From positions 17,197 through 81,196 of the forward strand of contig CAYURI010000002.1 of NCBI GenBank assembly GCA_964447275.1: a stretch of DNA of 64,000 nucleotides, read 5' to 3'. A program made the translations under genes and the position numbers. The DNA comes from an uncultured Muribaculaceae bacterium. GTDB taxonomy: Bacteria > Bacillota_I > Bacilli_A > RF39 > UBA660. Positions 1-64,000 of this stretch are shown here, piece after piece. Position 1 is the first letter of the stretch. The number at the start of each line of letters is the position of its first letter. The notes beneath the pieces are model-generated. The model saw only the letters and a program-made list of their open reading frames with translations, was not told where the DNA came from and did not search any database.

Positions 1-87
1 TGCATATGACTATTATAATACATAATTAATCATTGTCAACCCTTTTTAAATGTTGATAGATATAATTTTTATGCTATAATTAAGTAG

Positions 88-1026
88 GTGATTAAAGTGC
101 AAAACGAAGAAGTAAGTTTATTAACAAAATATGGTGAAGATTATACTAAAAAAGAATATATAACTGATCCAGCAATTGCTAGAGATGAAGAAATAAAACA
201 AGCCATTATTATTTTGTTAACTCCAGATAAGAGTGCTATTTTAGTTGGTAAACCTGGTATAGGTAAAACAGCTATAGTTGAAGGAATTGCTTATCGAATT
301 CAAAAAGGCATGGTACCAGATGTTTTAAAAGGTATGCGCCTTGTTAAAGTAAATGTTAGTAGTATTATGGGAACAGCTGTAAGTGGTGGAGCTTTAGAGC
401 AAAGATTAGAAATACTAGTTAGAGAAATCAAAGAAGCTGGCAAAGGGAACTTAATCTTATTTATTGATGAAGTCCACTTATTAATTAATAAAAGTGCTGA
501 AAATAGCATGGACTTTGCTAACATGTTAAAACCTTCACTAGATCGTGGTGACATTAAAATGATTGGTGCTACTACTACGGAAGAATATGAACAATATATT
601 TTAAGAGATCGAGCATTTAATCGTCGTTTTCAAAAAATTGATATAGAGGAAACTAATGTTGAAGATACTGTTAAAATTATGATGGGATCTTATCCTAGGT
701 ATGAAAAACAAACTGGGGTAAAATTTGATTATACAGATTTTGTTAAACAAAGAATTATGAAATTTTTAGTTGAAATGACAACAGAATATAATCGAATTTA
801 TGAAGTTGCTGCTAGATACCCAGACGTTTGTTTAACAGTATTAGCTAATGCTTTCTCATACGCGTTATTTGATAATGAGAAAGTAGTAAAAATGAAACAT
901 ATTTATAAAGCAGTTGTCAATTCTCGTAATATTTATGAAGATGCGAAGAAAAAAGAAATTGAAAAATTTAAAATTGCTTTTAAAGACTTACTTGATGAAG
1001 AAAAAGTTGATTTAACTGAAATTTAA
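88..1026 (+). CDS. Single-domain AAA+ ATPase related to the D1 (NBD1) module of ClpA/ClpB/ClpC (Hsp100). The N domain, middle domain and D2 are absent. The true start is probably GTG at 97, after an AGGTGA RBS.
   Basis: Translation carries the Clp D1 signatures RDEEIKQAI, Walker [41 protein letters not shown] and the sensor [10 protein letters not shown]. It ends right after the D1 small subdomain. It has its own TGCTATAAT promoter and a downstream terminator. Confidence 0.6.
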
Positions 1027-1049
1027 AACCAATGCAAATTGGTTTTTTT
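1026..1049 (+). terminator. Rho-independent terminator
   Basis: AAACCAAT-gcaa-ATTGGTTT stem-loop followed by a T-run. Confidence 0.6.
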
Positions 1050-1067
1050 GTATATCTAAGTAAATAT

Positions 1068-1095
1068 TGTCAGAAATTATTTTGTTTGATATAAT
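1068..1095 (+). promoter_or_regulatory. Near-consensus sigma-A promoter: TTGTCA, 16-nt spacer, TATAAT
   Basis: TTGTCA at 1068-1073 and TATAAT at 1090-1095 sit upstream of an RBS (GAAAGAAGGG) and the ATG at 1121. The track ORF starting at 1067 would overlap this promoter, so the shorter start is preferred. Confidence 0.5.
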
Positions 1096-1120
1096 TATTC
1101 ATGAAAGAAGGGTTTGTTTG

Positions 1121-2269
1121 ATGTTAGAAAAGATTAAAAGAACCATTAAATACTTAGATAAAAAAACTAAAATGATGTTATATGCCATGCTTGGTGTAAT
1201 TGCTTTAATAATAATAATTGCCATCATAGCTAATGTTGCAAAAGGAAGATTATTTTCTTATACTGAAGTAGAAGATAAAATGATTGTTGCTGCAAAAGCT
1301 TATTATGCTGAAGAAGAAAATACCAGCTTACTACCACAAGATGGTGGGGAAGCTATAATTACTGTTAATACTTTAGTAAATGGTGAATATATGAAATCTT
1401 TAACAGCTTTGTTAAAAGGTGGTAAAGATTGTACTGGTGAAGTAAAAGTGTTAAATAAAAGCGGTGTATATACATACTTACCATATTTAAATTGTGGAGA
1501 AGCTTATTATTCAAGTGAGTTATATAATAAAATTATTAATTCAGGTGTAGCTACCATGGGTGATGGGTTATACCAATTAAATAATGAATATGTTTATCGT
1601 GGTCAAAACGTTAATAACTATGTATCATTTGCTAATCGCTTGTGGCGTGTAGTTAAAATTGATGCTAACAATCAAATAATGTTAATTTTATCAGCTCCTG
1701 AAAAAATCACAACCTATGTTTATGATGATAGATATAATGCTGAAAAAGAAAACAACTTTGGTATTAATGATTTTAATGTAAGTCGTCTAAAAGATTCATT
1801 GCTTACTTATTTAGATGGGGTAGATCGAGAAGGTAAAGCTAATTTCTCGGCTGAAGATAAAGCTAAATTGGTTGCTACTTCATTATGCACTGGTAATAGA
1901 GGTGAACAAACAACCTTTGCTGGTGGTAAAGTAGAATGCAGTAAAACTTTAGATAATATGTATATTGGTTTATTGAATTTATATGAATACGCTTTAGCTA
2001 GTTTAGATACTACATGTACTAAGCCAAGTGATCCACAATGTCAAAATTATAATTATTTAGGTTCAATTGGGGTAACAGGTAGCTCTTGGTGGTTAATGAC
2101 TGGTAATGCTGATGTTACTTATGAAGCATACAGAGTAAGAAATACAGGTTTAATAGAAGCTACTAGTTGTAATACTAGATCATCATTAAGACCAACAATC
2201 TTTATTAATAATTTAACATTTTCAACAGGTGGAACGGGAACTGAAACAGATCCTTATACATTAAGATAA
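1121..2269 (+). CDS. Membrane-anchored extracytoplasmic protein of unknown function, with an N-terminal TM helix and Cys pairs in the ectodomain
   Basis: Clean ORF starting MLEKIKRT... with the hydrophobic segment MLYAMLGVIALIIIIAIIANVA. The rest is polar and Cys-containing. A terminator follows. Confidence 0.5.
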   Translation: MLEKIKRTIKYLDKKTKMMLYAMLGVIALIIIIAIIANVAKGRLFSYTEVEDKMIVAAKAYYAEEENTSLLPQDGGEAIITVNTLVNGEYMKSLTALLKGGKDCTGEVKVLNKSGVYTYLPYLNCGEAYYSSELYNKIINSGVATMGDGLYQLNNEYVYRGQNVNNYVSFANRLWRVVKIDANNQIMLILSAPEKITTYVYDDRYNAEKENNFGINDFNVSRLKDSLLTYLDGVDREGKANFSAEDKAKLVATSLCTGNRGEQTTFAGGKVECSKTLDNMYIGLLNLYEYALASLDTTCTKPSDPQCQNYNYLGSIGVTGSSWWLMTGNADVTYEAYRVRNTGLIEATSCNTRSSLRPTIFINNLTFSTGGTGTETDPYTLR

Positions 2270-2293
2270 AAGACTTAAATTAAGTCTTTTTTT
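2270..2293 (+). terminator. Rho-independent terminator
   Basis: AAGACTTA-aat-TAAGTCTT hairpin followed by T7. Confidence 0.6.
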
Positions 2294-2320
2294 ATTATAT
2301 AATATTATTAGGTGATAAAA

Positions 2321-3388
2321 ATGATTAAATCAAGAATGTTAAAAAAAGGCGATAAAGTAGCGATTGTTAGTTTATCAAGAGGGTTATTAGGTGAAAACTT
2401 TATTGAACATGAAACACCAATAGGAATCAAAAGACTGGAAGAATATAGCTTAGAAGTTGTTTTTATGCCTAATTCTTGTAAAGGAATGAAATACACAGAA
2501 GAACATCCAGAAGATAGAGCTAAAGACTTAAAAGATGCTTTTTTAGATAAATCAATCAAAATGATAATGTGTGCAATAGGTGGAGAAGATACTTACAAAA
2601 CATTACCTTATCTAATGGAAGATGATGAATTTAAAAAAATAGTTTTAGAAAATCCTAAAATATTTATCGGCTTTTCTGATTCGACAATAAATCATTTAAT
2701 GTTTAATAAACTGGGCTTAAATACTTTTTATGGTCCATGTTTTTTAATTGATTTATGCGAATTAGATAATGAAATGTTGCCATATACTAAATATTGGTTT
2801 GAAAAACTATTTAGTAATGAAGATAATTTAGAAATAGAATCAAGCCCTATTTGGTATAGTGATAGGGAAGACTATTCACCTAAACAATTAGGCGTAAAAA
2901 GAATTTCTCATGAAGAAAGCCGTGGATATGAAGTATTATATGGAAGCGGTAAAGTAGAGGGTAAACTAATTGGTGGTTGTATTCAAAGCATTTATAGAAC
3001 AATATGCTCTGATGACAAACAAGCAGCAATATATACTAAATATGATCTATTTTCTAAAGCAGATGTTAAAAATGAAATACTATTTTTAGAGACAGATGAA
3101 TCAAAAATTAAGCCCGAAGAATTAAATAAGATATTAGTTAGTATGAAAGCCAAAGGCTTATTTGATGAAGTAAAAGGAATAATAATTGGTAAACCAATTG
3201 ATGAAATATATTATGAAGAATATAAAACCGTTTACAAAGCATTTTTTAGTAAACTAAATATACCAACTTTGTATAATGTAAACTTCGGTCATGCAGTACC
3301 TAGATGCATAATTCCATATGGATTAAATGCTTCTTTAGACTTAGATAATAAGAAAATAATGATATTAGAAAGCTTTTTTGAAAAGTAA
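2321..3388 (+). CDS. LD-carboxypeptidase / peptidase S66 family (LdcA/MccF-like)
   Basis: Start ATG at 2321 after AGGTGA. The N-terminal KKGDKVAIVSLS motif resembles the G(D)xIxxxAPSS nucleophile region of S66 peptidases. Size is about 355 aa. Confidence 0.45.
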   Translation: MIKSRMLKKGDKVAIVSLSRGLLGENFIEHETPIGIKRLEEYSLEVVFMPNSCKGMKYTEEHPEDRAKDLKDAFLDKSIKMIMCAIGGEDTYKTLPYLMEDDEFKKIVLENPKIFIGFSDSTINHLMFNKLGLNTFYGPCFLIDLCELDNEMLPYTKYWFEKLFSNEDNLEIESSPIWYSDREDYSPKQLGVKRISHEESRGYEVLYGSGKVEGKLIGGCIQSIYRTICSDDKQAAIYTKYDLFSKADVKNEILFLETDESKIKPEELNKILVSMKAKGLFDEVKGIIIGKPIDEIYYEEYKTVYKAFFSKLNIPTLYNVNFGHAVPRCIIPYGLNASLDLDNKKIMILESFFEK

Positions 3389-3442
3389 TTAGTAATAATT
3401 GCTTTTTTTATGCCTAAAAACCTATGCTTTTCCTCTAAAGTG

Positions 3443-3451
3443 TGCTATAAT
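3443..3451 (+). promoter_or_regulatory. Extended -10 promoter element TGCTATAAT upstream of typA
   Basis: TGnTATAAT motif about 30 nt upstream of the typA start. Confidence 0.4.
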
Positions 3452-3483
3452 TCTCAGGTGCGAAAAGAAGTGGAAAAAAGAAT

Positions 3484-5295
3484 ATGAATATTAGAAATAT
3501 TGCAATTATTGCTCACGTTGACCACGGTAAAACAACTTTGGTTGATCAATTATTAAAAAAATCAGGAACTTTTAGAGATAATGAAGAAGTTCAGGAAAGA
3601 GCCATGGACTCTAATGATTTAGAAAGAGAACGTGGTATAACTATTTTAGCTAAAACTACAGCGATTAATTATAAAGGGTATCGTATTAATATTTTAGATA
3701 CTCCAGGACACGCTGATTTTGGTGGTGAAGTGGAAAGAATCATGAATATGGTGGAAGCCGTTATTTTAGTTGTGGATGCTTATGAAGGAGCTATGCCTCA
3801 AACTAGATTTGTTTTAAAAAAAGCTTTAGAAGCTGGTGTTAAACCAATAGTTTTTATTAATAAAGTTGATAAACCAACAGCACGAATTAGTGCAGTAGTT
3901 GATGAAATAATTGATTTATTTATTGAACTTGGTGCTAATGATGATCAATTAGACTTTAAAATTGCTTATGTATCAGCATTAAATGGTACAGCTAGTTTGG
4001 ACCCTGATATCAATGCTCAGAAAGAAGACTTTGATGAAATATTCAAACTTATTATTGATGAAACTCCAGCTCCAGATGTTGATGCTAGTAAACCATTACA
4101 ATTTCAACCAGCTTTACTTGATTATAATGATTATGTTGGTAAGATTGGTGTTGGAAGAATAAAATCTGGTAAGATGAAATTAAATGAGATGGTTTCTTGT
4201 GTAAGATTAGATGGATCAATAAAACAATTTAGAATTCAAAAATTATTTGGTTTTATTGGTTTAAAAAGAATTGAAATTGAAAGTGCTGAAGCCGGAGAAA
4301 TTGTTGCGATTGCTGGTCTTCCTGATTTACAAGTTGGTGAAACAGTATGTAATGTTGGTAAAGAAGAAGCTTTACCAATCCTTCGCATTGATGAACCAAC
4401 CCTACAAATGAATTTCATGACTAATAATAGTCCTTTTGTTGGTAAGAGTGGTAAATTATTAACAGCTAGTAAAATTAGTGAGAGACTATTTAAAGAAACT
4501 CAAAAGGATGTCTCTTTGAGAGTAAAAGAAGCTGGTAATGATGCTTTTACAGTATCAGGTAGAGGTGAACTTCATTTAGGCATTTTAATTGAAAATATGC
4601 GTCGTGAAGGCTTTGAGTTACAGGTTTCTAAACCAGAAGTAATTATTAAAGAAATAAATGGTATTAAATGCGAACCATATGAAGAAGTTCAAGTTGAAGT
4701 TGCGGAAGAATATGTAGGGAATGTTATTGAAGCTTTAGGAACACGTGGTGGCAAAATGGATTCCATGTCTAACTTTGAAAAACAAATTAGACTTATCTAT
4801 ACCATTCCATCTCGTGGTTTAATTGGATTTACGACTGATTTTATGACTATGACAAAAGGGTATGGCATAATTAATCATAGTTATAAAGAATATTTACCAA
4901 TGGAAACTATTAATGTTGGGGAAAGAAAACTAGGTGTTTTAATATCTACTGAAAATGGTAAAGCAACAGCTTATGCCATTGGAGCTTTAGAAGACAGAGG
5001 TATCATGTTTATTGAACCTGGTACTGATGTTTATGAAGGCATGATAGTTGGTGAATGCAATAGAGAAGATGATCTAGCAGTAAACGTTGTTAAAGGCAAA
5101 CAATTAACTAATACTAGAGCAGCTTTTAGTGATTCAACTGTTGTATTAAAAAGACCAAGAAAATTATCACTTGAATATTGTCTAGATTATATTAATCAAG
5201 ATGAGTTAGTTGAGGTTACTCCAGCAAGCATCAGAATGCGTAAAAGAATATTAGGTACTGAATTAAGGAAAAAATACGATAGCAAACAAAAATAG
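3484..5295 (+). CDS. typA: Translational GTPase TypA/BipA
   Basis: [25 protein letters not shown]1 motif, [12 protein letters not shown] and a 603-aa EF-G-like architecture. Confidence 0.9.
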
Positions 5296-5316
5296 ACGAA
5301 AAAGTCTATTTTTTAG

Positions 5317-5325
5317 TGGTATAAT
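5317..5325 (+). promoter_or_regulatory. Extended -10 promoter element TGGTATAAT
   Basis: TGnTATAAT lies after a weak hairpin/T-run at 5293-5316 and upstream of the 5418 gene. Confidence 0.35.
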
Positions 5326-5417
5326 ATAGAAAAGCAACCATAAGTTTACAAAAAACAACCAAAAGTTGGTAGTTGCTATTTAAAATAAATTATAAAATTG
5401 TGGCGAGGTGAAAGATT

Positions 5418-6938
5418 ATGGATTTTGGAAGTAAATTACAAAACTTAAGAAAAGAAAAGAAACTATCCCAAGAACAGCTTGCTGAGAAACTTAGTGTTTC
5501 AAGACAAGCAGTATCAAAGTGGGAATCAAACCAATCTTATCCAGAAATGGAAAAATTAATTGAAATGACAAAAATATTTGGTTGTACATTAGATGATTTA
5601 ACCAATAATGAAACAACATCAGAAAATATTAGTCAAGCTAAACAAAAAAATCCCGTAAACGATATTATTAATGATATTACAAGTATTATTAATAAATCTA
5701 TTAATATGTTTACTGATATGAAAGGAGATGACATATTTAAATTAATATTTGTCATGTTCTTAGTAGCAGTGGGTATAAGTATATTAAAATGGCCAATCGA
5801 TGAATTCTACGAGTTATGTGTTAATATCTTTGTTAACTTTGGCTCTGTAGCCGAAAGAATATTATCAAGTATAGTTTACTTAATATTAAATGTTACTTAT
5901 ATATGTGGAGGATTATTATTATTTTTCTATATATATAAAACCAAGTATTTAGATAAATATGATACTAATAAAAAAGAAGTAAAAGAAACTGTTGTAGAAG
6001 AAATTAAAAATGAAGAAATTAAAGTAGAAAAAAAAGCAGAAGTGGTAGAACCTAAGAAAGATACTACTAAGAGTTGGACAATATTTAAAGTATTAGGCAA
6101 AATAGTTATGTTTTTTGTAAAAATGATTGCTTTATTTATGTCTATCCCATTTATTTGTTCATTTATTATATTTACAACCATCTTAGTTGTCGCAGTATGG
6201 TTAATTATTAAAGGCGTTGTTATAATTGGTGTAATAGCTTTAATGTTATCATTCTTATTATTAATAGGTGTAGTATTAGAATTAATATTTGATTTAATAT
6301 TATCAAGAAAACCAGCAGCCAAAAGAATATTTATTAACTTCATTTTAGGTTTATTCTTATTTGGAGCAAGTATAGGTATATTATCAATTGAAGTAACTGA
6401 TTATAAATTTTATAATGAAATACCAGTAGGTTATAAAACCAAAATAATCACAGAAGAATTTGATTTTGATAAAGATTTATATATATCTGATTATAATATT
6501 GAATATGTTGAAGACAATACTTTAAAAGATACATTTAAAGTTGAAGTAGAATATTATGATGGCTTATCAAAACCTTATATTAGTTTAAATAATGATTATT
6601 TAAATATTTATAGTGCTGATGATGAATGGAACTTTGATGTTGTTGATAACTTTATAATTAATTTAAAACATCATAAAATATATAATTATGCGTTATTAAC
6701 AGATTATAAAATAAAAGTATATATATCAAAAACAAACTTAGATATAGTAAAAAACAATATTTATGAAGAAGAAGCTATAGAAGATAATTACGATTCAGAA
6801 ATTACTTTCTATGAAGAAAAGATTGCTGAGTTGGAAACTGAAATAGATAATTTAAATAGTAACCAAGATGACAGATTAAATGAGTGCCAAGATAAATTAG
6901 CAGAATATCAACAAACTCTAGAAGATTTACTTAACTAA
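5418..6938 (+). CDS. XRE-family (Cro/C1) HTH DNA-binding domain fused to a polytopic membrane region and a C-terminal coiled coil
   Basis: N-terminus LSQEQLAEKLSVSRQAVSKWESNQSYPEMEKLIEMTKIF is a typical HTH_3. Several long hydrophobic helices follow. The C-terminus is heptad-like (EEKIAELETEIDNLNSNQDDRL...). Confidence 0.6.
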   Translation: MDFGSKLQNLRKEKKLSQEQLAEKLSVSRQAVSKWESNQSYPEMEKLIEMTKIFGCTLDDLTNNETTSENISQAKQKNPVNDIINDITSIINKSINMFTDMKGDDIFKLIFVMFLVAVGISILKWPIDEFYELCVNIFVNFGSVAERILSSIVYLILNVTYICGGLLLFFYIYKTKYLDKYDTNKKEVKETVVEEIKNEEIKVEKKAEVVEPKKDTTKSWTIFKVLGKIVMFFVKMIALFMSIPFICSFIIFTTILVVAVWLIIKGVVIIGVIALMLSFLLLIGVVLELIFDLILSRKPAAKRIFINFILGLFLFGASIGILSIEVTDYKFYNEIPVGYKTKIITEEFDFDKDLYISDYNIEYVEDNTLKDTFKVEVEYYDGLSKPYISLNNDYLNIYSADDEWNFDVVDNFIINLKHHKIYNYALLTDYKIKVYISKTNLDIVKNNIYEEEAIEDNYDSEITFYEEKIAELETEIDNLNSNQDDRLNECQDKLAEYQQTLEDLLN

Positions 6939-6984
6939 AACACTTGAAACATAGTGTTTTTTTTGATATAATCTCCTTACTTAT

Positions 6985-7061
6985 GGCGGCCATGGTGAAG
7001 TGGTTAACACGCCAGGTTGTGGTCCTGGTATGCGTGGGTTCGATCCCCACTGGTCGCCCCA
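6985..7061 (+). tRNA. tRNA-His (anticodon GTG) with genomically encoded G-1 and CCA
   Basis: Hand-folded cloverleaf. Acceptor GCGGCCA/TGGTCGC with G-1:C73. Anticodon stem CCAGG/CCTGG with loop TTGTGGT. T-arm GTGGG-TTCGATC-CCCAC. 3' CCA encoded. The track ORF 6944..7126 across it is spurious. Confidence 0.88.
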
Positions 7062-7070
7062 TTAAGAGAG

Positions 7071-7108
7071 TAAACGAACCATCCTATTGGAAGGTTCGTT
7101 TTCTTTTT
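7071..7108 (+). terminator. Rho-independent terminator after tRNA-His
   Basis: AACGAACC...GGTTCGTT stem followed by TTTTCTTTTT. Confidence 0.55.
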
Positions 7109-7143
7109 ATAAAAAATGATATATAATTTAAGTGGGTGATAAT

Positions 7144-7530
7144 ATGAAATTGGCTTCCATTGTTATTGATTCTAATAATGCTGAAGACTTATCAGAATTT
7201 TATAGAAAATTATTAGATTGGAACAAAAAAATTTATAGTCATGGCGAAGACGGTGAGTGGATTGCTTTGTCAAAAAGTGATGAAAGCACAACGCGCTTAG
7301 TTTTTCAACAAATAGAAGGTTATGAAAAACCATCTTGGCCTGAAGAATCTGGCAAGCAGCAACAGATGTTACATTTAGATTTTTATTCTGATGATGTCGC
7401 TGATAGTGTTAAGCATGCAATTGCTTGTGGCGCAAAACTGGCTGAATATCAATCTGGAGACTGGCAAGTCTTAATAGATCCAGCAGGGCATCCTTTTTGT
7501 ATAATTCCCACAAGAATAAGAAAAGATTAA
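7144..7530 (+). CDS. VOC/glyoxalase-bleomycin resistance family protein
   Basis: About 128 aa with a beta-alpha-beta(3) VOC-like pattern (SIVIDSNNAEDLSEFYRKLLDW ... HLDFYSDDVADSVKHAIACGAKL). ATG at 7144 after an RBS. Confidence 0.5.
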   Translation: MKLASIVIDSNNAEDLSEFYRKLLDWNKKIYSHGEDGEWIALSKSDESTTRLVFQQIEGYEKPSWPEESGKQQQMLHLDFYSDDVADSVKHAIACGAKLAEYQSGDWQVLIDPAGHPFCIIPTRIRKD

Positions 7531-7623
7531 ACACCAAACATTTGCCTTTATCGCTAAAATATAATATATTATTCTTATGAATCAAATGTTAATTTTTAAT
7601 TAGATGTATTTGAAGGGATCTTT

Positions 7624-8439
7624 ATGATAGATAGAAGTAAAATATGGAAACAAAAAATTATAACACCGACTGAAGAGCAAGCCACAATGGAAGAAGTATT
7701 TATTACTCGAGCTGTCGAAGAAACTGAAGCCTGTTTAGAAAGCTATTTAAGCTTACCTTCATCTATGGGTGGGCATTATATAAACTCGGATTTATTTAAA
7801 GAAGTGTTTCCTGAATATCGAGAAAATGTGGAAACAAGAAGAAAATATGCTGAGGTTGTACATAATTCAGCAGCAGTCTTAGCAAATGAAATGTTTATTA
7901 GAAATGCTAGAGATGAAAAAGTTAAAGAATGTATTTTTTTAACAGGAGTCCCAGGAGCGGGGAAAACATTTTTTATTCAATCATTATATCTTTCTGGGCA
8001 AGTACCTGAAGATGTAATGATTTATGAAGGCGATATAACAAACGAAACTATTAAAGAAAAAATAAGACTTGTTATCGAGAATAACAAAAGGGTGCATATT
8101 ATAGTAATTAATCCGACATTGGAATTAGCTATGAGTAATGCTATAAATAGAGCTCTAGAAATAGGTCGAGGAGCAAGTTGCGCTACAATTGCAAGAATAA
8201 TGAGCTCTTTACCAATGGCACTTGATGATATTATAAGAATGTGTAATGGTAATTTAAGCTTAGGCATATATAATAAGACGGCAAATGATGTTATTGAGTT
8301 TTTTGTTGGTTTTGATAATTTGTACTTATTAGAGTGTGGCACTTATGACGAAATAAAAGAAAGACTAGAGGCTATAAGATTAGAAATACTTAAAAAAAAA
8401 AGGAGAGTGATGGCTTATCAAACCGAATGTGTTAGTTGA
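7624..8439 (+). CDS. P-loop NTPase/kinase-like protein (Walker A GVPGAGKT), possibly zeta-toxin/AAA_33-like
   Basis: Walker A at residues 108-115 after a roughly 100-aa N-terminal region. No other recognisable domain. Confidence 0.3.
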   Translation: MIDRSKIWKQKIITPTEEQATMEEVFITRAVEETEACLESYLSLPSSMGGHYINSDLFKEVFPEYRENVETRRKYAEVVHNSAAVLANEMFIRNARDEKVKECIFLTGVPGAGKTFFIQSLYLSGQVPEDVMIYEGDITNETIKEKIRLVIENNKRVHIIVINPTLELAMSNAINRALEIGRGASCATIARIMSSLPMALDDIIRMCNGNLSLGIYNKTANDVIEFFVGFDNLYLLECGTYDEIKERLEAIRLEILKKKRRVMAYQTECVS

Positions 8440-8553
8440 AAATTTAATGAAATCAGGAGCAAAAATAGCAAAAATCGCCGCCATAAATAAAAAAATATTA
8501 GCGAGTATAAAGACTTTAGCAAATTTTTAAAAAAGGGAGGGCACAAAGAAATA

Positions 8554-8970
8554 ATGACAAATATAAACAAAATTATCAATGAAAAAAAAGAATATAAAAT
8601 TAGAATAAGTGATTACGAGGAATATATAAAAATAAATGGTATAAAACGAGCCAAATGTCCCCAAGCATTGGAAGTTAGAGATAAAACAGCAATTTATTAT
8701 ATCATTGAACAAAATGGAGATTTTGTTGATGACTTTTGTATATTTATTGCTGAAAATTGGATAACGTTAGATGAAAGATTATATTTAGATGATCAAATTA
8801 CAAAAAGTGTCATTGATTTTATTAAAAATGATTTTAAATATATTATATTTTATATCCCAGAAAGAGATGAAGACCTTTTAGAGGCAATAAAAAATAAATA
8901 TTCGAATTTAGAGGTAACTGAAACTAAACAAGGTGAATATAAATTTTATAAAGTAAAAATGTTATTATAG
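8554..8970 (+). CDS. Hypothetical protein
   Basis: ORF with a good RBS (AAAGGGAGGG). No motif recognised. Confidence 0.35.
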   Translation: MTNINKIINEKKEYKIRISDYEEYIKINGIKRAKCPQALEVRDKTAIYYIIEQNGDFVDDFCIFIAENWITLDERLYLDDQITKSVIDFIKNDFKYIIFYIPERDEDLLEAIKNKYSNLEVTETKQGEYKFYKVKMLL

Positions 8971-9033
8971 TGATAAAAAGGATTAATATTTTAATTCTTT
9001 TTTTATTATGTTAAAATAAAAATAGAGGTATTT

Positions 9034-9510
9034 ATGAATAATATTAGAGTTAGGGCAATTATATTTATAGAAAATGGAATCATATTAATACATAGAAAAA
9101 GAGAGGTTAATGGAGAAATAAAGGAATATTATCCATTACCAGGTGGCGGTATAGAAGATGGGGAACCCTTAGAAGAAGCTTTATACTGAGAAATAAAGGA
9201 AGAATTAGGAATTGTTGTTAAAATCAACAAACAAATATATAAGATAATTGACGATACCTCAGTTCAACATATTTTCCTTTGTGATTATATAAGTGGTGAA
9301 ATTGGTACTGGAATAGGACCAGAGTTTAATAGTTCAGAATATCAAAAAAGAGGAAAATACATGCCAGAAATTATAAATACAAAAGATTTAAAAAATACAA
9401 ATATGGTTCCTACAGAATTAAAAGAACAATTCTTAAAAGATCTTGATAATAATTTAATCAAAAACACTAATTATCAAGAAATAAAGATTATAAATACAAT
9501 TGCAATGTAA
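9034..9510 (+). pseudogene. NUDIX hydrolase gene interrupted by an in-frame TGA that replaces the conserved Nudix-box Arg
   Basis: The frame reads MNNIRVRAIIFIENGIILIHRK...YPLPGGGIEDGEPLEEALY*EIKEELG. That is a Nudix box GX5EX7[R]EUXEEXGU with TGA (9187-9189) where the invariant Arg (CGA) belongs. The ORF continues in frame to TAA at 9508. This is why it is missing from the ORF track. Confidence 0.6.
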
Positions 9511-9524
9511 TAAAAGGAGTACAC

Positions 9525-9863
9525 ATGAATATAAATATTAGTAAAGTAAAAATAATAACAACATCACCAGTAGAAAATGTTGATGAAATATTAAAAGTAT
9601 TAGGAGATGCTGGCGCTGGTATAATAGGGAATTATAATTACTGTAGTATGCAAACCAACTCTATTGGAACATTTATGGGTAATGATAATTTTAATCCTTA
9701 TATTGGTGAAAAAAATAAACTAGAAAAAGTAAAAGAAATAAAGATTGAGATGCAATGCGATATAGATAAAGTAAAAGCAGTATTAAAAAAATTAAGAGAA
9801 ATACATCCATATGAAGAACCGGCTATTGATATTATTCCTTTAATTGATGAAAAAGAATTATAA
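9525..9863 (+). CDS. Small PII/CutA-like fold protein (CutA1-like?)
   Basis: 112 aa. The C-terminal motif IHPYEEPAIDIIPL resembles the HPYEVPE of CutA1. Assignment is tentative. Confidence 0.3.
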   Translation: MNINISKVKIITTSPVENVDEILKVLGDAGAGIIGNYNYCSMQTNSIGTFMGNDNFNPYIGEKNKLEKVKEIKIEMQCDIDKVKAVLKKLREIHPYEEPAIDIIPLIDEKEL

Positions 9864-9907
9864 TAAGGGTCTTATAGAAATATAAATCCCTGTAAACCCT
9901 TAAAAAG

Positions 9908-9916
9908 TGCTATAAT
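9908..9916 (+). promoter_or_regulatory. Extended -10 promoter element TGCTATAAT
   Basis: TGnTATAAT about 120 nt upstream of the 10035 gene. A CTGTTTT-tat-AAAACAG hairpin (10003-10019) lies between it and the RBS. Confidence 0.35.
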
Positions 9917-10034
9917 ATAAGAATAATTAATAGTTATTTAATATCATGATATTAAAAATGAAGTTTATTTTATTTAATTTATAAATAATAATCCTTCAAA
10001 TAGCTGTTTTTATAAAACAGAAGGGGATTATAAA

Positions 10035-10511
10035 ATGTATAAAGAAAGTAATATAATTGTTTATAAAAGAGATATATGTAAAATTGTTGAAATAAAGAAA
10101 AAATTTATTAATGAAACGGATTATTATATTTTAGAGCCGGTTTTTGATCCGTCACTATGTATTTCTATACCTACTAACAATAAAGATTTAAGGGATTTAG
10201 CTAATCTTGGCGAAATAAACAAGTTTATTAAAATGATTCCTAATCTTAATGTTATTGAAGCTGATAGTTATTCAATTGAAAAAGAATACAAGAAATTAAT
10301 TAATTCAAATAAAATAGAAGACTTGATGACCATAATTAAAACAGTATATTCTCGAAATCAAGTTCATTTAGATAATAAAAAGAAAATCAGTGATAAAGAT
10401 AGTCAATATTATGAAAAAGCTGAAAAATATTTGTGCCAAGAATTTTCTATAGCACTAAATAAAACATATAAAGATACAATTAAATATATCGAAGATTTAT
10501 TTATAAAATAA
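10035..10511 (+). CDS. CarD/CdnL family RNA-polymerase-binding transcription factor
   Basis: N-terminal IVYKRDICKIVEIKKKFINETDYYILEPVFD...ISIPTNN matches the CarD_CdnL_TRCF domain pattern (gdxVvhpxhGvgxixxi...yyvL.p....vPv). About 158 aa. Confidence 0.5.
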   Translation: MYKESNIIVYKRDICKIVEIKKKFINETDYYILEPVFDPSLCISIPTNNKDLRDLANLGEINKFIKMIPNLNVIEADSYSIEKEYKKLINSNKIEDLMTIIKTVYSRNQVHLDNKKKISDKDSQYYEKAEKYLCQEFSIALNKTYKDTIKYIEDLFIK

Positions 10512-10568
10512 ATGATTATTAATAGTAATCATTTTTTTATTATAGTATAATTATTTTAGGAGATAGTT

Positions 10569-11168
10569 ATGATAAAAACTTTAGAAAAATTAAAAGATGA
10601 CGCTAAAATTATAAATGATGATGATTTTAATAAAATATTTGATGATACTTGGAATGGTACTAAAAAAGATTTTTATAAGTTAGAAACATCACAAGTTTAC
10701 GCTTGTGATATGGACTCTAATTATCAAGATTATCTAAATGGGAATTATAATAATTTAACCAATATATTTAAAAACTTTTATCAGGATTGGGGTTTAATGT
10801 TAAAAAAGAGTAATATTAAAATGAAAAGATTACATTTAATAGATGTTCCTTTGTCAGATTACCTTAATTATGAGATGTATTTTTATTTAATAAATGAAAA
10901 TGCTGGTGAAAAAATAAGATGTTTAAGTTTTGATAAAATAAAAGAAAGAAAAATGGATGATTTTATTATTTTTGATAAAGATAAAATAATTATTAATGAA
11001 CATAATATAAATGGTGAACTAGTAAAAAGCTATTATAGTGAAAATAAATATTTAATTAATATTTTATTATGTGAATTTAAGATATTGTATAAAAAGGGCA
11101 AAGATTATAAAACATATGCTAATTTTAATAGCGATGTATTAAAATTAATGGAGGGTATTTATGAATAA
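10569..11168 (+). CDS. Hypothetical protein
   Basis: ORF with RBS GGAGATAG. No motif recognised. Overlaps the next gene by 8 nt. Confidence 0.35.
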   Translation: MIKTLEKLKDDAKIINDDDFNKIFDDTWNGTKKDFYKLETSQVYACDMDSNYQDYLNGNYNNLTNIFKNFYQDWGLMLKKSNIKMKRLHLIDVPLSDYLNYEMYFYLINENAGEKIRCLSFDKIKERKMDDFIIFDKDKIIINEHNINGELVKSYYSENKYLINILLCEFKILYKKGKDYKTYANFNSDVLKLMEGIYE

Positions 11169-12063
11169 ATTAATTGTTATAGAAGTAGGATCTACAGTTA
11201 CTAAAGCTTTCTTATTTGAAGAAGACAATACTACAGAATTGCTTAAAGAACTTGTTGAGTTTAAAAAACATTATGTTGATTATCATAAAATATTAGAAGA
11301 AGATGAAACCAAGTTATTTAATTATATAAATAAGTTGAAAGAAATAACTGAAAATATCTATGTTTATGGAACAAGTATATTTAGAAATATATCTAATGAA
11401 GAACTAGAAGAATTTTTGAAACATTTAAAAGCAAGTACGGAATTAACATTAACAGTAGCTAGTGCAGATGATGAAGAAAGATATACAATAAATGGGGTAA
11501 TAGCTAATATTGATACAACTAAACCAATTGTTATTTTAATTGGTGGTGGTGGTTCTAATGAAATAGCAGTCGTAAAAGATAAAGAAGTTATAGAACGCTT
11601 ACATATTAATATGGGAGCAGTAGATATAACAGCTTCTTATCCAGATTTAGCAAGTGATAGAACAACGATTGATGTTGGTAAAGTGATTAAAGAATTAGAA
11701 ACTAAATTAGCAGATTTAAAAACTGAAGTTGATGTTTTAGTTTTAGCAGGGAGCTCTAATAAATTTTTTAGAGAAACAGTTGGTTATCATTTTACTGAAG
11801 ATGTTCCATTTAATTATGATAAAAAAGAAATGGTTATTATGACTAAAGAAGGCTTTGACAAAGATGATAATGATTACCATTATAATAAATCGTTAGAAGA
11901 AATGAAAAAATATACTCCTGATATGCCTAATTGGTGGGTACCATCAAGAGCTTTAATAGCATTTGCTAATGCTGTATCTAATAGATGTAAAGCTAAATAT
12001 ATAGCAGCGTCTAATATTGGCATGACTTATGGCATTGCTGAAGAAAAAAGAAGCAACAATTAA
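11161..12063 (+). CDS. Ppx/GppA-family (ASKHA fold) phosphatase-like protein, paralog 1
   Basis: VIEVGSTVTKAFLF (phosphate-1 motif), GTSIFRN (ATSAxR-like) and ILIGGGGSNEIAV (phosphate-2 DIGGGST-like). Paralogous to the 16925 gene. Confidence 0.5.
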   Translation: MNKLIVIEVGSTVTKAFLFEEDNTTELLKELVEFKKHYVDYHKILEEDETKLFNYINKLKEITENIYVYGTSIFRNISNEELEEFLKHLKASTELTLTVASADDEERYTINGVIANIDTTKPIVILIGGGGSNEIAVVKDKEVIERLHINMGAVDITASYPDLASDRTTIDVGKVIKELETKLADLKTEVDVLVLAGSSNKFFRETVGYHFTEDVPFNYDKKEMVIMTKEGFDKDDNDYHYNKSLEEMKKYTPDMPNWWVPSRALIAFANAVSNRCKAKYIAASNIGMTYGIAEEKRSNN

Positions 12064-12098
12064 AATATATAGTATAATATTTTTGTTGGGAGACATTT

Positions 12099-12641
12099 AT
12101 GAAAAGAATGTTTATATGTGGTAGTAATAGAGAAAAGAATTGTTATAAAATATTAAATGATTTAAAAGAAGATCAAGATGATATTATATCTTTAGCTAGA
12201 AAAGATATAAGATTTTGTTTGGGATGTAATGCTTGCCAAAAAAGGCTTGAAAAACTTTGTGTGTTAAATGATTATATGCAGGAAGTATATCCTAAAATAT
12301 TGTCGTCAGAAGAAATAATAATTGCAAGCCCAATATATATGAATCAAATTACAGGTATATTAAAAAATTTTATTGATAGGCTTAACCCCTTTTTAGGTAA
12401 TAATGCTTTAGAAGGCAAGAATATTTATTTAATTTTAATAGGCCAAATGAGCGAAAAAGACAATGAAGCAGAAGTAGAAAAAATAGCCAACTATTTTTTG
12501 GGATTAAGCGAATTTATGGGATTCAAATTTAAATTTTTAAAATATTTATCTAGTGGTGATGTTTTAGAAATTGATGACATAATCAAGGTGAATGGTGATT
12601 ACAAAAACATTATAAAAAGCATAAAGCAAGAGATTAAGTAA
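12099..12641 (+). CDS. Flavodoxin-like fold NAD(P)H-dependent FMN reductase / iron-sulfur flavoprotein family
   Basis: RMFICGSNREKNCY...CLGCNACQ...IIIASPIYMNQITGILKNFIDR, typical of the FMN_red family. Confidence 0.5.
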   Translation: MKRMFICGSNREKNCYKILNDLKEDQDDIISLARKDIRFCLGCNACQKRLEKLCVLNDYMQEVYPKILSSEEIIIASPIYMNQITGILKNFIDRLNPFLGNNALEGKNIYLILIGQMSEKDNEAEVEKIANYFLGLSEFMGFKFKFLKYLSSGDVLEIDDIIKVNGDYKNIIKSIKQEIK

Positions 12642-12736
12642 ATATTTAATCTTTTTTACACTTTTACCAATAAAATAGATGTATTATTACATCTAAATAT
12701 TAGAAGTTAGAAAACTTTTTAGATGAGAGGAATTTT

Positions 12737-14182
12737 ATGAATTTTTTTGAAAGAAGTATAATAAGTATTAAAAGGCGTAAAGGTAAATCTTTGATACTCT
12801 TTTTGGCAATCTTACTTATATGTAATTTAATTGCTGGATCAATATCAGTAAAAAAAGCTTTAGTAAAAACTGAAAATAATATTTCTGGTGGCATGCCAAT
12901 TGAATTAAAAGCCGAGATTGACTATGATAAGGTAATAAATAAAGAACCAGAAAAGATTACTGAAGCAATGGTTAAAAAAATTGGTAATTCTTCATATTTA
13001 AAAGCTTATTATTATTCATATAGCTACTATTTAACCAGTAAAACAACTATGTCTGATAATGGAGGAATATTATATGAAGCTCGTGAATATTCGTCTGAGA
13101 AGATTGCTATAGATGATCCTTTTTATCCAAGTGAACAAGGCTATTTCTCAATTTTAGGAACTAATAATAATCAATTAAAAGATATTATAAATGGTAAAAT
13201 AAAAATTATGTCGGGAGCTATATATACTGAAGATGATGTAAAAAGTGGTAATAATGTTATTTTAATATCAAAAGAAGTGGCTAAGAAGAATAACTTAGAG
13301 GTTGGTTCAGAAATAACTTTACAAAAAGAATTAGATGATTATAGTACTGGAGAGTATAGAATATTAAAAACTATTTCCGAAAAATATAAAGTTGTTGGTA
13401 TTTTTGAAGCTAAAGTTAATAAAACATTAGATGATAAGGGCAATGTTATTTATGAAAATAATCCTTTAGCAAACTATATTTATATGCCTAATAATACTGT
13501 TAAAGTAATCCATGATAAAGTAGCAAGTAGTGCTTCTGCTTTAAATATTGAATGGTATGATGACTTGTATATTAATTCAGCATTTTATTTAAAAAACATT
13601 AATGATATAGAAGACTTTAAAAATGAGAATTTAAAATTACTTCCTGATAGCTACAAATTTACTGATAATTCTGAATTATATAAAACAACCATTGGACCAA
13701 TGAAGAGTGTTGAAACAATTTCTAATTATGTTATGTATGCTTCACTAGGGGCATCAGTTCTAATAATTGGTTTAATATCATTACTATTTCTTCGTGAAAG
13801 AAAACATGAAATGGGTATTTATTTGGCTCTAGGTGAGCGTAAAATGAACATTGCTTTACAAATTTTAATTGAAACTATTGCTATTTCTTTACTAGCAGTT
13901 TGTATATCAATATTTACAGGTAATTTAGTGGCGAAAAATATATCAAATAAAATGTTAGAAAATCAAATATCAGAGTCATATAATAAGAATGATCAATATT
14001 ATGATGAATATGGATATTTATTGAATGTTGATAAAAGCGATATCATGGCTAATTATAATGTCAAATTAGATGCTGTAACAATAGCTTTAATATTTGCCAT
14101 CAGTATTGGTAGTATCACGGTTTCTACTTTAATACCAATATATTATACTTTAAAAATAAATCCAAAAAAGATATTGATGTAA
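12737..14182 (+). CDS. ABC transporter permease, FtsX/MacB family
   Basis: N-terminal TM helix, large extracytoplasmic domain and a C-terminal FtsX-like four-helix bundle. Immediately upstream of an ABC ATPase. Confidence 0.6.
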   Translation: MNFFERSIISIKRRKGKSLILFLAILLICNLIAGSISVKKALVKTENNISGGMPIELKAEIDYDKVINKEPEKITEAMVKKIGNSSYLKAYYYSYSYYLTSKTTMSDNGGILYEAREYSSEKIAIDDPFYPSEQGYFSILGTNNNQLKDIINGKIKIMSGAIYTEDDVKSGNNVILISKEVAKKNNLEVGSEITLQKELDDYSTGEYRILKTISEKYKVVGIFEAKVNKTLDDKGNVIYENNPLANYIYMPNNTVKVIHDKVASSASALNIEWYDDLYINSAFYLKNINDIEDFKNENLKLLPDSYKFTDNSELYKTTIGPMKSVETISNYVMYASLGASVLIIGLISLLFLRERKHEMGIYLALGERKMNIALQILIETIAISLLAVCISIFTGNLVAKNISNKMLENQISESYNKNDQYYDEYGYLLNVDKSDIMANYNVKLDAVTIALIFAISIGSITVSTLIPIYYTLKINPKKILM

Positions 14183-14191
14183 GGAGAAGTT

Positions 14192-14869
14192 ATGGAGAAT
14201 ATTTTAAGCGTTTCAAATTTAAGTTATTTTTACCAAGATGGAGACACAATTAGATATATTTTAAAAGATGTTTCTTTTGATTTTGAAAAAGGTAAATTTT
14301 ATACAATACTAGGCGAAAGCGGTAGTGGTAAAACAACCTTGCTTTCTTTAATAGCGGCTTTAGAAGAACAAAAACAGGGTAAGATAAAATATGAAAATAT
14401 AGATGTTAGACAAATAGGGTTAGATAAATATCGCCGTAATAATATGGGAATAGTATTCCAAAGTTATAATCTAATTCCATATATGACAGCTTTAGAGAAT
14501 ATTTTAGTGGCAATGAATATAACTGATAATGAGATACCTCAAAATAAAGAACTGGTTGCTAAAAATCTACTAAAATATGTTGGTTTAGATAACGTTAAAA
14601 TAAGTCGTACTATAAATAAATTGTCAGGTGGAGAACAGCAAAGAGTAGCAATAGCTAGAGCGTTATCTACTGATGTTGATTTAATTTTAGCAGATGAACC
14701 AACTGGGAATTTGGATGCAGAAATGACTGAGGAAATAATTAAATTATTTGCCATGTTAGCTCATGAACATAATAAATGTGTAATTGTGGTTACTCATTCT
14801 AAAGATGTTGCAGCAAAATCTGATATAATATTAAGATTAGAAAAAGGAGTGCTAAAAAAAGATGAGTAG
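14192..14869 (+). CDS. ABC transporter ATP-binding protein (MacB/LolD-type NBD)
   Basis: Walker A GESGSGKTT, ABC signature [15 protein letters not shown], Walker B ILADEPTGNLD, H-loop VTHS. Confidence 0.85.
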   Translation: MENILSVSNLSYFYQDGDTIRYILKDVSFDFEKGKFYTILGESGSGKTTLLSLIAALEEQKQGKIKYENIDVRQIGLDKYRRNNMGIVFQSYNLIPYMTALENILVAMNITDNEIPQNKELVAKNLLKYVGLDNVKISRTINKLSGGEQQRVAIARALSTDVDLILADEPTGNLDAEMTEEIIKLFAMLAHEHNKCVIVVTHSKDVAAKSDIILRLEKGVLKKDE

Positions 14870-16103
14870 TTTTTTAAGTAATTTTACGGAAGAAGAACCA
14901 AAAGAAATTAAAAAAGAACCAAAAGGGATTAAAATAGTGGAAAATGAATTAGAAAATGATACTAATTATGCCAAGAAAAAGCAAAAACGTTTAATTATTG
15001 AAATAGCTGTAGCAACGGCTGTTATAATAACAATAACATTACTAATTATTTATTTTTCGAAAATTGAAGTCCCTAATTTTAATAATCAACTGGTTTCCAT
15101 TGCTGACAAATGGTCAAGTGAAAACAAAATTCAAATTATTAAAAAAGAAGCTTATAATAATGAATATGATGAAGATTATGTAGTAAGCCAATCAATCAAA
15201 AGTGGAACCAAAATAAGTAAAAAAACCATTTTAGAAATAACAGTTAGTAAAGGCTCTGATCCAGATGAAAAAATCTCTGTACCAGATTTAAATAAGATGA
15301 CAGGATCTGAAATACAATCTTGGATTGATGATAACAATTTATTTAATACAATTATTACTGAAAAAAATTCCAAGAAGATAGCTAAAGGTAATTTAATAAG
15401 TTATGCTTTTGATAGTGCTACTGTTGATAAAAATAATTTTAAGAGATCAGATGGATTAGAAATAGTAATTTCTAAAGGTGATACCGAAGAAAATAATATC
15501 GAAGTAATAAATTTAGTTAGTAAATCTAAAGAAGAAGTAACAAAATGGTGTTCAGATAATGGTTTAGTATGTAAATTTAGTGATGCTATTTCAGATGATT
15601 ATGAAGTAGGGAAAGTTACTTCTCAATCGGTAAAGGTTGGCCAAACAATTTCCGTAGATACTAAAATGACTTTTAAAGTATCAGTCGGTAAAGGAATAAC
15701 AATACCAAACTACAGTAACATTACTTCTGAAAATGCTGCAGCAATAAACGCTAAAGTAGATGTTAAAATAAAATATGTTTATAGTATGGATATTACTTAT
15801 GGTAATCTAATTTCTCAATCAGTAAAAGCTGGTAGTAGAAAAATGGAAACTGATAATAAAGTTGAATTAGTATACTCATTAGGGAAACCTTATTTTGATA
15901 CTTTAGAAGGTAAAAAAGAAAGCGAATTAGCCAAAATATTTTACGATTATAATCAAAAAGGAGTAGAGTTTACATATACAATAAAATATATTAATTCTGA
16001 CGAAGAAAAAGGCACGATTGTTAGCAGTTCTAAATCAAATGAATTTGTCACAATGACAGAAAATATTGAGGTAAGGGTAAGTAACGGCATAATCGGTGGA
16101 TAA
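14862..16103 (+). CDS. Membrane-anchored protein with four PASTA-like extracellular repeats and no kinase or PBP domain
   Basis: Cytoplasmic N-tail, then TM helix IAVATAVIITITLLIIYF, then four repeats of the PASTA pattern (for example EITVSKGSDPDEKISVPDLNKMTGSEIQSWIDDNNL). The start overlaps the ABC ATPase stop by 8 nt. Confidence 0.5.
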   Translation: MSSFLSNFTEEEPKEIKKEPKGIKIVENELENDTNYAKKKQKRLIIEIAVATAVIITITLLIIYFSKIEVPNFNNQLVSIADKWSSENKIQIIKKEAYNNEYDEDYVVSQSIKSGTKISKKTILEITVSKGSDPDEKISVPDLNKMTGSEIQSWIDDNNLFNTIITEKNSKKIAKGNLISYAFDSATVDKNNFKRSDGLEIVISKGDTEENNIEVINLVSKSKEEVTKWCSDNGLVCKFSDAISDDYEVGKVTSQSVKVGQTISVDTKMTFKVSVGKGITIPNYSNITSENAAAINAKVDVKIKYVYSMDITYGNLISQSVKAGSRKMETDNKVELVYSLGKPYFDTLEGKKESELAKIFYDYNQKGVEFTYTIKYINSDEEKGTIVSSSKSNEFVTMTENIEVRVSNGIIGG

Positions 16104-16107
16104 ATAA

Positions 16108-16875
16108 ATGGGAATAAAATTAGATACAATTTTTGAATTATTAAAAAACTATGATAAATATGGTTTTGAATTACTATATGAGCATTATTTCAGGTTAATG
16201 TATGGTATAGCTTTTTCAGTATGTAAAGATGATGAAATAAGTAAAGATGCTATTCAAAATACCATGATAATTTTATATAAATTGGATCCAAAAAAATTCC
16301 CAAATAACAATGAATTAAGCTGGCTTTATAAAGTAGTTAAAAATGAAACTTTACAATTATTAAGAAAGCAAAAAAACAAATTGTCAATAGATGAAATAGC
16401 TGATTTACCAACAATTGATAAGTCAATTGAAAATATTGTTGATATGGATTCATATAATTATTTAATAAAAGACTTAAACGAAGAACAAAGAAGAATTATT
16501 ACTTTAAAAGTCATTTGCGGTTTAACCCATAAAGAGATAGCTAAATTATTAAGTATGCCATCAGGAACAGTTATGTGGGTTTATAATACTTCAATAAAAA
16601 AACTAAAAATTATATTAGGAAGCCTAATGTCAATAATCATAATAATTGGCATTTCATTTATTAGCAAACTAAATGCTGTAACAAATTTCCGATATGTAAC
16701 TGAAGAATCGTATTATATGGATAATCTAATGACTGCAAAAGCTATGCCACTAGAAGTAGTTGACTGGCGAATTAAATATTATGTTATAGGTGCTTTATTA
16801 GTAATATCTTTAATAATCCTATTTATAAATGGAGATAAAATACCAATTAAGATACTAATCAAAAAAGCTAAATAA
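16108..16875 (+). CDS. ECF-type sigma-70 family factor with a C-terminal extension containing two predicted TM helices
   Basis: Region 2-like LLYEHYFRLMYGIAFSV...DAIQNTMIILYK and region 4 HTH EQRRIITLKVICGLTHKEIAKLLSMPSGTVMWVYNTSIKKLK. An extension of about 90 aa follows with hydrophobic MSIIIIIGISFI and YYVIGALLVISLIILFI. Confidence 0.55.
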   Translation: MGIKLDTIFELLKNYDKYGFELLYEHYFRLMYGIAFSVCKDDEISKDAIQNTMIILYKLDPKKFPNNNELSWLYKVVKNETLQLLRKQKNKLSIDEIADLPTIDKSIENIVDMDSYNYLIKDLNEEQRRIITLKVICGLTHKEIAKLLSMPSGTVMWVYNTSIKKLKIILGSLMSIIIIIGISFISKLNAVTNFRYVTEESYYMDNLMTAKAMPLEVVDWRIKYYVIGALLVISLIILFINGDKIPIKILIKKAK

Positions 16876-16892
16876 TATTTAGCTTTTTTATT
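16865..16892 (+). terminator. Rho-independent terminator
   Basis: AGCTAAATA...TATTTAGCT inverted repeat plus T-run. It overlaps the stop codon of the sigma-factor gene. Confidence 0.6.
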
Positions 16893-16924
16893 TTATATAG
16901 TATAATTTAATTAAGGTGATTAAA

Positions 16925-17824
16925 ATGAAAGAATATTATATTGATCAAGGTTCATCAACAATTAAAGTATATGAATATGAAAGTCGATTAGTTTTATTAG
17001 AAGAACATTCTATATATTTAAAGAATGGCTTTACAGAAGAAACTGGCATAAGCGAAGAAAACAAAAAAGCTTTATATGATTATTATCAAGCATTAAAAAC
17101 TAAATATAAATTAAATTATGAAAACACTTATATATTTGCAACTGGTATATTTAGAAACTTAAATCAAGAACAAAAAAGATCAATATTAAAAGACTTTAAT
17201 GATAAATTTGATTTACATTTTAATATTATTAGTCATGGTATAGAGAATTATTATTTGGGCAAAGCAATGGATAATGATTATCAAAACAAAAAAGTCATGA
17301 TTATCAATATGGGTGGAAAAACAACTGAGTTAGTAACTTTTAAAGATAATGTTATTATTGACAGGAAGAATTTAAAGATTGGTGTAGCTGATTTATTAAA
17401 TGAGTTTCCTAATTCTAATGATAAATATTCAACTGCCAAAATAGAAGATATGGTAAACTTTGTTAAAGCTAGAATAACTGATGAAAAGTTTGATAACGAT
17501 TATGATTGTGCTATATTTACTGGTGGCGAAGAATGTTTTGAAAAGTTAACCGGATATAATTTAGTAGAAAATAATATTTTTAGTGATGGTATTCATAAAT
17601 ATATGGTTAGTTTTAAAGACTTTGTAAAAGGTAATAATAAAATATTTTTTGAAATAGCCATGGATGAATTATATGCTTTACTTCCACAAAATCCTAAATG
17701 GATGGATGGAGCCAGGGCAGGAGCTCTACTTCCGCAAGCAATATTTGAAAGAGCTAATATAAAATATATAATACCATCGGACTTAAATTTAATTAATGGT
17801 GTTATAAACGATATGAAATTATAA
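16925..17824 (+). CDS. Ppx/GppA-family phosphatase-like protein, paralog 2
   Basis: YIDQGSSTIKVYEYE, ATGIFRN, IINMGGKTTELV. Collinear with the 11161 gene product. Confidence 0.5.
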   Translation: MKEYYIDQGSSTIKVYEYESRLVLLEEHSIYLKNGFTEETGISEENKKALYDYYQALKTKYKLNYENTYIFATGIFRNLNQEQKRSILKDFNDKFDLHFNIISHGIENYYLGKAMDNDYQNKKVMIINMGGKTTELVTFKDNVIIDRKNLKIGVADLLNEFPNSNDKYSTAKIEDMVNFVKARITDEKFDNDYDCAIFTGGEECFEKLTGYNLVENNIFSDGIHKYMVSFKDFVKGNNKIFFEIAMDELYALLPQNPKWMDGARAGALLPQAIFERANIKYIIPSDLNLINGVINDMKL

Positions 17825-17833
17825 TACAAAAAT

Positions 17834-17863
17834 AAAAAACACATATTTTCTTATGTGTTTTTA
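17834..17863. terminator. Bidirectional rho-independent terminator between convergent genes
   Basis: AAACACATA-ttttct-TATGTGTTT with A/T runs on both sides. Confidence 0.55.
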
Positions 17864-18901
17864 AATACTTAATACTTTTTTTAATACCTCTCGCCTTTCT
17901 TTTAAAACGGTTTCAAAGTATTCTTGAGTTGACGGTAATAAATGTATTTGACTATTGTCTCTAGAAAAATTTTCTAGAATTTTTCTATACTCATCATCAT
18001 AGGCTAGCCTTTCAATTAATGGTTTGACATCATCAGGGAAAGCCATATACAATTCAGTTAAGTTGGGATCCAAGCCATCATATTGAGATTGACTGACTTC
18101 TTCCGCTTGGGCTTGAGTTGCAAAAAGCAGGTCATTTTTACAAGGGAAAAGTGGGGCCCAAACCATTCCATGTTTATGAGTAAAAACATTTTTATGATCG
18201 ACTCCCAATATTTTCTCACTATCGTAAACCTTAGAAGGAGCAAATCCTTTTAACTTTTTAATGCCACCTTCAATTGATATGTGACTTGAAAATCTAGGAT
18301 CAAGGGCTAGTAGTTCTGGCCTTAGTCTGTAGGAGTAAGATACGCCTTCAATTTTAGGAATTTCAAATCCTATGTTGTGATAGTTTCTATCTGCTTGTAA
18401 CATGAAGCCATCACTAACAAAGAGGGTTAATAAAAAAGTTTTACATTTATCGTAATCTTCCGCCGAAACTGTTTGCTTTAAATAGTCAAGGACATTTACT
18501 AATGAATATCCGGAATAACAAACTAGATCTGATATTTCGGAATTTAACAGCTCACTTATTAAATAATAATTATGAGTTGAGTCTTGAAAACAAGTTGATA
18601 AAAGTCCGGTTTTCGCCTTAGCCTCTTTTTGATTTACACTAGTAACTCGAACGCAAGAAACTCTATAATCAAGAGTGTCTAAACCCATTATTTGTCTCCC
18701 AAATTCGCTAAAAAACTGTTCTGTAAATAAACGATAGTCGTTTCTTATCTTAAAATATTGTAAAGCGTTTTCAATTATATACCAAGTTGACTTTTCTCTC
18801 AAATAAGCTTCATTTATACTTACTATTTGTTTTAACTTGCTAATTGGAATTTCTGAACACTGAAAATGTGGAATTACGGCCTCATTTAAAACCATTACCA
18901 A
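17861..18901 (-). CDS. Hypothetical protein, possibly a HipA/CtkA-like kinase fold. Visibly higher GC than its neighbours.
   Basis: 346-aa ORF. The DRNYHNIGFE segment is weakly reminiscent of the HipA catalytic D-x-H-x-x-N motif. A counted 60-nt stretch inside the gene is about 47% GC, against roughly 28% nearby. Confidence 0.3.
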   Translation of the reverse strand: MVMVLNEAVIPHFQCSEIPISKLKQIVSINEAYLREKSTWYIIENALQYFKIRNDYRLFTEQFFSEFGRQIMGLDTLDYRVSCVRVTSVNQKEAKAKTGLLSTCFQDSTHNYYLISELLNSEISDLVCYSGYSLVNVLDYLKQTVSAEDYDKCKTFLLTLFVSDGFMLQADRNYHNIGFEIPKIEGVSYSYRLRPELLALDPRFSSHISIEGGIKKLKGFAPSKVYDSEKILGVDHKNVFTHKHGMVWAPLFPCKNDLLFATQAQAEEVSQSQYDGLDPNLTELYMAFPDDVKPLIERLAYDDEYRKILENFSRDNSQIHLLPSTQEYFETVLKERREVLKKVLSI

Positions 18902-18988
18902 ACACCCCTTTTTTGTAGGGTTTATTTTAGCATATTAGTCGCATAAAGTCAAATTATATGGGCTTTTATGACACGGTAAATTTTTTTG

Positions 18989-18997
18989 TGTTATAAT
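18989..18997 (+). promoter_or_regulatory. Extended -10 promoter element TGTTATAAT upstream of folD
   Basis: TGnTATAAT about 20 nt upstream of the RBS GGTGAT and the ATG. Confidence 0.4.
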
Positions 18998-19014
18998 TTC
19001 AATTGGTGATATAA

Positions 19015-19830
19015 ATGATTTTGAATGGTAAAGAAGTGGCTTTAAAAATTGAAAACAATCTTAAAGAAAGATTACGTAAATATAATAATAAACCTGTTTT
19101 AGCAACTATTATAGTAGGTAATAGAATAGAGTCTATTACTTATGTCAATATGAAGTTAAAAGCTTGTGAAAGAGTAGGAATAATAGGTAAAAAGATTGAA
19201 TTAGATGAAACTATTAGTGAATTAGAGTTAATTAATGAAATAAAAAAATTAAATGAAGATGCTAGTGTATCAGGGATTCTTGTTCAGCATCCACTTCCTA
19301 GTCATCTAAATGAACAAAAAATATTTAATTATATTGATCCTAAAAAAGATGTTGATGGCTTAAGTGCAATTAGTTTTGGCAATATGGCAATGGGAATACC
19401 GGGTCATATATCAGCAACTCCGGGAGCCATAATGGCCATATTAAGTTATTATAATATTAACATTGAAGGTAAAAAAGCCGTGGTTGTTGGTAGGAGTAAT
19501 ATTCTTGGTAAACCAATTGCGATGCTTTTATTAAATGCTAATGCGACAGTTACTATATGTCATTCTAAAACTAAAGATTTAGATAATATCTTAAAAGAAA
19601 CTGACATTATAGTAGCGGCTTTAGGCAAACCAAAATATATCAAAGCCAGTTTACTAAAAAAAGGAGCAATAATAATTGATGCTGGTTATAACGAAGGAAA
19701 TATTGGTGATGTTGATTTAGATAATATTGATCCTTCTATTTCTTATACACCAGTTCCTGGTGGAGTAGGACCAGTTACAATAGCTAAACTTCTAGAACAA
19801 ACAGTGACTTCTTTTGAAAAAGTTATTTAG
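19015..19830 (+). CDS. folD: Bifunctional methylenetetrahydrofolate dehydrogenase/cyclohydrolase
   Basis: ILNGKEVALKI..., PVLATIIVGN, SxxYVxMK, VQHPLP, VVVGRSNILGKP, PVPGGVGPVT. About 271 aa. Confidence 0.85.
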   Translation: MILNGKEVALKIENNLKERLRKYNNKPVLATIIVGNRIESITYVNMKLKACERVGIIGKKIELDETISELELINEIKKLNEDASVSGILVQHPLPSHLNEQKIFNYIDPKKDVDGLSAISFGNMAMGIPGHISATPGAIMAILSYYNINIEGKKAVVVGRSNILGKPIAMLLLNANATVTICHSKTKDLDNILKETDIIVAALGKPKYIKASLLKKGAIIIDAGYNEGNIGDVDLDNIDPSISYTPVPGGVGPVTIAKLLEQTVTSFEKVI

Positions 19831-19833
19831 AAA

Positions 19834-20526
19834 GTGAAAAATATAATGACAAATAAAGAATTAAGAACTAAGTTAATTTCTTTAAGTGATAAAACTTATT
19901 CTGATTTTCAAAATAAGTTAGGTATTAATACTATGCCAGATTTTGGTATAAAAATCCCTATACTTAGAAGTATTGCCAAAGAGATATCTAAGAGTGACTA
20001 TAAAACTTATTTAAAAAATCCTAATAATAAATATTTAGAAGAAGTCTCTATTGAAGGAATGGTTATTGGTGAAATAAAAGACTTAGAAGAAGCTTTACCA
20101 TATATTGATAGTTTTATTCCGAAAATAACTAATTGGGGAATTTGTGATAACTTTTGTGGGTCTTTAAAGATAGCTAATAAGTATCCAGAAGTGATGTGGA
20201 ATTATTTAAACAAGTATTTGTCAAGTAACAAAGAATTTACGTTAAGATTTTGTTTAGTGATGTTTTTATGGCACTATATAAAAGATGATTATATAAATAA
20301 GGTGTTAGAAATTAATGAAAGCATTCATAGTGACGATTATTATGTAAAGATGGCTCAAGCTTGGTTAATATCAGAGGCTTATGTAAAGTATCCAGATACT
20401 ACTTTAGAGTATTTAAAAAAGTCTCATTTAGATAAATGGACTTTTAATAAAGGAATCCAAAAAATTAGAGAATCTTTAAGAGTTTCAAAAGAAACTAAAG
20501 AGATGTTAAATAAATTAAAAAGATAG
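19834..20526 (+). CDS. DNA alkylation repair protein (AlkD/AlkC-like HEAT-repeat glycosylase family)
   Basis: LRTKLISLSDKTYSDFQNKLGINTMPDFGIKIPILRSIAKE matches the DNA_alkylation family N-terminal pattern. About 230 aa. ATG 19846 is an alternative start. Confidence 0.5.
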   Translation: MKNIMTNKELRTKLISLSDKTYSDFQNKLGINTMPDFGIKIPILRSIAKEISKSDYKTYLKNPNNKYLEEVSIEGMVIGEIKDLEEALPYIDSFIPKITNWGICDNFCGSLKIANKYPEVMWNYLNKYLSSNKEFTLRFCLVMFLWHYIKDDYINKVLEINESIHSDDYYVKMAQAWLISEAYVKYPDTTLEYLKKSHLDKWTFNKGIQKIRESLRVSKETKEMLNKLKR

Positions 20527-20548
20527 AAGTTACTTTTCTATCTTTTCT
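20521..20548. terminator. Bidirectional terminator between convergent genes
   Basis: AGATAGAA-gttactt-TTCTATCT hairpin flanked by T/A runs. Confidence 0.5.
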
Positions 20549-20853
20549 TTACTAAATTTTAATCCGGCTTCTGCTAATTCATCAATTGTTACTACTTTTT
20601 TATCTAAAGCATCACTAACTTCGTATTCATCACCATCTATTTTAATCCAGATGTTTTTTAAGCAACTAAAGTAGTAATTATATTCACTATCTTTATAAAA
20701 ATAAAGAATAGCCTCGCCACAAACCTCACCAGTTCTATCAACGATGGTTAATTCATTATCATTTTTTCTGTCTATAAAGAATAATACGATAGAGGCAATT
20801 AGTAAAGCGAAAATTCCTACTAAAATGAGAATGGTTTTAGTTGTATCTTTCAT
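20530..20853 (-). CDS. Small membrane-anchored protein of unknown function
   Basis: N-terminal TM helix ILILVGIFALLIASIVLFFI. Good RBS (AGGAGGAAT) upstream on the minus strand. Confidence 0.45.
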   Translation of the reverse strand: MKDTTKTILILVGIFALLIASIVLFFIDRKNDNELTIVDRTGEVCGEAILYFYKDSEYNYYFSCLKNIWIKIDGDEYEVSDALDKKVVTIDELAEAGLKFSKEKIEK

Positions 20854-20936
20854 TTTATTCCTCCTTATTATAGTTTTATTATATCATAAATTTTTAATTA
20901 TGATATAATTTAAATATAAATAGTAGGAGAGATATT

Positions 20937-21455
20937 ATGGAAACAAGAAAAACAAAAAAAGAAATTGTAAAAATGTTATTAAAACAAGATTTAGAGGAAA
21001 GAGATGAAGCCGAATTAATTGATTTATTAATTGATAATCCAATTGCTGTTGATGTTGATAAGCAAGCAGATGAAAAAATGTCTTTTGGTGATAGATGTGC
21101 TGATATTGTCGCTGAGAAAGCTGGTAGTTGGAGATTTATTATTATATTTTTATCCTTCTTGATAGTTTGGATTATTATTAATGGTATATTTCTAATTAAT
21201 GCAATTGATCCATTTCCATTTATTTTATTAAACTTAGTATTATCTTGTATAGCTGCTTTGCAAGCACCAATTATTATGATGAGCCAAAATCGTCAAGCTA
21301 AAAAAGATCGTGATCGTAGTCATAACGACTATATGACTGATTTGAAAAGTGAGCTTATCTTAGAAGAACTTCATATTCAAATTAATACAGTTTTAAAGAA
21401 TCAAGCCCGTATCCTTCATTATATTGATGATCAAGAACAACAAAAAGTAGAATAA
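20937..21455 (+). CDS. DUF1003-family membrane protein
   Basis: Motif SFGDRCADIVAEKAGSWRFIIIF...NLVLSCIAALQAPIIMMSQNRQAKKDRDRSHNDY is characteristic of DUF1003. Confidence 0.5.
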   Translation: METRKTKKEIVKMLLKQDLEERDEAELIDLLIDNPIAVDVDKQADEKMSFGDRCADIVAEKAGSWRFIIIFLSFLIVWIIINGIFLINAIDPFPFILLNLVLSCIAALQAPIIMMSQNRQAKKDRDRSHNDYMTDLKSELILEELHIQINTVLKNQARILHYIDDQEQQKVE

Positions 21456-21482
21456 AAAATAACCCGTAAGGGTTATTTTTGT
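21456..21482. terminator. Bidirectional rho-independent terminator
   Basis: AATAACCC-gtaa-GGGTTATT hairpin with flanking A/T runs, between convergent genes. Confidence 0.6.
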
Positions 21483-21853
21483 GGGCCAACGTATTTGGCG
21501 TCGCTGAAAGCAAGCATTGGATAAAAAATGAAAGATAAGAATAGTAGCCCGGCACCAAAGCCAGAACTTTTTCCAAATGCTTTGGCAAGTTTAAATGGTA
21601 ACATAATAGCAAATACAACGTTTACAATTGGTATTAATAAAAGTAAGAATTTCCAGCCATTACCAAAAGCAATCTTAAACATTACATACATATTGTAAAA
21701 TGGTACCAAACATGCCCATCCTGGTTCGCTGGCTTTTTCAAATAGTTTCCAATAGCAGATAATTAATAAAACACTGATACCGAAACTTAAAAACCAGTAG
21801 CCAGTAGGCATACTTGTCATATCATAGTTGTAAGAATACTCATAACTATACAC
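21473..21853 (-). CDS. Small polytopic membrane protein of unknown function
   Basis: Three hydrophobic helices and a conserved-looking GWACLVPFYN motif. Confidence 0.4.
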   Translation of the reverse strand: MYSYEYSYNYDMTSMPTGYWFLSFGISVLLIICYWKLFEKASEPGWACLVPFYNMYVMFKIAFGNGWKFLLLLIPIVNVVFAIMLPFKLAKAFGKSSGFGAGLLFLSFIFYPMLAFSDAKYVGPQK

Positions 21854-21950
21854 GCTTTACTCCTCCTATAATTTAATTATATAAGAGTAAAGACTAATTT
21901 ACAATTATAACTTAATCATCTATAATGAAATTAGAAAGAAATGGTAAAAA

Positions 21951-22817
21951 ATGATAAAAGTTAGTGATAAATGGGAAGATTATAAATTATTAGATTCTGG
22001 TAATGGGGAAAAATTAGAAAATTGGCAAGGGATTCTTGTTAGAAGACCTGATCCTCAAGCAATGTGGAGTGTTATGGATTATTCTAAATGGGATAATGTT
22101 AACGCTTTGTATGAAAGAAGTGATACAGGTGGAGGAAGCTGGCAATATTTAAAAAATATTCCAAGTTCCTGGACAGTTAGTTATAAGCATTTAACTTTCA
22201 AGATTGCTTTAACTAATTTTAAACATACTGGTTTATTTCCAGAACAAGCCGTAAATTGGGATTTTATGATAGATAAAATAAAAAATAGTCATCGCCCAAT
22301 TAAAGTATTAAATTTATTTGCTTATACCGGTGGAGCAACGATGGCTTGCTCTAGTGCTGGAGCCGAGGTTACTCAAGTTGATGCATCAAAAGGAATGACA
22401 GAGTGGGCTAAAGAAAATATGGCTCTAAGTCATTTAGAAAATAATAAAATCAGATTTATTGTTGATGATTGTTTAAAATTTGTCGAAAGAGAAGCTCGTC
22501 GTGGTAATAAGTATGATGCGATTGTTATGGATCCACCTAGTTTTGGGAGAGGACCAAAAAAAGAAGTTTGGAAATTTGAAGATAGCCTTTATCTACTTAT
22601 TAATGCTTGCTTAGAGATTCTTAGTGATAAACCATTGTTTTTCTTAATTAATGCTTATACAACGGGAATATCTAGTATTGTTTTAAACAATGTTTTAAAA
22701 ACCACTATTTTAAAAAAATACCCAGAAGGAAAAGTAGATAGTGGTGAAATAGCTTTACCAATAGAAAGAGACAACATGTTACTTCCTTGTGGAATATATG
22801 GTGTTTGGGAAGAATAA
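21951..22817 (+). CDS. Class I SAM-dependent RNA methyltransferase (RlmI/RlmK C-terminal-like)
   Basis: VLNLFAYTGGATMAC (motif I), VDASKG, AIVMDPPSFGRG (motif IV DPPxF). Confidence 0.6.
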   Translation: MIKVSDKWEDYKLLDSGNGEKLENWQGILVRRPDPQAMWSVMDYSKWDNVNALYERSDTGGGSWQYLKNIPSSWTVSYKHLTFKIALTNFKHTGLFPEQAVNWDFMIDKIKNSHRPIKVLNLFAYTGGATMACSSAGAEVTQVDASKGMTEWAKENMALSHLENNKIRFIVDDCLKFVEREARRGNKYDAIVMDPPSFGRGPKKEVWKFEDSLYLLINACLEILSDKPLFFLINAYTTGISSIVLNNVLKTTILKKYPEGKVDSGEIALPIERDNMLLPCGIYGVWEE

Positions 22818-24965
22818 GTGAAAGAAAATATTTTAGAAAGTGTCAGCAAAAGTTTAAATATTAGCAAAGAAAGAATTAAAGTAGTTATTAATTTACTGAG
22901 TGAGGGATCAACAATCCCTTTTATTGCTAGATATCGTAAGGAAATGACTGGATCCTTAAACGAAGAAGAATTAAGAACAATTGAAACAGTTTATAATTAT
23001 GAGGTCAACTTAACAAAAAGAAAAGATGATGTCAGAAGACTAATAGATGAAAAAGGCATGCTAACTGAAGATTTAAGTAAAGAAATAGATATGTGTAGTA
23101 AATTGAGTGAAATAGAAAACATCTATTTACCATTTAAAGAAAAAAGAAAAACTAAGGGTACAGAAGCTATTCAAATGGGGCTTGAGCCTTTAGCTAAGTT
23201 AATTATGAACTTTTCTAATAAAACCAGAGAAGAATTAGCTACGCCTTATTTAAATGATCAAATAAAAACCATTGATGAGGCGATTATTAATGCTGGGTAT
23301 ATTATTGCTGATAATATTAGTAACAATATAACTTATCATAAATGGATTAGAGAGTATTTTATTGATAATGGCATAGTAAAATCTACTAAGAAGAAAAATG
23401 CTAAAGACGAGAATCTTTTATATGAAATATATTATAATTTTAGTGAAACAGTTGATAGAATAAAAAGCTATCGCATTTTTGCTATATGTCGAGCTCTAAG
23501 TGAAGGAATAGTAAACTATGTAATAGAAGTTTCTGACGAAGAAATAATTAAGTATTTAAATAAACAAATTATTGGTAATAAAATTTCCCCTTTAAATAAA
23601 GATATTGAGCTATTTATTAATGATGCTTATAAACGATTAATAAAGCCCAGTATGGAAAGAGAACTAAAAACTGATTTATTTGATATGGCAAGTGAGGAAG
23701 GTATAAAAGAATTTGGCAATAATCTAGAACAGCTTTTATTAACTCCGCCTATTAAATCAAGCGTGGTAATGGGATTTGATCCAGCCTTTAGAACAGGCTG
23801 TAAATTAGCGATTGTTAATGATAATGGTGATGTTTTAGCAATTAGTGTCATTTATCCTCATGAACCTAAAAATCTAGTTTCAGAAGCTAAAAAAATCATG
23901 CTAGATTTAATAAACAAGTATGATGTTAAAATAATTTCCATCGGTAATGGTACTGCTTCAAGAGAAAGTGAATTATTTGTTTCAGATTTAATAAAAGAAT
24001 ATAATTTAGATGTTAAATTTATCATTGTTAGTGAATCTGGGGCTTCAGTTTATTCTGCTAGTCCACTTGCCAAAAAAGAGTTTCCAGATTTTTCAGTAGA
24101 ACAAAGAAGTGCTGTAAGCATTGCAAGAAGGCTACAAGATGCTTTGAGTGAATTAGTAAAAATTGATCCTAAAAGCATTGGCGTTGGTCTTTATCAACAT
24201 GATTTAAAAGAAAAAGAATTAGATGAAGAACTAACTTTTACAATTAGTAAAGTAGTAAATAAAGTTGGTGTAAATATCAATAATGCTTCAGAAAGTATTC
24301 TTAATTATATATCTGGTTTAAATAAAAAAAGTATCAAAGCCATATTAGAGTATAAAAAGAAAAAGGGTAGAATAAAATCAAGAAAAGAATTACAAACTAT
24401 TAAGGCAATAGACGCTAAAACATTTGAGCAATCAGCTGGGTTTTTAAGAGTTATAGATGGCGATAATCCTTTAGATAAAACCAATATTCATCCAGAAGAC
24501 TATGATCTAGTAAATAGCATTTTAAATCAATATCATATTGACATAAATACAATTGGTACTAAAGAGATAAAACTAGAACTAGAACAGATTAGTAACCAAG
24601 AACTATTTAAAGACTTTAATATTAGTAATGAAAAAGCCGATACGATAAAAACTAATTTAATAAGTGGGATAATCGATCCTCGTGAAGAATTAAACAAAGT
24701 TAATTTGCGTAGTGATATTTTAACGATTGATGATTTAAAAATTGGCGATAGTTTAGAAGGAATAGTTCGTAATGTTGCACCTTTTGGAGCATTTGTGGAT
24801 ATCGGTCTTCATAATGATGCTTTAATTCATATATCTAAAATGAGTGAATCATTTATCAATCACCCTAATGAAATATTAAAAGTTGGGGATATAGTAAAAG
24901 TATATATATCAGCGATTAAAAAAGAAAAGAACCGTGTTAGTTTATCTTTAATATCAGGCAGATAG
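22818..24965 (+). CDS. tex: Transcription accessory protein Tex (YqgF/RNase H-like, HhH and S1 domains)
   Basis: TIPFIARYRKEMTGSLNEEELR signature, 715 aa, C-terminal S1 domain (GDSLEGIVRNVAPFGAFVDIGLHNDALIHISKMS). GTG start abutting the upstream stop. Confidence 0.85.
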   Translation: MKENILESVSKSLNISKERIKVVINLLSEGSTIPFIARYRKEMTGSLNEEELRTIETVYNYEVNLTKRKDDVRRLIDEKGMLTEDLSKEIDMCSKLSEIENIYLPFKEKRKTKGTEAIQMGLEPLAKLIMNFSNKTREELATPYLNDQIKTIDEAIINAGYIIADNISNNITYHKWIREYFIDNGIVKSTKKKNAKDENLLYEIYYNFSETVDRIKSYRIFAICRALSEGIVNYVIEVSDEEIIKYLNKQIIGNKISPLNKDIELFINDAYKRLIKPSMERELKTDLFDMASEEGIKEFGNNLEQLLLTPPIKSSVVMGFDPAFRTGCKLAIVNDNGDVLAISVIYPHEPKNLVSEAKKIMLDLINKYDVKIISIGNGTASRESELFVSDLIKEYNLDVKFIIVSESGASVYSASPLAKKEFPDFSVEQRSAVSIARRLQDALSELVKIDPKSIGVGLYQHDLKEKELDEELTFTISKVVNKVGVNINNASESILNYISGLNKKSIKAILEYKKKKGRIKSRKELQTIKAIDAKTFEQSAGFLRVIDGDNPLDKTNIHPEDYDLVNSILNQYHIDINTIGTKEIKLELEQISNQELFKDFNISNEKADTIKTNLISGIIDPREELNKVNLRSDILTIDDLKIGDSLEGIVRNVAPFGAFVDIGLHNDALIHISKMSESFINHPNEILKVGDIVKVYISAIKKEKNRVSLSLISGR

Positions 24966-25028
24966 TTAAAAGCTTGAAAAAAGTTATCTTTTGTGCTAAT
25001 ATATGCCACTAACAAAGGGGTTATCATT

Positions 25029-25841
25029 GTGGAGTCAATTATTTTAAGCCGTGAATATATATTTAGAACATATAAATTTAAAAGCTCCGGAACAGAATCT
25101 GACTTTTTTCAACTGGACGAAAAAACAGGACTGAAGGTTTTTAAAGAGCTTGATAGAGTGAAAAGGACTTTGCCAAACAAATTAAAAAAGATTGAAAGAA
25201 CAATGGGAATGGAACGACCGGGCATTAAATATCCTAAAAAGCCTGTTTTTGATGAAGAAGGCAATTTATTAGCTTATACAGTTGACATATTCGAAACGTC
25301 GACCCCAGAAAATTTTGTGGATTTAAAAGGACCATCTTTTTCACTTTTTCAAAAAGTACGTTTTTATCAACAACTTGAAGCCTTAGCTGAATCAGTTCAT
25401 AGCGATTCAATGAGGCTTGTGGATACCAATCCTGAAAACTTTTTAATTGGTGTTTGCAAGAATGTTGCGCTAATTGATACTGATAGTTACATGCATACTG
25501 ATTGCCCATGTGATAATATACCTTCATATTTAGCTAAATATTACGTGGATAAAACTGGTGATGAATCATTTGCTTTTGTAGATGAATTTTCGCTTGCTAT
25601 TAGGTTTTTGGAAATAGTTATAAATGGATTTTATAAAAGTGCTCTAATTTCTGTATTGTCTGGAGAGCTATTTTATATTGATATGGTAGTTGAAAGTCTT
25701 GAAATTCCAAATGAACTAAAAAATGTATTATTAAGTATAATATCTGCTGGTGGCAAAAAAGAATTTATTGGGCCTTATTTAGATTGCATTGCTAATCCAA
25801 ATGAAAGATATTTGAGAAGGAAGAATAGTTCTTTCCATTAA
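25029..25841 (+). CDS. Hypothetical protein with a possible protein-kinase-like (APH/PKL) catalytic motif
   Basis: VDTNPENFLIGVCKNVALIDTDS resembles the HxDxxxxNxx...IDxx catalytic/Mg loops of kinase-like folds. GTG start at 25029 after an AAAGGGG RBS. The longer track ORF would overlap a TGCTAATAT -10-like element. Confidence 0.3.
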   Translation: MESIILSREYIFRTYKFKSSGTESDFFQLDEKTGLKVFKELDRVKRTLPNKLKKIERTMGMERPGIKYPKKPVFDEEGNLLAYTVDIFETSTPENFVDLKGPSFSLFQKVRFYQQLEALAESVHSDSMRLVDTNPENFLIGVCKNVALIDTDSYMHTDCPCDNIPSYLAKYYVDKTGDESFAFVDEFSLAIRFLEIVINGFYKSALISVLSGELFYIDMVVESLEIPNELKNVLLSIISAGGKKEFIGPYLDCIANPNERYLRRKNSSFH

Positions 25842-25845
25842 AAAA

Positions 25846-25854
25846 TGCTATAAT
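25846..25854 (+). promoter_or_regulatory. Extended -10 promoter element TGCTATAAT
   Basis: TGnTATAAT 28 nt upstream of the ATG of the ABC ATPase gene. Confidence 0.4.
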
Positions 25855-25881
25855 ATTCTTGAGAATATAATGGAGGGTACT

Positions 25882-26583
25882 ATGGCCTTTATTGAATTAA
25901 AAAAAGTTGATAAAAAATATATAATGGGCGAATTAGAAATAAAAGCCTTAGACGATGTTTCTTTTGCGATTGAAAAGGGTGAACTAGCGGTTGTTTTAGG
26001 CCCATCTGGAGCTGGCAAAACCACCGTATTAAATATTTTAGGTGGTATGGATAAAGCGGATAGTGGAAGAATTTATGTCGATGATGAAGACATTGCTTTA
26101 TATAATAAACTAGATTTAATGAAATATCGTCGCCATGATATTGGTTTTGTTTTTCAATTTTATAATTTAATTCAAAATTTAACAGCTTTAGAAAATGTTG
26201 AACTAGCTAGTCAAATATGTCAAAACACTTTAGATCCTAAAGAAGTTTTAAATAGTGTTGATTTAAAAAATCGCATGAATAATTTTCCAGCACAATTATC
26301 TGGTGGTGAACAACAGCGAGTAGCAATTGCTAGAGCACTTGCTAAAAACCCTAAATTACTTTTGTGTGATGAACCAACTGGAGCACTAGATTCTAAAACT
26401 GGTAAAAAGGTTTTAAAAGTTTTGCAAGATACTTGTTTGAATTATGGTATGACGGTGGTTATTATTACTCATAATGCCGTTATAGCTAATATTGCTAATC
26501 GCGTTATAAAAATGAAAAATGGGATGATTGAAGAAGTTATTATTAATAAAAATCCTCTTAAAGTTGAGGCGATAAACTGGTGA
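25882..26583 (+). CDS. ABC transporter ATP-binding protein (MacB-type NBD)
   Basis: [42 protein letters not shown] 25882 after a GGAGGG RBS. Confidence 0.85.
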
Positions 26584-29537
26584 TGCTTTTATTAAAAAAC
26601 ACTTTTCTAAAAATCAAGAAGTCATTGGGTAGATTTTTATCTATTCTTTTCATTATAACTTTAGGAGTAAGCGTTTTTATTGGTCTTAGAGAATCTACGC
26701 CAGGAATGCTTTATACAGCAGATAATTATTATGATACTAATAAATTAATGGATTTTAAAATTACTAGTACTTATGGCTTAACCAGTGATGATATTTTATC
26801 TTTAAAGAATTTAAGTAACGCTTATTTAGTTGTGCCAACTTATTCAATTGATGCTTTAGATAATGGCGAAGCTATCCGTCTTCATGCTTTAAATGATAAC
26901 ATTAACAAAGTAATTTTAAAAGATGGTAGACTTCCTAAAAATAATAATGAGTGTTTAGCAGATGATCATAAATACAAAGTTAATGATGTTATAAAGTTTG
27001 CTAAAAACGAGTATTTAAGAATTACCAAATGTAATGTAGTAGGAACAATTAACTCGCCTTTATATATTAGAGATGAAAAAGGTATATCTAGTGTTGGTAA
27101 TGGTAAACTAACTTCTTTTGTTTATGTAAAAGAGGCAGTGTTTGATATGAAATATTATACTGAAGCTTATATAATAGCTAAAAACACTACTGATAAGAAT
27201 GCTTATTATAATGACTACCTTAAAGAGTTAAATAAATTAAAAACGGAATTAGAAACTTTAAAACCAATTAGAGAAACAATTCGTTATGAAGAAATATTAA
27301 AAGAAGCGAGTGAAAAGATTAGTACTAATGAAGTAAAACTATATGGTGAACTTACTAAAGCAGAAAATAATTTAAAAGTAACTAAAGCTGAACTTGATAA
27401 TAATTATCAAGAACTATTAGCAAGTAAAGAAGTTTTGTTAACCTCATTGAAAGCCTTAAATGAAGAAGAAGCCAATAATGAAAAAGTTTTTGCTAGTGAG
27501 TTTAAAGCTTTGGATTTAACGCCAGAAACAATCACTAACAAAATTAATCAAACTAATAATGAAATAGGTGTTTTACAAACTGAATTAAGTAAATATACTG
27601 AAGGTAGTACCGAGTACAATGAAATATTAGCTAATATAAATAATCTAACTAGCTATCTAACTAATATTAATAAATTAAATACGGAGTATACTAATTTTAA
27701 AAACGAAATAGCCAGTAAAAAGTTATTAATAAATGAAAACTTAGATAAAGTAAATGATTCTTTAGATAAAATAAATGCTGGATATGACTTTTACTATGAT
27801 GGCTTAAATAGTTATGAAGAAGAGAAATCTACTGCTTTAAGAGAAATTAGTAAAGCTAAAGAAGAGTTAAAAAATATTACTAAACCGGTTTGGTACTTAT
27901 TAGATCGTAATGACAATAGTGGTTATAATAGTTATAAAGAAGATGTTATTAAAGTTGAAGCAATTGCTAAAGCTTTACCAATCTTTTTTATTGCTGTGGC
28001 AATGTTAGTTTGTTTAAACTCTTTATCAAGATTAATTGAAGAAGAGAGAATGGAAATGGGTATTTTAGAAGCGACAGGTTATAGTAAAACCAGTATTATT
28101 ATGGGCTACATGATATATGTTTTCTTGGCTTCTTTACTAGGGTTAGGAATAGGTTTAACAATTGGTTATAGTATTATTCCTAAAATAGTGTATGGGGTTT
28201 TCTTGTCTAGATATTTTGTACCAAAATTAATTACAGTTATTAGTCCCTTACCATTTTCTTTAGTTATAATTGTGACTTTATTTTTAATGGCTATAGTAGT
28301 AATAATAGCTTGCTACAAAGAGCTAAGAGTTGTTCCGGCAGTGTTGTTAAGACCAAAAGTCCCTAAAGCTGGTAAAAAAGTTTTCTTGGAAAAGATTCCT
28401 TTAGTTTGGCAGAAACTAAACTTTACTTGGAAAGTAACAATTAGAAATTTGTTCTTGTATAAAAAAAGGATTATTATGACTATTCTAGGTGTAGCAGGGT
28501 GTACTGCTTTATTACTTACAGGATTAGGGCTAAATGATAGTATTAATAATATTTCTAAATTACAGTATGGGAAAATAATTCACTATGATGCGATGTTTAT
28601 TTTAAATGATAGTCAAACTGAAATAGGAGAAGACTTAACCAAATTATTTAAAGCTAATAATATTTATAAACCAAGTCTAATATATAATCAAGCTTATAAA
28701 TTTAATTTTGATAATAAAACGGAAGATGTTTATTTAGTTGTGCCAAGTGATAATAAAAGATTAGAAGAATATGTATCTTTTTATAACATTAAAGATAATA
28801 AAAAAGTTGCTATTCCTACTTTTGGGGCTTTAATTACTGAGCAAATGGCTGGTGAATTAAATGCTAAAAAAGGTGATACGATTGAAATAAGAAGTAGTGA
28901 TAATGAATTATTTATTATTTATGTTAGTGATATAGTGGAAAATTATACGGCTCATTATATTTATATGAGCAAAGCATATTATGAACAAGTATTTAATGAA
29001 AATATCGCCTATAATATGATAATTGCTTCATTAGACAAAAAGCCATCTAGCAAAGTATCATTAACAGAGCATAATATTTTATCGGTTAATTATACTGAAG
29101 ATATTTTGAGCTCTTTTGATAGTTTTATCGAAGGCTTAAATAAAATCATTTATTTAATCTTAATATGTGCTGGGTTGCTAGCTTTAATTGTTTTATATAA
29201 TCTAACTATTATTAATATTAGTGAGCGTAAAAGAGAAGTGGCCACTTTAAAGGTATTAGGTTTTAATGACAAAGAAATATCTAATTATATCTACAGAGAA
29301 ACCATTATCTTAACCATATTAGGAATCGGAATTGGTTTAGTATTAGGGATATTTCTACATAGATTTATTATCTATACTTCGCAAACGGATAATATCTTAT
29401 TTATCAAAACTATTAAATGGTATAGCTATTTGATATCAGCGTTTATAACCATTATATTTTCGTTTATAGTTCAACTAATTATTTCTAAGACCCTGAAGAA
29501 TATTGATATGATTGAATCTTTAAAATCAGTAGAATAA
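26580..29537 (+). CDS. Large FtsX/MacB-family ABC permease (985 aa) with a long coiled-coil extracellular domain
   Basis: Overlaps the ATPase stop (GTGATG). N-terminal TM, long extracytoplasmic region rich in heptad repeats, and two FtsX-like helix bundles. Confidence 0.65.
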   Translation: MMLLLKNTFLKIKKSLGRFLSILFIITLGVSVFIGLRESTPGMLYTADNYYDTNKLMDFKITSTYGLTSDDILSLKNLSNAYLVVPTYSIDALDNGEAIRLHALNDNINKVILKDGRLPKNNNECLADDHKYKVNDVIKFAKNEYLRITKCNVVGTINSPLYIRDEKGISSVGNGKLTSFVYVKEAVFDMKYYTEAYIIAKNTTDKNAYYNDYLKELNKLKTELETLKPIRETIRYEEILKEASEKISTNEVKLYGELTKAENNLKVTKAELDNNYQELLASKEVLLTSLKALNEEEANNEKVFASEFKALDLTPETITNKINQTNNEIGVLQTELSKYTEGSTEYNEILANINNLTSYLTNINKLNTEYTNFKNEIASKKLLINENLDKVNDSLDKINAGYDFYYDGLNSYEEEKSTALREISKAKEELKNITKPVWYLLDRNDNSGYNSYKEDVIKVEAIAKALPIFFIAVAMLVCLNSLSRLIEEERMEMGILEATGYSKTSIIMGYMIYVFLASLLGLGIGLTIGYSIIPKIVYGVFLSRYFVPKLITVISPLPFSLVIIVTLFLMAIVVIIACYKELRVVPAVLLRPKVPKAGKKVFLEKIPLVWQKLNFTWKVTIRNLFLYKKRIIMTILGVAGCTALLLTGLGLNDSINNISKLQYGKIIHYDAMFILNDSQTEIGEDLTKLFKANNIYKPSLIYNQAYKFNFDNKTEDVYLVVPSDNKRLEEYVSFYNIKDNKKVAIPTFGALITEQMAGELNAKKGDTIEIRSSDNELFIIYVSDIVENYTAHYIYMSKAYYEQVFNENIAYNMIIASLDKKPSSKVSLTEHNILSVNYTEDILSSFDSFIEGLNKIIYLILICAGLLALIVLYNLTIINISERKREVATLKVLGFNDKEISNYIYRETIILTILGIGIGLVLGIFLHRFIIYTSQTDNILFIKTIKWYSYLISAFITIIFSFIVQLIISKTLKNIDMIESLKSVE

Positions 29538-29568
29538 AAAAATAGTTAACATTTGTTAACTATTTTCT
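29538..29568. terminator. Bidirectional terminator
   Basis: AATAGTTAAC-attt-GTTAACTATT inverted repeat with flanking A/T runs. Confidence 0.6.
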
Positions 29569-30600
29569 ATATAAAGCATTAATATTTGATCCATCAATAT
29601 TCATACGATAAGTGACAGCAATAAATTTATTTATCGTTAAATCCTCTGCGTAATCTAGAACATATATCTTGTTGTTAACAACATTTACATAATAACCCCA
29701 TGATACACCTTCATAGACTTTTTTATCATTAGTACCATCCATATTAACGCTATATAAATAATATTGGTAAGCCATTCGATCTTCTAAATAAGTTTCGTTA
29801 TACTTAACATAAAAGACTTGATTTTTATATGAATTTATTTTAATAATTTCTTCGCCATCATAAGCCCTAACAATTTTTATGTTAGTGCCATCAACATTAG
29901 CGGTTTTAATATTATAATAAGCATCTAAATAAATGATTTTACCTTGGCCAATAATAAACTGCGTAACTGAATCACCTAATATCATTTGGGGATTGGTACC
30001 ATCTGGATTAGCTACATAGACATAGTTATTGCTTTGATAATATAGTTTATTTTCATAAATAATACTATTATAACTATCAGGAACTACCTTAGTTTCATTA
30101 GAACCATCTAAATTAGATCTAAATATTGAATAATTATCCTCAGTTTCTTCTTTACCATAATATAACCATTCATCGTAAAAATACATATTAAAGCAATAAC
30201 CAGTATTTATTCTTTCATAACTACTACCATCTTTTTTCATTCTAAATAAATTATAAGTACCATCAATTACTTTACCTTCATTTCCAGAAAAATATAAGTA
30301 ATCATCTTTAACTGCAAAAGACCAACCAAAGCCATCGAAGATTGTTTTTGTGGTACCATTTTTTGTCATATAAATATGTGAACTACCTGTTTCATCAAAT
30401 GTTGAATAATATTCTTCTTCACCACTATCAAAGTAATATTGTCCATTCATAACATTTCCTAAGTCATCGACATTAACACCCAGTGATACTTGAGATGATG
30501 TTGAAGTAGTATTTAAGCCAGGGATCTTAATTTTATTTGATCCACACCCTGCTAATAATAAGACAAGTAAAAATAACAAAAAAACTTTAAAATTTTTCAT
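29560..30600 (-). CDS. Lipoprotein with Tyr-rich beta-propeller-like repeats (DUF5050-like)
   Basis: Signal peptide with lipobox LLAGCGS. Repeated Y/N-rich approximately 40-aa units. ATG at 30600 after an AGAGGAG RBS. Confidence 0.5.
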   Translation of the reverse strand: MKNFKVFLLFLLVLLLAGCGSNKIKIPGLNTTSTSSQVSLGVNVDDLGNVMNGQYYFDSGEEEYYSTFDETGSSHIYMTKNGTTKTIFDGFGWSFAVKDDYLYFSGNEGKVIDGTYNLFRMKKDGSSYERINTGYCFNMYFYDEWLYYGKEETEDNYSIFRSNLDGSNETKVVPDSYNSIIYENKLYYQSNNYVYVANPDGTNPQMILGDSVTQFIIGQGKIIYLDAYYNIKTANVDGTNIKIVRAYDGEEIIKINSYKNQVFYVKYNETYLEDRMAYQYYLYSVNMDGTNDKKVYEGVSWGYYVNVVNNKIYVLDYAEDLTINKFIAVTYRMNIDGSNINALYRK

Positions 30601-30657
30601 AATCAAACTCCTCTATAAAAATCATATCATAAAAATCAATATTTATAAATATAATAA

Positions 30658-31470
30658 CTACTTAAGCGTTTTTTGTTTATTTAGTTCTTTAATACTTTTC
30701 TTGGGTGTTGGAAGCTTTTCAGGCATTGTCCCGCCCATATCCTTGATAGCTTTTCTTACTTTCTTTCCAGTTTCATAATGGATTTTATTTGCGGCTTTTT
30801 CTACTTTAATATTTTCTCTTTTTAATTTGGCATCAGTTTGGGTAATTCTAAATAGATTGGCAGCAAGTTCCTCACTTCCCATATTATCTAAAATGTCTTC
30901 GCGATATCTTAACCCTTTTCTTTTGGCGATATCATTAGCAGTTTCACCATTATATAAACCTTTGTGACCATAATTGTGAAACTTATCAAAGTTTCTAACA
31001 CCGGAGTTCTTTGCAGTTTTATTTAAAGAGTTATTTTCTCTTTTTGTTAAACCTCGATTGTAAATTCTCTTTTCATCTTCATTTAATTCATTATAATCTT
31101 TCTCGTTTAACTCTTGCTTTCTGGTTTGAATAGCAAAGTAAGTTTGGCCTAAAGCGATATTTTTAATTTTGGGATTACCGTTTTGAACGATTAAGTAACA
31201 TGCATAACGTGATAATTTAAACTCTGTTATTTTTCTTATAGAATCGCCAGTTTTAACCATTTTGGTGATTACACCGAAATGGTCGTTTATCTCTTTATTA
31301 CTTTTAAAACAAGAAACCTCTGCCTTGCTAATAACTTTTTCAAAGTATCGCCATTCTTTATATCCTAGGACTTTTTGTAGCTCTCTTGCTTCCCAATATT
31401 CATTTCCATCCTGATCAACTTTTCTAATACTATCAAAAGTCTTATTTTCATATTTTTCAATTTTATTCAT
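30658..31470 (-). CDS. dinD: DNA-damage-inducible protein D (DinD, Bro-N domain)
   Basis: FDSIRKVDQDGNEYWEARELQKVLGYKEWRYFEKVI parallels E. coli DinD (FExIRxVxxDGxEWFxAxDVxxALGY). 270 aa. Confidence 0.55.
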   Translation of the reverse strand: MNKIEKYENKTFDSIRKVDQDGNEYWEARELQKVLGYKEWRYFEKVISKAEVSCFKSNKEINDHFGVITKMVKTGDSIRKITEFKLSRYACYLIVQNGNPKIKNIALGQTYFAIQTRKQELNEKDYNELNEDEKRIYNRGLTKRENNSLNKTAKNSGVRNFDKFHNYGHKGLYNGETANDIAKRKGLRYREDILDNMGSEELAANLFRITQTDAKLKRENIKVEKAANKIHYETGKKVRKAIKDMGGTMPEKLPTPKKSIKELNKQKTLK

Positions 31471-31664
31471 AATAAATTCCTTTCTATTTGCATAATATAT
31501 AAACGATCAAATAAAAAGTAAAATCACAAAAAATGAACTTTTACTTGCTATAAAATGTTAAATAATTAATTTAGTTTAATCTATATTTAAATCTTTGCTT
31601 ATACTTTTTATTTAAAGTATAAAAATCGTTATAATTATGATAAAATCTAATTAAGAGGTATATT

Positions 31665-32087
31665 ATGAAAAAAATCAGTTTATATTTATTACTTTTATTA
31701 TCATCTTTATTATTATTTGGGTGTACCAAAGATAAAAGTGAGATAAAAGCCAATAATAATGAAGAAGAAAAAGAAGTTGATATTATCGCTACTAAGGATA
31801 CGATTGTTTTTAAATCAAGTGATAATATTTATACCACATTTTATTATGATGGGGAAACTTTAAATAAAATAACGACGACATCAATTTTTACTACTGAAGA
31901 AGAAGCTCTTTCAGCAGAAGAACTATTCAAAGGTGATGATTTTAAAGAAATGTATGGCAATATTGTAAGAGATGGTACAAAAGTAACCATGGATTATATT
32001 GCTGATTACTTTGACTTTTATACTAATTTAAATAAAACTGATATGGTTTATTTTATGCAAGAATCAGGTTATAACGTAGTAGAGTAA
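31665..32087 (+). CDS. Small lipoprotein of unknown function
   Basis: Signal peptide with lipobox LLLFGCTKD. Confidence 0.5.
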   Translation: MKKISLYLLLLLSSLLLFGCTKDKSEIKANNNEEEKEVDIIATKDTIVFKSSDNIYTTFYYDGETLNKITTTSIFTTEEEALSAEELFKGDDFKEMYGNIVRDGTKVTMDYIADYFDFYTNLNKTDMVYFMQESGYNVVE

Positions 32088-32099
32088 GGGGGTGAAAAA

Positions 32100-32519
32100 A
32101 TGTTAAGAATTGAAGAAAATAATTATAATGTTGATGAATTTAATTATTTGTATGATGCTGTGGGTTGGGGTGCATATAGCAAAGAAATCTCTGAGCAAGC
32201 TCTAAGTAATAATATTTACTCAGTAAGTGTTTATGATGATAATAAAATTATTGGTTATGGAAGAATCATTGGTGATGGTGTTGTATTCCTTTACATTCAT
32301 GATGTTATGGTAATACCAGAATATCAATCAAAAAAGATTGGTACCCAAATAATGAATAAATTATTAGAAAAAATAAATGAGATAAAAAAAATTAACCCTA
32401 GCTTAAGAGTTTACTTAGGAGCATCTCTAAATAGAGAAGGGTTTTATGAAAAATTTGGGTTTGTTACTAGGGAACAATATGGTTTAGGAAGTGGCATGAT
32501 ATTAAATAACAAAAAATAA
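32100..32519 (+). CDS. GNAT family N-acetyltransferase
   Basis: IHDVMVIPEYQSKKIGTQIMNKLLEKI is the acetyl-CoA-binding motif A region. Confidence 0.6.
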   Translation: MLRIEENNYNVDEFNYLYDAVGWGAYSKEISEQALSNNIYSVSVYDDNKIIGYGRIIGDGVVFLYIHDVMVIPEYQSKKIGTQIMNKLLEKINEIKKINPSLRVYLGASLNREGFYEKFGFVTREQYGLGSGMILNNKK

Positions 32520-32531
32520 CGAAGAGTGATT

Positions 32532-33080
32532 ATGGAAAAGAACAAATTAATTATTTTAGGTGGCAATGCCAGTAATAATATTACTTGGCTAAAGAAGATG
32601 AAAAAAATTTATGAAAAGGATTATGATGTAATTACTATCTATTATGACCATTGGAATAGCGACAAGAAAATAGACTTTGATTTAGAACTTAAAAAAATCA
32701 GAAAAATAGTCATGGATCTTAATGATTATTATGTGCTAGCAAAATCAGTTGGATCAGTGATATCCTTAATTGGAATTGAAAGACAAATAATTAAGCCAAA
32801 AGGAATTATAATTTTAGGATTCCCATTAAGATATTTAGAAAACAACAATATAAATATAGATGCTACAATTAAAATGGCTTCTGCCAAAACTAAAGTGTTG
32901 GTAATTCAACAAAAGAATGATCCGGTGGGTAGTTATCGTGAAGTTGTTGAAAAATTACCTAATAATATAAAAACGGTTGAAATACCAGGCGTTTATCATG
33001 TTTATAGTAATATAAATTGTATAAAAAATCTAGTTGATGACTTTATAAAGCATTTAAAACAATGTTTTTTTATGCTATAA
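32532..33080 (+). CDS. Small alpha/beta serine hydrolase (YdeN/RBBP9-like Ser_hydrolase family)
   Basis: About 183 aa, a nucleophile-elbow-like AKSVGS, and a C-terminal His (YHVY). Confidence 0.4.
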   Translation: MEKNKLIILGGNASNNITWLKKMKKIYEKDYDVITIYYDHWNSDKKIDFDLELKKIRKIVMDLNDYYVLAKSVGSVISLIGIERQIIKPKGIIILGFPLRYLENNNINIDATIKMASAKTKVLVIQQKNDPVGSYREVVEKLPNNIKTVEIPGVYHVYSNINCIKNLVDDFIKHLKQCFFML

Positions 33081-33081
33081 T
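33073..33081 (+). promoter_or_regulatory. Extended -10 element TGCTATAAT overlapping the stop codon of the upstream gene
   Basis: TGnTATAAT sits upstream of an AGGAGA RBS and the first copy of the tandem gene pair. Confidence 0.4.
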
Positions 33082-33099
33082 ATCTTTAGGAGAATGTTT

Positions 33100-33396
33100 A
33101 TGGAAAAATTTAGAAAGAATATGGTAGACATTTTAGAAATAAATTTAGTTTTAGAATCCTATCATGATGATACGGCCACAGAATATGGTGATGAAGAAGT
33201 AAGAACAGAAGATGATCTGCAATTATTAAGAGAACAAAAAGACAATTTATCTGAAGCAGAAAAGATTAAAAGATCAGAAGACATTTTAGCCAGACTAAAT
33301 AAAGTGTTAGATGAAATAGGCAGAGAAAAGTTTATTTTTTATGATAATGGAAATATAGACTATACATATGTTAATCTACCTAATAAAGGAGAATAA
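33100..33396 (+). CDS. Small acidic protein, copy 1 of a tandem duplicate pair
   Basis: MEKFRKNMVDILEINLVLESYHDDTATEY.... High identity to the next ORF. Confidence 0.5.
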   Translation: MEKFRKNMVDILEINLVLESYHDDTATEYGDEEVRTEDDLQLLREQKDNLSEAEKIKRSEDILARLNKVLDEIGREKFIFYDNGNIDYTYVNLPNKGE

Positions 33397-33398
33397 TT

Positions 33399-33707
33399 AT
33401 GGAAAAGTTTAGAAAGAATATGGGGTATATACTAGAAATAAATTTAGCATTAGAATCTTATCATGATGACACAGCCACAGAATATAGAAGAGAAGAAATT
33501 GGGGTATATGATGACTTACAATTCCTGGAAGAGCAAAACAACAATTTATCTGAAGCAGAAAAGATTAAAAGATCAGAAGACATTTTAACTAGGCTAAATA
33601 CATTGCTAGATGAAATAGGTAGAGAAAAGTTTATTTTTTATAATGATGGTGGCATGGAATATACATATATTAATTTACATAATAAAGGAGATGGAAACAA
33701 TGGGTAA
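33399..33707 (+). CDS. Small acidic protein, copy 2 of a tandem duplicate pair
   Basis: MEKFRKNMGYILEINLALESYHDDTATEY..., collinear with copy 1. Confidence 0.5.
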   Translation: MEKFRKNMGYILEINLALESYHDDTATEYRREEIGVYDDLQFLEEQNNNLSEAEKIKRSEDILTRLNTLLDEIGREKFIFYNDGGMEYTYINLHNKGDGNNG

Positions 33708-34335
33708 AGATGATAAATCTTGGGGATATGCATCATACGATGTTGACCATCCTGATGATGAAAGATTAACCTATACCAGATATCAAGATAATGGTAGTGT
33801 TAATAAATATACTGACAATGGTAATGGCGGGCATAGTCATGATTATTGGAAAAGCGCGAACGACTATAATTCGGGCAAAGATCCAAATCAATCTAGGCGA
33901 GAAAGTAACGATAAGAAGAATCCATCTACAGGAGAGGTTCAGAGTGGATCAGGCTGTTATTTAACAACTGCATGTATGAAACATCATCCTGGCAGTTTCG
34001 ATGATAACTGTTATGAGCTTAGAGTATTGCGATGGTTTAGAGATAACTTTGTATCAGAAGAAGATAAAAAGCATTATTATGCAACTTCACCATTAATAGT
34101 TGCTGCTATTTCTTCAGGAGAAAATAGTGACTTAATATATGATTATATATATGATAATGTTATAGACTATTGTGTGACAGCTATCGAAAATGGTGAGTAT
34201 GAAAAGGCATATAATAGGTATAGAGATAGTATATTAAGTTTTGAAGAAACATTTATTAAAAAAAGCCTTCAAGAAGGACTAATTAGAGTGTTAAAAAACA
34301 GAGCGAGCCAAGCCGAAGATGATGAAAGGATATAA
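33691..34335 (+). CDS. Hypothetical protein with a Cys motif GCYLTTAC...DNCYELRVLRWFRDNF
   Basis: ATG at 33691 follows an AAAGGAG RBS and overlaps the stop of copy 2. The N-terminal third is polar and low-complexity (N/D/G/K-rich). Confidence 0.4.
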   Translation: METMGKDDKSWGYASYDVDHPDDERLTYTRYQDNGSVNKYTDNGNGGHSHDYWKSANDYNSGKDPNQSRRESNDKKNPSTGEVQSGSGCYLTTACMKHHPGSFDDNCYELRVLRWFRDNFVSEEDKKHYYATSPLIVAAISSGENSDLIYDYIYDNVIDYCVTAIENGEYEKAYNRYRDSILSFEETFIKKSLQEGLIRVLKNRASQAEDDERI

Positions 34336-34353
34336 GTCATATATCTTTTTTTA

Positions 34354-34362
34354 TGATATAAT
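34354..34362 (+). promoter_or_regulatory. Extended -10 element TGATATAAT
   Basis: Upstream of the frameshifted Nudix ORF. Confidence 0.3.
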
Positions 34363-34380
34363 GCTTATAAGATGATGTTT

Positions 34381-34859
34381 ATGTTAAACAAAATTATTTC
34401 TTTTATTTTAATGATGATAATAAAATATTATTACTTCATAATAATCCTTTAGATCCAACTCATGGTGGGGATTTTTGGTATACAGTAACTGGTGGCTTTG
34501 AAGACTATGATAAAACAGCTGAAGATGTAGTAAAAAGAGAGATAAAAGAAGAAACGAATCTAGATGTCAAAGAGGTTATATATTTAAATTGGATTCTTAA
34601 ATATAAAGATAAAGGGTTAAACTGTGTTGAATATGTATATATATCATTTGTTGAAGGTGGTAATATAAATTTAGATGAGTCTGAAAATATCGAGTATGAA
34701 TGGTGTAACATTGATGACTTTATTAAGAAAATTAGATGGTTCGGCGATTTAGAATTATTAAAAAAAGTATTAATTGATGGGATTAACAGAAAAGTGTATT
34801 TTTATGAAGAAAAGATTGAAAATTATTGCTTTAATTTTCAAACAATTAATAGGAATTAG
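34381..34859 (+). pseudogene. NUDIX hydrolase gene with a frameshift inside a T4-A-T4 tract near codon 10
   Basis: Frame A reads MLNKIISFIL then runs into a stop. From about 34410 the -1/+2 frame reads NDDNKILLLHNNPLDPTHGGDFWYTVTGGFEDYDKTAEDVVKREIKEETNLDV (complete Nudix box) through to TAG at 34857-34859. The shift falls in ttttatttta (34401-34410). Confidence 0.55.
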
Positions 34860-34871
34860 GAGATGAAAGAA

Positions 34872-35279
34872 ATGAAAGATAAAAAAATATGGGATGAACT
34901 TTATAATAAAGCAAAATCAGTAATTAATCCAAGAACAGTATCGCCATTTATTGAAGCTGGTGGTGTAGGGGCTGCAATTTTAACTGATAAAGGTAATATT
35001 TATGTTGGGGTTTGTATTGATACAGCTTGTACTTTAGGAATGTGTGCCGAAAGAAATGCTATAGCTAACATGATAACAAATGGCGAAAACAAAATAATTA
35101 AACTAGTTTGCGTATGCCAAGATGGATCAGTTGGTTCTCCGTGTGGAGCTTGCAGAGAATACTTAATGCAGTTAGATAAAGATAGCAAGAATATGGAAAT
35201 ATTAATTGATTGTGAAACCTATAAAATATTAAGACTAGAAGAACTAACTCCAGATTGGTGGGGTTATGATAGATTCTAA
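34872..35279 (+). CDS. Cytidine/deoxycytidine deaminase family zinc enzyme (Cdd-like; blasticidin-S-deaminase-like is an alternative)
   Basis: CAERNAI (H/C-A-E zinc/catalytic motif) and PCGACREYL (PCGxCRQ-like). Confidence 0.6.
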   Translation: MKDKKIWDELYNKAKSVINPRTVSPFIEAGGVGAAILTDKGNIYVGVCIDTACTLGMCAERNAIANMITNGENKIIKLVCVCQDGSVGSPCGACREYLMQLDKDSKNMEILIDCETYKILRLEELTPDWWGYDRF

Positions 35280-35357
35280 TACTTATGATTTAAAAATTCA
35301 TAATAGAGCATTTAAAATAATGCTTTTTTTATGATATACTTTAAATAGGTGATAAAA

Positions 35358-35831
35358 ATGATAATTGATTATGAAGATAAATATCAAGAAGAAATTAAAT
35401 GCTTATTAGTAGAATTGCAGGAATATATTGTTGCTATTGATAAAGAAAAATATAATATTATAACTCCAGGTTATAAAGAGTTATATTTTGCCAAAACGAT
35501 AAAGGAAGTAGAAGAAAATCACGGCAAGATTTTATTAGCTAAAGATGATGATAAGATTGTTGGATTAATTATCGGTTTAATTGAGGAACCACATAATGAA
35601 TATAATTTCAAGGCACCCAGAAGAGGCAGAATAACCGAGTTAATAGTTTCCAAAACTTGTCGTTCTAAAGGCCTTGGCAACAAGTTGTTAACTGCTATGG
35701 AAAGTCATTTAAAAAGTAGTGGTTGTAAAGCCATTTTAATTGAAGTATTTGGTTATAACGACTTGGCTTTTAATTTTTATAGCAAGTATGGTTATAATAC
35801 AAGAATGTATGATGTTATAAAAATTATATAA
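35358..35831 (+). CDS. GNAT family N-acetyltransferase
   Basis: ITELIVSKTCRSKGLGNKLLTAMESHL is the Q/RxxGxG/A motif A. Confidence 0.6.
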   Translation: MIIDYEDKYQEEIKCLLVELQEYIVAIDKEKYNIITPGYKELYFAKTIKEVEENHGKILLAKDDDKIVGLIIGLIEEPHNEYNFKAPRRGRITELIVSKTCRSKGLGNKLLTAMESHLKSSGCKAILIEVFGYNDLAFNFYSKYGYNTRMYDVIKII

Positions 35832-35842
35832 AGGAGAGTATT

Positions 35843-36460
35843 ATGGAAATAAAAACAATAGAATCAGAAGCTAAATTAAAAGAAGTATTTAACTTTATGT
35901 CAAAGCTATTTTATGATGAAGCCAAAGAGTATAATGAACATTATTTTACAATGTCAGAAAGATTTTCAGAAATGTCAGAACAATTTAAGAAAGATAATGC
36001 TTTATTACTTTATATGGAAGAGAATGGTGAAGTCATTGCGGCTTTAACTTCTAAAAACATGAATTTAGAAAAGCAAAAGATCACATTAGGAGTTATGGCT
36101 GTTTCTAAAGATCATCGAAGAAAAGGCTATGGCAAAGCACTTGTTTTAGAGCTTGAAAAAAGATGCCTTGAAAAAGGTATTAAACATATTGATTTAGGAG
36201 CTAGATATAGAGCCTGCCCTTTATATATCTCATTAGGTTATAAGCCACTATTAATGGTTCAAATATTTGATTTTGCAACTATTTATGATGTTAAGAATGC
36301 TAACACCTTAAATTTAAAGCCTGGTTTTGAATGGCAGGGGGATGCTTATGGTTTTGTTTTCTTTGAAGTTGACGAAGTAAAAGAAGAATACATCAAGCAT
36401 TTTGAGAACAATGTTAATAATTCTCAAGTACAATATATTTTTGAAAAAGATTTAATATAA
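35843..36460 (+). CDS. GNAT family N-acetyltransferase
   Basis: VMAVSKDHRRKGYGKALVLELEKRCLEKG. Confidence 0.6.
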   Translation: MEIKTIESEAKLKEVFNFMSKLFYDEAKEYNEHYFTMSERFSEMSEQFKKDNALLLYMEENGEVIAALTSKNMNLEKQKITLGVMAVSKDHRRKGYGKALVLELEKRCLEKGIKHIDLGARYRACPLYISLGYKPLLMVQIFDFATIYDVKNANTLNLKPGFEWQGDAYGFVFFEVDEVKEEYIKHFENNVNNSQVQYIFEKDLI

Positions 36461-36498
36461 TTAAAAGATGATATCATAGTTGTTATGAGGTGAATAAG

Positions 36499-36978
36499 AT
36501 GGCAGTAAAACTAAAAAAAGTTAATTTAAGAGATAAAACAATACTATGCAATTTATTGCAATTATATTTGCATGATATTAGCTATTATTTCCCAATTGAA
36601 TTTGATGACAACAAAGGTTCTTATTTATATGATGATATAGAAAAATATTTTAATAATCTAAATAATCATGCTTATTTTGTCAATAATTGTAATAGAATAT
36701 CGGGATTTATGCTTATTGATAAAATCGAAGAAACAATGATTATTCAAGAAATGTTTGTTTTAAATAATTATAAAAATAAAGGAATCGGAAAAAATGCTGT
36801 TTTTACAGCTTTAGACAAGTACAAGGGGAATTGGGTAATAAAGTCATTGCCAGGATCAATTCCGGCTGAGCAATTCTGGTTAAGGACTATAAAAGAATAT
36901 ACCAATGGCAATTTTAATGTTGAACATGTTGGTAAATATAATAGAGCTGTATTTACATTTAATTCAAGGAACTTTTAA
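36499..36978 (+). CDS. GNAT-like acetyltransferase
   Basis: MFVLNNYKNKGIGKNAVFTALDKY. ATG 36499 after GAGGTGA. Confidence 0.5.
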   Translation: MAVKLKKVNLRDKTILCNLLQLYLHDISYYFPIEFDDNKGSYLYDDIEKYFNNLNNHAYFVNNCNRISGFMLIDKIEETMIIQEMFVLNNYKNKGIGKNAVFTALDKYKGNWVIKSLPGSIPAEQFWLRTIKEYTNGNFNVEHVGKYNRAVFTFNSRNF

Positions 36979-37026
36979 AAAAACGTTAAACCGCTTAGTC
37001 GTTAATAAAAGAGGTAGGTGATTATT

Positions 37027-38592
37027 ATGATTACTCTTGGAAATCTAAATGTAGTATTACAAAAAGATTCTAGGATCCTATTAAAAGATTTTAATTTCAC
37101 TTTAAATAAAGGCGATAAAGTTGCTATTATAGGCGAAGAAGGTAATGGTAAAAGTACCTTATTAAAATTAATTTATGATGTTAAACTAATTGAATATTAT
37201 TGTGAATTTAGTGGCAATATAATAAAAAAAGGAATAAAAATTGGCTATCTAGAACAATCATTAAACTTAGATTGGTATAATTTTACAATAAATGAATATT
37301 TTTTAAAAGATTCAATCCTTGAAGATATAAATTTAGATAAATATAATAATTTAAATGATATTTCTACAATTTTAGCTAAAATGCATATGGATCCAGCAAT
37401 AGTTTATAGTTGCCAATTAATGGGCACCTTATCGGGCGGAGAAAAAATTAAGATTCAATTAGCAAAAATTTTGGCTATGAATGTAGATGTCCTTTTATTA
37501 GATGAACCAACAAACGACCTTGATATTAAGACTCTAGTTTGGTTAGAATATTTTATAAATAGTAGTTTGATTCCTATTATATTCATTTCTCATGATGAAA
37601 CTTTACTTGAAAATACTGCTAATGTTATTATTCATATTGAACAATTAAAAAGAAAGCAGTCGCCCAAGCATACCATAGAAAGAATCTCGTATCGTGACTA
37701 TATTCAAAAAAGGTTGGGTATGATTGAAAAACAAGGCCAAATCGCTAAAAAGCAAAGAGCTGAGCATCAAGAGCAAATGGAAAAATTTAGGCAAACGTAT
37801 CAAAAAGTAGAGTTTCAACAAAATACAATAAGTCGTTCCGATCCTCATGGAGCTGCTCTTTTAAAGAAAAAAATGAAAAGTTTAAAATCTCAAGAAAGAA
37901 GATACGAAAGAGAAAAAGAAAACTTTTTTGATATTCCAGAAATGGAAGAAGCAATTGGTGTTAATTTTGATGAAGTTTTTATCCCTAACAGAAAGAAGAT
38001 TTTAGATTTAGAAATTGATAATTTAAGTAGCCCAGAAAAAGTATTGGTCAAAAACATAAAATTAAATGTTAGCGGACCTGAACATATTGCTATTATAGGA
38101 GCAAATGGGGTTGGTAAAACCACTTTATTGAAAATAATATACCAAGAGCTCAAAGAAAGAAAAGATATAACGGTTGGATACATGCTACAAAATTATGATG
38201 ATTTATTAGATATTGATAAAACAGCAATTGATTTTATCAAAAATGATTCGTCAAAAGAAGAGATAACAAAAATTATGACATTCCTTGGATCTTTGAAGTT
38301 TACTCCTGAAGAAATGCAAGAAAAAGTTAAAGATTTATCTGGTGGTCAAAAAGCCAAAATATTAATTTTAAAATTAATATTAAATAAATGTGATGTTTTA
38401 ATTTTAGATGAGCCAACTCGAAATTTAAGCCCATTATCTAATCCAATAATAAGAAATATATTAAGCTTTTATAAAGGGGCAATAATAAGTGTATCTCATG
38501 ATCGTAAATATATAGAAGATGTTTGTGATACAATATACCAATTGACAAGCCAAGGATTAGCAAAATGTTATGAAATAAAATTAAAAAAATAA
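37027..38592 (+). CDS. ABC-F family ATPase (two fused NBDs with an inter-domain linker and no TMD). Its size and architecture resemble the antibiotic-resistance (ARE) ABC-F subgroup.
   Basis: NBD1: GEEGNGKSTL, LSGGEKIKIQLAKIL, LLLDEPTNDLD. Linker of about 100 aa, rich in K/E/Q/R. NBD2: GANGVGKTTL, LSGGQKAKILILKL, LILDEPTRNL. 521 aa. Confidence 0.75.
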   Translation: MITLGNLNVVLQKDSRILLKDFNFTLNKGDKVAIIGEEGNGKSTLLKLIYDVKLIEYYCEFSGNIIKKGIKIGYLEQSLNLDWYNFTINEYFLKDSILEDINLDKYNNLNDISTILAKMHMDPAIVYSCQLMGTLSGGEKIKIQLAKILAMNVDVLLLDEPTNDLDIKTLVWLEYFINSSLIPIIFISHDETLLENTANVIIHIEQLKRKQSPKHTIERISYRDYIQKRLGMIEKQGQIAKKQRAEHQEQMEKFRQTYQKVEFQQNTISRSDPHGAALLKKKMKSLKSQERRYEREKENFFDIPEMEEAIGVNFDEVFIPNRKKILDLEIDNLSSPEKVLVKNIKLNVSGPEHIAIIGANGVGKTTLLKIIYQELKERKDITVGYMLQNYDDLLDIDKTAIDFIKNDSSKEEITKIMTFLGSLKFTPEEMQEKVKDLSGGQKAKILILKLILNKCDVLILDEPTRNLSPLSNPIIRNILSFYKGAIISVSHDRKYIEDVCDTIYQLTSQGLAKCYEIKLKK

Positions 38593-38687
38593 CATCTTTT
38601 TTAGGGTGCTATTTTTTTAAATTTACTCATATATATTTTTAAATGATTAAAAGTACAATTTAGAAAAAGCTTCCCCATAAACCTTTT

Positions 38688-38716
38688 TTGACAAATAAAC
38701 CTAAATATGATAATAT
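38688..38716 (+). promoter_or_regulatory. Consensus sigma-A promoter (TTGACA, 17 nt, TAATAT) at the head of an approximately 170-nt leader upstream of the Erm-like gene
   Basis: TTGACA at 38688-38693 and TAATAT at 38711-38716. The leader contains short ORFs (for example MKDVENLLHEWQK, 38791-38832) and the inverted repeat ATGAAG...CTTCAT. Confidence 0.45.
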
Positions 38717-38891
38717 TTAACCGCAGTGATTCAATTCGCCCATTCGCGTGTTGCTGTCTTAGAAATTAATGATTCTTTTGGATCATAATAATGAAGGATG
38801 TTGAGAATCTTCTTCATGAATGGCAAAAATAAACCATAGTCAAAGAAACTTTTGGTTATTTTTTGCTATTTAGAGGAAGAAGGATATTATT

Positions 38892-39692
38892 ATGAATTTT
38901 AATAATAAAACAAATTATTTAGATCAGATTTTTTTGGTGGATGATTGTGTTGTTAAAACCTTTATTGAGGAGTCTAATTTAAATAAAACTGATATAGTTG
39001 TTGAGATAGGACCTGGTAAAGGTAATTTAACAAACTTAATTGCTCCGAAAGTAGAAAAACTATATTGCATAGAACTTGATGAAAGATTAAAACCAGACTT
39101 ATTAAAAACAAAAGAAAATAATCCAAATACAGAAATTATTTTTGGTAGTGCTTTAGATATTTTTATTCCAATATGCACAAAAATAATTACATCATTACCA
39201 TATAGCATCACAGAGCCTTTTATTGAAAAACTAATTAAGTGTGATTTTAATGAAGCAATTATGATCGTTGGTAATAAATATGCTAAAGGTGTAATGGAAT
39301 CACAACTTAATCGATTGAGTTTACTAACTAATTGTTTTTTTAAAACTGAAAAAATAATGGAAATAATTCCAGATGCTTTCTTTCCTAAGCCTAGAGTAAT
39401 GTCAGCCATGGTAAAAATGATTCCTTTAGAAGCAAACGAAATAGAAGATTTAAAACTATTAATATTTAGATTTATGTTTATTTATCGCTCACAAAAAGTA
39501 AAAAATGCTTTAATGGAATCTTTAATAAGAGCTAAATCTTTTAAAGAAGAAACACTTACTAAAAAAATGAGTAAAGAAATTATAAAAAATCTCGATATAT
39601 CAAATGATTTGTTAGCAAAAAAGTTTGAGGTTTGTACAAATGAAGACTTAGAAGTTTTATATCGTCAGATTGAAAAAATAAATATTTTTTGA
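38892..39692 (+). CDS. rRNA adenine N6-methyltransferase, KsgA/Erm superfamily. The motifs lean Erm-like (23S rRNA MLS-resistance type).
   Basis: QIFLVDD (QNFL-like), EIGPGKGNLT (GKG as in Erm, versus GLGALT in KsgA), ITSLPY (S/N-I/L-P-Y catalytic motif), FFPKPRVMSAMV. 266 aa. Confidence 0.5.
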   Translation: MNFNNKTNYLDQIFLVDDCVVKTFIEESNLNKTDIVVEIGPGKGNLTNLIAPKVEKLYCIELDERLKPDLLKTKENNPNTEIIFGSALDIFIPICTKIITSLPYSITEPFIEKLIKCDFNEAIMIVGNKYAKGVMESQLNRLSLLTNCFFKTEKIMEIIPDAFFPKPRVMSAMVKMIPLEANEIEDLKLLIFRFMFIYRSQKVKNALMESLIRAKSFKEETLTKKMSKEIIKNLDISNDLLAKKFEVCTNEDLEVLYRQIEKINIF

Positions 39693-39708
39693 TAGTGAGG
39701 TGATTATT

Positions 39709-40266
39709 TTGTTATATAAAGATATAAAAACTCCTGAAGAGTTATTAAAATTTATGGAAGAGAATATTACTTATGGTTTTATTACTAAAAATGGTAAAAA
39801 GTATACTGATCCATCTTCAAAAGTGTGGCAAAAAGATTGGTATAGTAAATGTATTGTTCAAACTGGTAAAGAAGTATTAAAAACTAAAATTGGTACTTGT
39901 TGGGACCAAGTTGAATTAGAAAGATTATGGTTTAAAGAACATAATTATTCATTTAAAACTATTTTTATGATATTTAGTTCTAATAAAATAAATAACCTTC
40001 CTACTCATACATTCTTAATATATAAAAAAGCTAATAAATATTATTGGTTTGAGCATGCTTTTTATATTAATAAAGGTATCCATCAATTTAATAGTTATAA
40101 AGAAGCTATTACATATGTTAAACATCAACAACTAGATTATGCTATTAATAATAACAAAATAGATAAATCTTATTATAGATTATTAAAAACTAATGAGTAT
40201 AATGAAATACCTAATAGTTTAACAGTAGGTGAATATTTAGATTGGGTAACTAAAAACAACCATTAA
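39709..40266 (+). CDS. Hypothetical protein (start uncertain; GTG 39700 or TTG 39709)
   Basis: ORF directly after the Erm-like gene. Contains a Cys (GTCWDQ) and a His (LPTHTF) that could form a catalytic dyad. No firm family. Confidence 0.35.
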   Translation: MLYKDIKTPEELLKFMEENITYGFITKNGKKYTDPSSKVWQKDWYSKCIVQTGKEVLKTKIGTCWDQVELERLWFKEHNYSFKTIFMIFSSNKINNLPTHTFLIYKKANKYYWFEHAFYINKGIHQFNSYKEAITYVKHQQLDYAINNNKIDKSYYRLLKTNEYNEIPNSLTVGEYLDWVTKNNH

Positions 40267-40267
40267 A

Positions 40268-40300
40268 AAAAGCAAGATTTTTATATTTCTTGCTTTTGTT
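40268..40300. terminator. Bidirectional terminator
   Basis: AAGCAAGA-tttttatatt-TCTTGCTT hairpin followed by a T-run, between convergent genes. Confidence 0.5.
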
Positions 40301-40311
40301 TGTTATATAGT

Positions 40312-41439
40312 TTAGTTATTAGGTGTAGGAGAAGGTGAATATGTTAATGTGGCTTCGTCATTATTATCTTCAGTTATAACAATTTTACCACTTTTTACAG
40401 CTTCTATATATGCATCCATAAGAGCAAGTATTTCATTATCAATTAAAGTTGCCATTTCATCTTTACTAATTATTTCTGCCAATTCATATAAATTATATTT
40501 TGAAGAGTTGTTGGCTTTGATGGTTACATCCTGCAAAAGAGTGGCTGCAGACCATAATGCATTAACTATTTCCTCTTTTATAAATAGTTTTATTATTGGG
40601 TACATATCTTTGAATGCTGTTATTTCTAATTTGTTATAATTTCCACCATTATTTATAAAAATCATTTCAGTGATAGTTAAAAGAATCGTGCTGTTTTTTC
40701 TTACTAAATCATTATCCTTTTTTTTAATTGAATTATTTATATCGTTAACTATGCTTTCAACCAAATTTAGGGTATCAATCCCCGGATAGTTTTCAAATCC
40801 ACCTGTTTCAAAAATTTTGTATGATTCTGGATTATTAAAATAAACATTATCCGGGGTGCTATTAAATATTTCATTTATTCCAAACCCTACGGTAACTGTA
40901 TACGAATTTATAAAGTTATGTATACAGAAAAGGCCTTCCTCCTTTGATACCACTTGATTTGATTCCCCAATATTATCAAAACAACCACACAAGTTTTTGA
41001 CAATATTTAGTGGTGGAAGACTGCTATACCTAAATGAGAGTTCGCTACTTTTATTGCCTTCCAATCTCTTGAAGTATTCTTGAGCTACAATTTCTAACCT
41101 TTTTTCTTCTTCTTCTGTTGGCAAAAATAAAAAATAATTATTTATAATAGGAGTTGCACTTACTTCTGGTGTTATTAAACTTGCGTCAACAGGTGTTACA
41201 TCTGCGGTAGGAGTAGGACTTGTTTCAACAGGATTGGCAATTGTTCCAGTTTCATTACTTACCACTTGAGTAACCTTTTTAGCATCAGCAGCTGGCGCTG
41301 AAGAAGCATCAACTTTTTTTGGAGTACAACCATAAGTTGTTAAAAACAAACTTGCGCTAAGGAAACAAAGGATTTTTTTAATAAGTAGTTTAAAACTTAT
41401 CTTTGAATCAAAAGGTTTTATACTTTCTACTTTTTTCAT
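40312..41439 (-). CDS. Lipoprotein with a Thr/Pro/Ala-rich linker and a C-terminal globular domain
   Basis: MKKVESIK... start after an AAGGGGGAA RBS. Lipobox LTTYGCTPK. Linker SAPAADAKK...TSPTPTADVTPVDAS. Confidence 0.5.
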   Translation of the reverse strand: MKKVESIKPFDSKISFKLLIKKILCFLSASLFLTTYGCTPKKVDASSAPAADAKKVTQVVSNETGTIANPVETSPTPTADVTPVDASLITPEVSATPIINNYFLFLPTEEEEKRLEIVAQEYFKRLEGNKSSELSFRYSSLPPLNIVKNLCGCFDNIGESNQVVSKEEGLFCIHNFINSYTVTVGFGINEIFNSTPDNVYFNNPESYKIFETGGFENYPGIDTLNLVESIVNDINNSIKKKDNDLVRKNSTILLTITEMIFINNGGNYNKLEITAFKDMYPIIKLFIKEEIVNALWSAATLLQDVTIKANNSSKYNLYELAEIISKDEMATLIDNEILALMDAYIEAVKSGKIVITEDNNDEATLTYSPSPTPNN

Positions 41440-41544
41440 TTCATAATTCCCCCTTAGAATTAACTGCGTAAATATTAACACGAAAATAGTAAAATGTCAA
41501 CATTTGACACTCTAAATACGATTTTTTGTCAAAGCAATTTTTGT

Positions 41545-41572
41545 TTGAAAAATCATATTATCGTGATATACT
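41545..41572 (+). promoter_or_regulatory. Promoter with TTGAAA -35 and extended -10 TGATATACT, at the head of the long co-directional cluster
   Basis: TTGAAA at 41545-41550, 16-nt spacer, TG at 41564-65, TATACT at 41567-72. An AAAGGTTGG RBS and the ATG at 41598 follow. Confidence 0.4.
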
Positions 41573-41597
41573 TTTTATAGTAAAGGTTGGTAGTTAT

Positions 41598-42281
41598 ATG
41601 AAATACAGATTTTTTATTATACCGATTTTAGTTTTTGTGTTACTTTTTGCTTGCCCAAAAGTATATGCTACTGATGATTGCAACTATGCTGAGCAGAATA
41701 GACTTAATGCTTTAGCAAGCAATGTTAAAGCAAGTTATAGCGTTTCTGAAGAACCAGAAGTCTATTTTACAATTAATATTAATAATTTAACTGGTGAAAT
41801 CTATGCTATGGTAAAAAGCAGTGAACAATCAGAATATACCGAGTATAAATATAGTGAAGAAAATGCTGGAAGTATATCTTTCACTTCTAGTGAGATATAT
41901 AAAAAGGTTGATTTTTCCATATTAATATATGCTTATAATCCTTATTGTGATCGTAATGAATTAAGAACCATAACAGTTACGACACCAAGATATAATCCGT
42001 ATTATAATTATAGTATTTGCTCTGATGTAAGAGATTTTTATTTATGCCAAAAATGGAACGATTTTGAATTATCTTATGATGAATTAGTGAATCGTGTTAA
42101 TGATTATAAAGAATCTTTAAAAGATGATGATGTTAAAGAAGAAGAAACAAAAGATTCACTTGTTAAACAAGTGATCGATTTTGTTTCCAAACATTATATT
42201 TATTTTGTTAGTGGGGCTGGAGTTATTGTAGTAACTTTAAGTGTAGTATTAATAATTAAAAGAAAAAGGAGAGTCTTGTAG
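41598..42281 (+). CDS. Secreted protein with a C-terminal TM anchor; first gene of the pilus/T4SS-like cluster
   Basis: Signal peptide MKYRFFIIPILVFVLLFACPKVYA. C-terminal hydrophobic anchor VSGAGVIVVTLSVVLII followed by KRKRRVL. Confidence 0.5.
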   Translation: MKYRFFIIPILVFVLLFACPKVYATDDCNYAEQNRLNALASNVKASYSVSEEPEVYFTININNLTGEIYAMVKSSEQSEYTEYKYSEENAGSISFTSSEIYKKVDFSILIYAYNPYCDRNELRTITVTTPRYNPYYNYSICSDVRDFYLCQKWNDFELSYDELVNRVNDYKESLKDDDVKEEETKDSLVKQVIDFVSKHYIYFVSGAGVIVVTLSVVLIIKRKRRVL

Positions 42282-45200
42282 TGAAAAATAAAATTCCAAA
42301 ATTATTAATCTTTGGGTTTTTATCATTTATTGCTTTTGCAATAAATGCTTTTGCTGCTATAACAATATCGCCAACTGGTCAAAGTTATACTGTTAGCAGT
42401 GATTTTGGTGATAAAACTTTAACAAGAACAATTAAAACTTTTAAAACAATTGACAATGACTCGGCTTTCCATGTTTTACCAGATAAATTAATGCCAGGTG
42501 ATGCTGGAGCAGCTAGTTTATATGATTGCGAAAATGGTGGCTATGCTTCATCATCAGAAATTGCGATTATTCAAAGTGGTAAGAAAAATGGCTATAATGA
42601 TATGGAAATTCAAATCGCTTTATATTGCCAAGCGACAACTGGTACATCAGCTAAATCAGATGATGAGTTTTATCAAACGATTTGTTCAAGATATGTAGCT
42701 GGTGAAGATGTTATAGGCAATGGCTTAATGCAAATAAATGATCCTTCAGGATATTTTTTAAGAGGATTACAATTATATAAAAGTGGGGCTTCTACTACGT
42801 ATTATGAAGCAACGACTGGATTTACTGGAATAACTCTTGAATTTGATTGCTCTTCAGGCAAATGTTATTATCCAAATCAAACTGACAAAGTATTGTTAAG
42901 TAGTATTGAGGGATTGAATATTCCTAGTAATGCCAAAATATTATCTGTTACTGAAGAAGGAGCGGATAGTATTGATGTTAGTTATGGTTCAAGAACTGTT
43001 GGCACAGTTTCTTTTAGTGTTGTCGCAACACCAAATAAAAGTATTTGCCCAACTTGTGCTTATGTACAAATAATTGTTGAATATGAATCATCTGATGTTT
43101 TATCTCAACCAGCTTTATGCGCTCCAACGGCAGCAGCTGGTTCTGGAGTTAACATAACTAATAGTAGTAATATGCTCGTTTATAAAACCACGGGTAGTAT
43201 TAAAAAAATATTTACAATTTATTCTGGTAGTGGAAATACGGAAAACAACACAGATACATACAATTCTGTTTTTTATCCACATAGTGTTATTGTTGACTAT
43301 GAAAATAATGATGTTGTTTTAGCAAACTCTATAACAACTATTCCTAATGCTAAAACAACCTGTGGTATTAACACTATTGCTCCAGGAGGATCATTAAAAG
43401 CAACTAGTAATAATGCCATATCTGATGATGAAGAAGATCCATTTAAAGATATATCAACTGATTATTCTAAAATAACAACTGGAACTGCTTGTGATGGCTC
43501 ATCATACAAAGTTTCATCTGATGAAGTAAGTGGTAATGTTGATACCATAATAAATAATCAATATTGTAATATATATTGTAAAGAAGATATAAAAATTGTT
43601 GTGCCTTCTAAAGCAAGAGCAGCTAGTAATGATACTGAAAAAATATTTTCAGGCAGATATTTTACCTTACCAGACCTAAAAGTAGAAGGCAGAAAAACTT
43701 GCGTAGCTGATATTGATATTGAACAATTTTTCTATGATGTTTATGGCAATAAAATAAATATTGGTGATGTATTGTCAGGAAAAACAAGTACAAGAGATCT
43801 ATTAAATAGTGGCGGTGGCAGCAATTATAAGTATATGAATGCTACAAATTGGGGAACCGCCCTAGAGACTGCATATATCGGAATGATAAATAAAACCTAC
43901 ATTGACGAAATTCCATGCAGAAGATATTTTGGGTTTTCTTGTTCTGGTTATGGCGTACCTCTTTGTCCGGGCAAAAAAGTTGATGTTGGCGGTGGCAAAT
44001 GCTGTGATGTTAAAGTTATATTTAACGAAAAAATTTATTCTAATTGTACTTCGAAAATACCCAAATCATATGCCGACTCTATTACAGCTTTATATAGCGT
44101 GTTAATGTTTAAACATTATGAAATTGTGGTACCGACGGCTAAATACGATCCTGGGACTGGTGTAACAATTGAGGAGCAAGATGATAACGGAAACATTTCG
44201 TATACGGATATATATAATTCATTTAATGCAACAAATGCACAATTTGTAAGATATGGAATCCCAAAAACTGTAAACTCAACTAATACAAAAGTTGAATTTG
44301 TTGAGTTGCCTCCAACGGAATATAAAACTAATTCTGATAATAATGAAAAGACTTGTTACCCATTGGATGAGCCTTCACAACCAGATGGCGCAGTATCATG
44401 GGAATGTCTATGCCATACTCAATCGTTAGAAGAAGCAATGCTTGCTTGCGGTCTAAAAGCTACTGGTGATCAAGTTGGCTCGGCAGCAGCAGCGGTAAAG
44501 CATCATATAGCAGTTTACGATGCTATGCGTGATGCTAACTATGCGGCAACCAAGAAGTCTATCGAAGATATATTAGCTTGCTCAGAAGCTTATAAATATG
44601 TTGTATATAATATTAAAACACCAGAAGTAACATTTAATTATTGTGATGATTATAAAATTGATTATAAGTTTACTGGTGGATTAAATGAGAATGTTAAAGT
44701 AGAGTATTGTAAGAATGGTGCTACTTCAATTGATTTTGCTTGTATAGGTGAAGGCCAAACTCAAGAAGCGCCAATTGATGAAATTGATTTTTCGAAATTT
44801 AATCGTCAAATTAGTTATTATGATTGTGGTGATAGCTATTGTAATAGTACAACTATTAAAACTATAACAATACCAATTAATAAATCAGTTAAATTTGAAT
44901 ATACCGCTTCATATCGTGCTAATACAGATACTACGTATTATTCAATTGTACCAAGCGGAGTAGTGAGAACTAAACCAACAAATACTAATTCAATTTTACT
45001 TGGTGAAGATGGTAAGGTATATCCATTATCAATTGGTCAAGTAGGTAATAAAGCTTGTAATTATTCATTTACCTTTAATACAATTGGTGAAACACATTAT
45101 GAAAATTGTTTTCCAGAATTAGAAAAACCAATGGTTTGTAGTTTTGTTTTATATAACGAAATAGTTAATCCAGGAAGTGATGATACAAGTAAAGGTTTAA

Positions 45201-45637
45201 TGTATTTTTATCGTACAATTGATTTGGATGATATTTTCCCAAATAGTAATAATGATTATAGTGGTAAGAACTTAGCGATATTTAGAGAAGTTGGTTCTAA
45301 TTGGAGTAGTGAAAAAGGGGTAGATACGCAAAAAGAAGTTGAAAAAACTGGCGAAGATGTTTATTTAGAAGAGAATTTAGAATATTCATATACTTTAACA
45401 CCAAGACAAATGGCGCGTATTAGAGCATATAATAACGCTCAAGAAAAACGTGGAGTAGGATATGCTGACTTTAATCTTACTTGTGACTCTAAAGGCCAAG
45501 GATGCCGTAGTAGTTTCTTAGATGGTGCTTTAATAGGCTGCGAGAATAAAAGATGTTTTACAGATAATTTAAATAGCAGTCCAGCAGGAAGAGATGCTAG
45601 CTTTAAAAATTATGCTAATAGCACATCTTGGAAGTAA
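42281..45637 (+). CDS. Giant (1118 aa) secreted Cys-rich protein; candidate pilus-associated adhesin or surface protein
   Basis: GTG start overlapping the upstream stop. Signal peptide KIPKLLIFGFLSFIAFAINAFA. Many Cys throughout and no TM anchor. Confidence 0.5.
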   Translation: MKNKIPKLLIFGFLSFIAFAINAFAAITISPTGQSYTVSSDFGDKTLTRTIKTFKTIDNDSAFHVLPDKLMPGDAGAASLYDCENGGYASSSEIAIIQSGKKNGYNDMEIQIALYCQATTGTSAKSDDEFYQTICSRYVAGEDVIGNGLMQINDPSGYFLRGLQLYKSGASTTYYEATTGFTGITLEFDCSSGKCYYPNQTDKVLLSSIEGLNIPSNAKILSVTEEGADSIDVSYGSRTVGTVSFSVVATPNKSICPTCAYVQIIVEYESSDVLSQPALCAPTAAAGSGVNITNSSNMLVYKTTGSIKKIFTIYSGSGNTENNTDTYNSVFYPHSVIVDYENNDVVLANSITTIPNAKTTCGINTIAPGGSLKATSNNAISDDEEDPFKDISTDYSKITTGTACDGSSYKVSSDEVSGNVDTIINNQYCNIYCKEDIKIVVPSKARAASNDTEKIFSGRYFTLPDLKVEGRKTCVADIDIEQFFYDVYGNKINIGDVLSGKTSTRDLLNSGGGSNYKYMNATNWGTALETAYIGMINKTYIDEIPCRRYFGFSCSGYGVPLCPGKKVDVGGGKCCDVKVIFNEKIYSNCTSKIPKSYADSITALYSVLMFKHYEIVVPTAKYDPGTGVTIEEQDDNGNISYTDIYNSFNATNAQFVRYGIPKTVNSTNTKVEFVELPPTEYKTNSDNNEKTCYPLDEPSQPDGAVSWECLCHTQSLEEAMLACGLKATGDQVGSAAAAVKHHIAVYDAMRDANYAATKKSIEDILACSEAYKYVVYNIKTPEVTFNYCDDYKIDYKFTGGLNENVKVEYCKNGATSIDFACIGEGQTQEAPIDEIDFSKFNRQISYYDCGDSYCNSTTIKTITIPINKSVKFEYTASYRANTDTTYYSIVPSGVVRTKPTNTNSILLGEDGKVYPLSIGQVGNKACNYSFTFNTIGETHYENCFPELEKPMVCSFVLYNEIVNPGSDDTSKGLMYFYRTIDLDDIFPNSNNDYSGKNLAIFREVGSNWSSEKGVDTQKEVEKTGEDVYLEENLEYSYTLTPRQMARIRAYNNAQEKRGVGYADFNLTCDSKGQGCRSSFLDGALIGCENKRCFTDNLNSSPAGRDASFKNYANSTSWK

Positions 45638-45653
45638 GGGGGGAAGATAAAAA

Positions 45654-46109
45654 ATGAAAGAAAGTTTATGGGGTTATTGGTTGATTGTTCTAGGAATATT
45701 TGTTATAATCATCATGATGCTAGTACAAGATTTTACAACCACGAATACTCAAGATTACTATCTTTTAAAAGAAGTAACAGAAGCATCAATGATTGATGCC
45801 GTAGATTATGCTTATTATAGACAACATGGTGAAGTGAAAATTAACAAAGAAAAGTTTGTTGAAAATTTCTTAAGAAGGTTTTCGGAAACAATGAATCTTA
45901 ATAAAACTTATCGAGTTGATTTTTACGGAATATATGAGTCACCACCTAAAGTAAGTGTGAAAATTACGACGACGAGTAATACCTTTACAATAGCTGGAGA
46001 TCAAACATCATTTGATATTGTAAATAAATTAGATGCGATATTAGAACTGAAAATTGGCACATCTAGTTATGAAGATAACTATAATATAAATAGTTATGTA
46101 GGAAGTTAA
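45654..46109 (+). CDS. Small N-terminally anchored membrane protein, possibly a pilin-like or minor subunit
   Basis: WGYWLIVLGIFVIIIMMLV hydrophobic N-terminus followed by a polar domain of about 120 aa. Sits between the giant protein and the CpaB-like gene. Confidence 0.35.
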   Translation: MKESLWGYWLIVLGIFVIIIMMLVQDFTTTNTQDYYLLKEVTEASMIDAVDYAYYRQHGEVKINKEKFVENFLRRFSETMNLNKTYRVDFYGIYESPPKVSVKITTTSNTFTIAGDQTSFDIVNKLDAILELKIGTSSYEDNYNINSYVGS

Positions 46110-46125
46110 AAAGGAGGAATAGAAA

Positions 46126-46989
46126 GTGAAATTAGAAAATATTTTAATGTCTTTTAAGAAGTTCTTTTCGAACAAAAACACTGTAACAATAATAGGAGTA
46201 TTGGTAGGTATATTAATATTATACCTAGGCTATAACTGGCGTGTTAAACAAGCGATAACACCGATCTCAGTACCTTATGCTAAGGTCGAAATATCATCTA
46301 GGACTTTAATTACTAGTGATATGATTGGTTATACGCAAGTACCAAAAAGCATGGCTAATGCTAGTAAGAATTTAGTTACTAATTCAGGACTTGTGGTAGG
46401 TAAATATGTTAGTTATGGATCAACAATTCCAGCTAATAGTTTGTTTTATAGCGAGGCTTTAATGTCTGCTGAAGAACAACCAGATTCAGCATTTGCTGAT
46501 ATACCTGATGGGTATACAATATATTCACTTGGCGTAAACACTCATACTACTTATGGTAATTCTATTTATCCAGGAAATTATATTGATTTATATTTAAAAG
46601 CAATTGATGATACAGGGAAAATTATTTATGCGAAATTAATTGAATCAATTGAAGTATTAGCTGTTAAAGATAGTAATGGTGAACATGTTTTCGAATCAAC
46701 TGTCGAAACACGTAGTCCAGCTGAACTTCTATTCGCGGTTCCTGATGATATGTATTTATTATTAATGAAAGCTGAGTATATAACTACTAATCAAGTAGAA
46801 GTTGTTCCAGTACCTAGAAATGCTGCTTATTCAGCTAATCCTGGTGAAACATTAGTTAAAAGCTCATATTTAAAAGAATTTATTTTAGCGAAAACAACTT
46901 ATGTACCAGAAGATGTTACAACTAATCCAACAACTGAAACTACTGATACAACAAATACACCAACTACGGAGACAACAACCACAAATTAA
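46126..46989 (+). CDS. Flp pilus assembly protein CpaB/RcpC-like (SAF domain)
   Basis: N-terminal TM TVTIIGVLVGILILYLGY. SAF-like VPYAKVEISSRTLITSDMIGYTQVPKSM...LVTNSGLVVGKYVSYGSTIPANSLF. Thr/Glu-rich C-terminal tail. Confidence 0.55.
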   Translation: MKLENILMSFKKFFSNKNTVTIIGVLVGILILYLGYNWRVKQAITPISVPYAKVEISSRTLITSDMIGYTQVPKSMANASKNLVTNSGLVVGKYVSYGSTIPANSLFYSEALMSAEEQPDSAFADIPDGYTIYSLGVNTHTTYGNSIYPGNYIDLYLKAIDDTGKIIYAKLIESIEVLAVKDSNGEHVFESTVETRSPAELLFAVPDDMYLLLMKAEYITTNQVEVVPVPRNAAYSANPGETLVKSSYLKEFILAKTTYVPEDVTTNPTTETTDTTNTPTTETTTTN

Positions 46990-47015
46990 TAAATAAAGAA
47001 TAAAGAGGTGTCAAA

Positions 47016-48134
47016 ATGAATGATGCAATTTTCTCGCAAATTGATTTTGGACCGGTTAAAGAGTTTTTAGATAATGATGATATAACTGATATTAGTTATA
47101 CTAATAATGGTCAAGTATGGTTAAAAACATTATCTAAAGGCGTATATAGTATTGATCGTCCAGAAATTAATAATGCTTTCATCGAAAAACTAGCCTTTCA
47201 ATGTTCTAATGTTATGGGTAAGACCTTTAATATGGCTCATCCAGTCTTAGATGCTGAAAGTGCTGAGCTTCGTATGAATTTCATCCATGAATCAATTTCT
47301 TCTAACGGGATTGCTTGTGTTATTCGTAAAACACCTGCTAAAATTAGATTAAACAAGGAGAAATTACTTGATGAAAAATATATTACTTTAGAATTACATG
47401 ATTTTTTAATTAAATGTGTAGAAGGTCATTGTAATATAATCGTCTCTGGTGAAACAGGTAGTGGTAAAACTGAGTTAGTTAAATACTTAGCTAGTTTTAC
47501 GAAAGAAAATGAAAAAGTTATCACCATTGAAGATACCCTAGAACTTCATTTAGATAGAATATTTCCCCATCGTGATATTGTTGCCATGAAAATTAATAAT
47601 ATTATGTCTTATAGTGATATTTTAGTGGCTTGTATGAGACAAAACCCAAGATGGATACTTTTATCCGAAGTTCGTAGTGCTGAAGCAGTAATGGCCGTAA
47701 GAAACTCTATTTCATCAGGTCATAATATCTTATCAACTATTCACTCTGATAAAGCCGAAAACATTCCAATGAGAATGTATTCTTTACTAGAAACCAACTT
47801 AGACATTGATCAATTCTTAAAGTCTATTCATCGTTATGTTCAACTTGGTGTTCATGTTAGAGGTTATATGAGTAAAGAACTTGGTAGATTTCAAAGAGAA
47901 ATTGTTGAAGTAGTTGAGTTTTATGTTGATGATGATAACAATGCTAAAAGCAATATGATATTTAGAAAGAGTCCTGATGGTAAAGTGGCTATTCAAAATC
48001 CAACTAAATATTTAATTGGCTATATGGAAGCCCAGGGAGTATCAATACCGGAAAACATCTTTTCTTCAGTAACTAAAACTGAAGAAGTAAAACCAAGTTT
48101 TATAATAAATAAAGAAGAAGTCGAAGTTTTATAA
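47016..48134 (+). CDS. Tad/Flp pilus secretion ATPase CpaF/TadA (VirB11/GspE superfamily)
   Basis: Walker A IIVSGETGSGKTELVKYL, Asp box ITIEDTLELHL, Walker B WILLSEVR, His box HNILSTIHS. 372 aa. Confidence 0.75.
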   Translation: MNDAIFSQIDFGPVKEFLDNDDITDISYTNNGQVWLKTLSKGVYSIDRPEINNAFIEKLAFQCSNVMGKTFNMAHPVLDAESAELRMNFIHESISSNGIACVIRKTPAKIRLNKEKLLDEKYITLELHDFLIKCVEGHCNIIVSGETGSGKTELVKYLASFTKENEKVITIEDTLELHLDRIFPHRDIVAMKINNIMSYSDILVACMRQNPRWILLSEVRSAEAVMAVRNSISSGHNILSTIHSDKAENIPMRMYSLLETNLDIDQFLKSIHRYVQLGVHVRGYMSKELGRFQREIVEVVEFYVDDDNNAKSNMIFRKSPDGKVAIQNPTKYLIGYMEAQGVSIPENIFSSVTKTEEVKPSFIINKEEVEVL

Positions 48135-48153
48135 AAAAGAAAGAGGTGCAGCT

Positions 48154-49047
48154 GTGGAACTAATATTATTAATGGTCATCGCGATATTTGTTATGTCTTA
48201 TCGTAAGAATAATGGCGAAAATGTTTACAAGTTTATTGTTAATCAAGTAAATACTGCTTATAACAAATATGCACCATATAGTTTTAAAGAAGTAAGAGAA
48301 AAAGTAAAAGCTTTAGGTCAAGAATACACAACTAAACAATATACGACTCAAGTAATATTATTTGGTGTTGTAGCTGGTGGTATTGCTTACTTATACTTCT
48401 TTAGTTTAATTTGGGCAATTATATATGCTATTATAGCTATTATGTTTATTCCTTATTTAGCTTATTTAAGATGCAAAAGAATCTATAGTGAGTTTATTTT
48501 TGAACAAATTCAAGTATATACAACAAACGTTATTATGGAATTTAATACGACGCAAAGTTTTGTAAAATCCTTAGAAGGTGTTAGAGATTCTGGAATATTA
48601 GAAAACCCAGTCTTAGAAGACTTAAAAATGATGATTGATCTATCTTACCAAAATGGTACAATTGATGAATCAATTGAATATATGAATAATAAATATCCAT
48701 TCTTTATGGTTAAAAATATGCATCAATTATTCTTACAAATTACGAAAGAAGGTTCTAAAGATTCAGGTGAATCTTTAGAAAATATGGCATTAGATATCGA
48801 TATGCTGGTTGAAGGGGTATATCGTGACAGAATGGATCGTCAAACCTTCCATAAAACTTTTGTTACTTATGGACTAGCTTTATATATGTTAGTTATGTTT
48901 ATGCAATTTTTATTAGGTAATGACAATTATTTGGAATTACTAGATTTATGGTATGTCCAAATTCTTCTTCATGCCATTATTATTTTAAATAGCTATTTCT
49001 TAATCGGTGGAGAGAAATACTATAATGAAGATGTGGGGGTAGAATAA
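48154..49047 (+). CDS. TadB-like inner-membrane platform protein (T2SS-F/GspF domain)
   Basis: GTG start after an AGAGGTG RBS. N-terminal TM, paired TMs, a cytoplasmic helical domain and C-terminal TMs. Position is right after the CpaF-like gene. Confidence 0.5.
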   Translation: MELILLMVIAIFVMSYRKNNGENVYKFIVNQVNTAYNKYAPYSFKEVREKVKALGQEYTTKQYTTQVILFGVVAGGIAYLYFFSLIWAIIYAIIAIMFIPYLAYLRCKRIYSEFIFEQIQVYTTNVIMEFNTTQSFVKSLEGVRDSGILENPVLEDLKMMIDLSYQNGTIDESIEYMNNKYPFFMVKNMHQLFLQITKEGSKDSGESLENMALDIDMLVEGVYRDRMDRQTFHKTFVTYGLALYMLVMFMQFLLGNDNYLELLDLWYVQILLHAIIILNSYFLIGGEKYYNEDVGVE

Positions 49048-49048
49048 T

Positions 49049-49837
49049 ATGTACTTTGAAATTTTATTAATTGGTGTCATTATTTATTTCTTACTAGATT
49101 TTAGTGGTCGATTAAGTACTAATCGTTTTATTGAAGATAATGAAACTTATTTTCGTAAATTAAAAGAAAATGATTATGATTTTTATTGCTATGCTAAATA
49201 TGGTAATGGGATTGATGTTGACAAATTGTTTTCAATTCGTTTAAGAAATGGCTTATTATCAATTATTGTTTTATTATTCTTATTCTTAACTAAGTTAAGC
49301 TATGTAAATGTCATATTTTCCCTATTAGTTGGGTTTGGAATCTTTAAATTAGATTATGTAAGCAAGCGTAATTATTATAAAAAGCATTTACATGATATTG
49401 ACCTTTTATTACCATATTATTTAAAAAGCTTAGAAATCTTAATTCAACATTATACTGTGCCAGTTGCGATGGGTAAATCAGTTGAAGATGCCCCAGCGAT
49501 ATTCAAAGATGGTTTAGTAAAGTTGGTTGAAAAGATTGATGCCGGAGATGCTTCGATTGAGCCATATATGGAATTTGCAAGAGAATACCCAGTAAGAGAC
49601 TCAATGCGTATGATGCGACTTTTATATCGTTTAAGCTTAGGTAGACAAGACAGAAAACAAGAACAATTATTAACATTTTCCAAAACAATATCTAACTTAC
49701 AACAAAAATCTCGCGAAACTAAATATAAAGAACGTTTAGAAAAAATGGAAAGCAAAACGATGTATATGTTAGTATCAACTGGAGCTGGCGTTATGTTATT
49801 ATTAGTTTTATCAATATTAATGATGTTTAATATGTAA
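49049..49837 (+). CDS. TadC-like inner-membrane platform protein
   Basis: Same architecture as the preceding gene, with 1-nt spacing. Confidence 0.5.
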   Translation: MYFEILLIGVIIYFLLDFSGRLSTNRFIEDNETYFRKLKENDYDFYCYAKYGNGIDVDKLFSIRLRNGLLSIIVLLFLFLTKLSYVNVIFSLLVGFGIFKLDYVSKRNYYKKHLHDIDLLLPYYLKSLEILIQHYTVPVAMGKSVEDAPAIFKDGLVKLVEKIDAGDASIEPYMEFAREYPVRDSMRMMRLLYRLSLGRQDRKQEQLLTFSKTISNLQQKSRETKYKERLEKMESKTMYMLVSTGAGVMLLLVLSILMMFNM

Positions 49838-49884
49838 AAAAGATGAATTATATATTATAATTATACTAAGGAGGAGTTTTATAA

Positions 49885-50133
49885 ATGAAAGAAGCGACAG
49901 GAGAATTAAACATGACAGTTATAACCGTAATAGCTATAGCTGCAATTGGCGTAATATTTTATACATTGGTATGGCCACTTATTAAGAACAACATTAGTCA
50001 AAGTACAAAGTGTGCTAATGCAATTTGTGATGAATGTGCTAGTGGAGCTAAAACAACTAGTTGTATTTATTATGAATATGATGATGAAGGAACCCAAACT
50101 GGAACAAATCAAATAAGTTGTCCTTGTAAATAA
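49885..50133 (+). CDS. Small pilin-like protein: short charged leader, Gly, long hydrophobic helix, Cys-rich C-terminus
   Basis: MKEATG|ELNMTVITVIAIAAIGVIFYTLVW..., then a C-terminal domain with seven Cys (CANAICDECASGAKTTSCIYYEY...SCPCK). Strong RBS AAGGAGGAG. Confidence 0.45.
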   Translation: MKEATGELNMTVITVIAIAAIGVIFYTLVWPLIKNNISQSTKCANAICDECASGAKTTSCIYYEYDDEGTQTGTNQISCPCK

Positions 50134-50150
50134 GCTGGTAGGTGATTTAA

Positions 50151-50591
50151 ATGAGAGAGGCAATAGGTGGAACATGGCTATTTAATATAGTCGTTCTATT
50201 TGTAATGTTGTTTACTGGCTACCTATGTCTAGCCATTAATTATTCGCGAGCTTATAATGTAAAAAATGAAATAGTTGATATCATTGAAAGAGAAAATGGT
50301 TATAATGATAAAGCAGTCAAAGATATTGCTTCATATTTAACTGAAATAGGCTATCGAACAACTGGTAAATGTGAAGAAGATATGATAGGAAACAACAGCG
50401 ATAAAGACTTTGGTGTTGGTGAAAATATATATTGTTACAAAGCAATAAAAGTTGGTGGCGAAGAAGACTATGCGGAAAGTGTTTATTATCAAGTAGAAGT
50501 TTTCTTTCAAATTGATTTACCAATATTTAGAGATTGGTTTACTTTTTCCATAAAAGGCGATTCTAATCAATTATTTTATAGTGAAAGTTAA
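50151..50591 (+). CDS. TadE-like pseudopilin, paralog 1
   Basis: MREAIGGTWLFNIVVLFVMLFTGYLCLAINYSRAYNVKNEIVDIIERENG follows the TadE N-terminal pattern (hydrophobic helix, then aIeFgRa...l.na.REGaR-like). Confidence 0.5.
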   Translation: MREAIGGTWLFNIVVLFVMLFTGYLCLAINYSRAYNVKNEIVDIIERENGYNDKAVKDIASYLTEIGYRTTGKCEEDMIGNNSDKDFGVGENIYCYKAIKVGGEEDYAESVYYQVEVFFQIDLPIFRDWFTFSIKGDSNQLFYSES

Positions 50592-50611
50592 TAAAAGTAA
50601 GGTGATGTAAA

Positions 50612-51091
50612 ATGCGACAATCAATTGGTAGTACATGGTTATTTTCATTAATGATTATTTTCATCTTACTTTTTACTGCTTATTTAGCAGTAGCTATTAA
50701 TTACTCAAAAGCTTTTAAAGTCAAAAATGAGTTAATTAATATTATTGAAAGAGAAGAGGGCCTTACTAGTAATATAGACGAAGAAGACCCAGGAGCAGTA
50801 GAGCAAATTGATAAATATTTAGAGAGCGTTGGTTATGTGAATCGTGGTAACTGTCCAAGTGGTTATCAAGGTTATAACAAATATAAAGATGGTAATAAAA
50901 CCAAGTATGGTTATTGCGTTAAAAAATATAATAGCTATAATGAAAAAGAACGTCAAAGATCATATTATAGTGTTGTATTGTTTTTTAATATGGATTTACC
51001 AATCTTCGGTGATTTCTTTACTTTCAGAGTAAAAGGAGAAACTACCGAAATAGTATATCCAGCTGATTGTATAACTTGGCTAGAATGTTAG
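50612..51091 (+). CDS. TadE-like pseudopilin, paralog 2
   Basis: MRQSIGSTWLFSLMIIFILLFTAYLAVAINYSKAFKVKNELINIIEREEG. Also shares the C-terminal FFNMDLPIFGDFFTF motif with paralog 1 (FFQIDLPIFRDWFTF). Confidence 0.5.
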   Translation: MRQSIGSTWLFSLMIIFILLFTAYLAVAINYSKAFKVKNELINIIEREEGLTSNIDEEDPGAVEQIDKYLESVGYVNRGNCPSGYQGYNKYKDGNKTKYGYCVKKYNSYNEKERQRSYYSVVLFFNMDLPIFGDFFTFRVKGETTEIVYPADCITWLEC

Positions 51092-51109
51092 AATAAAAGG
51101 GAGATTTTT

Positions 51110-52102
51110 ATGAATGTAATCGTAGCTAATAAGTATCAAGCGATGCTTGCTAATTTAGATATTGATATTATTAAGACCATGTATGGTGAATTTAGCGTTG
51201 ATGAAATAATTGAAACTTTCACTAATTTTTTCTATAATCGCATGATTTTAGATATAACAGCGATTAAAGGCTATAAAGATATTAATAATATTCAAAGGTT
51301 ATCAGCAGGTTTAGATATGAGCAAAATTATCTTAGTTTTAGATGATAGTGAAGAATCATCTAGTGCTAATTACTTATCTAAACTGATATCAATGGGTATA
51401 TATAACTTTAGTAGGAATGTTGATACCATTAAATATTTAATTCAAAATCCCAATAGTTATAAAGATGTAGCTCAAATTCATCAATTAAATGACTTAACAA
51501 CCACGATTGTAGAAAAAGTAGAAGGTGGACTTCCTGATACCAAAATTATTGGTGTTTCTAACATTACTGATCACGCTGGAGCTACTACTTTAATTTATAT
51601 GCTAAAAAAACAATTACAAGCTAATTACAAAGTTATAGGAATTGAAGTTGATCGTAAAGACTTCTCATTATTTAATGATCCTAATTTAGTTAGTACAACA
51701 TCTCAAGACTTTGCCAAAGAATTAATGAAAGCTAAAGATTTTGACATTATTTTAGTTGATTTAAATGGGACTGATAATGAAGATGCTTGCAGTGATATAT
51801 TATACTTAATTGAACCTAGTACCATCAAATTAAATAAAATGATTAGAAGGAATCGCAGCATCTTTGAGAAACTAAAAGGCAAAAAGATTGTTTTAAATAA
51901 AAGCTTATTAGATAGTAAAGATGTTTTAGATTTTGAATATGAAGCCAAAACTCAAGTATATTATAATATCCCACCATTAGATGATAAAAAAGATCGTCAT
52001 AATGTTTTGGATGTCTTCTTAACAAAACTAGGCTTTATTAAACAAAATAGTGAAGAAAACACAGAAAAGAGCAATAAAATATTGGGTTTATTTAAATTTT
52101 AG
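51110..52102 (+). CDS. TadZ/CpaE-like protein (REC-like N-domain plus ParA/MinD-like domain with a degenerate Walker A)
   Basis: KIIGVSNITDHAGATTLIYMLKKQL occupies the position of the CpaE deviant Walker A (xGxKGGVGxTT) but lacks the Lys. Confidence 0.35.
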   Translation: MNVIVANKYQAMLANLDIDIIKTMYGEFSVDEIIETFTNFFYNRMILDITAIKGYKDINNIQRLSAGLDMSKIILVLDDSEESSSANYLSKLISMGIYNFSRNVDTIKYLIQNPNSYKDVAQIHQLNDLTTTIVEKVEGGLPDTKIIGVSNITDHAGATTLIYMLKKQLQANYKVIGIEVDRKDFSLFNDPNLVSTTSQDFAKELMKAKDFDIILVDLNGTDNEDACSDILYLIEPSTIKLNKMIRRNRSIFEKLKGKKIVLNKSLLDSKDVLDFEYEAKTQVYYNIPPLDDKKDRHNVLDVFLTKLGFIKQNSEENTEKSNKILGLFKF

Positions 52103-52112
52103 TTAACTATGG

Positions 52113-52141
52113 TTGACAAAAGTTTTAATAAAGATTAAAAT
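52113..52141 (+). promoter_or_regulatory. Internal sigma-A-like promoter (TTGACA, 17 nt, TAAAAT) between the Tad module and the downstream module
   Basis: TTGACA at 52113-18 and TAAAAT at 52136-41 lie in the 63-nt gap before the 52166 gene. Confidence 0.4.
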
Positions 52142-52165
52142 TAACTTAGAGAGTGAGGAAAAAAT

Positions 52166-52489
52166 ATGACATTTTGTACAGATGCCGCTTCAATTTTAGG
52201 ATTTATAGGAACAGTATTCTTTGTATTTAAAATTGCTATTCCAGTATTATTAATTGTACTTGGATCAATCGATTTAGGAAAGGCTGTTGTTGCTCAAAGT
52301 GAAGATGAAATTAAGAAGGCAACACAAATATTAGTAAAAAGAGCCGTATTTGGAGTTATCATATTCTTTATACCTACAATAGTTGGTTTAGTATTTGGCT
52401 TAGTAGGATCATTTAAAGCTGAATATCAAGATCAATATAATGTTTGTCGAGAATGCATTGTTCATCCATTTTCTGGAAACTGCGAATAA
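52166..52489 (+). CDS. Small membrane protein: the minimal member of a three-paralog family sharing a helix / charged loop / helix module with a Cys tail
   Basis: ILGFIGTVFFVFKIAIPVLLIVLGSIDLGKAVVAQSEDEIKKATQILVKRAVFGVIIFFIPTIVGLVFGL then CRECIVHPFSGNCE. Confidence 0.5.
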   Translation: MTFCTDAASILGFIGTVFFVFKIAIPVLLIVLGSIDLGKAVVAQSEDEIKKATQILVKRAVFGVIIFFIPTIVGLVFGLVGSFKAEYQDQYNVCRECIVHPFSGNCE

Positions 52490-52567
52490 TAAAAAAAATA
52501 GTCAACATTTTCTTGGTGCTTGACTTTTTTTATGCTATAATTTCCTTAGATAGTGAGTGATTATTTA

Positions 52568-53686
52568 ATGAAAAAGATCATTTTAATAATATTGACAGCT
52601 TTAGTAAGTTTATTTATTTTTAATTATAATGTGGAGGCTTTGAATTCTGATGCTACAGCGACATGCGTGTATAAGATTCCAGGGAGTAATGTTTTTAATT
52701 CTTTTACCTATGAATATGCTAATGTTGACGGTTCTTATAATTGCTCTGTTCCTCCAACTACATCTTCGAATGTATATATATGTGAAGTAGATAGCGGACT
52801 TACAAAAGAAAAGTTTGTTAACAATAAAACTGATGAGCTTCTGTGCCCGATATTATACTATAGCTACGGAATTAAATCGTCTTTAGCTATAGAAGGATCC
52901 CCATCAATAACTACTCATTCATTCGCTATTTCTTTCAAAGATTATAATGAAAATTTGTCATGGTTTCAGAAAATATTTGATGGTAAAACTGTGTATGGAG
53001 CAATGAACTTATCGTTTTCAAGTATCAAACAAGGATCTCAAAAAATAGAAGAAGAAAATGAATCGAAATATCTACAATGTATATGTGGAGACATCTTGCT
53101 AAAGCAAGGATCTTTAACTTTTAACAATCAATACAGCCAATATTCTCAAGAAACTGATTTTACTAGTTTTAATTTAAACAATTTTACAAAATGCCCAGAA
53201 GCGATATATTATAAGTTTAATGATGCGTTTTTATCTGGGAATAGATACATGGATATAAGAGATACTAATTTTGACAAGGCTCAATCAGCGGCCTGTGCAA
53301 CTACTGAAGATGCTGATGCTTGGGATGGGTCATCAGGTAATGATACTGATTATAAACCTCAAGAAGATGTAATAAAATCTTTTTGCGAAGAAACGCACGG
53401 TGTTTGGAAGATGGCTGGCTATTTAATTAATGCCTTAAAAGTAATGATTCCCGTAATTATAATTGTTATGGGGTCAATTGATTTAGGTAAAGCTGTGGTT
53501 GCTAATAGCGAAGATGAAATGAAAAAGGCCACTCAAGTACTAATAAAAAGAGTTATAGCCGGAATAATAATTTTCTTTATCCCAACTATTATGAACTTAA
53601 TATTAAAAATGGCATCTAATTACGTGTCAACAATTAGTAGTAGTTCAAGTTGTGTTGAATGTGTTACAAAGCCTTGGGGATGTTAA
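52568..53686 (+). CDS. Secreted Cys-rich protein carrying the same C-terminal helix-loop-helix membrane module (paralog 2)
   Basis: Signal peptide MKKIILIILTALVSLFIFNYNVEA. Ectodomain of about 270 aa with many Cys. C-terminus MIPVIIIVMGSIDLGKAVVANSEDEMKKATQVLIKRVIAGIIIFFIPTI...CVECVTKPWGC. Confidence 0.5.
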   Translation: MKKIILIILTALVSLFIFNYNVEALNSDATATCVYKIPGSNVFNSFTYEYANVDGSYNCSVPPTTSSNVYICEVDSGLTKEKFVNNKTDELLCPILYYSYGIKSSLAIEGSPSITTHSFAISFKDYNENLSWFQKIFDGKTVYGAMNLSFSSIKQGSQKIEEENESKYLQCICGDILLKQGSLTFNNQYSQYSQETDFTSFNLNNFTKCPEAIYYKFNDAFLSGNRYMDIRDTNFDKAQSAACATTEDADAWDGSSGNDTDYKPQEDVIKSFCEETHGVWKMAGYLINALKVMIPVIIIVMGSIDLGKAVVANSEDEMKKATQVLIKRVIAGIIIFFIPTIMNLILKMASNYVSTISSSSSCVECVTKPWGC

Positions 53687-53746
53687 TAAACTTCTTGGCA
53701 TAAAAATGAATATATGTTAGAATAAAATATGATAGGGAGTGTAAAC

Positions 53747-54460
53747 ATGAAGTGCTTAAAAATTTTATTTATTTTTGCTTTTACTTTATTTACTAGTATT
53801 GTTTTTATAGATAAGGTTAATGCTGCTAGTTCTTGTTATTGCTGTGGAGGAGCTGGCGGTTGTACTTATGTGTGGAAAGAGGCTAGAGATGCTAACGGCA
53901 CAAATTGTGTTAAAGTTTCTAAAAGTAAAACTGCTTGTAATGGGACAAACACTACAAATGGCAGCGGTGCTTGCTGGTATTGTGAAACAGGTTCTACGAG
54001 TGGGTACAGATGGACTTCTGATGGTTCTAAACCAAATGCTAATTGTTATGTGGTAAACGGAAAAACTCAATCAAGTTGTAATGGATCATCAACTGGCGGC
54101 GGTTCGGGCTCAGGATCAACTTCGGATGATGAGACCTACGAAGATTATGAGGATTCTGATGGCCCTGATATTAGTGGTCCATCAACATCATCAGGTTGTT
54201 CAGGAATTATTGGTAATGGCCAATTTCGTATTTATTTAACTGATATTCTTAATGCAATGAGAATAGTTGGCGTTGCAATGGTTATTGTTTTTTCCACAAT
54301 TGATTTTGCACAAGCTTTAATTACTCAAGATAATGATGCAATGAAAAAGGCTTCTGAAAAGTCAATGAAGAGACTAATATTAGCAATGGTTATATTCTTT
54401 ACCCCAATTTTATTAAATATTTTATTATCATTAGTTGGTATAGACGCGAGTTGTATATAA
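53747..54460 (+). CDS. Secreted Cys-rich protein carrying the same C-terminal module (paralog 3)
   Basis: Signal peptide MKCLKILFIFAFTLFTSIVFIDKVNA. SSCYCCGGAGGC...CWYCETG Cys-rich domain, then a Gly/Ser/acidic linker. C-terminus RIVGVAMVIVFSTIDFAQALITQDNDAMKKASEKSMKRLILAMVIFFTPIL...DASCI. Confidence 0.5.
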   Translation: MKCLKILFIFAFTLFTSIVFIDKVNAASSCYCCGGAGGCTYVWKEARDANGTNCVKVSKSKTACNGTNTTNGSGACWYCETGSTSGYRWTSDGSKPNANCYVVNGKTQSSCNGSSTGGGSGSGSTSDDETYEDYEDSDGPDISGPSTSSGCSGIIGNGQFRIYLTDILNAMRIVGVAMVIVFSTIDFAQALITQDNDAMKKASEKSMKRLILAMVIFFTPILLNILLSLVGIDASCI

Positions 54461-54480
54461 AAAGATAAAAAGGAGAAAAT

Positions 54481-56385
54481 ATGGCAGATTTACTATTAAC
54501 ATGTGGAACTGGTATGAGGGTGTTTTATTCAATAATGCTCTCGCTAGATTCAGCTATTTATTGGTGTGTAGATGTTGTATATAGCGTTTTTATTGTTATA
54601 TGTAATACACAATTGTTTTCTGCCACCACTTTCGAAGCATTTTCGAGCAGAATCTATGCTATTTTTGGCGTAGTTATGCTATTTATTGTTACGAGCCAGT
54701 TACTTGTTAATATTGCTGACCCTGACAAAGCAGCGTCCGGAGAAGCGAGCACTGCTAAACTTGTTCAAAATATTATAATTGCTTTAATTTCGATAGTTTT
54801 GCTACCGACAGTTTTTAAATATTTATATGTTATCCAAAAGGCTGTTGTTACTGAAAATATTATTGGTAATATAATTGTTGGTGGATATGAGACATCAACG
54901 AGCAAAGATTTTAAAAGCATGGTAAAGCATAGTGGGAAAGATATGGCTTTTAGAACATTTACAGCTTTTATTAATCCTGCTGGGTATGCGGGTAATAATG
55001 ATAAGGGATGCGAAGCAATACCAGGTTTAACTTATTGTCTTATTTACGATAAAATAAATAATTATGGTTCAAGTGATTATGGTAAAGTGTCTTTGTTCGC
55101 TAGCCAAAACCAAGTTACTAATGAAATTTATAAAGGCAAAGTTGAATATCGATGGGGATTTTCTGCTTTGGCAGGTATTTTAGTTACTTATTTTCTATTG
55201 TCATATTCAATAGATATGGGAGTGCGTGTCGCTAAGCTTGCTTACTATCAATTAATTGCTCCTGTTCCTATAGTTTTAAGAATAATTCCTAAGCAACAAT
55301 CAGTGTTTGATAACTGGGTTAAAGGGTTAACAGGCACATATATTGGCGTCTTTATTAGATTAATGATTGTATATTTTTGTATATTTTTAATAAATGTTAT
55401 ACCGGCTGCTTGGGATGGAATAGTAAAAGCTGGTGGTGGCAGTGATAGAACTATTGTTAATGCGATGGTTGTAATATTACTGATTTTTGGTGTATTTATA
55501 TTTATGAAAGAAGCACCAAAATTAATTACACAAATGTTTGGTATCAGCGAAGGTGATATGTCAATGGGTATTGGCAAAAAACTTGCTGGTGCTGCTGTTA
55601 TTGGTGGCGCAGTTGCTGGCGCTCAAAAGCTTGGTAAAAAATATGCTGGTAAAGCATATGGTGGCCTAACTGGAGCTCTTGGTGGCGGTTGGGATTCAAT
55701 GATGAATGGCGAAGGATTTGGCGCCGGATTTAGAGCTGGTGGCCTTGGTGGTTGGGATGCTGGTGGTAGACAATTTGGCAAACAACGTTTAGAATCATAC
55801 AAATCAAGAACTGGAGATTATAAAGGCAAACCTGGTATATTTGGTGATAAATCATGGGGAACAAAATATAGAAATGCAACAGGAGACGCTAGAGATGATG
55901 CTTATAAAGCTGCTTCAACGGCTAGAATACAGGCAGCTCAAATGCTTGCTGGGGCAAGCTATTCAAGATTTGTAAGTGATTTAGAAACTGAAATTCGTTC
56001 TAATCCCGCATTTATGAATAGTATAGCTGGTTATGCTCCAGATGTTCAAGATGCTTATATTAATCGCGAAATATCAAGCAGATCCAATGCGACATTGCAA
56101 AATCTGGTTAGTGGTAATGATGTTGATAGAGCAACGGCTTTATCCTATGTTAGGGATAATCTTGGAATGTCTGCCGCAGATATTAATGCTTTATCGTCAG
56201 TTGGTAAGACAGTTGCTGCTGAAGCCAAACAACAAGCTAAAGTTCAAGAAGAAAAGGATAATAAAAAAGTTGGAAGAATCTTGCAAAATGTTTCTGGTGG
56301 AGGAACTCCTCCTGCTGCACCTCCCGCTGCGCCTCCTGCTGGTGGCGCTGGTGGTGGAGCAGCTGGCGGTGGGGGACATCCATAA
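54481..56385 (+). CDS. Polytopic membrane protein, VirB6/TrbL/TcpH-like, with a Gly/Ala/Pro-rich C-terminal tail
   Basis: At least six hydrophobic helices across 330 aa (for example YQLIAPVPIVLRIIPKQQSVFDNWVKGLTGTYIGVFIRLMIVYFCIFLINVIP). Hydrophilic Gly-rich C-terminal half ending PPAAPPAAPPAGGAGGGAAGGGGHP. Sits immediately upstream of the VirB3/VirB4-like genes. Confidence 0.45.
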   Translation: MADLLLTCGTGMRVFYSIMLSLDSAIYWCVDVVYSVFIVICNTQLFSATTFEAFSSRIYAIFGVVMLFIVTSQLLVNIADPDKAASGEASTAKLVQNIIIALISIVLLPTVFKYLYVIQKAVVTENIIGNIIVGGYETSTSKDFKSMVKHSGKDMAFRTFTAFINPAGYAGNNDKGCEAIPGLTYCLIYDKINNYGSSDYGKVSLFASQNQVTNEIYKGKVEYRWGFSALAGILVTYFLLSYSIDMGVRVAKLAYYQLIAPVPIVLRIIPKQQSVFDNWVKGLTGTYIGVFIRLMIVYFCIFLINVIPAAWDGIVKAGGGSDRTIVNAMVVILLIFGVFIFMKEAPKLITQMFGISEGDMSMGIGKKLAGAAVIGGAVAGAQKLGKKYAGKAYGGLTGALGGGWDSMMNGEGFGAGFRAGGLGGWDAGGRQFGKQRLESYKSRTGDYKGKPGIFGDKSWGTKYRNATGDARDDAYKAASTARIQAAQMLAGASYSRFVSDLETEIRSNPAFMNSIAGYAPDVQDAYINREISSRSNATLQNLVSGNDVDRATALSYVRDNLGMSAADINALSSVGKTVAAEAKQQAKVQEEKDNKKVGRILQNVSGGGTPPAAPPAAPPAGGAGGGAAGGGGHP

Positions 56386-56418
56386 AATATTTAATAGAAT
56401 AAAAAGGAGGAATAGATT

Positions 56419-56733
56419 GTGTATATAATACCAGCAAACACGAAGAAATCGATGTTGATATTAGGATTTTTTACAGTATTAGACTTGATAATATTTATTA
56501 CTGGTGTTGGGTTAACCTTGATATGCTTAATAGCATTAAAAACATCTGCACTGGGATTCATGATACTAGAGTTAATGCCAGCTTTAATAGCATTATTACT
56601 TGTAACTCCAGTACCTTATTATCATAATATGCTGCAATTGATGCGAAATTTCTTTAATTTCTTTGGTAAGAGAAGAAGATACATATGGAAAGGATGGTGT
56701 TGGCATGACGACGATACAGTCAAACCAATTTAA
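56419..56733 (+). CDS. VirB3/PrgI-like small membrane protein
   Basis: About 100 aa with two hydrophobic helices. GTG start after an AAAGGAGGAAT RBS. Directly precedes the VirB4-like gene. Confidence 0.4.
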   Translation: MYIIPANTKKSMLILGFFTVLDLIIFITGVGLTLICLIALKTSALGFMILELMPALIALLLVTPVPYYHNMLQLMRNFFNFFGKRRRYIWKGWCWHDDDTVKPI

Positions 56734-57316
56734 AGCAGTTCAAAATACAATAACTAATAGTTCTAGTTCAAATACTCAATCAAAGTATTCAGAAGACTGG
56801 GTGCCAGTTAAAAATATTTTGAATGGCATGATTCATTTAGAAAATGGCGAATTTGTAACGGGTGTAAAAGTAACGCCTAAGAATATATTCATTCTTGATC
56901 AAGATAGTCAGAATAACATTATCTTTAATCTAAGAACATTTTATAATGTTATTGATTATGAGTTTTGGCTTATTATAGCGGACAGACCAGTTGATATAAA
57001 TATTTTCTTATCACAGTTACAAGTTTTATATAACGATACACCAAATCCATTAGTAAGAAAATTAATTATGCAGGATATTAATAAAGCTAATTCATTTATG
57101 AGTACGCAATTAAATGTTGTTGATACTGAGTATTTCATTTTGTTTAAAGAAAAGAAAATGGAACTTATTCAAAAACGTATTCATAGTTTAATAAGCGGAC
57201 TAGCTAATTGTCAAATGAATTCAACTCAAGTAACAAATGAGGATTTAAGGATGCTAATTGATAACTTCTTTAATGGTGGTTTAAGAACCGAGTTTAGGAC
57301 GGTGACGACAGAATGA
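56705..57316 (+). CDS. VirB4/TraE-family N-terminal domain, encoded as a separate ORF (start uncertain)
   Basis: DWVPVKNILNGMIHLENGEFVTGVKVTPKNIFILDQDSQNNIIFNLRTFYNVIDYEFWLIIADRPVDINIFL matches the N-terminal domain pattern of Gram-positive VirB4 homologues (Tn916 Orf16/TcpF-type). Its stop overlaps the next ATG (ATGA). Confidence 0.5.
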   Translation: MTTIQSNQFKAVQNTITNSSSSNTQSKYSEDWVPVKNILNGMIHLENGEFVTGVKVTPKNIFILDQDSQNNIIFNLRTFYNVIDYEFWLIIADRPVDINIFLSQLQVLYNDTPNPLVRKLIMQDINKANSFMSTQLNVVDTEYFILFKEKKMELIQKRIHSLISGLANCQMNSTQVTNEDLRMLIDNFFNGGLRTEFRTVTTE

Positions 57317-59097
57317 ATTTAAAATCAGAATTAGCCCCAAAGGGGATTGAATTTAGAAGTCAAGAATTCACGATTAGTGGTAAATATGCTGTAATTCTTA
57401 CAGTAGTAGGCTTTCCTAAATCTATTTATCCAGGTTATTTGGCAGAAGTATCTAATTTATCGGGTGTTAAAATAGTAATTAAACATATTCCTATTGAATT
57501 TTCGACATTGTCAAAAATGTTAAATAAAGAGATAGCAGATTTAAAAGTTAGATATCAAAATGAAAATGATAAAACTATTCAAGAAAGAATTAGGCAAGAT
57601 TATGAATCATTAGAAGAATTTATTCAAATGCTTGCTGCTACTCAATCAAGAATATATGACTTCCAAATGCATATTATGATTACTTCTGATACAAAAGAAG
57701 AATTAGAAGTTAAGAAGATGCAATTACGTAACTACTTAGATGCTATGGGTATGAGAGCTATACCATTAATGTTTGAACAAGAAAAAGTACTTAAATCAAT
57801 GGTACCAATATTCCCTAAACAGGATATTGAAAACAGAGTGGGAACACCAATTCCTTCTGTTACAGTAGCAGCAATGTATCCATTTGTCTTTGATAGTATT
57901 AAAGATCCAGGATTGTCTACTTTATTAGGGTTTGACTTCTCTGGTGGTGTAATATTATTTAATCAATTCTTATATCAAATTAAAAAAGAATATAACCGTA
58001 ATAATGCTAATATGATTATTCTTGGTACTAGTGGTAGTGGTAAATCTACAGCTGCTAAATTACTTTTAAGGAACCATATTAGAAATGGTTATCAAATAGT
58101 TGTAATTGACCCTGAAGGCGAATTACAAGAAATGACTAAAACGATGGGTGGTAACTTTATTGATCTAGGTAAGGGTGGAGAATTTGGGATGGTAAACCCT
58201 CTAGAAGTAATAGTTGACGCTGATGAAGAAGAACTAGAACAAGGATTAGGTTACACTATCTTAACAAGGACTTTACAAAGCTTAAAAGCTTTTATGAAAT
58301 ATTACACTCCTTCAATTGAAGAAGATGTTTTAACAATGTTTAGTGAAGTAGTTCAAGATACTTATAAACGTTATAAAATTGATTTTGATACGAACTTCTC
58401 TAAATTTAAACCGGAAGATTTCCCAACATTCAGTGATGTTTATGCAACAATTAAAGGAAGACTTCTAAGTATGCCTGAACATAGTCATGAAAAAGATGTT
58501 ATGGAACGCTTAGAATTAAAGATTAGACCACTTGTTAAAGAATTAAAATATTACTTTGATGGTCATACAACAATTGAAAGTAATACTGAGTTTATCGTAT
58601 TTAATATTAAAGAGTTAATGAACTCTGATGAAAATATTCGTAACGCTTTATTCTTTAATATATTAAAATATGCTTGGGGTTTATGTTTAGATAAATCAAT
58701 TAATACTATTATGATGGTCGATGAAGCGCATGTCTTACTTTCTAGTCGTAATGAACTTGGTGCTGAATTCTTAGCCCAAATTCAAAGACGTAGTCGTAAA
58801 TATAATACGGGGACAATTATGATTACTCAACAACCAACTGATTTCGCAGCACCTAATATTATTGTTCATGGTAAAGCCATCTTTGATAACGCAGCTTATT
58901 ATCTAGTAATGGGACTAAAGAAACAAGCAGTTGAAGATTTATCAAAATTAATTGACTTAAACGACAACGAAAGAGAAAGCATTAAATATTACAGTCAAGG
59001 TCAAGCATTATTTGTTTGTGGTAGTAGAAGAATGAGAATAAATGTCGTATTAACTCAAGAAGAATTAGATTCATTTGGTACAGGTGGCGGATTATAA
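57313..59097 (+). CDS. VirB4/TraE/TcpF-family conjugation-type ATPase (middle and ATPase domains)
   Basis: LAPKGIEFRSQEFTISGKYAVILTVVGFPKSIYPGYL, Walker A NANMIILGTSGSGKSTAAKLL, VIDPEGE, Walker B MMVDEAHVLL, IMITQQPTDF. Confidence 0.8.
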   Translation: MNLKSELAPKGIEFRSQEFTISGKYAVILTVVGFPKSIYPGYLAEVSNLSGVKIVIKHIPIEFSTLSKMLNKEIADLKVRYQNENDKTIQERIRQDYESLEEFIQMLAATQSRIYDFQMHIMITSDTKEELEVKKMQLRNYLDAMGMRAIPLMFEQEKVLKSMVPIFPKQDIENRVGTPIPSVTVAAMYPFVFDSIKDPGLSTLLGFDFSGGVILFNQFLYQIKKEYNRNNANMIILGTSGSGKSTAAKLLLRNHIRNGYQIVVIDPEGELQEMTKTMGGNFIDLGKGGEFGMVNPLEVIVDADEEELEQGLGYTILTRTLQSLKAFMKYYTPSIEEDVLTMFSEVVQDTYKRYKIDFDTNFSKFKPEDFPTFSDVYATIKGRLLSMPEHSHEKDVMERLELKIRPLVKELKYYFDGHTTIESNTEFIVFNIKELMNSDENIRNALFFNILKYAWGLCLDKSINTIMMVDEAHVLLSSRNELGAEFLAQIQRRSRKYNTGTIMITQQPTDFAAPNIIVHGKAIFDNAAYYLVMGLKKQAVEDLSKLIDLNDNERESIKYYSQGQALFVCGSRRMRINVVLTQEELDSFGTGGGL

Positions 59098-59105
59098 AAT
59101 AAACG

Positions 59106-59744
59106 GTGGTGATAGTTTTGGCAGAAACAAATGCAAATAATTTAAATAACGAATCCTTCGATCAAAGTTATGGTCGAAGGGTTTTGCGTGGTGGCAAACA
59201 ATCACAGATAGTTAAATTACCAGGAGCAACAACCGGTAACAGGTTTAATTATTCTAATGCTTTAAGAAGTAATGAAAAAAGAAAAGAAAGCGAAGAATTA
59301 ACAAAAGGAAGCCAAGAGCAAGAGGATGATGGTGAAGGGAATAAGTCTAATTTAGGCTCAAAAGCTCAAGAAGCAGCAGTTGGTATTGCAGCAAAAACTT
59401 TTTTACCACCTGGATTACAAGGAATAGGTAAATCTATTGCTAATAATGTATTAAATAGTAGTGGTGGTGTATCTGAAGCTGCAGAAAAGCTTTTAAAAGC
59501 TAAAAAAATGAAAATCTACTTATATGCTGGAATTGCTTTCTTTTCTTTTATTTTAATAATAGCAATAATATTTGCAGTCTCTTCAACTGGTGGCACTGAA
59601 TCATCTGGAGCTGGATTTAATGAAGTCTCAGAATATGAATTGAACGAGAATTATGATGAGATGCCGGAAGAAGATAATGCAGAAGACTCTAATGTTGAAG
59701 TTGTAGAAAACAGTGAGGTAAATAATAATGAAACAGCACAGTAA
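59106..59744 (+). CDS. Bitopic membrane protein with a polar/acidic C-terminus; possible VirB8-position scaffold (tentative)
   Basis: ORF with GTG/TTG start choices. One TM helix (IYLYAGIAFFSFILIIAIIFAV) near the C-terminal third and an acidic tail. Confidence 0.35.
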   Translation: MVIVLAETNANNLNNESFDQSYGRRVLRGGKQSQIVKLPGATTGNRFNYSNALRSNEKRKESEELTKGSQEQEDDGEGNKSNLGSKAQEAAVGIAAKTFLPPGLQGIGKSIANNVLNSSGGVSEAAEKLLKAKKMKIYLYAGIAFFSFILIIAIIFAVSSTGGTESSGAGFNEVSEYELNENYDEMPEEDNAEDSNVEVVENSEVNNNETAQ

Positions 59745-62700
59745 TAATTTTAAAATTATTAATATAATAGTCATTATTATAGCTTTTATTTCTAGCTTTC
59801 TTTTTAGTGTTGAACAAAACAAAATAAATTATAGTTTTGAAACAGAAGTTAATGTTATTTATAAAAATGCTTCAAATGATATGACTGAAGAAGAAAAAGA
59901 AGAATACTATCAAGACTTTTGGGAAAAAATATTTTATGAAAAAAATATTAAACCAAGTAATAAAAAGTTTTATCGTCGTTTTAATCGAGCTTACTATTGG
60001 TGGCGTTTAAGAGCTGGAGATTCTGTGGATGACCTGGCAGTTTTAGAAGCATCTAAACCGCACTTATTAGCAGCTTTATTTTTAGATTATGCACCTGATA
60101 ACTTTAACAGTGATATTTCTGAGTGGGCAGTTAATGGAGATAAAGACAATATATATATAAATGATGAAGATTTTGCTTATCAAGTCTGTGATAATTATAT
60201 AGATGAAAATGGGGCTTCTGACAATGATAGTAATTGTAGTAGTGGTGGTTTAGAAGACAAAGAATATGCTCCAAAAACAATACTTGATGTTATAGCTCGA
60301 GCCATTTCTGAAGCAATTGCAAAAGCCCAAGAATATTTAGATGATAAAGACACAATAAGAGCACTAGGTAGGCACTTGTTTGTTTACCAGCCAGTTTGTT
60401 ATTTAACAAAAGAATTGGATGATGGTACTACTCAAAAAATACCTTATGAGTATGCTAAAAAATATTCTTTTGATGAGATTTTAGATTTAATTTCTCAAAT
60501 AAAATCTTTAAAAGATATTTTTAGCATTTTCCCTGAATATACTGATTGCGTGGGCCCTGATAGTAAATGGCTAGTAAAAAATGGTGGAGATGCGATTAAG
60601 ACCGAATTTGATTTAGATGATATTGTAGATTTATGTTATTTTTATAAACATTTAGTTGAAAGTGATTATTTTGAAAACCACGTTCATTTTAAAGCTGATT
60701 TTGATAATATAAAAAAATATACTAAAACTGACCAAGAATATTTAGTAGAATCAAGTAAATTAAAAGTTGGTTTGGCTAGGCAAATAATTGATATAGTTGA
60801 TTTAGCAAATGATGATGATCCGGTTTATGATTCAAGTGTTTCAGCAGCTAGTGGAGCTTCTGTTAGCTATAGTTTATCAAAAGATTTGTATATTACACTT
60901 AGTAATAGTAGAAAAGATGATAATGGTAATTTGATAAAAAATGGATCTTATCCAATAGATCAATATGTTGAAGGAGTACTAGATGCTGAAGTTCTTGGGG
61001 TTTTCTATAGTTCTGGAGAATCAGAAGCAACTATATACACAGCTCTTCAAGCTAATGCTATAGCCATAAGAACTTATGCTTTAAAGGTTACAAACGAAGG
61101 CGTAAAATCAATTTCTAATAGTACTGATAATCAAGTTTTTACTGATCAATATTTTAAAGAGACTGGTACAAAATATATGCTGGCTAGAAACGCAGCTTTA
61201 TCTACTACTGGTCAAGTATTGACAGAAAATGGCCAACTTATAAAGTCAGAATATAGCAGTTTTAGTGAATGGACTAATTATTATTGCGAAAATGGGTTAT
61301 GTTATACTTCATACCAAAAAATAGGCTCAAAAAATAGTGGTACTTTTCATACGGTAATTGCCAAAAGTAAATGGGGTTTATCTGGTGGTCACAATCGTGG
61401 AATGAGTCAGTGGGGCTCATTGTATTTAGCAAGTCAGGGGTATACTTATACAGGAATTTTAGAAAACTTTTATGCTGAAAATGTTACTCTTGCTAATTAT
61501 GATTACAGTTATAAATCGACTGATAATGTTACCTTAGGTGAATATGGTGTTAAAGAAGCAATGTTGGTATGTGATTTGTTTACTTCTAGTGAGTACTCTG
61601 ATATTAGAGATTTACTTGGTGATAACGTTACTTTAAAAATACCTCTAAGACTTACAAGTACAAAATATCAATCATCATCAGGTTATAAAGCTTCTAGCGG
61701 CGGAACAAATGGGATTAGTTATAATAGATTTAATGGCGTTCATGGTCAAGTATTTCAGTGTGAATGGAATCCAGAACATACAGCACTTTTATATGCTTGC
61801 AACGGAGATAAAGGGTATATAATTAACAATCAAGACTATAAAAGAAATCAAGAAACAAATCAATACCAAACATATAAAAGGAATTCAGATGGTACATTAG
61901 CCAAAGATAGTGAAGGTAACCAATTATATGTTGAAACAGACAATGCTAGCAAAAGGATTTTGCTTGATGTAAGTGAAGCAAGTCGAGCTGATGTTTATCT
62001 CCCTAGCGCGATAGTATGGCAATATGCACTAAACACGTCTACTATAAAAATACCTACTGAAGGTGGATGGGACGATCACGGATATATCGAGGCGGTTACT
62101 GGGTTTTATCCGCATTATGTAAGTGGTACATTGCCTTCTACCATCACTTATAGGCCAGTAATAAATTATGATGGAACAGCTAAAACCGAGACCATTTCAA
62201 CTGGGTTAACATGTCCTAGTAGTGATTATGAATTAGTTGCTGAAAACTGCTGTTTAGTTACTGATAAAACCCAATGTGAACCTGCTATTGAAGGAACTAC
62301 TGAAAGAGTTGTTTATGAGACAGACAATAAAAAGCCTTCAGCAGATGAGCTATTTGCTTCTAGATATGATACAATGCTAGTCGCTGGTGAAGCTGTAAAT
62401 TTAGAGACAGAATATAATACGATTTTATTTACTGGTGTTATTGATTCAGCTGCAGTTGCTATTACTAGTTCTGACCCATCAAGATTTTGGGATACTGATC
62501 ATGCTGATACAATTTTATATATGTATGTTCCTGATTATAATGATATAGATCCTGAACTTCAGCCATACTTTTCTAATGAGGTAACAAATATTTTGCAGCT
62601 AACCTCAGCTAGCAGGAGTGGCAATATTAGAGATGGAGTAGACTTAGTCGCAGCTAAAGGTGAAACTCCAACAGCTGGTTTTATTAATGTAACAGAGTTT

Positions 62701-63291
62701 TTAGAATCTTTAGGATTTACAAATATTGGTGGAATGGCTAATGGTGCTTGGGATGATCTTGAAGCTCATCACTGGCAACTAGCTTGTGATTATTCTAATT
62801 CTCTTACTTTGGCTGGTATGTCATTGTCTGATTTGGAAAGAGATTACTGTTGTAAAGGGCTATTTCATGAAAATCCTAGTTATGACTCATATGATGCAGG
62901 TACCGGAAGAAGTTATCGTGAAACTTCATCAGATTTAGGTGGATATTTCAGTGATGCTTGGAAAATAGAGTTTTGTAACGAGACTATTGAAGGTGCTAAA
63001 TTAGTTAAAGCAGCTTGTAAAGCAGCATTTGCTGAACAAAGTGCTTGTATATCTCAATGTTATGCAAGTCTTAAAGAAGAAGATGCTTCAGCTTTAGGCT
63101 ATAAATGGAATTCAAAAGGCTATTGGTATAATGCCAAAGGACCAATTTTTGATTCAAATAAAACAGCAGTAGGATGTACATATAATACTGGTGATTTTGG
63201 TGCTACCGTTTCAGAAACTAGAAAAATCGGCCCAGAAGGGGAATGCCCTTGTAGTATATTAGGAAATTCTGGAGGCAGTTCTAATGCTTAA
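59728..63291 (+). CDS. 1187-aa membrane-anchored protein with a SpoIID/LytB-type peptidoglycan-remodelling domain; candidate T4SS-associated cell-wall hydrolase (VirB1 functional analogue)
   Basis: N-terminal TM IINIIVIIIAFISSFLFSV. SpoIID/LytB signatures EVLGVFYSSGESEATIYTALQANAIAIRTYAL, NQVFTDQY, SGGHNRGMSQWGSLYLASQGYTYTGILENFY. Large additional Cys-containing extracellular regions. Confidence 0.6.
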   Translation: MKQHSNNFKIINIIVIIIAFISSFLFSVEQNKINYSFETEVNVIYKNASNDMTEEEKEEYYQDFWEKIFYEKNIKPSNKKFYRRFNRAYYWWRLRAGDSVDDLAVLEASKPHLLAALFLDYAPDNFNSDISEWAVNGDKDNIYINDEDFAYQVCDNYIDENGASDNDSNCSSGGLEDKEYAPKTILDVIARAISEAIAKAQEYLDDKDTIRALGRHLFVYQPVCYLTKELDDGTTQKIPYEYAKKYSFDEILDLISQIKSLKDIFSIFPEYTDCVGPDSKWLVKNGGDAIKTEFDLDDIVDLCYFYKHLVESDYFENHVHFKADFDNIKKYTKTDQEYLVESSKLKVGLARQIIDIVDLANDDDPVYDSSVSAASGASVSYSLSKDLYITLSNSRKDDNGNLIKNGSYPIDQYVEGVLDAEVLGVFYSSGESEATIYTALQANAIAIRTYALKVTNEGVKSISNSTDNQVFTDQYFKETGTKYMLARNAALSTTGQVLTENGQLIKSEYSSFSEWTNYYCENGLCYTSYQKIGSKNSGTFHTVIAKSKWGLSGGHNRGMSQWGSLYLASQGYTYTGILENFYAENVTLANYDYSYKSTDNVTLGEYGVKEAMLVCDLFTSSEYSDIRDLLGDNVTLKIPLRLTSTKYQSSSGYKASSGGTNGISYNRFNGVHGQVFQCEWNPEHTALLYACNGDKGYIINNQDYKRNQETNQYQTYKRNSDGTLAKDSEGNQLYVETDNASKRILLDVSEASRADVYLPSAIVWQYALNTSTIKIPTEGGWDDHGYIEAVTGFYPHYVSGTLPSTITYRPVINYDGTAKTETISTGLTCPSSDYELVAENCCLVTDKTQCEPAIEGTTERVVYETDNKKPSADELFASRYDTMLVAGEAVNLETEYNTILFTGVIDSAAVAITSSDPSRFWDTDHADTILYMYVPDYNDIDPELQPYFSNEVTNILQLTSASRSGNIRDGVDLVAAKGETPTAGFINVTEFLESLGFTNIGGMANGAWDDLEAHHWQLACDYSNSLTLAGMSLSDLERDYCCKGLFHENPSYDSYDAGTGRSYRETSSDLGGYFSDAWKIEFCNETIEGAKLVKAACKAAFAEQSACISQCYASLKEEDASALGYKWNSKGYWYNAKGPIFDSNKTAVGCTYNTGDFGATVSETRKIGPEGECPCSILGNSGGSSNA

Positions 63292-64000
63292 AGGTGAAAA
63301 TATAAAATTATGGTTGTTTATTTTAGTGATTTCAATTGTTGTAGTAGGAGTAACTATTTTCTTTACAAATAAGAAAATTGCTTATGAAAAAAGCAAAGTA
63401 GAGACTTATATAGTTTATAATTATGACTATGCATATTATTATGATAATAAAGTATGGAATAAAATAACTGACATGTCTTTTGTTAATCAAAAAGAATTTA
63501 ATGTTTATAGTAGTAATAGCTATTTTAAGACATTATCAGCAAGTATAAATAAATATACTAGAAAATTAATTTATAATGATGGAACATCTCAATATGCAAA
63601 CTTAATTGGCATAAATAGCAATAAAACAATTTTTATAAGTAAATATAATGTAGAAAATTTATCCAACGAAGATTTAAATTTTGTAAAAAGTTATTTAAGT
63701 AATAAGAAACAGACATATGTAGAAGGTCAAACAGAAGTAATAATGTATAAATTAGATATTGATGCTGATTTAATACTAGAAAAGATATTTCAAATTTATT
63801 ATAAAGTAAACTCTAATTGTTATAATTATATATTAATTAAAGATGGTGAAAATACAGAAGTGGTATTGTCATATTCAGCATTAGAATCAGAAATTAAATA
63901 TAAAAAAGCATCGATTAATTTAATAATTGATGCTGATTTAAATGAAAAGAAAGAGATTTTAATAGTTGAAAAAGGTTATGAATATTCAAAATTATTACTA
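63284..64000 (+). CDS. 5' part of a further membrane-anchored protein. The ORF is open to the window end and is absent from the track because no stop is reached.
   Basis: ATG at 63284 overlaps the previous stop (ATGCTTAA). LWLFILVISIVVVGVTIFF TM. 239 codons in frame to position 64000. Confidence 0.5.
   Translation, partial: MLKGENIKLWLFILVISIVVVGVTIFFTNKKIAYEKSKVETYIVYNYDYAYYYDNKVWNKITDMSFVNQKEFNVYSSNSYFKTLSASINKYTRKLIYNDGTSQYANLIGINSNKTIFISKYNVENLSNEDLNFVKSYLSNKKQTYVEGQTEVIMYKLDIDADLILEKIFQIYYKVNSNCYNYILIKDGENTEVVLSYSALESEIKYKKASINLIIDADLNEKKEILIVEKGYEYSKLLL

What the first reader, a model, noticed from the sequence alone, without database searches (positions are those of the whole stretch)
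37027..39692. ABC-F ATPase next to an Erm-like rRNA methyltransferase with a promoter-leader region: candidate MLS-type resistance cassette
The 521-aa ABC-F has the compact architecture of the ARE subgroup (Vga/Lsa/Sal/VmlR-like): no N-terminal arm, an inter-NBD linker of about 100 aa, and no C-terminal extension. The gene 300 nt downstream encodes a KsgA/Erm-superfamily methyltransferase. Its motifs lean toward Erm (EIGPGKGNLT with GKG; T-S-L-P-Y catalytic tetrad; FFPKPRV). The intergenic region has a consensus TTGACA-17-TAATAT promoter, a leader of about 170 nt with short ORFs (for example MKDVENLLHEWQK) and inverted repeats. This recalls erm attenuators. Ribosome protection plus target methylation side by side would give macrolide-lincosamide-streptogramin/pleuromutilin resistance. 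A housekeeping KsgA paralog is the alternative.
Basis: partly seen in the sequence, partly recalled or inferred. Interest (0 to 1): 0.6.

Follow-up and report, generated by a model that had tools for sequence, protein, structure and literature searches.

The report
ABC-F plus inserted Dim1-like methyltransferase
A ribosome-protection-type ATPase sits next to a recently inserted, unusually regulated rRNA-methyltransferase-like gene; the gene is not an Erm macrolide-resistance gene but belongs to an uncharacterised archaeal-Dim1-like family from uncultured gut bacteria.

Summary
Both genes, the promoter-like site and a structured leader are present at the stated coordinates.

- **ABC-F (37027-38592).** It is intact and has a VmlR-like build. 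It scores just under the NCBIfam "ribosomal protection-like" cutoff and fits no named resistance class. It lacks its own leader and sits at the same chromosomal position in sister genomes.
- **Methyltransferase (38892-39692).** It is not Erm-like. It fails both the Erm and KsgA HMM cutoffs. In sequence and predicted fold it is closest to archaeal Dim1. Its clade has S/A-L-P-Y in place of the catalytic N-L-P-Y motif.
- **Insertion.** Together with a 299-nt promoter/leader region, the methyltransferase forms a 1.1-kb insertion that sister genomes lack.
- **Leader.** A 13-codon ORF pairs with the methyltransferase translation start region in a long hairpin (z = -5.7). No relative has this leader.
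- **Neighbours elsewhere.** Relatives usually sit beside a longer Dim1-like paralogue with canonical motifs, in 7-deazapurine-type gene clusters. Others sit in an rRNA-modification block, often next to unrelated ABC-Fs.

Best reading, at about 0.4 confidence: a ribosome-stalling-inducible rRNA methyltransferase of unknown target and drug specificity, captured beside an intrinsic ARE-like ABC-F. MLS specificity is unsupported.

The parts
34863..36978 (+). Upstream genes that appear to share an operon with the ABC-F. They are a cytidine-deaminase-like gene (34863-35279) and three GNAT acetyltransferases (35349-35831, 35843-36460, 36490-36978). Only 48 nt separate the last GNAT from the ABC-F.
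   Evidence: ORFs. Pfam and NCBIfam hits are generic and all fall below resistance-family cutoffs. The genes are syntenic with L088/L090.
37027..38592 (+). ABC-F ATPase of 521 aa with ARE-like architecture: two intact nucleotide-binding domains, a linker of about 120 aa, no arm and no C-terminal extension.
   Evidence: NCBIfam NF000355 scores 367.5 bits against a cutoff of 380. Vga/Msr/CplR score 205-238 bits against cutoffs of 680-780. The best solved match is VmlR (6ha8, 5e-47), followed by 8buu (ExpZ; VmlR2 by my reading) at 3e-44 and Uup at 9e-43. The linker gives no ABC_tran_Xtn hit. dN/dS is 0.15-0.21. The position is conserved in L088, L090 and L091.
38574..39692 (+). A 1119-bp segment present in the window but absent from sister genome L088. 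It contains the last 19 nt of the ABC-F ORF, the 299-nt intergenic region and the whole methyltransferase ORF.
   Evidence: blastn maps L088 6991-8547 to window 37017-38573 and L088 8553-9143 to window 39693-40284. The junctions were read. No target-site duplication or terminal inverted repeats were found.
38576..38625 (+). AU-rich inverted repeat spanning the ABC-F stop codon (19-nt arms, 89% complementary). At best it is a weak terminator.
   Evidence: I6. The terminator scan did not call it.
38688..38716 (+). Sigma-70-type promoter-like site, TTGACA-17-(TG)TAATAT.
   Evidence: Function is inferred, not shown.
38723..38786 (+). Two small 5' leader hairpins, at 38723-38757 and 38769-38786. 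The second contains the weak GGA Shine-Dalgarno of the leader ORF.
38791..38832 (+). Leader ORF encoding MKDVENLLHEWQK plus its stop codon. Its start region and codons 6-13 form the 5' side of the long hairpin.
   Evidence: Sequence and pairing table. No homologue was found in any fetched locus, so translation is inferred.
38808..38880 (+). Main leader hairpin. The 5' arm (38808-38829) lies inside the leader ORF. The 3' arm (38860-38880) covers positions -32 to -12 of the methyltransferase, including GAGGAAGA. A lower stem pairs 38782-38802 with 38883-38895, that is, leader AUG region with methyltransferase AUG region.
   Evidence: Free energy is -29.7 kcal/mol. z = -5.7 and z = -3.5 for the 179-nt leader. 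No Rfam family matches.
38879..38884 (+). Best-spaced Shine-Dalgarno of the methyltransferase (GAAGGA, 7 nt from the AUG). It sits at the base of the hairpin and is only partly paired.
   Evidence: Unpaired probability is about 0.58 when 38722-38915 is folded. Sequestration is therefore partial.
38892..39692 (+). Methyltransferase of 266 aa in the RrnaAD (KsgA/Dim1/Erm) superfamily. It belongs to an uncharacterised Dim1-like clade with motif IV S/A-L-P-Y.
   Evidence: dN/dS is 0.21-0.23.
39709..40266 (+). Downstream gene of 185 aa with a weak transglutaminase-like DUF553 hit. Its own GAGGTGA Shine-Dalgarno and TTG start follow the methyltransferase stop within about 16 nt. In sister genomes it directly follows the ABC-F.

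Best explanation
**The ABC-F.** It is a chromosomal, vertically inherited, ARE-type (VmlR-like) ribosome-binding ATPase. It is expressed as the last gene of a deaminase/GNAT operon.

**The insertion.** In this lineage only, a 1.1-kb segment was inserted directly behind the ABC-F. It carries a promoter-like site, a leader of about 168 nt and a 266-aa SAM-dependent methyltransferase.

**The methyltransferase.** It belongs to an uncharacterised clade closest to archaeal Dim1/KsgA. The clade keeps the SAM-binding motifs, the Q..F motif X and the stacking tyrosine. It replaces the motif IV Asn with Ser or Ala.

**Most likely mechanism (inferred, not shown).**
1. The long hairpin pairs the 13-codon leader ORF with the region just 5' of, and around, the methyltransferase start codon. 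This keeps methyltransferase expression low.
2. A ribosome paused on the leader ORF, for example by a translation inhibitor, holds the hairpin open.
3. The open hairpin allows initiation, or read-through, into the methyltransferase.
4. The methyltransferase then methylates an rRNA adenine and alters drug binding, complementing target protection by the ABC-F.

The target nucleotide and the drug class are unknown. Nothing indicates A2058 or MLS drugs.
For: - **ABC-F.** The nucleotide-binding domains are intact and the linker is VmlR-like. The top NCBIfam hit is the ribosomal-protection-like family.
- **Methyltransferase fold and residues.**
  - The predicted two-domain Dim1/KsgA fold has pLDDT 91.9, and the top structural hits are archaeal Dim1.
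  - Q12, F14, E38, G40, G42, E61, P103, Y104, F163 and P165 are invariant or nearly so in the family.
  - The Q and F of motif X are essential in ErmS (PMC7998614). The motif IV aromatic residue is strictly required in Erm and KsgA (PMC11789486).
- **Selection.** dN/dS of 0.21-0.23 indicates purifying selection.
- **Insertion.** It is absent from sister genomes that share the flanks.
- **Leader.** The hairpin is exceptional (z = -5.7) and specific to this locus, and its 5' arm lies inside the short ORF.
- **Recurrent pairing.** Members of this methyltransferase family sit beside ABC-Fs of at least four unrelated types (25-30% identity to each other). One case, in Clostridium sp. CAG:524, is another ARE-like ABC-F followed by a TetR regulator and an MMPL protein.
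- **Precedent.** Synergy between a ribosome-protecting ABC-F and an rRNA methyltransferase is documented for C. difficile CplR and Erm (PMC10201436).
Against: - No relative carries the leader, so covariation and leader-peptide conservation cannot be assessed.
- The leader ORF has only a weak Shine-Dalgarno and no recognised arrest motif.
- The best-spaced methyltransferase Shine-Dalgarno is only partly paired. Modelling a ribosome on the leader changes its accessibility only modestly (0.58 to 0.66).
- The methyltransferase passes neither the Erm nor the KsgA cutoff. No member of its clade has a known function.
- In most genomes the family is constitutively operonic, with gaps of 0-100 nt, next to rRNA-modification genes. 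That looks like housekeeping.
- The ABC-F is below its family cutoff and scores only slightly better against ARE models than against Uup or YbiT. It lacks the 5' attenuator typical of characterised ARE genes.
- The neighbouring GNAT and deaminase genes show no specific resistance-family match.
Confidence: 0.4

Rival explanations
1. Housekeeping or ribosome-biogenesis reading. The methyltransferase is this lineage's KsgA/Dim1-type small-subunit dimethylase, or a paralogue acting on another rRNA site during assembly. The ABC-F is a general translation factor. The leader hairpin serves mRNA stability or feedback control rather than drug sensing.
For: - KsgA is the best-scoring curated family (134.8 bits), and the fold is Dim1-like.
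- About half of the 88 loci show a conserved block: an RlmK/I-like methyltransferase, a RluA-family pseudouridine synthase, this methyltransferase, and an ABC-F carrying ABC_tran_Xtn.
- The family is widespread and vertically conserved in uncultured low-GC gut Bacilli.
- The window ABC-F has no attenuator, and homologues at 52-60% identity (the best 120 listed of 7,997 scored) include proteins that sources name from Lachnospiraceae, Clostridiales and other Clostridia.
- E. coli ksgA is reported to be translationally autoregulated (from my own knowledge, not checked here).
Against: - In this lineage the gene is an insertion that sister genomes lack at the site. Among close relatives it sits in different places.
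- It fails the KsgA equivalog cutoff. It lacks the motif IV Asn and the motif III Asp.
- Many genomes carry a second, longer Dim1-like protein with canonical motifs. That protein is the better KsgA-equivalent candidate.
Confidence: 0.3
2. The methyltransferase is not a resistance enzyme. It is an orphaned component of a two-methyltransferase module belonging to a 7-deazapurine (preQ0-type), glycosyl and carbamoyl pathway. Its role would be tailoring a nucleoside or hypermodifying tRNA or rRNA.
For: - Six related loci were examined: L097/L002, L003, L006/7, L094, L095 and L096.
- In each, the short methyltransferase lies immediately next to a 388-414-aa Dim1-like protein with canonical motifs: directly downstream of it in five loci and convergent with it in L006/L007.
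- In most of them the pair sits at the 3' end of a cluster. The clusters contain QueC, Vut_1, GT2, carbamoyltransferase, HAD and Methyltransf_11, with or without FolE, QueD and QueE.
- At least 11 of the 120 listed homologues have the same longest-contig length as a long-partner homologue, which I take to mean they share a contig.
Against: - In the window the partner and the whole cluster are missing, yet the gene is under purifying selection and has acquired its own promoter and leader.
- The C-terminal RNA-binding-type domain of the Dim1 fold is retained.
- Self-resistance methyltransferases also sit inside biosynthetic clusters, so this context fits the best explanation equally well.
Confidence: 0.12
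3. The region is an Erm-type 23S A2058 methyltransferase plus an ARE ABC-F, forming an MLS/PLSA resistance cassette with an erm-style attenuator.
For: - The gene belongs to the same superfamily as Erm (PF00398).
- The leader ORF and hairpin have attenuator-like anatomy.
- The ABC-F has an ARE-like build.
Against: - The broad Erm HMM scores 101.2 bits against a cutoff of 212. Every class-specific Erm model scores 58.5 bits or less against cutoffs of 320-675.
- All 41 family members score better against KsgA than against Erm.
- ErmE ranks 27th and ErmC' 36th in the fold search, behind Dim1 and KsgA.
- Motif IV is S-L-P-Y rather than N-I/L-P-Y.
- The pair is not a mobile unit. There is no match in plasmid or phage collections, and sister genomes lack the methyltransferase.
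Confidence: 0.05
4. The juxtaposition and the leader have no function. The methyltransferase is a decaying hitch-hiker left by a recombination event in a variable region.
For: - The locus is a variable cargo region whose gene content differs among sister genomes.
- A neighbouring NUDIX gene is frameshifted.
- The window methyltransferase alone has Ile at the otherwise invariant His13.
Against: - The ORF is intact, with dN/dS of about 0.22 against three relatives.
- The hairpin has z = -5.7.
- The essential Q, F and Y residues are retained.
Confidence: 0.08

Closest known systems
Archaeal/eukaryotic Dim1 (DIMT1) and bacterial KsgA/RsmA, the 16S/18S rRNA A1518/A1519 N6,N6-dimethyltransferases
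   Same: - The superfamily is the same (PF00398).
- The predicted two-domain fold is the same.
- The best sequence and structure matches are here: M. jannaschii Dim1 at 4e-32 and P. horikoshii DIMT1.
- It shares a Dim1-like D/G-Q-H-F motif X, motif I GxGxG, the motif II Glu, the motif IV L-P-Y and the motif VIII F-x-P-x-P.
   Different: - It falls below the KsgA equivalog cutoff (134.8 against 171).
- The motif IV Asn is replaced by Ser or Ala, and the motif III Asp by Asn or Ser, throughout the clade.
- It is accessory and mobile in this lineage.
- It is preceded by a promoter and a structured leader.
- It is often accompanied by a second, longer Dim1-like paralogue with canonical motifs.
Erm 23S rRNA A2058 methyltransferases with leader-peptide attenuation (ermC, ermB type)
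   Same: - The superfamily is the same.
- A short upstream ORF lies within a hairpin that overlaps the methyltransferase translation start region.
- Pairing with a ribosome-protecting ABC-F has a precedent in CplR plus Erm in C. difficile (PMC10201436).
   Different: - It is not a member by HMM (101 against 212), by structure ranking or by motif IV.
- It has a single long hairpin rather than the four-segment ermC switch.
- It has no known arrest motif.
- The target and the drug are unknown.
cat-86 / cmlA-type translation attenuation (comparison from my own knowledge)
   Same: - There is one hairpin.
- Its 5' arm lies in a short leader ORF.
- Its 3' arm overlaps the ribosome-binding region of the resistance gene.
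- A ribosome stalled in the leader would open the hairpin.
   Different: - The regulated gene is a methyltransferase.
- The leader peptide is unrelated.
- The Shine-Dalgarno is only partly sequestered.
- No experimental or comparative support exists.
VmlR (ARE2), VmlR2 and CplR (ARE1) genome-encoded ARE ABC-F proteins
   Same: - It has two ABC domains, no arm and no C-terminal domain.
- The linker has the same length as the VmlR antibiotic-resistance domain, and VmlR is the best solved match.
- It is chromosomally encoded and vertically inherited, as described for intrinsic ARE ABC-Fs in PMC10201436.
   Different: - It is below the generic family cutoff and far below every named class cutoff.
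- Its margin over Uup and YbiT is small.
- It has no 5' leader or attenuator (48-nt gap).
- It is co-operonic with GNAT acetyltransferases.

Membership tests
Erm (23S rRNA A2058 methyltransferase) | Scores above the curated Erm HMM cutoff (NF000499, at least 212 bits, or a class-specific model) | tested here: not met
   NF000499 scores 101.2 bits. The best class model (erm_SHROVE) scores 58.5 against 320. All 41 clade members match Erm more weakly than KsgA.
Erm (23S rRNA A2058 methyltransferase) | Closer to Erm than to KsgA/Dim1 in sequence and structure | tested here: not met
   By PDB phmmer, archaeal Dim1 scores 115 bits, ErmAM 60 and ErmC' 39. By Foldseek, Dim1 is rank 1, ErmE rank 27 and ErmC' rank 36.
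Erm (23S rRNA A2058 methyltransferase) | Motif IV N-(I/L)-P-Y | tested here: not met
   The window protein has S-L-P-Y. At this position the 120 homologues have Ala (62), Ser (54) or Cys (3), and none of the three commonest residues is Asn.
Erm (23S rRNA A2058 methyltransferase) | Methylates A2058 and confers MLSB resistance | not testable with these tools
   This needs rRNA modification mapping and MIC measurements.
KsgA/RsmA/Dim1 (small-subunit A1518/A1519 dimethyltransferase) | Scores above the TIGR00755 equivalog cutoff (171 bits) | tested here: not met
   The score is 134.8 bits. The best E-value in the clade is 4.7e-49.
KsgA/RsmA/Dim1 (small-subunit A1518/A1519 dimethyltransferase) | Two-domain KsgA/Dim1 fold with SAM-binding motifs I and II, motif X Q..F and the motif IV aromatic residue | tested here: met
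   The AlphaFold2 model has pLDDT 91.9. The top Foldseek hits are Dim1/DIMT1/KsgA. The key residues are conserved.
KsgA/RsmA/Dim1 (small-subunit A1518/A1519 dimethyltransferase) | Canonical catalytic motif IV Asn and motif III Asp | tested here: not met
   The window protein has S101 and S86. The clade has A/S and N/S at these positions. The adjacent long paralogue in L002, L003 and L006 does have ANLPY and GDAL.
KsgA/RsmA/Dim1 (small-subunit A1518/A1519 dimethyltransferase) | Stable single-copy housekeeping gene; no other ksgA in the genome | tested here: inconclusive
   - The gene is absent from this site in three sister genomes and sits elsewhere in one of them.
- No second RrnaAD gene is present in the 64-kb window.
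- The rest of the genome could not be searched.
ARE-type ABC-F (ribosomal protection) | Two ABC domains with intact Walker A/B, signature and H-loop motifs; no transmembrane domain | tested here: met
   The motifs were read in the translation. PF00005 matches twice.
ARE-type ABC-F (ribosomal protection) | Scores above the NF000355 cutoff (380 bits) or a named ARE class cutoff | tested here: not met
   NF000355 scores 367.5, just below the cutoff. Vga scores 237.7 against 725, Msr 217.9 against 680 and CplR 205.4 against 780.
ARE-type ABC-F (ribosomal protection) | Extended inter-domain linker (antibiotic-resistance domain), no arm, no C-terminal domain | tested here: met
   The linker (about residues 206-325) aligns with few gaps to VmlR residues 180-300 and to VmlR2. 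It gives no ABC_tran_Xtn hit.
ARE-type ABC-F (ribosomal protection) | Antibiotic-responsive 5' leader or attenuator upstream of the ABC-F | tested here: not met
   Only 48 nt separate the ABC-F from the preceding GNAT gene. Sister loci have gaps of about 35 nt or less.
ARE-type ABC-F (ribosomal protection) | Confers resistance by displacing a drug bound at the peptidyl-transferase centre or exit tunnel | not testable with these tools
   This needs MIC measurements and ribosome-binding assays.
Leader-peptide translation attenuator (erm/cat/cmlA type) | Short ORF on the same transcript, overlapping one arm of a hairpin whose other arm covers the downstream translation initiation region | tested here: met
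   The ORF is at 38791-38832. The 5' arm (38808-38829) pairs with 38860-38880, which is -32 to -12 of the methyltransferase. The lower stem pairs the two AUG regions. Shine-Dalgarno occlusion is only partial.
Leader-peptide translation attenuator (erm/cat/cmlA type) | Conservation or covariation of the peptide and helices in relatives | tested here: inconclusive
   No homologous leader exists in 97 fetched loci or in the metagenome scan. Nothing can be compared.
Leader-peptide translation attenuator (erm/cat/cmlA type) | Drug-dependent ribosome stalling and induction | not testable with these tools
   This needs toeprinting and reporter assays.

The most novel reading that the evidence does not exclude
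The short S/A-L-P-Y Dim1-like methyltransferase may be one half of an undescribed two-methyltransferase module. The other half is a long paralogue with canonical motifs. The module is attached to gene clusters for 7-deazapurine (preQ0), glycosyl and carbamoyl chemistry in uncultured gut Bacilli, where it would serve as self-immunity against a ribosome-targeting nucleoside product. In the window a solo copy would have been captured behind an ARE-type ABC-F and placed under a ribosome-stalling leader. That would make it a new class of inducible rRNA-methylation resistance, distinct from Erm, against an unknown gut-made antibiotic.
Probability: 0.2. Interest if true: 0.75.

Novelty: new variant of a known kind. 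Interest (0 to 1): 0.45.

Why it matters
- **If the methyltransferase is a drug-inducible rRNA modifier.** It would define a resistance methyltransferase lineage outside Erm that current resistance-gene HMMs miss. It sits in gut commensals, next to a target-protection ABC-F.
- **If it is housekeeping.** It would show that a large group of uncultured gut Bacilli use archaeal-type Dim1 paralogues with an altered catalytic motif.
- **Either way.** The recurrent pairing of this family with ABC-Fs and with 7-deazapurine clusters gives concrete, testable leads. In itself the window locus is a moderately interesting, uncharacterised variant. It is not a demonstrated MLS cassette.

Tried and rejected
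- **Rfam.** A scan of the whole window at gathering thresholds and of the leader at E up to 10 found only a tRNA at 6986-7058 and chance-level hits. The leader is therefore not a known riboswitch, T-box or leader family.
- **Plasmid and phage collections.** megablast of window 30000-50000 gave no match. There is no evidence for a known mobile element.
- **Leader homologues.**
  - No comparable leader turned up in 88 related loci: upstream gaps are mostly 0-100 nt, and the few longer upstream regions fold no better than shuffles.
  - blastn-short against all loci found only the same strain.
  - A metagenome scan found one relative, and it has no leader.
  - Covariation analysis was therefore impossible.
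- **Intrinsic terminator in the leader.** The scan found none. The inner stem has only two G-C pairs, so transcription attenuation is possible but less likely than translational control.
- **Insertion boundaries.** No target-site duplications or terminal repeats were found.
- **A second RrnaAD gene in the window.** tblastn found none.
- **Organism names.** Exact-sequence cluster look-ups returned no organism or informative names.
- **Literature on the motif IV Asn.** Searches for ErmC' N101 and for the P. horikoshii DIMT1 N132A mutant returned nothing. My recollection that ErmC' N101 is dispensable (Maravic et al. 2003) could not be verified and is used only as a lead.
- **"Resistance island".** I considered and rejected this label for the upstream GNAT and deaminase genes. 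All their matches are generic and far below resistance-family cutoffs.

Full report
**1. What is in the window**

The window is about 28% G+C and codes almost entirely on the + strand. It carries chromosomal genes: TypA/BipA, Tex, FtsX permeases and one tRNA. The flagged region holds three elements.
- A 521-aa ABC-F at 37027-38592.
- A 299-nt spacer.
- A 266-aa RrnaAD-family methyltransferase at 38892-39692.

The spacer contains TTGACA-17-(TG)TAATAT at 38688-38716. It also contains the 13-codon ORF MKDVENLLHEWQK at 38791-38832 and a long hairpin.

**2. The ABC-F**

Evidence for an ARE-type protein:
- Both nucleotide-binding domains have intact Walker A, signature, Walker B and H-loop motifs (translation).
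- The best curated family is the "ribosomal protection-like ABC-F" model NF000355, at 367.5 bits. That is just under its 380-bit cutoff.
- Named ARE classes score 205-238 bits against cutoffs of 680-780. Housekeeping models (YbiT-like, Uup, EttA) score 177-201 bits.
- The best solved relatives are VmlR (5e-47) and the chain deposited as ExpZ in 8buu (3e-44), which I take to be VmlR2; Uup follows closely at 9e-43.
- The linker of about 120 aa aligns with few gaps to the VmlR and VmlR2 antibiotic-resistance domain.
- The linker gives no ABC_tran_Xtn hit. The 790-aa ABC-F of related loci does give that hit.

The architecture is therefore ARE-like, but membership in any characterised class is not established.

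Evidence against a classical inducible resistance gene:
- Only 48 nt separate the ABC-F from the preceding GNAT gene, so it has no attenuator of its own.
- In sister genomes the orthologue (69-82% identity) sits in the same synteny: FtsX, two minus-strand genes, a 140-aa gene, variable cargo, the ABC-F, a 185-aa gene, a minus-strand 377-aa gene, a 227-aa gene, a 1115-aa gene and DUF5411.
- It is thus an intrinsic, vertically inherited gene under purifying selection, with dN/dS of 0.15-0.21.

**3. The methyltransferase is not Erm-like**

- KsgA (TIGR00755) scores 134.8 bits against a cutoff of 171. The broad Erm model scores 101.2 against 212. Class-specific Erm models score 58.5 bits or less.
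- All 41 sampled clade members behave the same way.
- Against solved structures, archaeal Dim1 proteins lead: M. jannaschii at 4e-32 and P. horikoshii DIMT1 at 6e-31. Bacterial KsgA scores 1e-19 to 1e-10, ErmAM 3e-15 and ErmC' 6e-9.
- An AlphaFold2 model (pLDDT 91.9) gives the same order in Foldseek. Dim1 and DIMT1 come first, then human DIMT1 and bacterial KsgA, with ErmE at rank 27 and ErmC' at rank 36.

**4. An uncharacterised clade with an altered catalytic motif**

- The protein search returned 199 homologues, of which the best 120 (46-100% identity, about 264 aa) were listed and analysed, almost all unnamed.
- A scan of one genome per species found 124 relatives. All are in uncultured low-GC gut Bacilli labelled "Tenericutes", "Erysipelotrichaceae", Clostridium sp. 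CAG:524, Mycoplasma sp. CAG:956 and similar.
- Across the 120 homologues the motif IV position that is Asn in KsgA, Dim1 and Erm is Ala (62), Ser (54) or Cys (3), and Asn is not among the three commonest residues at that position.
- The motif III Asp is replaced by Asn or Ser.
- Motif I (EIGPGKG), the motif II Glu, motif X (D-Q-H-F), L-P-Y and F-x-P-x-P are conserved.
- The window protein alone has Ile in place of the motif X His. It keeps the Q and F shown to be essential in ErmS (PMC7998614). It also keeps the motif IV Tyr described as strictly required (PMC11789486).
- An exhaustive HMMER search of 1.84 billion representatives found only 55 at E of 1e-30 or better. It also showed that x-S-L-P-Y recurs in more distant Dim1-like proteins, whereas Ala is specific to the close clade.
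- dN/dS of 0.21-0.23 against three relatives shows the window gene is under purifying selection.

I infer an active methyltransferase of unknown target.

**5. The adjacency is a recent insertion**

- Relative to L088 the window has 1119 extra bases (38574-39692). These are the last 19 nt of the ABC-F ORF, the spacer and the methyltransferase up to its stop codon.
- The downstream 185-aa gene keeps its GAGGTGA Shine-Dalgarno and TTG start.
- L090 and L091 also lack the methyltransferase at this site.
- In the MAG that provides L088, the methyltransferase orthologue (70% identity) lies on another contig (L003).
- The closest relative (L002/L097, 79% identity) shares the downstream genes. Its similarity to the window starts exactly at the methyltransferase ATG.
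- No repeats mark the insertion boundaries.
- The region does not match any plasmid or phage record.

**6. The leader**

- No relative has it. Upstream gaps are 0-100 nt in nearly all of the 88 loci. The 299-nt spacer matches only the same strain. The metagenome scan added one relative, and it has no leader.
- Judged on its own, the structure is strong.
  - The hairpin has a free energy of -29.7 kcal/mol.
  - The 179-nt leader gives z = -3.5.
  - The -110..+12 region gives z = -5.7, against -1.5 to +0.4 for nine homologous upstream regions.
  - It is the third most stable of 62 upstream regions in the window.
- The 5' arm consists of leader codons 6-13 and the stop codon. The 3' arm covers -32 to -12 of the methyltransferase (GAGGAAGA). 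A lower stem pairs the two start-codon regions.
- There are weak points.
  - The best-spaced Shine-Dalgarno (GAAGGA, 38879-38884) sits at the base of the stem and is only partly paired.
  - Placing a ribosome on the leader raises its accessibility only modestly.
  - The leader ORF has a weak Shine-Dalgarno.
  - No known arrest motif is present.
  - Covariation cannot be tested.
- No Rfam family matches. A canonical terminator is not called, although a hairpin followed by a U-rich tail leaves transcription attenuation possible.

**7. Context of the family elsewhere**

I clustered the neighbours in 88 loci. Three patterns emerged.

*An rRNA-modification block.* The gene order is an RlmK/I-like methyltransferase, a small protein, a RluA-family pseudouridine synthase, a small protein, this methyltransferase and an ABC-F.

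*ABC-F neighbours.*
- An ABC-F lies within a few genes in 30 of the 88 loci.
- These ABC-Fs are of at least four unrelated types, 25-30% identical to the window protein.
- One type is 790 aa, with ABC_tran_Xtn and an unassigned C-terminal extension.
- One is an ARE-like 528-535-aa type in Clostridium sp. CAG:524, followed by a TetR regulator and an MMPL protein.
- One is a 543-aa type.
- The fourth is the window's own 521-aa type.
- I interpret this as several independent juxtapositions, which suggests a ribosome-related functional link.

*A paired long paralogue.*
- In L097/L002, L003, L006/7, L094, L095 and L096 the short methyltransferase lies immediately next to a 388-414-aa Dim1-like protein with canonical motifs (QHF, GDAL, ANLPY): directly downstream of it in five loci and convergent with it in L006/L007.
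- In most of these loci the pair sits at the 3' end of a cluster. The clusters contain QueC, Vut_1, GT2, carbamoyltransferase, HAD and Methyltransf_11, with or without FolE, QueD and QueE.
- The long family has 653 detected homologues.
- In at least 11 cases a long-family and a short-family homologue report the same longest-contig length, which I take to mean they share a contig.
- A recent genome-mining preprint on 7-deazapurine pathways does not mention rRNA methyltransferases.

**8. Interpretation**

- The Erm/MLS label is not supported.
- The data fit best with a non-Erm, Dim1-like rRNA methyltransferase that was captured as a solo gene behind an intrinsic ARE-like ABC-F. It acquired a promoter and a leader whose anatomy suggests induction by ribosome pausing. 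Confidence is about 0.4.
- A housekeeping or ribosome-biogenesis role is the main rival, at about 0.3.
- A role tied to the 7-deazapurine clusters is a further possibility, at about 0.12.
- The documented synergy of CplR with Erm in C. difficile (PMC10201436) shows that pairing protection with methylation is biologically sensible. No specificity can be assigned here.
- Novelty: this is a new variant of known kinds. Interest is moderate.

Noticed in passing
L097 381-9797 (same contig as L002); L094 3077-9807; L095 2012-5991; L096 1-9789; L006/L007 90-10055; L003 2784-7205: A recurrent gene cluster in uncultured gut Bacilli. It contains QueC, with or without FolE, QueD and QueE, together with a Vut_1 transporter, GT2 glycosyltransferases, carbamoyltransferase (sometimes fused to DcsG_N), a HAD hydrolase and Methyltransf_11. 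In five of the six loci it ends in a pair of Dim1-like methyltransferases, a long one of 388-414 aa with canonical NLPY followed by a short one with S/A-LPY; in L006/L007 the pair lies next to the cluster with the two genes convergent. This could be a 7-deazapurine nucleoside biosynthetic cluster with self-resistance, or a nucleic-acid hypermodification pathway.
   Followed up: partly
L013 7140-9512 and about 25 other loci (cluster c4): A 790-aa ABC-F, with ABC_tran_Xtn and NF000355 at 433 bits, carries a C-terminal extension of about 270 aa with no Pfam match. It is conserved directly downstream of the short methyltransferase, in a block with an RlmK/I-like methyltransferase and a RluA-family pseudouridine synthase.
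   Followed up: partly
window 34372-34860: A NUDIX hydrolase gene that is intact in sister locus L088 (3905-4384) is frameshifted near its 5' end in the window. It is either a pseudogene or an assembly error.
   Followed up: partly
window 31665-40266 compared with L088, L090, L091 and L097: The stretch between the conserved 140-aa gene and the minus-strand 377-389-aa gene is a variable cargo region. Different genomes carry NUDIX, deaminase, GNATs, a radical SAM enzyme, a 752-aa PPDK_N/PEP-utiliser protein (L091), or the 7-deazapurine cluster with the methyltransferase pair (L097).
   Followed up: partly
window 33094-33396 and 33399-33707: Two adjacent genes of about 100 aa are similar to each other. 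Single regions of L090 and L008 match both, which indicates a tandem duplication.
   Followed up: no
window 41526-63291: A conserved + strand cluster includes a 1118-aa secreted-looking protein, DUF5411, a homologue of an RcpC-like gene, a T2SSE-type ATPase (by synteny with L090 and L097), a TraG/VirB4-like P-loop protein (57313-59097) and a 1187-aa SpoIID-domain protein. It may be a pilus or secretion apparatus. It is shared with sister genomes.
   Followed up: no
L006/L007 about 7890-7990: The 445-nt region upstream of the short methyltransferase in L006 contains a tRNA-like sequence (GCUCAAUUGGUAGAGCA...GGUUCGAUUCC). That explains the stable fold of this region.
   Followed up: no
window 38928-38930 (methyltransferase residue 13): The window methyltransferase has Ile at the motif X position that is His in 119 of 120 homologues (D-Q-H-F becomes D-Q-I-F). 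Ile or Val occurs sporadically at this position in more distant Dim1-like proteins.
   Followed up: partly
L008 and L091 record titles: Two contigs of assembly GCA_964493665.1 are titled "uncultured Muribaculaceae bacterium". They are syntenic with this roughly 28% G+C window, whose relatives are otherwise titled Bacilli, Clostridia or Tenericutes. This is probably a taxonomic mislabel or a mis-binned MAG.
   Followed up: no

Follow-up and report, generated by a model that had tools for sequence, protein, structure and literature searches.

The DNA considered here (the window, a stretch of 64,000 nucleotides) ends inside a long run of genes in which a set resembling the Tad/Flp (type IVc) pilus is followed by the core of a Gram-positive type IV secretion system (T4SS). 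This raises the question of whether the two sets belong to one apparatus, and whether such an apparatus is new. An earlier note on the sequence had read the locus as a complete Tad set joined to a T4SS core, possibly an undescribed translocation machine.

Organisation and chromosomal setting of the locus

Twenty-one co-directional genes occupy positions 41526–64000, with gaps of −71 to 63 nt (Table 1), bearing out the earlier coordinates and the count of at least 21 genes on one strand. They form two sub-assemblies, a pilus-like block first and a type IV secretion core second, and GC is uniform across the cluster (0.28–0.36) and the same as in the remainder of the window. The gap between the blocks contains no terminator-like site. 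The internal promoter proposed there is present as a motif, but such matches are not enriched (120, vs 111 ± 11 in shuffled sequence), so its promoter role is only putative.

The upstream flank consists of the housekeeping genes KsgA, ABC-F, Tex and BipA, and the flanks of related loci are also housekeeping genes. Among uncultured gut Bacilli (RF39-type), at least 485 species representatives have a relative of the locus, on contigs of up to 1.19 Mb, with ATPases that share ~75–80% identity between species. Megablast against plasmid and phage records gave no match for the locus. The locus is chromosomal and vertically inherited. Neither the window nor the 10 kb around any related locus with Pfam tables showed a relaxase, oriT or integrase, which extends the earlier observation that relaxase and integrase are absent from the window.

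Table 1. Genes and other features of the cluster at 41526–64000, with the main evidence for each
Position	Strand	Length (aa)	Feature	Remarks
41526..42281	+	251	First gene, Cys-containing protein	N-terminal signal/TM segment, C-terminal TM anchor
42281..45637	+	1118	Cys-rich secreted surface protein	Candidate adhesin
45654..46109	+	151	DUF5411 protein	PF17424, E 6.7e-61; 'MKESxWG' leader, then hydrophobic helix
46126..46989	+	287	CpaB/RcpC-like bitopic protein	Agreeing sub-threshold matches
47016..48134	+	372	CpaF/VirB11-family secretion ATPase	PF00437 (T2SSE), E 1.7e-27
48154..49047	+	297	TadB-like polytopic platform protein	Profile-profile comparison
49049..49837	+	262	Second polytopic protein, weakly TadC-like	Profile-profile comparison
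49885..50133	+	82	Prepilin-like protein	MKEATG leader, ~20-residue hydrophobic helix, small Cys-rich head
50151..50591	+	146	Minor-pilin-like protein 1	Paralogous pair (50151..51091); leader M-R-E/Q-A/S-I-G
50612..51091	+	159	Minor-pilin-like protein 2	As above
51110..52102	+	330	Cytoplasmic protein in TadZ position	Conserved
52113..52141	+		Promoter-like TTGACA-17-TAAAAT	In 63-nt gap between blocks; 11/12 positions match
52166..52489	+	107	VirB2-type T4SS pilin	One of three (52166..54460) with a common 2-TM C-terminal module
52553..53686	+	377	VirB2-type T4SS pilin	As above
53729..54460	+	243	VirB2-type T4SS pilin	As above
54481..56385	+	634	VirB6-like polytopic channel protein	Weak family matches
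56419..56733	+	104	VirB3-like small membrane protein	Directly 5' of VirB4 in all loci examined
56663..57316	+		VirB4 N-terminal domain, own ORF	Start may be ATG at 56705
57313..59097	+	594	VirB4 ATPase-domain ORF	NF045975, E 4.5e-105
59106..59744	+	212	Bitopic protein in VirB8-like position	ORF; poorly conserved
59728..63291	+	1187	Secreted cell-wall hydrolase, VirB1 analogue	SpoIID/LytB domain
63284..64000	+	251	Bitopic protein, 5' part	Gene runs past window end

The pilus-type block

Neither of the first two products matches a Pfam or NCBIfam family. The first gene keeps its position in about 60 related loci (identity 22–65%), and the second encodes a fast-evolving protein (22–69% identity) in a conserved position. 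By position alone the latter is a candidate adhesin, since its slot is that of the large surface adhesins of pHTbeta, pXO2/pAW63 and related plasmids. These plasmid counterparts are annotated as SpaA-like, thioester or isopeptide adhesins, and that of pAW63 as 'cell surface protein' (PMC1196294). The DUF5411 protein corresponds to a plasmid gene of ~120–140 aa just 5' of the ATPase (hhalign Prob 93.8%, E 1.7e-7). For the product of 46126, the label CpaB-like draws on TIGR03177 (E 7.6e-9; 35 bits, cut-off 71) and PF16976 (RcpC; E 1.1e-5; 25.7 bits, cut-off 28.8), both below their curated cut-offs, and on two genuine CpaB proteins (hhalign Prob 59%, E 9.5e-5).

The T2SSE match confirms the CpaF/TadA-type ATPase proposed at 47016. 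The protein is equally near CpaF (8rkd, 3.6e-19) and VirB11/HP0525 (1g6o, 4.9e-18), and its orthologues are 75–97% identical in more than 100 protein clusters. The TadB-like protein has no Pfam (including T2SSF), NCBIfam or PDB sequence match, but its profile, enriched with distant relatives, aligned with genuine TadB/C (hhalign Prob 94.0%, E 1.4e-7, 154 columns) and with the first membrane protein of the pHTbeta class (Prob 96.5%, E 8e-10), with negative controls at E ≥ 0.02. Its neighbour, proposed as TadC-like, resembles the plasmid TadC-like protein (profile match 95%) but reaches only 37–39% in profile-profile comparison with genuine TadB/C, and Pfam T2SSF was not matched. AlphaFold models of the platform-type proteins were of poor quality.

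The protein at 49885 has the prepilin-like leader and helix expected of the pilin suggested earlier, but no Flp G/XXXXEY motif and no family match; its N-terminus ('MKEATGELNMTV..') is almost invariant between species, each of which has one to three paralogues. The TadE-like and TadZ-like assignments found no support. The two supposed TadE-like proteins are paralogues of each other (hhalign E 6.7e-49), the second resembles the product of a 120-aa gene of pHTbeta (hmmsearch E 1.1e-5; hhalign Prob 50%), and similarity to a genuine TadE was not detectable. The supposed TadZ gene lies 3' of pilin genes in 52 related loci, and its product matches nothing in Pfam, NCBIfam or PDB and is not similar to Cupriavidus CpaE. 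Four or five prepilin-like proteins of the block carry a short M[KR]ExxG leader ahead of a hydrophobic helix. As a weak test found no A24 prepilin peptidase in the locus, the phrase 'complete Tad set' was an overstatement.

The type IV secretion block and its 3' boundary

The three paralogous membrane modules recognised earlier are VirB2-type pilins: PF18895 (T4SS_pilin) matches 16 of the 20 members of this family (best E 3.9e-6), and the plasmid counterparts match TrbC at 4e-15. The two larger proteins (377 and 243 aa) carry Cys-rich secreted N-terminal domains. The VirB6-like assignment is upheld by matches to NF045889 Mbov_0396 (weak, E 3.5e-8) and the pLS20_p028 family (E 4.9e-4), and by comparison with plasmid proteins of the latter family (hhalign Prob 91.5%, E 8.8e-7). 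The VirB3-like protein is weakly similar to plasmid DUF5592 (hmmsearch E 3.2e-4; hhalign Prob 50%).

VirB4 is indeed encoded as two ORFs. The first corresponds to positions 94–276 of NF045975 VirB4_plasma (E 5.7e-13), and its orthologues carry PF26593 TraC-like. The second also matches the CD1110 family (E 3.5e-48) and Pfam AAA_10 and P-loop_TraG, and has more than 7000 relatives, the best 120 of which are 79–99% identical and 594–596 aa long. A frameshift was ruled out as the cause of the split, since the two-ORF form recurs in every related locus examined. The protein in the VirB8-like position is 29–31% identical to its nearest relatives and has no family or PDB match. The hydrolase assignment was confirmed by PF08486 (E 1.8e-7) and TIGR02669 (E 3.4e-16); in other species its slot is filled by NlpC/P60 or M23 plus glucosaminidase proteins.

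VirD4, reported as not visible, is absent from the window but begins ~0.8 kb past its end (~window-equivalent 64802), after a gene for a 237-aa lipoprotein-like product. A Logan contig (L001) encodes a SpoIID protein identical to that of the window, and a partial ORF in it is 97% identical to VirD4 of L007, a locus from a genome with 99% identical VirB4. There, two small genes precede a 730-aa VirD4 (PF02534, PF10412, PF12696), which is followed by DedA and RmuC; other species have rhodanese, PDDEXK_2 and RelA, or RmuC again. Among the 33 related loci in which the sequence extends far enough 3', VirD4 was present in 30. The cluster ends with VirD4 and housekeeping genes follow; the locus does not mark the border of a conventional integrative conjugative element (ICE).

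Relation to conjugative plasmids of Bacillus and Enterococcus

Profile comparison indicates that at least six proteins of the locus are clearly homologous to tra proteins of the pXO2/pAW63 and pHTbeta/pMG1 plasmids, at identities of at most 32%. The best plasmid relatives of the ATPase are of the E. faecium pHTbeta/pMG1-like and B. anthracis pXO2 classes (E ~1e-40), and its plasmid matches include pHTbeta-like, pXO2, Listeria and B. thuringiensis plasmids (E 1e-30 to 1e-40), whereas genuine CpaF or VirB11 proteins come well behind (1e-15 to 1e-18). These plasmid ATPases are 'CpaF/VirB11 family' proteins, and in the literature the ATPase of the pXO2/pAW63 and pHTbeta/pMG1 tra regions is called "VirB11". 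Profile matches to plasmid proteins reach 6e-50 for the ATPase, 4e-31 for VirB4 and 1e-59 for VirD4, and the homologues in common comprise the DUF5411-like, ATPase, TadB-like, TadC-like, VirB6, VirB4 and VirD4 proteins.

Gene order is collinear with that of pHTbeta, a Paraclostridium plasmid, a Peribacillus plasmid and pXO2, and with the tra genes of pAW63 (PMC1196294). A large surface protein, a DUF5411-like protein, the CpaF/VirB11-family ATPase and two membrane proteins of ~250–300 aa are followed by small proteins with a hydrophobic N-terminus, a VirB2-type pilin and VirB6-like, VirB3-like and VirB4 proteins; a wall hydrolase and VirD4 are found in both the locus and the plasmid tra regions. 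Conjugation by pAW63 is proven and efficient in liquid mating (PMC9673590), and broth mating by pMG1 is known from a title cited in PMC13492992.

Unlike these plasmids, the locus lies on the chromosome, and replication, relaxase and oriT genes are absent from its vicinity. It has additional CpaB-like and 330-aa cytoplasmic proteins, three VirB2-like genes, Cys-rich pilins of 75–100 aa (vs ~48 aa), a SpoIID-type hydrolase, and a VirD4 that closes the cluster instead of preceding VirB6. In the plasmids, the ORF of ~200 aa 5' of VirB4 is not detectably similar to the VirB4 N-domain ORF of the locus. The premise that Firmicute conjugation systems lack CpaF/TadBC-type parts fails, as pXO2/pHTbeta-class tra regions carry homologues. 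The same design already exists in conjugative plasmids known from Bacillus and Enterococcus, where it has drawn little notice. The machine therefore belongs to a described type; its novelty lies in the chromosomal form, relaxase-less and lineage-wide, and in the explicit recognition that 'VirB11' of the pXO2/pHTbeta plasmid class belongs to a pilus-type module.

Pairing and co-evolution of the two blocks

The earlier note had proposed synteny as a check on its two-block reading. The pairing recurs across many species (24 of ~47 TadC-anchored loci with a full 10 kb downstream; 17–20 of 31 VirB4-anchored loci), but each block also occurs without the other adjoining. Roughly half of the TadC-anchored loci have a pilus block with no adjoining T4SS, PcrA, AddAB or YfhO lying directly 3' of it in many species, and 11 of the 31 VirB4-anchored loci have no pilus genes within 10 kb upstream. 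Because each block can stand alone, strict physical dependence between them is not required.

These separations, and the promoter-like site at the junction, would suit an ordinary adhesion pilus operon lying beside a separate T4SS with no common function. This is rather unlikely, given that the blocks co-evolve: across 25 loci their pairwise distances are correlated (Mantel r = 0.80–0.88), as strongly between blocks as within them. VirB2-like genes remain with the pilus block even in loci without VirB6 and VirB4. Independent neighbours are also at odds with the recurrence of this juxtaposition and order in conjugative plasmids of distant relationship, whose tra region comprises the entire stretch (including PMC1196294), and with the nearest plasmid ATPases being those of tra regions and not chromosomal-type Tad ATPases. 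The two blocks have one common evolutionary history and are not chance neighbours, and the reading of a pilus-type module paired with a Gram-positive T4SS core holds.

Proposed function and alternatives

We favour, with a probability of about 0.6, the view that the locus, which uncultured small-genome gut Bacilli carry, represents a chromosomal relative of the mating apparatus of pXO2/pAW63/pBT9727 (Bacillus cereus group) and pHTbeta/pMG1 (Enterococcus faecium), with two sub-assemblies inherited together. Its likeliest function would be contact-dependent export, probably of DNA. The pilus-like module (ATPase, TadB-like and second platform-type proteins, CpaB-like protein and leader-bearing proteins) would form a short surface fibre or pseudopilus, which together with the large Cys-rich adhesin would hold a partner cell. 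The SpoIID hydrolase would open the cell wall, and VirB4 and VirD4 would drive the substrate, most likely DNA, via the VirB6/VirB3 channel into the contacted cell. The fibre, the joint action of both modules and the identity of the substrate are inferred; DNA transfer is put forward conditionally because the window and the 10 kb around related loci hold no relaxase, oriT or integrase.

It is quite unlikely that the locus is instead a domesticated organelle for DNA uptake or nutrient acquisition in a lineage of reduced genomes. Parallels exist in the Helicobacter ComB T4SS, the archaeal Ced importer and Tad-dependent transformation in Micrococcus. The chromosomal position, the very wide conservation, strong purifying selection on both ATPases and the absence of a relaxase or integrase nearby are all consistent with uptake, as are the contigs of ~1.2 Mb, which suggest small genomes. 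However, the loci almost always include a full-length VirD4 coupling protein, a kind of protein that delivers substrates outward and that ComB lacks; the nearest relatives are, moreover, export-type conjugation systems.

Contact-dependent translocation of proteins (effectors or toxins) into other bacteria or host cells is distinctly unlikely. The lack of a relaxase would fit it, a conjugative element would seldom be conserved throughout a lineage, and the fast-evolving large Cys-rich secreted proteins and variable extracellular domains on the VirB2-like pilins suggest diversifying surface interactions, but no gene of the locus was recognised as a candidate effector or immunity gene, and all detectable homology is to DNA-conjugation systems. 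That the cluster is the 5' part of a conventional ICE, with relaxase, integrase and att sites 3' of the window, is suggested by the window ending inside the cluster before any VirD4, relaxase or integrase, but is very improbable and largely refuted by the VirD4 and housekeeping genes found downstream, the upstream flank, the uniform GC and the megablast result.

Comparison with other known systems

The mating-apparatus reading can be set against four known systems. Like the Tad/Flp systems compared (Caulobacter Cpa, Aggregatibacter Tad and the Rhizobium pRL22b5 locus, L174), the locus has an ATPase of the same broad family, a TadB-like platform protein, sub-threshold CpaB matches and several small proteins with a short leader and hydrophobic helix. 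Unlike them, it has no A24 peptidase, Flp motif or secretin, no T2SSF match and no supported TadZ or TadE; its ATPase is as near VirB11 as CpaF, and the module is tied to a T4SS.

The T4SS of Mycoplasma ICEs (Mbov_0396/Mbov_0397 families) gives the best NCBIfam match for both VirB4 and the VirB6-like protein. VirB4 scores 352 bits over positions 294–891, plus the N-domain ORF, and both proteins score below the equivalog cut-offs (590 for VirB4 and 70 for VirB6). Mycoplasma ICEs are integrative elements, unlike the locus, and to our knowledge have no secretion-ATPase or pilus module.

The resemblance to archaeal Ups and Ced noted earlier holds as an analogy only: a VirB4-like ATPase and a VirB6-like channel are used with a type IV pilus for DNA exchange, and CedD gives a weak NCBIfam match (E 1.5e-11), but Ced and Ups are separate loci, the DNA is imported and VirD4 is lacking. 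Closer precedents are the thin type IVb pilus of IncI1 R64 and the PAPI-1 island pilus, which are encoded with a conjugative T4SS and serve mating-pair formation in liquid. PAPI-1 appears among the references of PMC13492992. Unlike the locus, both are type IVb systems of Gram-negative bacteria, in which the ATPase is PilQ-type, the platform PilR and the peptidase PilU, and no sequence relationship is expected; the likeness is functional, and R64 and PAPI-1 are the nearest functional precedent for the pairing.

Genomic Setting and Distribution

The locus is a run of 21 ORFs that extends from position 41526 to the window end, all on the plus strand and with spacings of -71 to 63 nt. A pilus-like block comes first and a T4SS block second, with the junction at ~52.1 kb. 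The GC content of the locus (~0.28-0.36) is the same as that of the remaining window, and the genes upstream are ordinary chromosomal ones (BipA/TypA, tRNA-His, a PASTA protein, Tex, an ABC-F protein and KsgA). The cluster is unfinished at the window end, and its continuation was read from a Logan contig with an identical SpoIID protein (L001) and from a contig of GCA_030154545.1 (L007) whose VirB4 is 99% identical to that of the window. The continuation comprises two small proteins, one bitopic (251/253 aa) and one lipoprotein-like (233/237 aa), and then a VirD4 coupling protein of 730 aa, followed by DedA and RmuC. VirD4 in L007 carries PF02534, PF10412 and PF12696, and the partial VirD4 on the same DNA (L001) is 97% identical. 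Elsewhere in the window, amid otherwise co-directional housekeeping genes, a short opposite-strand segment with reversed GC skew carries the genes for a 348-aa DUF5050 protein and a 270-aa BRO-N domain protein. It may be a small insertion or come from a phage.

The idea that the locus is a fragment of an ICE can largely be set aside, given VirD4 and then DedA and RmuC downstream, housekeeping genes upstream, and no integrase or relaxase seen in the flanks. A scan of window ORFs, and of 10 kb around related loci that have Pfam tables, brought up neither a relaxase nor oriT, and megablast of the 22.5-kb locus against plasmid and phage collections returned no match. The distribution is also not the patchy one of an ICE: a search of one genome per species with the TadC-like alignment found a relative in at least 485 species, and distances behave as under vertical descent. 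Homologues of the CpaF-like protein and of VirB4 number in the thousands, of which the best 120 of each are 75-99% identical and labelled as 'Bacilli bacterium' MAGs, on contigs of up to 1.19 Mb. Record names among the matches listed include uncultured Bacilli or Tenericutes, Firmicutes bacterium CAG:582, Mycoplasma sp. CAG:776 and Candidatus Coprovivens, which is Bacilli incertae sedis in NCBI; the locus-carrying group, Candidatus Coprovivens included, is presumably the GTDB order RF39. Several species-representative contigs with a Bacilli-type locus (L011, L012, L022, L051 and others) are titled 'uncultured Muribaculaceae bacterium'. Muribaculaceae is a family of Bacteroidota, so these MAG records were almost certainly deposited under the wrong title.

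Coordinates of features in the window and in related loci (L-numbers)
Source	Position	Strand	Feature
Window	29560-31470	-	DUF5050 and BRO-N genes
Window	41526-64000	+	Locus (21 ORFs)
Window	56663-56733	+	Overlap of VirB3-like gene and VirB4 N-domain ORF (TTG start)
Window	56705	+	In-frame ATG of VirB4 N-domain ORF
Window	59728-63291	+	SpoIID hydrolase
L001	~64802 (window equivalent)		Start of partial VirD4
L002-L004	16498-17264		Locus of CpaF cluster P0069 lineage
L005	3536-5107	-	CPBP/Rce1-like protease gene (usually with a metallophosphatase gene)
L008	11870-13873		Hydrolase slot
L020	10870-14285		GT2 and YfhO-family glycosyltransferase genes
L023	10656-14134		GT2 and YfhO-family glycosyltransferase genes
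L034	4-1188; 18983-20600		Rearranged locus, VirD4 end just upstream of pilus block
L036	105-1208; 18507-20124		Rearranged locus, VirD4 end just upstream of pilus block
L058	13582-15555		Hydrolase slot (M23 and glucosaminidase)
L059	14598-17024		YfhO-family gene
L091	5425-5868		CPBP-family gene, plasmid transfer region
L093	3223-3699		CPBP-family gene, plasmid transfer region
L129	15224-16504		Hydrolase slot

The T4SS Block

The assignments proposed earlier for the second block hold well overall. VirB4 is indeed encoded as two ORFs, which match NCBIfam VirB4_plasma at positions 94-276 (E 5.7e-13) and 294-891 (E 4.5e-105; CD1110 family, 3.5e-48). The same division, with PF26593 (TraC-like) in the small ORF, recurs in every related locus examined, and therefore the two-ORF VirB4 is a real gene arrangement. 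That the split is common to the plasmids was also considered and was unsupported on comparison. The listed TTG start puts the first 71 nt of the N-domain ORF inside the VirB3-like gene; the in-frame ATG taken as the start in the earlier note reduces the overlap to 29 nt and is an alternative candidate start. The VirB6 assignment is likewise sustained by a 634-aa polytopic protein matching Mbov_0396 (E 3.5e-8). The three paralogous membrane-module proteins are real and can now be identified as VirB2-type pilins (PF18895 in 16 of 20 family members), two of them fused behind Cys-rich secreted domains. The SpoIID hydrolase is a 1187-aa protein with a SpoIID/LytB domain, and the VirB3-like protein has a match, a weak one. 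The 212-aa protein has no assignable family, and neither it nor the 251-aa protein, each compared as a single sequence, gave a meaningful match among PDB sequences. The hydrolase slot differs by species, being occupied by SpoIID in the window, NlpC/P60 in others, and M23 with glucosaminidase in one related locus, while the adjoining genes are unchanged.

The Pilus-Like Block

The ATPase (47016) has a clear T2SSE domain (Pfam, E 1.7e-27) and is equidistant from CpaF and VirB11, its nearest relatives being the tra-region ATPases of Firmicute plasmids. Pfam T2SSF (PF00482) matched neither of the window's two membrane proteins, nor 45 TadC-like relatives, the plasmid homologues or 10 distant TadB-like relatives. 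For profile-profile comparison, the alignment of 48154 was enriched with distant relatives from an exhaustive representative search, and the genuine TadB and TadC of Rhizobium and Cupriavidus Tad loci served as references. A pSymA match was dropped as a Tad reference because it is a VirB11 within a classical VirB operon. Against genuine TadB/TadC, 48154 reached 94% probability (E 1.4e-7), spanning the cytoplasmic domain and the following helices, with eight unrelated control families at E >= 0.02; significance came only after enrichment, since the shallow TadB-like alignment was not significant in hhalign against plasmid or TadC-like proteins. The second platform candidate, 49049, reached only 37-39%. 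Two AlphaFold predictions of the platform proteins were too uncertain for judging the fold, and profiles of both membrane proteins and of the 330-aa protein at 51110 gave nothing meaningful against PDB sequences.

An 82-aa protein and two paralogous ~150-aa proteins share the leader M-[KR]-E/Q-[AS]-x-G, followed by ~20 hydrophobic residues, and the leader of a DUF5411 protein, MKESxWG, is similar. Between species, the pilin N-terminus (MKEATGELNMTV) hardly varies; its leader, MKEATG, continues ELNMTVITV.... It lacks the G/XXXXEY Flp motif, E-Y being absent at +5/+6, and does not resemble a Rhizobium Flp. The leader shared by the 82-aa and ~150-aa proteins is prepilin-like and is not the Flp motif. 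The CpaB/RcpC-like protein has three concordant matches, every one sub-threshold. For the TadZ/CpaE and TadE/TadF candidates there was no Pfam, NCBIfam or PDB match, and hhalign against CpaE and TadE gave probabilities below 1%, a weak negative because each reference is a single sequence; the TadZ-, TadE- and pilin-like families were also negative against a single genuine CpaE, TadE and Flp. The Tad set that the earlier note had read in this block is partly supported: the ATPase is a T2SSE protein no closer to CpaF than to VirB11, 48154 is linked to TadB/C by profile-profile comparison, 49049 is weakly TadC-like, neither membrane protein has a T2SSF match, and the 'TadE-like' and 'TadZ-like' labels are statistically unsupported.

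No A24 prepilin peptidase (TadV) was found among the locus ORFs and 20 upstream ORFs scanned, and tblastn with one TadV against the window returned nothing. A CPBP/Rce1-like intramembrane protease gene lies divergently and directly upstream of the pilus-like block in 31 of ~80 related chromosomal loci, usually paired with a metallophosphatase gene, and is absent from the window. A CPBP-family gene also lies within the transfer regions of pHTbeta and a Peribacillus plasmid. As a speculation, this protease may be the enzyme that cleaves the leader of the M[KR]ExxG proteins, since an A24 prepilin peptidase is absent throughout these loci. In two related loci (L020 and L023), genes for a GT2 glycosyltransferase and a YfhO-family membrane glycosyltransferase stand between the TadC-like and pilin genes, and in a third (L059) a YfhO-family gene lies downstream of the TadZ-position gene, which hints at glycosylation of the pilin or of a surface protein. 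In L020, the surface-protein and DUF5411 genes are partly duplicated in tandem.

Co-inheritance of the Two Blocks

Among TadC-anchored loci with 10 kb downstream, VirB6 and VirB4 follow in 17, and VirB6, with VirB4 past the flank, in 7 more. Conversely, of the metagenome loci anchored on VirB4 that extend 9 kb or more upstream, 17 contain TadB/C and 3 more the TadZ-position gene. Pairwise distances in the pilus block and the T4SS block are correlated across the 25 loci with both blocks (r = 0.80-0.88), equalling the within-block correlations (0.84-0.86). Exceptions to adjacency exist: PcrA/UvrD, AddAB or YfhO directly follows the pilus block in many species, ABC transporter or FemAB genes precede the T4SS block in 11 of 31 loci, and one locus (L058) has the hydrolase and VirD4 without VirB4/B6. 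Two further loci (L034 and L036) are rearranged, with VirD4 upstream of the pilus block. No integrase or relaxase was found in the flanks of the stand-alone and rearranged loci. Distance correlation, adjacency counts and stand-alone loci together show that the blocks are co-inherited modules, usually but not always contiguous.

In L034 and L036, VirB2-like genes occur again ~5 kb downstream of the pilus block, behind unrelated genes, which indicates a rearranged or duplicated arrangement of both blocks. The very abundant lineage of CpaF cluster P0069, a cluster that 249 blocks of the collection list, retains two VirB2-like genes behind the pilus block; neither VirB6 nor VirB4 nor VirD4 is nearby, and a convergent gene and UvrA come next. 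The same locus encodes a 507-aa protein in which a minor-pilin-like part is joined to a Peptidase_M15 domain.

Relationship to Conjugative Plasmids

The top matches of the ATPase in a protein search of the plasmid collection were the 'CpaF/VirB11 family' proteins of Enterococcus faecium pHTbeta/pMG1-like plasmids and Bacillus anthracis pXO2, together with Paraclostridium, Peribacillus, Listeria and Bacillus thuringiensis plasmids (E 1e-30 to 1e-43 overall), whereas genuine CpaF of proteobacterial megaplasmids and VirB11 ranked far lower (1e-15 to 1e-18). HMM comparison with plasmid proteins gave 6e-50 for the ATPase, 4e-31 for VirB4 and 1e-59 for VirD4. Profile matches to plasmid counterparts reached 95% for the TadC-like, 96.5% for the TadB-like, 93.8% for the DUF5411-like and 91.5% for the VirB6 protein (the last with pLS20_p028-family proteins), with weaker homology for the minor-pilin-like and VirB3-like proteins. 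Furthermore, the annotated plasmid tra regions are collinear with the window. Their order begins with a large surface adhesin, small proteins, the ATPase, two ~250-280-aa membrane proteins, and 120-aa and ~48-aa proteins with hydrophobic N-termini, and continues with TrbC/VirB2, VirD4, a VirB6-like protein, DUF5592, a ~200-aa ORF, VirB4 and a wall hydrolase. The published gene table of pAW63 has the same order, with CDS22 named VirB11 (PMC1196294). This collinearity and homology make the premise that Firmicute conjugation systems lack CpaF/TadBC-type parts incorrect. No paper was found that treats the neighbours of the plasmid 'VirB11' as a pilus-type module; literature searches on RF39 with VirB4, pilus or T4SS, and on Gram-positive Tad/CpaF with VirB4, found nothing relevant, and the pairing goes unmentioned in surveys of type IV pili in Gram-positives and of the type IV filament superfamily. 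The observation made in the earlier note was largely correct. Its interpretation was partly correct, since the apparatus is a coupled one and no ICE fragment, and its novelty was overstated.

Proposed Function and Significance

On sequence grounds, the locus is a chromosomal, relaxase-less relative of the pXO2/pAW63/pHTbeta mating apparatus, and it most likely acts by contact-dependent export. The surface adhesin, together with a fibre or pseudopilus, would grip the partner cell, the hydrolase would make an opening in the wall, and VirB4 and VirD4 would drive transfer via VirB6/VirB3. DNA is the most probable substrate, because all detectable relatives are DNA-conjugation systems and VirD4 is retained (30 of 33 loci). 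Instead, the locus may have been domesticated to take up DNA or nutrients or to deliver effectors, given that the scans brought up no relaxase and that a typical mobile element does not show such chromosomal conservation across a lineage.

In a wider and tentative reading, with a probability of about 0.3, the pilus-type module would be an integral, unrecognised part of the whole monoderm T4SS class (pXO2, pAW63, pHTbeta and this locus) and the Gram-positive counterpart of the conjugative pilus. In RF39-type gut Bacilli, the machine would have become a permanent part of the chromosome, with no relaxase, and would now work as a contact-dependent exchange organelle that defines the lineage and on which these small-genome organisms would depend. 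This organelle could serve chromosomal DNA movement, DNA or nutrient import, or effector delivery.

To our knowledge, how Gram-positive donors without a conjugative pilus find and hold recipients is an open question, and we know of no role assigned to the 'VirB11' of the pXO2/pAW63/pHTbeta class. At this locus, the plasmid-type 'VirB11' ATPase travels with TadB/C-like platform proteins and proteins with prepilin-like leaders, which suggests a pilus or pseudopilus step in systems of this class, which transfer unusually well in liquid. The idea is directly testable in tractable plasmids; among these, pHTbeta spreads vancomycin resistance and pXO2 carries anthrax capsule genes. In addition, a 25-kb chromosomal version persists under strong purifying selection across a whole order of uncultured bacteria with small genomes from human and animal guts, which points to cell-to-cell exchange as a core element of their biology.

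Experiments have shown that the plasmids of the pXO2/pAW63/pHTbeta class conjugate, and do so with notable efficiency in liquid (PMC9673590), and broth mating of pMG1 appears in a title cited in PMC13492992. Unlike these plasmids, the locus showed no relaxase or oriT beside it, either in the scanned ORFs of the window or, where related loci have Pfam tables, over 10 kb. It shares with them VirB4, VirD4, the ATPase with two membrane proteins and small proteins with hydrophobic N-termini, VirB6-like and VirB2-like proteins, a wall hydrolase (here SpoIID) and, weakly, a VirB3-like protein. The description that best fits the class is a T4SS channel to which a type-IV-pilus-like sub-assembly is attached.

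Follow-up and report, generated by a model that had tools for sequence, protein, structure and literature searches.

A tandem array of paralogous PF18895-type hairpin proteins, candidate VirB2-like pilins with variable ectodomains, in a T4SS gene cluster of uncultured gut Bacilli

Gram-positive T4SS are described in the literature as pilus-less, and a 2025 review names the Patescibacteria as the single exception to the absence of VirB2-type pilins from systems of the Gram-positive type. Patescibacteria such as Ca. Southlakia epibionticum and TM7x carry 2–11 divergent VirB2-like pilin genes, with a mean identity of 25%, and the Pfam family PF18895 serves as a VirB2-like pilin profile in that work (PMC12102498); elsewhere in the T4SS literature, a pilus made of PF18895 proteins is treated only as a possibility, and the origin of the Patescibacterial pilins has been left open. 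Multiplication of pilin genes is also known from the Trw T4SS of Bartonella, where tandem variable copies of trwL (VirB2) and trwJ (VirB5) have been proposed to produce variable surface structures and to confer host-specific adhesion. In mycoplasma ICE, a hairpin protein (Mbov_0395) is followed by a polytopic VirB6-like protein (Mbov_0396) and VirB4 (Mbov_0397). Here, we analyse a 64,000-nucleotide stretch of DNA (hereafter, the window) which shares features with each of these systems, and which contains what we regard, with confidence a little above even, as a tandem array of paralogous PF18895-type, VirB2-like pilins comprising a conserved major subunit and variable minor subunits endowed with ectodomains.

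The array consists of three genes on the plus strand, encoding a short form of 107 aa (52166..52489), long form A of 372 aa (52568..53686, with an alternative GTG start at 52553) and long form B of 237 aa (53747..54460, with an alternative ATG start at 53729). The short form amounts to the bare module, without a signal peptide, and is the candidate major subunit, whereas in the long forms the module is located at the C-terminus. In all three, the module is composed of a helix, a charged loop, a second helix and a Cys-containing tail. The genes are paralogues: in BLASTP comparisons, the 107-aa protein is 45.5% identical to the 372-aa protein over 101 aa (E 3.7e-30) and 29% identical to the 237-aa protein over 69 aa (E 5e-13), and the two long forms are 33% identical over 63 aa (E 6e-14). 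Accordingly, the claim of an earlier note on this DNA, that three adjacent paralogues share a C-terminal module, is borne out, with pairwise E values of 4e-30 to 5e-13. Its description of the modules as near-identical applies loosely to the 107- and 372-aa proteins, which share 64% identity in the core (residues 22–82), but not to the 237-aa protein, which is 33% and 31% identical to the other two and carries QDNDAM in place of the supposedly common motif xxEDE[IM]. The tails quoted in the note (CRECIVHPFSGNCE, CVECVTKPWGC and DASCI), as well as the stretch SSCYCCGGAGGC...CWYCETG and the G/S/D/E linker, are all found in the translations. Sixteen columns are invariant in the alignment of the three window modules, and C4, D36, K39, A40, R59 and F67-F68-x-P70 (numbering of the 107-aa protein) persist across 38 diverse relatives, four of these residues (C4, D36, R59 and F67) being invariant in all 38. 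The BLASTP E values, together with the conservation of polar and special residues in these relatives, demonstrate a likeness beyond generic hydrophobicity. Within the 64-kb window, an HMM of the module matches only these three ORFs, and an HMM of homologues scores the three proteins at 2e-51, 3e-35 and 4e-14.

The AF2 model of the short form (pLDDT 79.5) contains helices at residues 2–43, 46–82 and 85–99, the first two of which form a long helical hairpin that recurs in the model of the 372-aa protein (helices 268–309 and 315–350); AF2 helices and hydropathy segments concur in the two-helix membrane hairpin expected of PF18895 proteins. The loop between the helices contains five K/R residues, as opposed to 1 and 1 in the flanks of the 372-aa module and 1 and 0 in those of the 237-aa module, and the cysteines of the window proteins, even in number, are confined to the parts predicted to be outside. 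From these sequence rules and the AF2 model, we infer that both termini face outward and that the charged loop is cytoplasmic. The predicted topology, supported by the K/R counts and the placement of cysteines, agrees with the proposal that two helices around a charged loop represent an arrangement of the VirB2 kind: as in VirB2/TrbC/TraA proteins (for instance, A. tumefaciens VirB2 and F TraA), two hydrophobic helices would flank a positively charged cytoplasmic loop, with extracytoplasmic termini. The outer ends of VirB2/TrbC proteins are joined by cyclisation, whereas those of the proteins described here are probably joined by disulfide bonds between a Cys preceding helix 1 and a Cys of the tail; cysteines are present within 21 aa before helix 1 in 237 of 244 module ORFs and in the tail in 243 of 244. 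As is the case for canonical VirB2, the genes lie in a T4SS operon near virB3 and virB4. By contrast, the loop spans ~24 aa instead of a few residues, a third helix and a Cys tail are added, a leader peptide is missing from the short form, ectodomains of ~125–245 aa are present in the long ones, and the envelope is of the monoderm type.

The length of the loop speaks against the pilin interpretation, and is in keeping with an alternative one, close to the wording of the earlier note, whereby the hairpin anchors the proteins in the membrane without polymerising, and these are accessory subunits of the monoderm T4SS situated beside a VirB6/VirB4 channel, with their adhesin- or enzyme-like ectodomains at the surface and no pilus, in a role comparable to that of essential small membrane proteins such as TcpD/TcpE or mycoplasma ICE CDS13/CDS15. 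This alternative, which we consider unlikely, also gains from the lack of similarity to canonical VirB2: PF04956 was matched by none of the window proteins and none of 166 relatives, and hhalign comparison of the family alignment with eight annotated VirB2/TrbC proteins yielded a probability of 1.5% (E 0.035), that is, no similarity. Furthermore, reviews portray Gram-positive T4SS as devoid of pili and reliant on surface adhesins, the equivalent small proteins CDS13/CDS15 of mycoplasma ICE have been read as VirB3-like by some authors, and the esterase or lipase ectodomains found in rare relatives would suit display at the cell surface. The pilin interpretation, for its part, has the support of a family profile that Pfam itself names a pilin.

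Membership of the window proteins in that family, PF18895 (T4SS_pilin), is indirect, by transitivity, because their homologues match the profile and the HMM of these homologues, in turn, matches the window proteins; by direct score, they are outliers. At E<=0.01, PF18895 is matched by 37 of 41 close short-form homologues (50–85% identity) and by 44 of 125 long-form relatives, with a best E value among relatives overall of 4.8e-8, and precomputed PF18895 annotation is attached to about a quarter of the homologues among the matches listed. Of the window proteins themselves, the 372-aa protein reaches 16.4 bits (E 0.01, residues 286–345; gathering score 26.6), and the 107- and 237-aa proteins yielded no PF18895 match in the Pfam search. 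The earlier note, which did not recognise the module as a described family, is not borne out on this point: close homologues fall in PF18895, tandemly arrayed PF18895 pilin genes adjoining VirB4 have been published for Patescibacteria (PMC12102498), and an NCBI family of ‘pilin-like conjugal transfer proteins’ occupies the equivalent position in mycoplasma ICE. The latter family (NF045849, Mbov_0395) was not matched by the three window proteins, and was matched weakly (E<=0.01) by 2 of the 41 and 6 of the 125 relatives, with a best E value of 2.3e-4 and all scores far below the curated cut-offs. Another profile, NF046011 (MAG4940 family membrane protein of Mycoplasma agalactiae, a family without an assigned function), was matched at E<=0.01 by 14 of the 41 short homologues; the module aligns with its C-terminal part (positions 219–281 of 286; 17 bits versus a cut-off of 35), the N-terminal region remaining unmatched, which suggests that NF046011 proteins are built alike, with a hairpin at the C-terminus after an N-terminal region. 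In metagenomes, the family profile gathers 10,437 clusters at 50% identity.

What sets the three proteins apart is the region preceding the module. The short form has virtually none, with Cys4 before helix 1 and Cys94, Cys97 and Cys106 in the tail. In the 372-aa protein, a signal peptide (aa 1–24) is followed by a β-rich ectodomain with eight Cys (~aa 25–265) and the module (aa 268–372), with Cys273 before helix 1 and Cys362, Cys365 and Cys372 in the tail. In the 237-aa protein, a signal peptide (aa 1–26) precedes two tandem Cys-rich repeats of ~45 aa each (~aa 27–120; 30% identical over 46 aa, E 2e-8), a G/S/D/E linker extending to ~aa 150 and a divergent module (aa 151–237), with Cys151 before helix 1 and Cys236 in the tail. 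The signal peptides of both long forms were assigned by inspection, from N-terminal hydrophobic segments followed by VEA/L and VNA/A motifs. The claim of the earlier note that variable, unrelated Cys-rich ectodomains precede the module is upheld. Foldseek comparison of the 372-aa model, itself of low confidence (pLDDT 62.6), with the PDB returned nothing below E 0.1, and the search of PDB sequences with the family profile recovered only spurious GPCR segments. Prepilins of the Flp/Tad and type IV kinds possess a class III signal peptide and only one hydrophobic helix, at the N-terminus; an identity of this kind does not fit the module, which is a C-terminal two-helix hairpin, preceded in the long forms by Sec-type signal peptides.

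Immediately downstream of the array, on the same strand, lies a set of T4SS genes. The first encodes a VirB6-like polytopic membrane protein of 634 aa (54481..56385), which matches the NCBIfam Mbov_0396 family ICE transmembrane protein (E 3.5e-8) and the pLS20_p028 family (E 5e-4). It is followed, just upstream of VirB4, by a small two-TM protein of 104 aa in the position of VirB3 (56419..56733). Because no Pfam or NCBIfam family matches this protein, the VirB3-like label derives from its position, which is conserved in related loci, and its topology. The VirB4 ATPase (56663..59097) is split into an N-terminal ORF (56663–57316) and a C-terminal ORF (57313–59097), as it is in related loci too; the two parts match the NCBIfam Mbov_0397 family (E 5.7e-13 and 4.5e-105, respectively) as well as Pfam AAA_10/P-loop_TraG. 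Next come a 212-aa membrane protein and a 1187-aa SpoIID-domain protein (59106..63291, plus strand), the latter a candidate cell-wall remodelling component of the T4SS, and, just past the window end and after two more genes, a VirD4-type coupling protein (PF02534, E 6e-47; L087:5320-6699). The location of the array in a T4SS cluster is thereby confirmed. No VirB5 homologue was recognised, and no relaxase was found in the window and ~3 kb beyond its end. VirB3 forms a hairpin with cytoplasmic termini. A VirB3 or TcpE-type identity of the module was rejected, given that its termini are predicted outside and that a separate 104-aa gene directly precedes VirB4; the same two points weigh against the anchor interpretation.

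The neighbourhood parallels those of the known systems. As in Patescibacteria, tandem divergent paralogues of a small two-helix hairpin adjoin VirB4, VirB6 and VirB3 of a monoderm-type T4SS, but the hosts are uncultured gut Bacilli, a Tad-like gene set accompanies the arrays, and many members carry large N-terminal ectodomains and conserved putative Cys staples, neither of which we found in the passages of PMC12102498 that were searched. The order of hairpin protein, VirB6-like protein and VirB4 is that of mycoplasma ICE, and the best NCBIfam matches of the window VirB6-like and VirB4 proteins are the mycoplasma ICE families Mbov_0396 and Mbov_0397; unlike in the ICE, the hairpin gene has been multiplied and fused to ectodomains. 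Multiple sequence-variable pilin genes within one T4SS locus are likewise a feature of Bartonella Trw, where, however, variation affects whole small pilins and separate VirB5 adhesins, whereas here it falls mainly on the ectodomains, to which a conserved hairpin is fused.

At least 376 loci show this arrangement of genes, and every one of them comes from MAGs of uncultured gut Bacilli. A typical array, with one to seven paralogues, begins with a conserved short form (first member short in 50 of 56 arrays) and continues with signal-peptide forms bearing ectodomains of up to ~500 aa, the longest members totalling 616 aa. It directly precedes a VirB6-like gene in 43 related loci, and such a gene follows every long-form array that can be judged, as the earlier note would lead one to expect. 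The window and these loci thus show the gene placement expected of the PF18895 family, next to VirB4/VirB6 and often in arrays. The expectation that relatives always neighbour VirB4/VirB6 failed for short forms: 17 loci contain one or two short forms only, with no VirB6-like gene in the 3 kb downstream, and Tad-like genes adjoin 16 of the 17. The short form is 85–93% identical to its orthologues in two related loci (L003 and L007). Between the window and L007, identity is 92.5% for the short form and 95% for VirB4, but 41.6% and 47.7% for the long forms. Within the proteins, the ectodomains evolve much faster than the module: 12 orthologues of the 372-aa protein share 37% identity in the ectodomain, as opposed to 75% in the module, and in the 237-aa orthologue family the linker is 34% identical and the module 73%. 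A tblastn search of 72,556 plasmids with the short form gave no match, and a literature search for RF39 and type IV secretion returned nothing relevant.

Candidate expression signals surround the short gene. Immediately 3' of its stop codon is a terminator-like hairpin with a run of seven U (52489..52533, plus strand; dG -10.6 kcal/mol, z -2.6), equalled in folding by 3 of 200 shuffles. A hairpin and U-run, with differing stem sequences, occupy the same place in six related loci, and are enriched after first-position short genes (34 of 74, versus 55 of 477 controls). An extended -10 promoter-like motif, TGcTATAAT, read directly from the sequence, then precedes the 372-aa gene (52533..52541, plus strand); TGnTATAAT also follows the U-run in L003, L006, L007, L024 and L057, and TGnTAnAAT occurs within 130 nt after 36 of 74 first short genes, compared to 64 of 477 controls. 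Together, the hairpin and extended -10 may represent expression signals of the kind suited to a major subunit. Upstream of the short gene, the promoter-like site TTGACA-17-TAAAAT (11/12 matches; 52113..52141, plus strand) is only a weak candidate, because the sigma-70 promoter scan of the region found no excess of sites over shuffles (15 versus 16.4), and a site preceding the 237-aa gene (53695..53723, plus strand), TTGGCA-17-TAGAAT with an upstream TG, is similarly weak evidence. A TTGACT/TATAAT pair was rejected as a promoter on account of its spacer of only 10 nt. Ribosome-binding sites are provided by GAGGA before the ATG of the short gene and AGGGAG before the ATG at 53747. High conservation and a terminator of its own are the grounds on which the short form is proposed as the major subunit; that the member showing the greatest conservation and constancy is a bare hairpin, with its own terminator, would be hard to explain if the hairpin served merely as an anchor.

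Upstream of the array lies a Tad-like gene set (45654..52102, plus strand), in which family matches are limited to DUF5411, RcpC/CpaB and a T2SSE ATPase; the other labels derive from position and sequence reading, namely two polytopic proteins located where TadB/TadC would be, a Cys-rich, tentatively Flp-like protein of 82 aa (49885-50133, plus strand), two tentative TadE-like proteins and a 330-aa tentative TadZ-like protein. In 27 related loci, this set and the array are found in synteny. The hairpin proteins could, therefore, serve this machine, or a single hybrid Tad/T4SS apparatus, with the short form as a subunit or platform component. We judge this improbable, although several observations point in its direction. 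The 16 loci in which one or two short forms stand beside Tad-like genes without a VirB6-like gene within 3 kb downstream imply that the hairpin is not strictly tied to a T4SS; in about a dozen loci with this Tad-only order, the short form comes immediately after the two polytopic genes, and beyond it the longer loci show AddAB-type large genes, as read from the sequence. In addition, the terminator separates the short gene transcriptionally from the T4SS genes downstream, and the best NCBIfam match of the T2SSE ATPase is VirB11, followed by the TadA-family conjugal-transfer-associated ATPase, so that the Tad-like and T4SS sets may constitute one system. Weighing on the other side are 16 loci in which an array and VirB6 occur with no Tad-like gene detected upstream (10 with at least 4 kb of upstream sequence and 6 with too little for a judgement), the restriction of long forms to arrays demonstrably preceding VirB6, and the nature of the proteins, which are two-helix hairpins and not Flp-type prepilins, the Flp-like candidate being a separate gene; genomes with Tad-only loci may, moreover, have a T4SS elsewhere. 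In one of the loci (L010), a putative tRNA remnant, read from ORF translations, was observed after the short form.

The constancy of this neighbourhood also bears on the notion that an unrelated small membrane protein, such as a holin or pore former, has come to lie in the cluster by chance. Two hydrophobic helices around a charged loop would fit a holin, and weak sub-threshold matches to DUF4064, DUF2619 and GPCR-type profiles indicate that composition-driven matches do occur. Nevertheless, no PHROGs family, holins included, was matched (E<=0.01), and the idea was dropped on that account; signal peptides and large ectodomains would be out of keeping with it, the neighbours are T4SS and Tad-like genes, with no phage genes nearby, and dozens of species keep the module genes between the Tad-like genes and VirB6. 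We regard it as highly improbable.

Under the favoured interpretation, that of a VirB2-like pilin array, all three proteins would be inserted in the membrane with both ends outside, and their common hairpin, its outer ends stapled by disulfide bonds, would be handled by the VirB6-like/VirB3-like/VirB4 machine encoded immediately downstream. In the long forms, the hairpin would be supplemented at the N-terminus by a Sec signal peptide and by an ectodomain rich in disulfides, which changes several times faster than the hairpin. The ectodomains would be displayed either at the surface of the cell or along a pilus-like polymer built from the short form; there they would make contact with target cells, their variability setting or diversifying specificity. 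Polymerisation into a pilus and a role in adhesion are what the analogy with known pilins suggests, those of the canonical VirB2/TrbC kind being assembled with phospholipid into an extracellular pilus. A bolder version, which we consider doubtful, is that a lineage of uncultured gut Bacilli has a hybrid apparatus, Tad/VirB11-like in part and T4SS in part, which assembles a pilus of the VirB2 type on Gram-positive cells, with the conserved short hairpin as the polymer and hypervariable ectodomain pilins, some of them enzymes.

The presence of PF18895 arrays in hundreds of Bacilli genomes contrasts with reviews limiting such pilins to the Patescibacteria. Even if the hairpin is an anchor, the proteins represent a large T4SS-linked surface-protein family, unreported in the T4SS literature examined, and the fusion architecture offers a natural display scaffold. 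Should the hybrid-apparatus pilus prove real, it would be the first such case outside the Patescibacteria and a plausible evolutionary source of their arrays, and the fusion of pilin and ectodomain would constitute a novel class of adhesin or effector displayed on a pilus. Finally, if the proteins described here are functional pilins, the division into ‘pilus in Gram-negatives, adhesins in Gram-positives’ would need revising, the Bacilli would become candidates for the lineage that donated the Patescibacterial arrays, and the conserved hairpin with its fast-evolving ectodomains would probably determine the specificity for partner cells in gut bacteria that are abundant and uncultured.

The array comprises three tandem ORFs on the + strand, as the earlier note had described: a short form of 107 aa (52166-52489, +) and two long forms of 372 aa (52568-53686, +) and 237 aa (53747-54460, +). 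Alignment of their C-terminal parts contains 16 invariant columns, and pairwise BLASTP connects the short form with the 372-aa protein (45.5% identity over 101 aa, E = 3.7e-30) and the 237-aa protein (29% over 69 aa, E = 5e-13), as well as the two long forms with each other (33% over 63 aa, E = 6e-14). Homology is clear for all three C-terminal modules, but the description of these as near-identical does not extend to the 237-aa protein, which is too diverged: identity over the module core is 64% between the 107- and 372-aa proteins and only 33% and 31% in the two pairs involving the 237-aa protein. The likeness exceeds generic hydrophobicity, because polar and special residues are retained when 38 diverse relatives are aligned, with C4, D36, R59 and F67 invariant and I30, K39, A40, F68 and P70 almost so. 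A module HMM search found no fourth copy within the 64-kb window.

Hydropathy indicates two hydrophobic helices per module and, in the two long proteins only, a signal-like segment at the N-terminus. The AF2 model of the short protein, built from a 41-sequence alignment (pLDDT 79.5), consists of a long helical hairpin (helices 2-43 and 46-82) and a short third helix (85-99), so that the charged loop of the module is, in this model, the tip of one continuous hairpin. The model of the 372-aa protein (pLDDT 62.6) combines a beta-rich ectodomain (residues ~30-245), a disordered linker and the hairpin (268-309 and 315-350). The loop holds five Lys/Arg residues, and the flanks one and one in the 372-aa protein and one and zero in the 237-aa protein. 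All cysteines of the three proteins fall in regions predicted to be outside; each mature protein has an even number of them (4, 12 and 12). Among 244 module ORFs from 81 non-redundant loci, a Cys lies at most 21 residues ahead of helix 1 in 237 and a tail Cys is found in 243; the claimed C-terminal position of the module holds for nearly all of them (median tail 27 aa, three tails longer than 60 aa). We infer that both ends are outside and the loop is cytoplasmic, and that a disulfide probably staples the two outer ends of the module together. The ectodomain of the 237-aa protein is built from a Cys-rich unit of ~45 aa present in two tandem copies (30% identity, E = 2e-8), and a further copy appears to be present in two relatives.

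Directly 3' of the array are genes for a VirB6-like protein (Mbov_0396 and pLS20_p028 families), a 104-aa protein with two TM segments in the VirB3 position, and VirB4 (Mbov_0397 family; C-terminal part, 4.5e-105), divided into an N-terminal TraC-like part of 217 aa (56663-57316, +) and an ATPase part of 594 aa (57313-59097, +). The two VirB4 ORFs overlap by 4 nt and are also separate in the related loci examined. Past VirB4 follow a 212-aa membrane protein and a 1187-aa protein with a SpoIID domain. Contig L087, which carries the same SpoIID gene as the window, encodes a VirD4-type coupling protein (L087:5320-6699; PF02534, E = 6e-47) ~0.8 kb past the window's 3' end, and the T4SS therefore has a T4CP; two unknown genes (251 and 233 aa) lie between it and the SpoIID-domain gene. 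Neither the window nor the ~3 kb past its end showed a relaxase. A VirB3-like reading, proposed for CDS13/CDS15 of mycoplasma ICE, is contradicted for the module on two counts: its predicted topology, and the distinct gene that occupies the VirB3 position.

A direct match to PF18895 (T4SS_pilin) was obtained for the 372-aa protein only and fell short of the threshold (16.4 bits, E = 0.01). Databases contain 643 homologues of the short protein, many of which, at 50-60% identity, carry PF18895; at E<=0.01 the domain is found in 37 of 41 aligned short-form homologues (best 4.8e-8) and 44 of 125 long-form relatives. The proposal that the family is undescribed is thus not upheld: its homologues fall in PF18895, and arrays of such pilins are already known. 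Weak NCBIfam matches to the MAG4940 family (C-terminal part), the Mbov_0395 'pilin-like conjugal transfer protein', MMCAP2_0566 and Mbov_0396 are nevertheless telling; the 'pilin-like' naming of the mycoplasma ICE protein shows that NCBI curators had already seen part of it. Comparison of the family alignment with eight annotated VirB2/TrbC genes from plasmids (hhalign) gave no canonical likeness (probability 1.5%), PDB sequence and fold searches returned nothing informative, and PHROGs contained no match for the module. Since the VirB2 comparison was negative, the label 'pilin' is founded on PF18895, topology and genomic context rather than on demonstrable VirB2 homology. The main rival explanation sees the hairpin as a static anchor within the T4SS membrane complex; polymerisation of the module proteins is only inferred.

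Scanning one genome per species revealed at least 376 module loci, and the family profile matched 10,437 clusters at E<=1e-3 among 1.84 billion representatives, the best 150 of which are mostly long forms of 250-560 aa. The 80 listed loci derive from uncultured gut MAGs labelled mostly as Bacilli, with some Tenericutes, Erysipelotrichaceae, Mycoplasma and Firmicutes; named carriers among them are Ca. Ventrenecus, Ca. Coprovivens and Firmicutes CAG:460, which we take to belong to the RF39 lineage. About ten are labelled 'uncultured Muribaculaceae bacterium' (L007, L009, L011, L039, L045, L047, L052, L069, L075 and L086), which looks like a labelling error because the locus content is of the Bacilli type. 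The very locus of the window is present in the gut-sample runs SRR8925775 and SRR8925805. Arrays contain one to seven module genes, the first being short in 50 of 56; by length, 118 module ORFs do not exceed 160 aa, another 50 fall between 161 and 300 aa and the remaining 76 are above 300 aa (maximum 616 aa). One 418-aa ORF (L011:7971-9227) contains two modules (residues ~11-100 and 295-398) and is either a fusion of the short and the next gene or the product of a lost stop codon or mis-assembly. Ectodomains of the long-form relatives almost never match Pfam, the single cases being a GDSL lipase and an alpha/beta-hydrolase esterase or PHA-depolymerase-like domain.

The array is followed directly by VirB6 in 43 loci. 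The suspected constant proximity of the module to VirB4/VirB6 is borne out for all judgeable arrays with long forms, which directly precede VirB6, but not for 17 loci with one or two short forms (<=143 aa), where a VirB6-like gene is absent within 3 kb downstream. Tad-like genes adjoin 16 of these 17, and roughly a dozen loci have the short gene directly after the two polytopic genes; a second rival explanation is that the short form belongs with the Tad-like machine. The Tad-like set upstream of the window array encodes DUF5411, an RcpC/CpaB-like protein, a T2SSE ATPase, two polytopic proteins and, labelled from position and sequence reading without family matches, an 82-aa Cys-rich, tentatively Flp-like protein, two TadE-like proteins and one TadZ-like protein. 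The ATPase (47016-48134, +) best matches the NCBIfam models of VirB11 (1.6e-33), then of the TadA-family conjugal-transfer-associated ATPase and TrbB, all under the cut-offs, and its function could lie with the T4SS rather than with a separate Tad pilus.

Cys is unusually abundant in the extracellular proteins throughout the cluster. In the 82-aa protein (49885-50133), a hydrophobic segment lies at the N-terminus and six Cys in the C-terminal half, and the usual Flp G/xxxxEY motif is missing. Two secreted Cys-rich proteins without family match start the conserved cluster (41526-45637), one of 251 aa with a C-terminal TM anchor and one of 1118 aa, whose homologues precede DUF5411 in many related loci. 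Farther upstream are the housekeeping genes BipA, Tex and KsgA, making the setting chromosomal; a Zeta-toxin-type P-loop (PF06414, E = 4e-8) is encoded by an ORF of 271 aa (7624-8439) that has housekeeping genes as neighbours and is distant from the cluster. In L010, a related locus, the short gene (L010:7983-8336) stands right after DUF5411, CpaB-like, ATPase and two polytopic genes, without Flp-like, TadE-like or T4SS genes, an order repeated in L014, L015, L017, L027, L028, L041, L061, L070, L077 and L083. Beyond it, ORF translations suggest a putative tRNA remnant in L010 only, and the large genes past the short gene in farther-reaching loci of this type read as AddAB-type. Eight other loci (L033, L035, L045, L052, L075, L078, L079 and L081) have other ORFs in place of the CpaB/ATPase genes and an extra module gene (133-254 aa; ~5300-6070 in each locus) upstream of the Flp-like gene, with TadE-like and 330-aa genes between it and the main array.

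Relative to L007, the closest other species, VirB4 is 95%, the Tad-like ATPase 91% and the short form 92.5% identical, and the 372- and 237-type proteins 41.6% and 47.7%, respectively. Mean identity within the 372-type orthologue family is 37% for the ectodomain and 75% for the module; the 237-type family shows 54% in the Cys-rich part, 34% in the linker and 73% in the module. Directly 3' of the short gene is a hairpin with U7 (dG -10.6, z -2.6) and, downstream of it, TGcTATAAT. At the equivalent place in six related loci there is likewise a hairpin with a U-run, its stem differing in sequence, and five of the six also show TGnTATAAT. A terminator-like signal follows 34 of 74 first short genes compared with 55 of 477 control ORFs, and the extended -10 motif 36 of 74 compared with 64 of 477. 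These signals explain how the short gene can remain with the upstream unit, and they fit the short form being the major subunit, separately and probably strongly expressed.

The best-supported interpretation is a VirB2-like (PF18895-type) pilin array of one conserved bare hairpin and variable ectodomain-bearing members. Patescibacteria likewise carry arrays of 2-11 divergent PF18895 pilins (PMC12102498), and the variable trwL copies of Bartonella are another published parallel; according to PMC12102498 and a recent T4SS review, VirB2 homologues are absent from Gram-positive classes, Patescibacteria excepted. Relative to the T4SS literature examined, the occurrence of such pilin arrays in Bacilli appears to be new, as do the systematic fusion of the hairpin to large, hypervariable, disulfide-rich ectodomains and its linkage to a Tad-like set. 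All members would enter the VirB6/VirB4 assembly pathway through the common hairpin, and their ectodomains would then be exposed on the cell surface or on a pilus.
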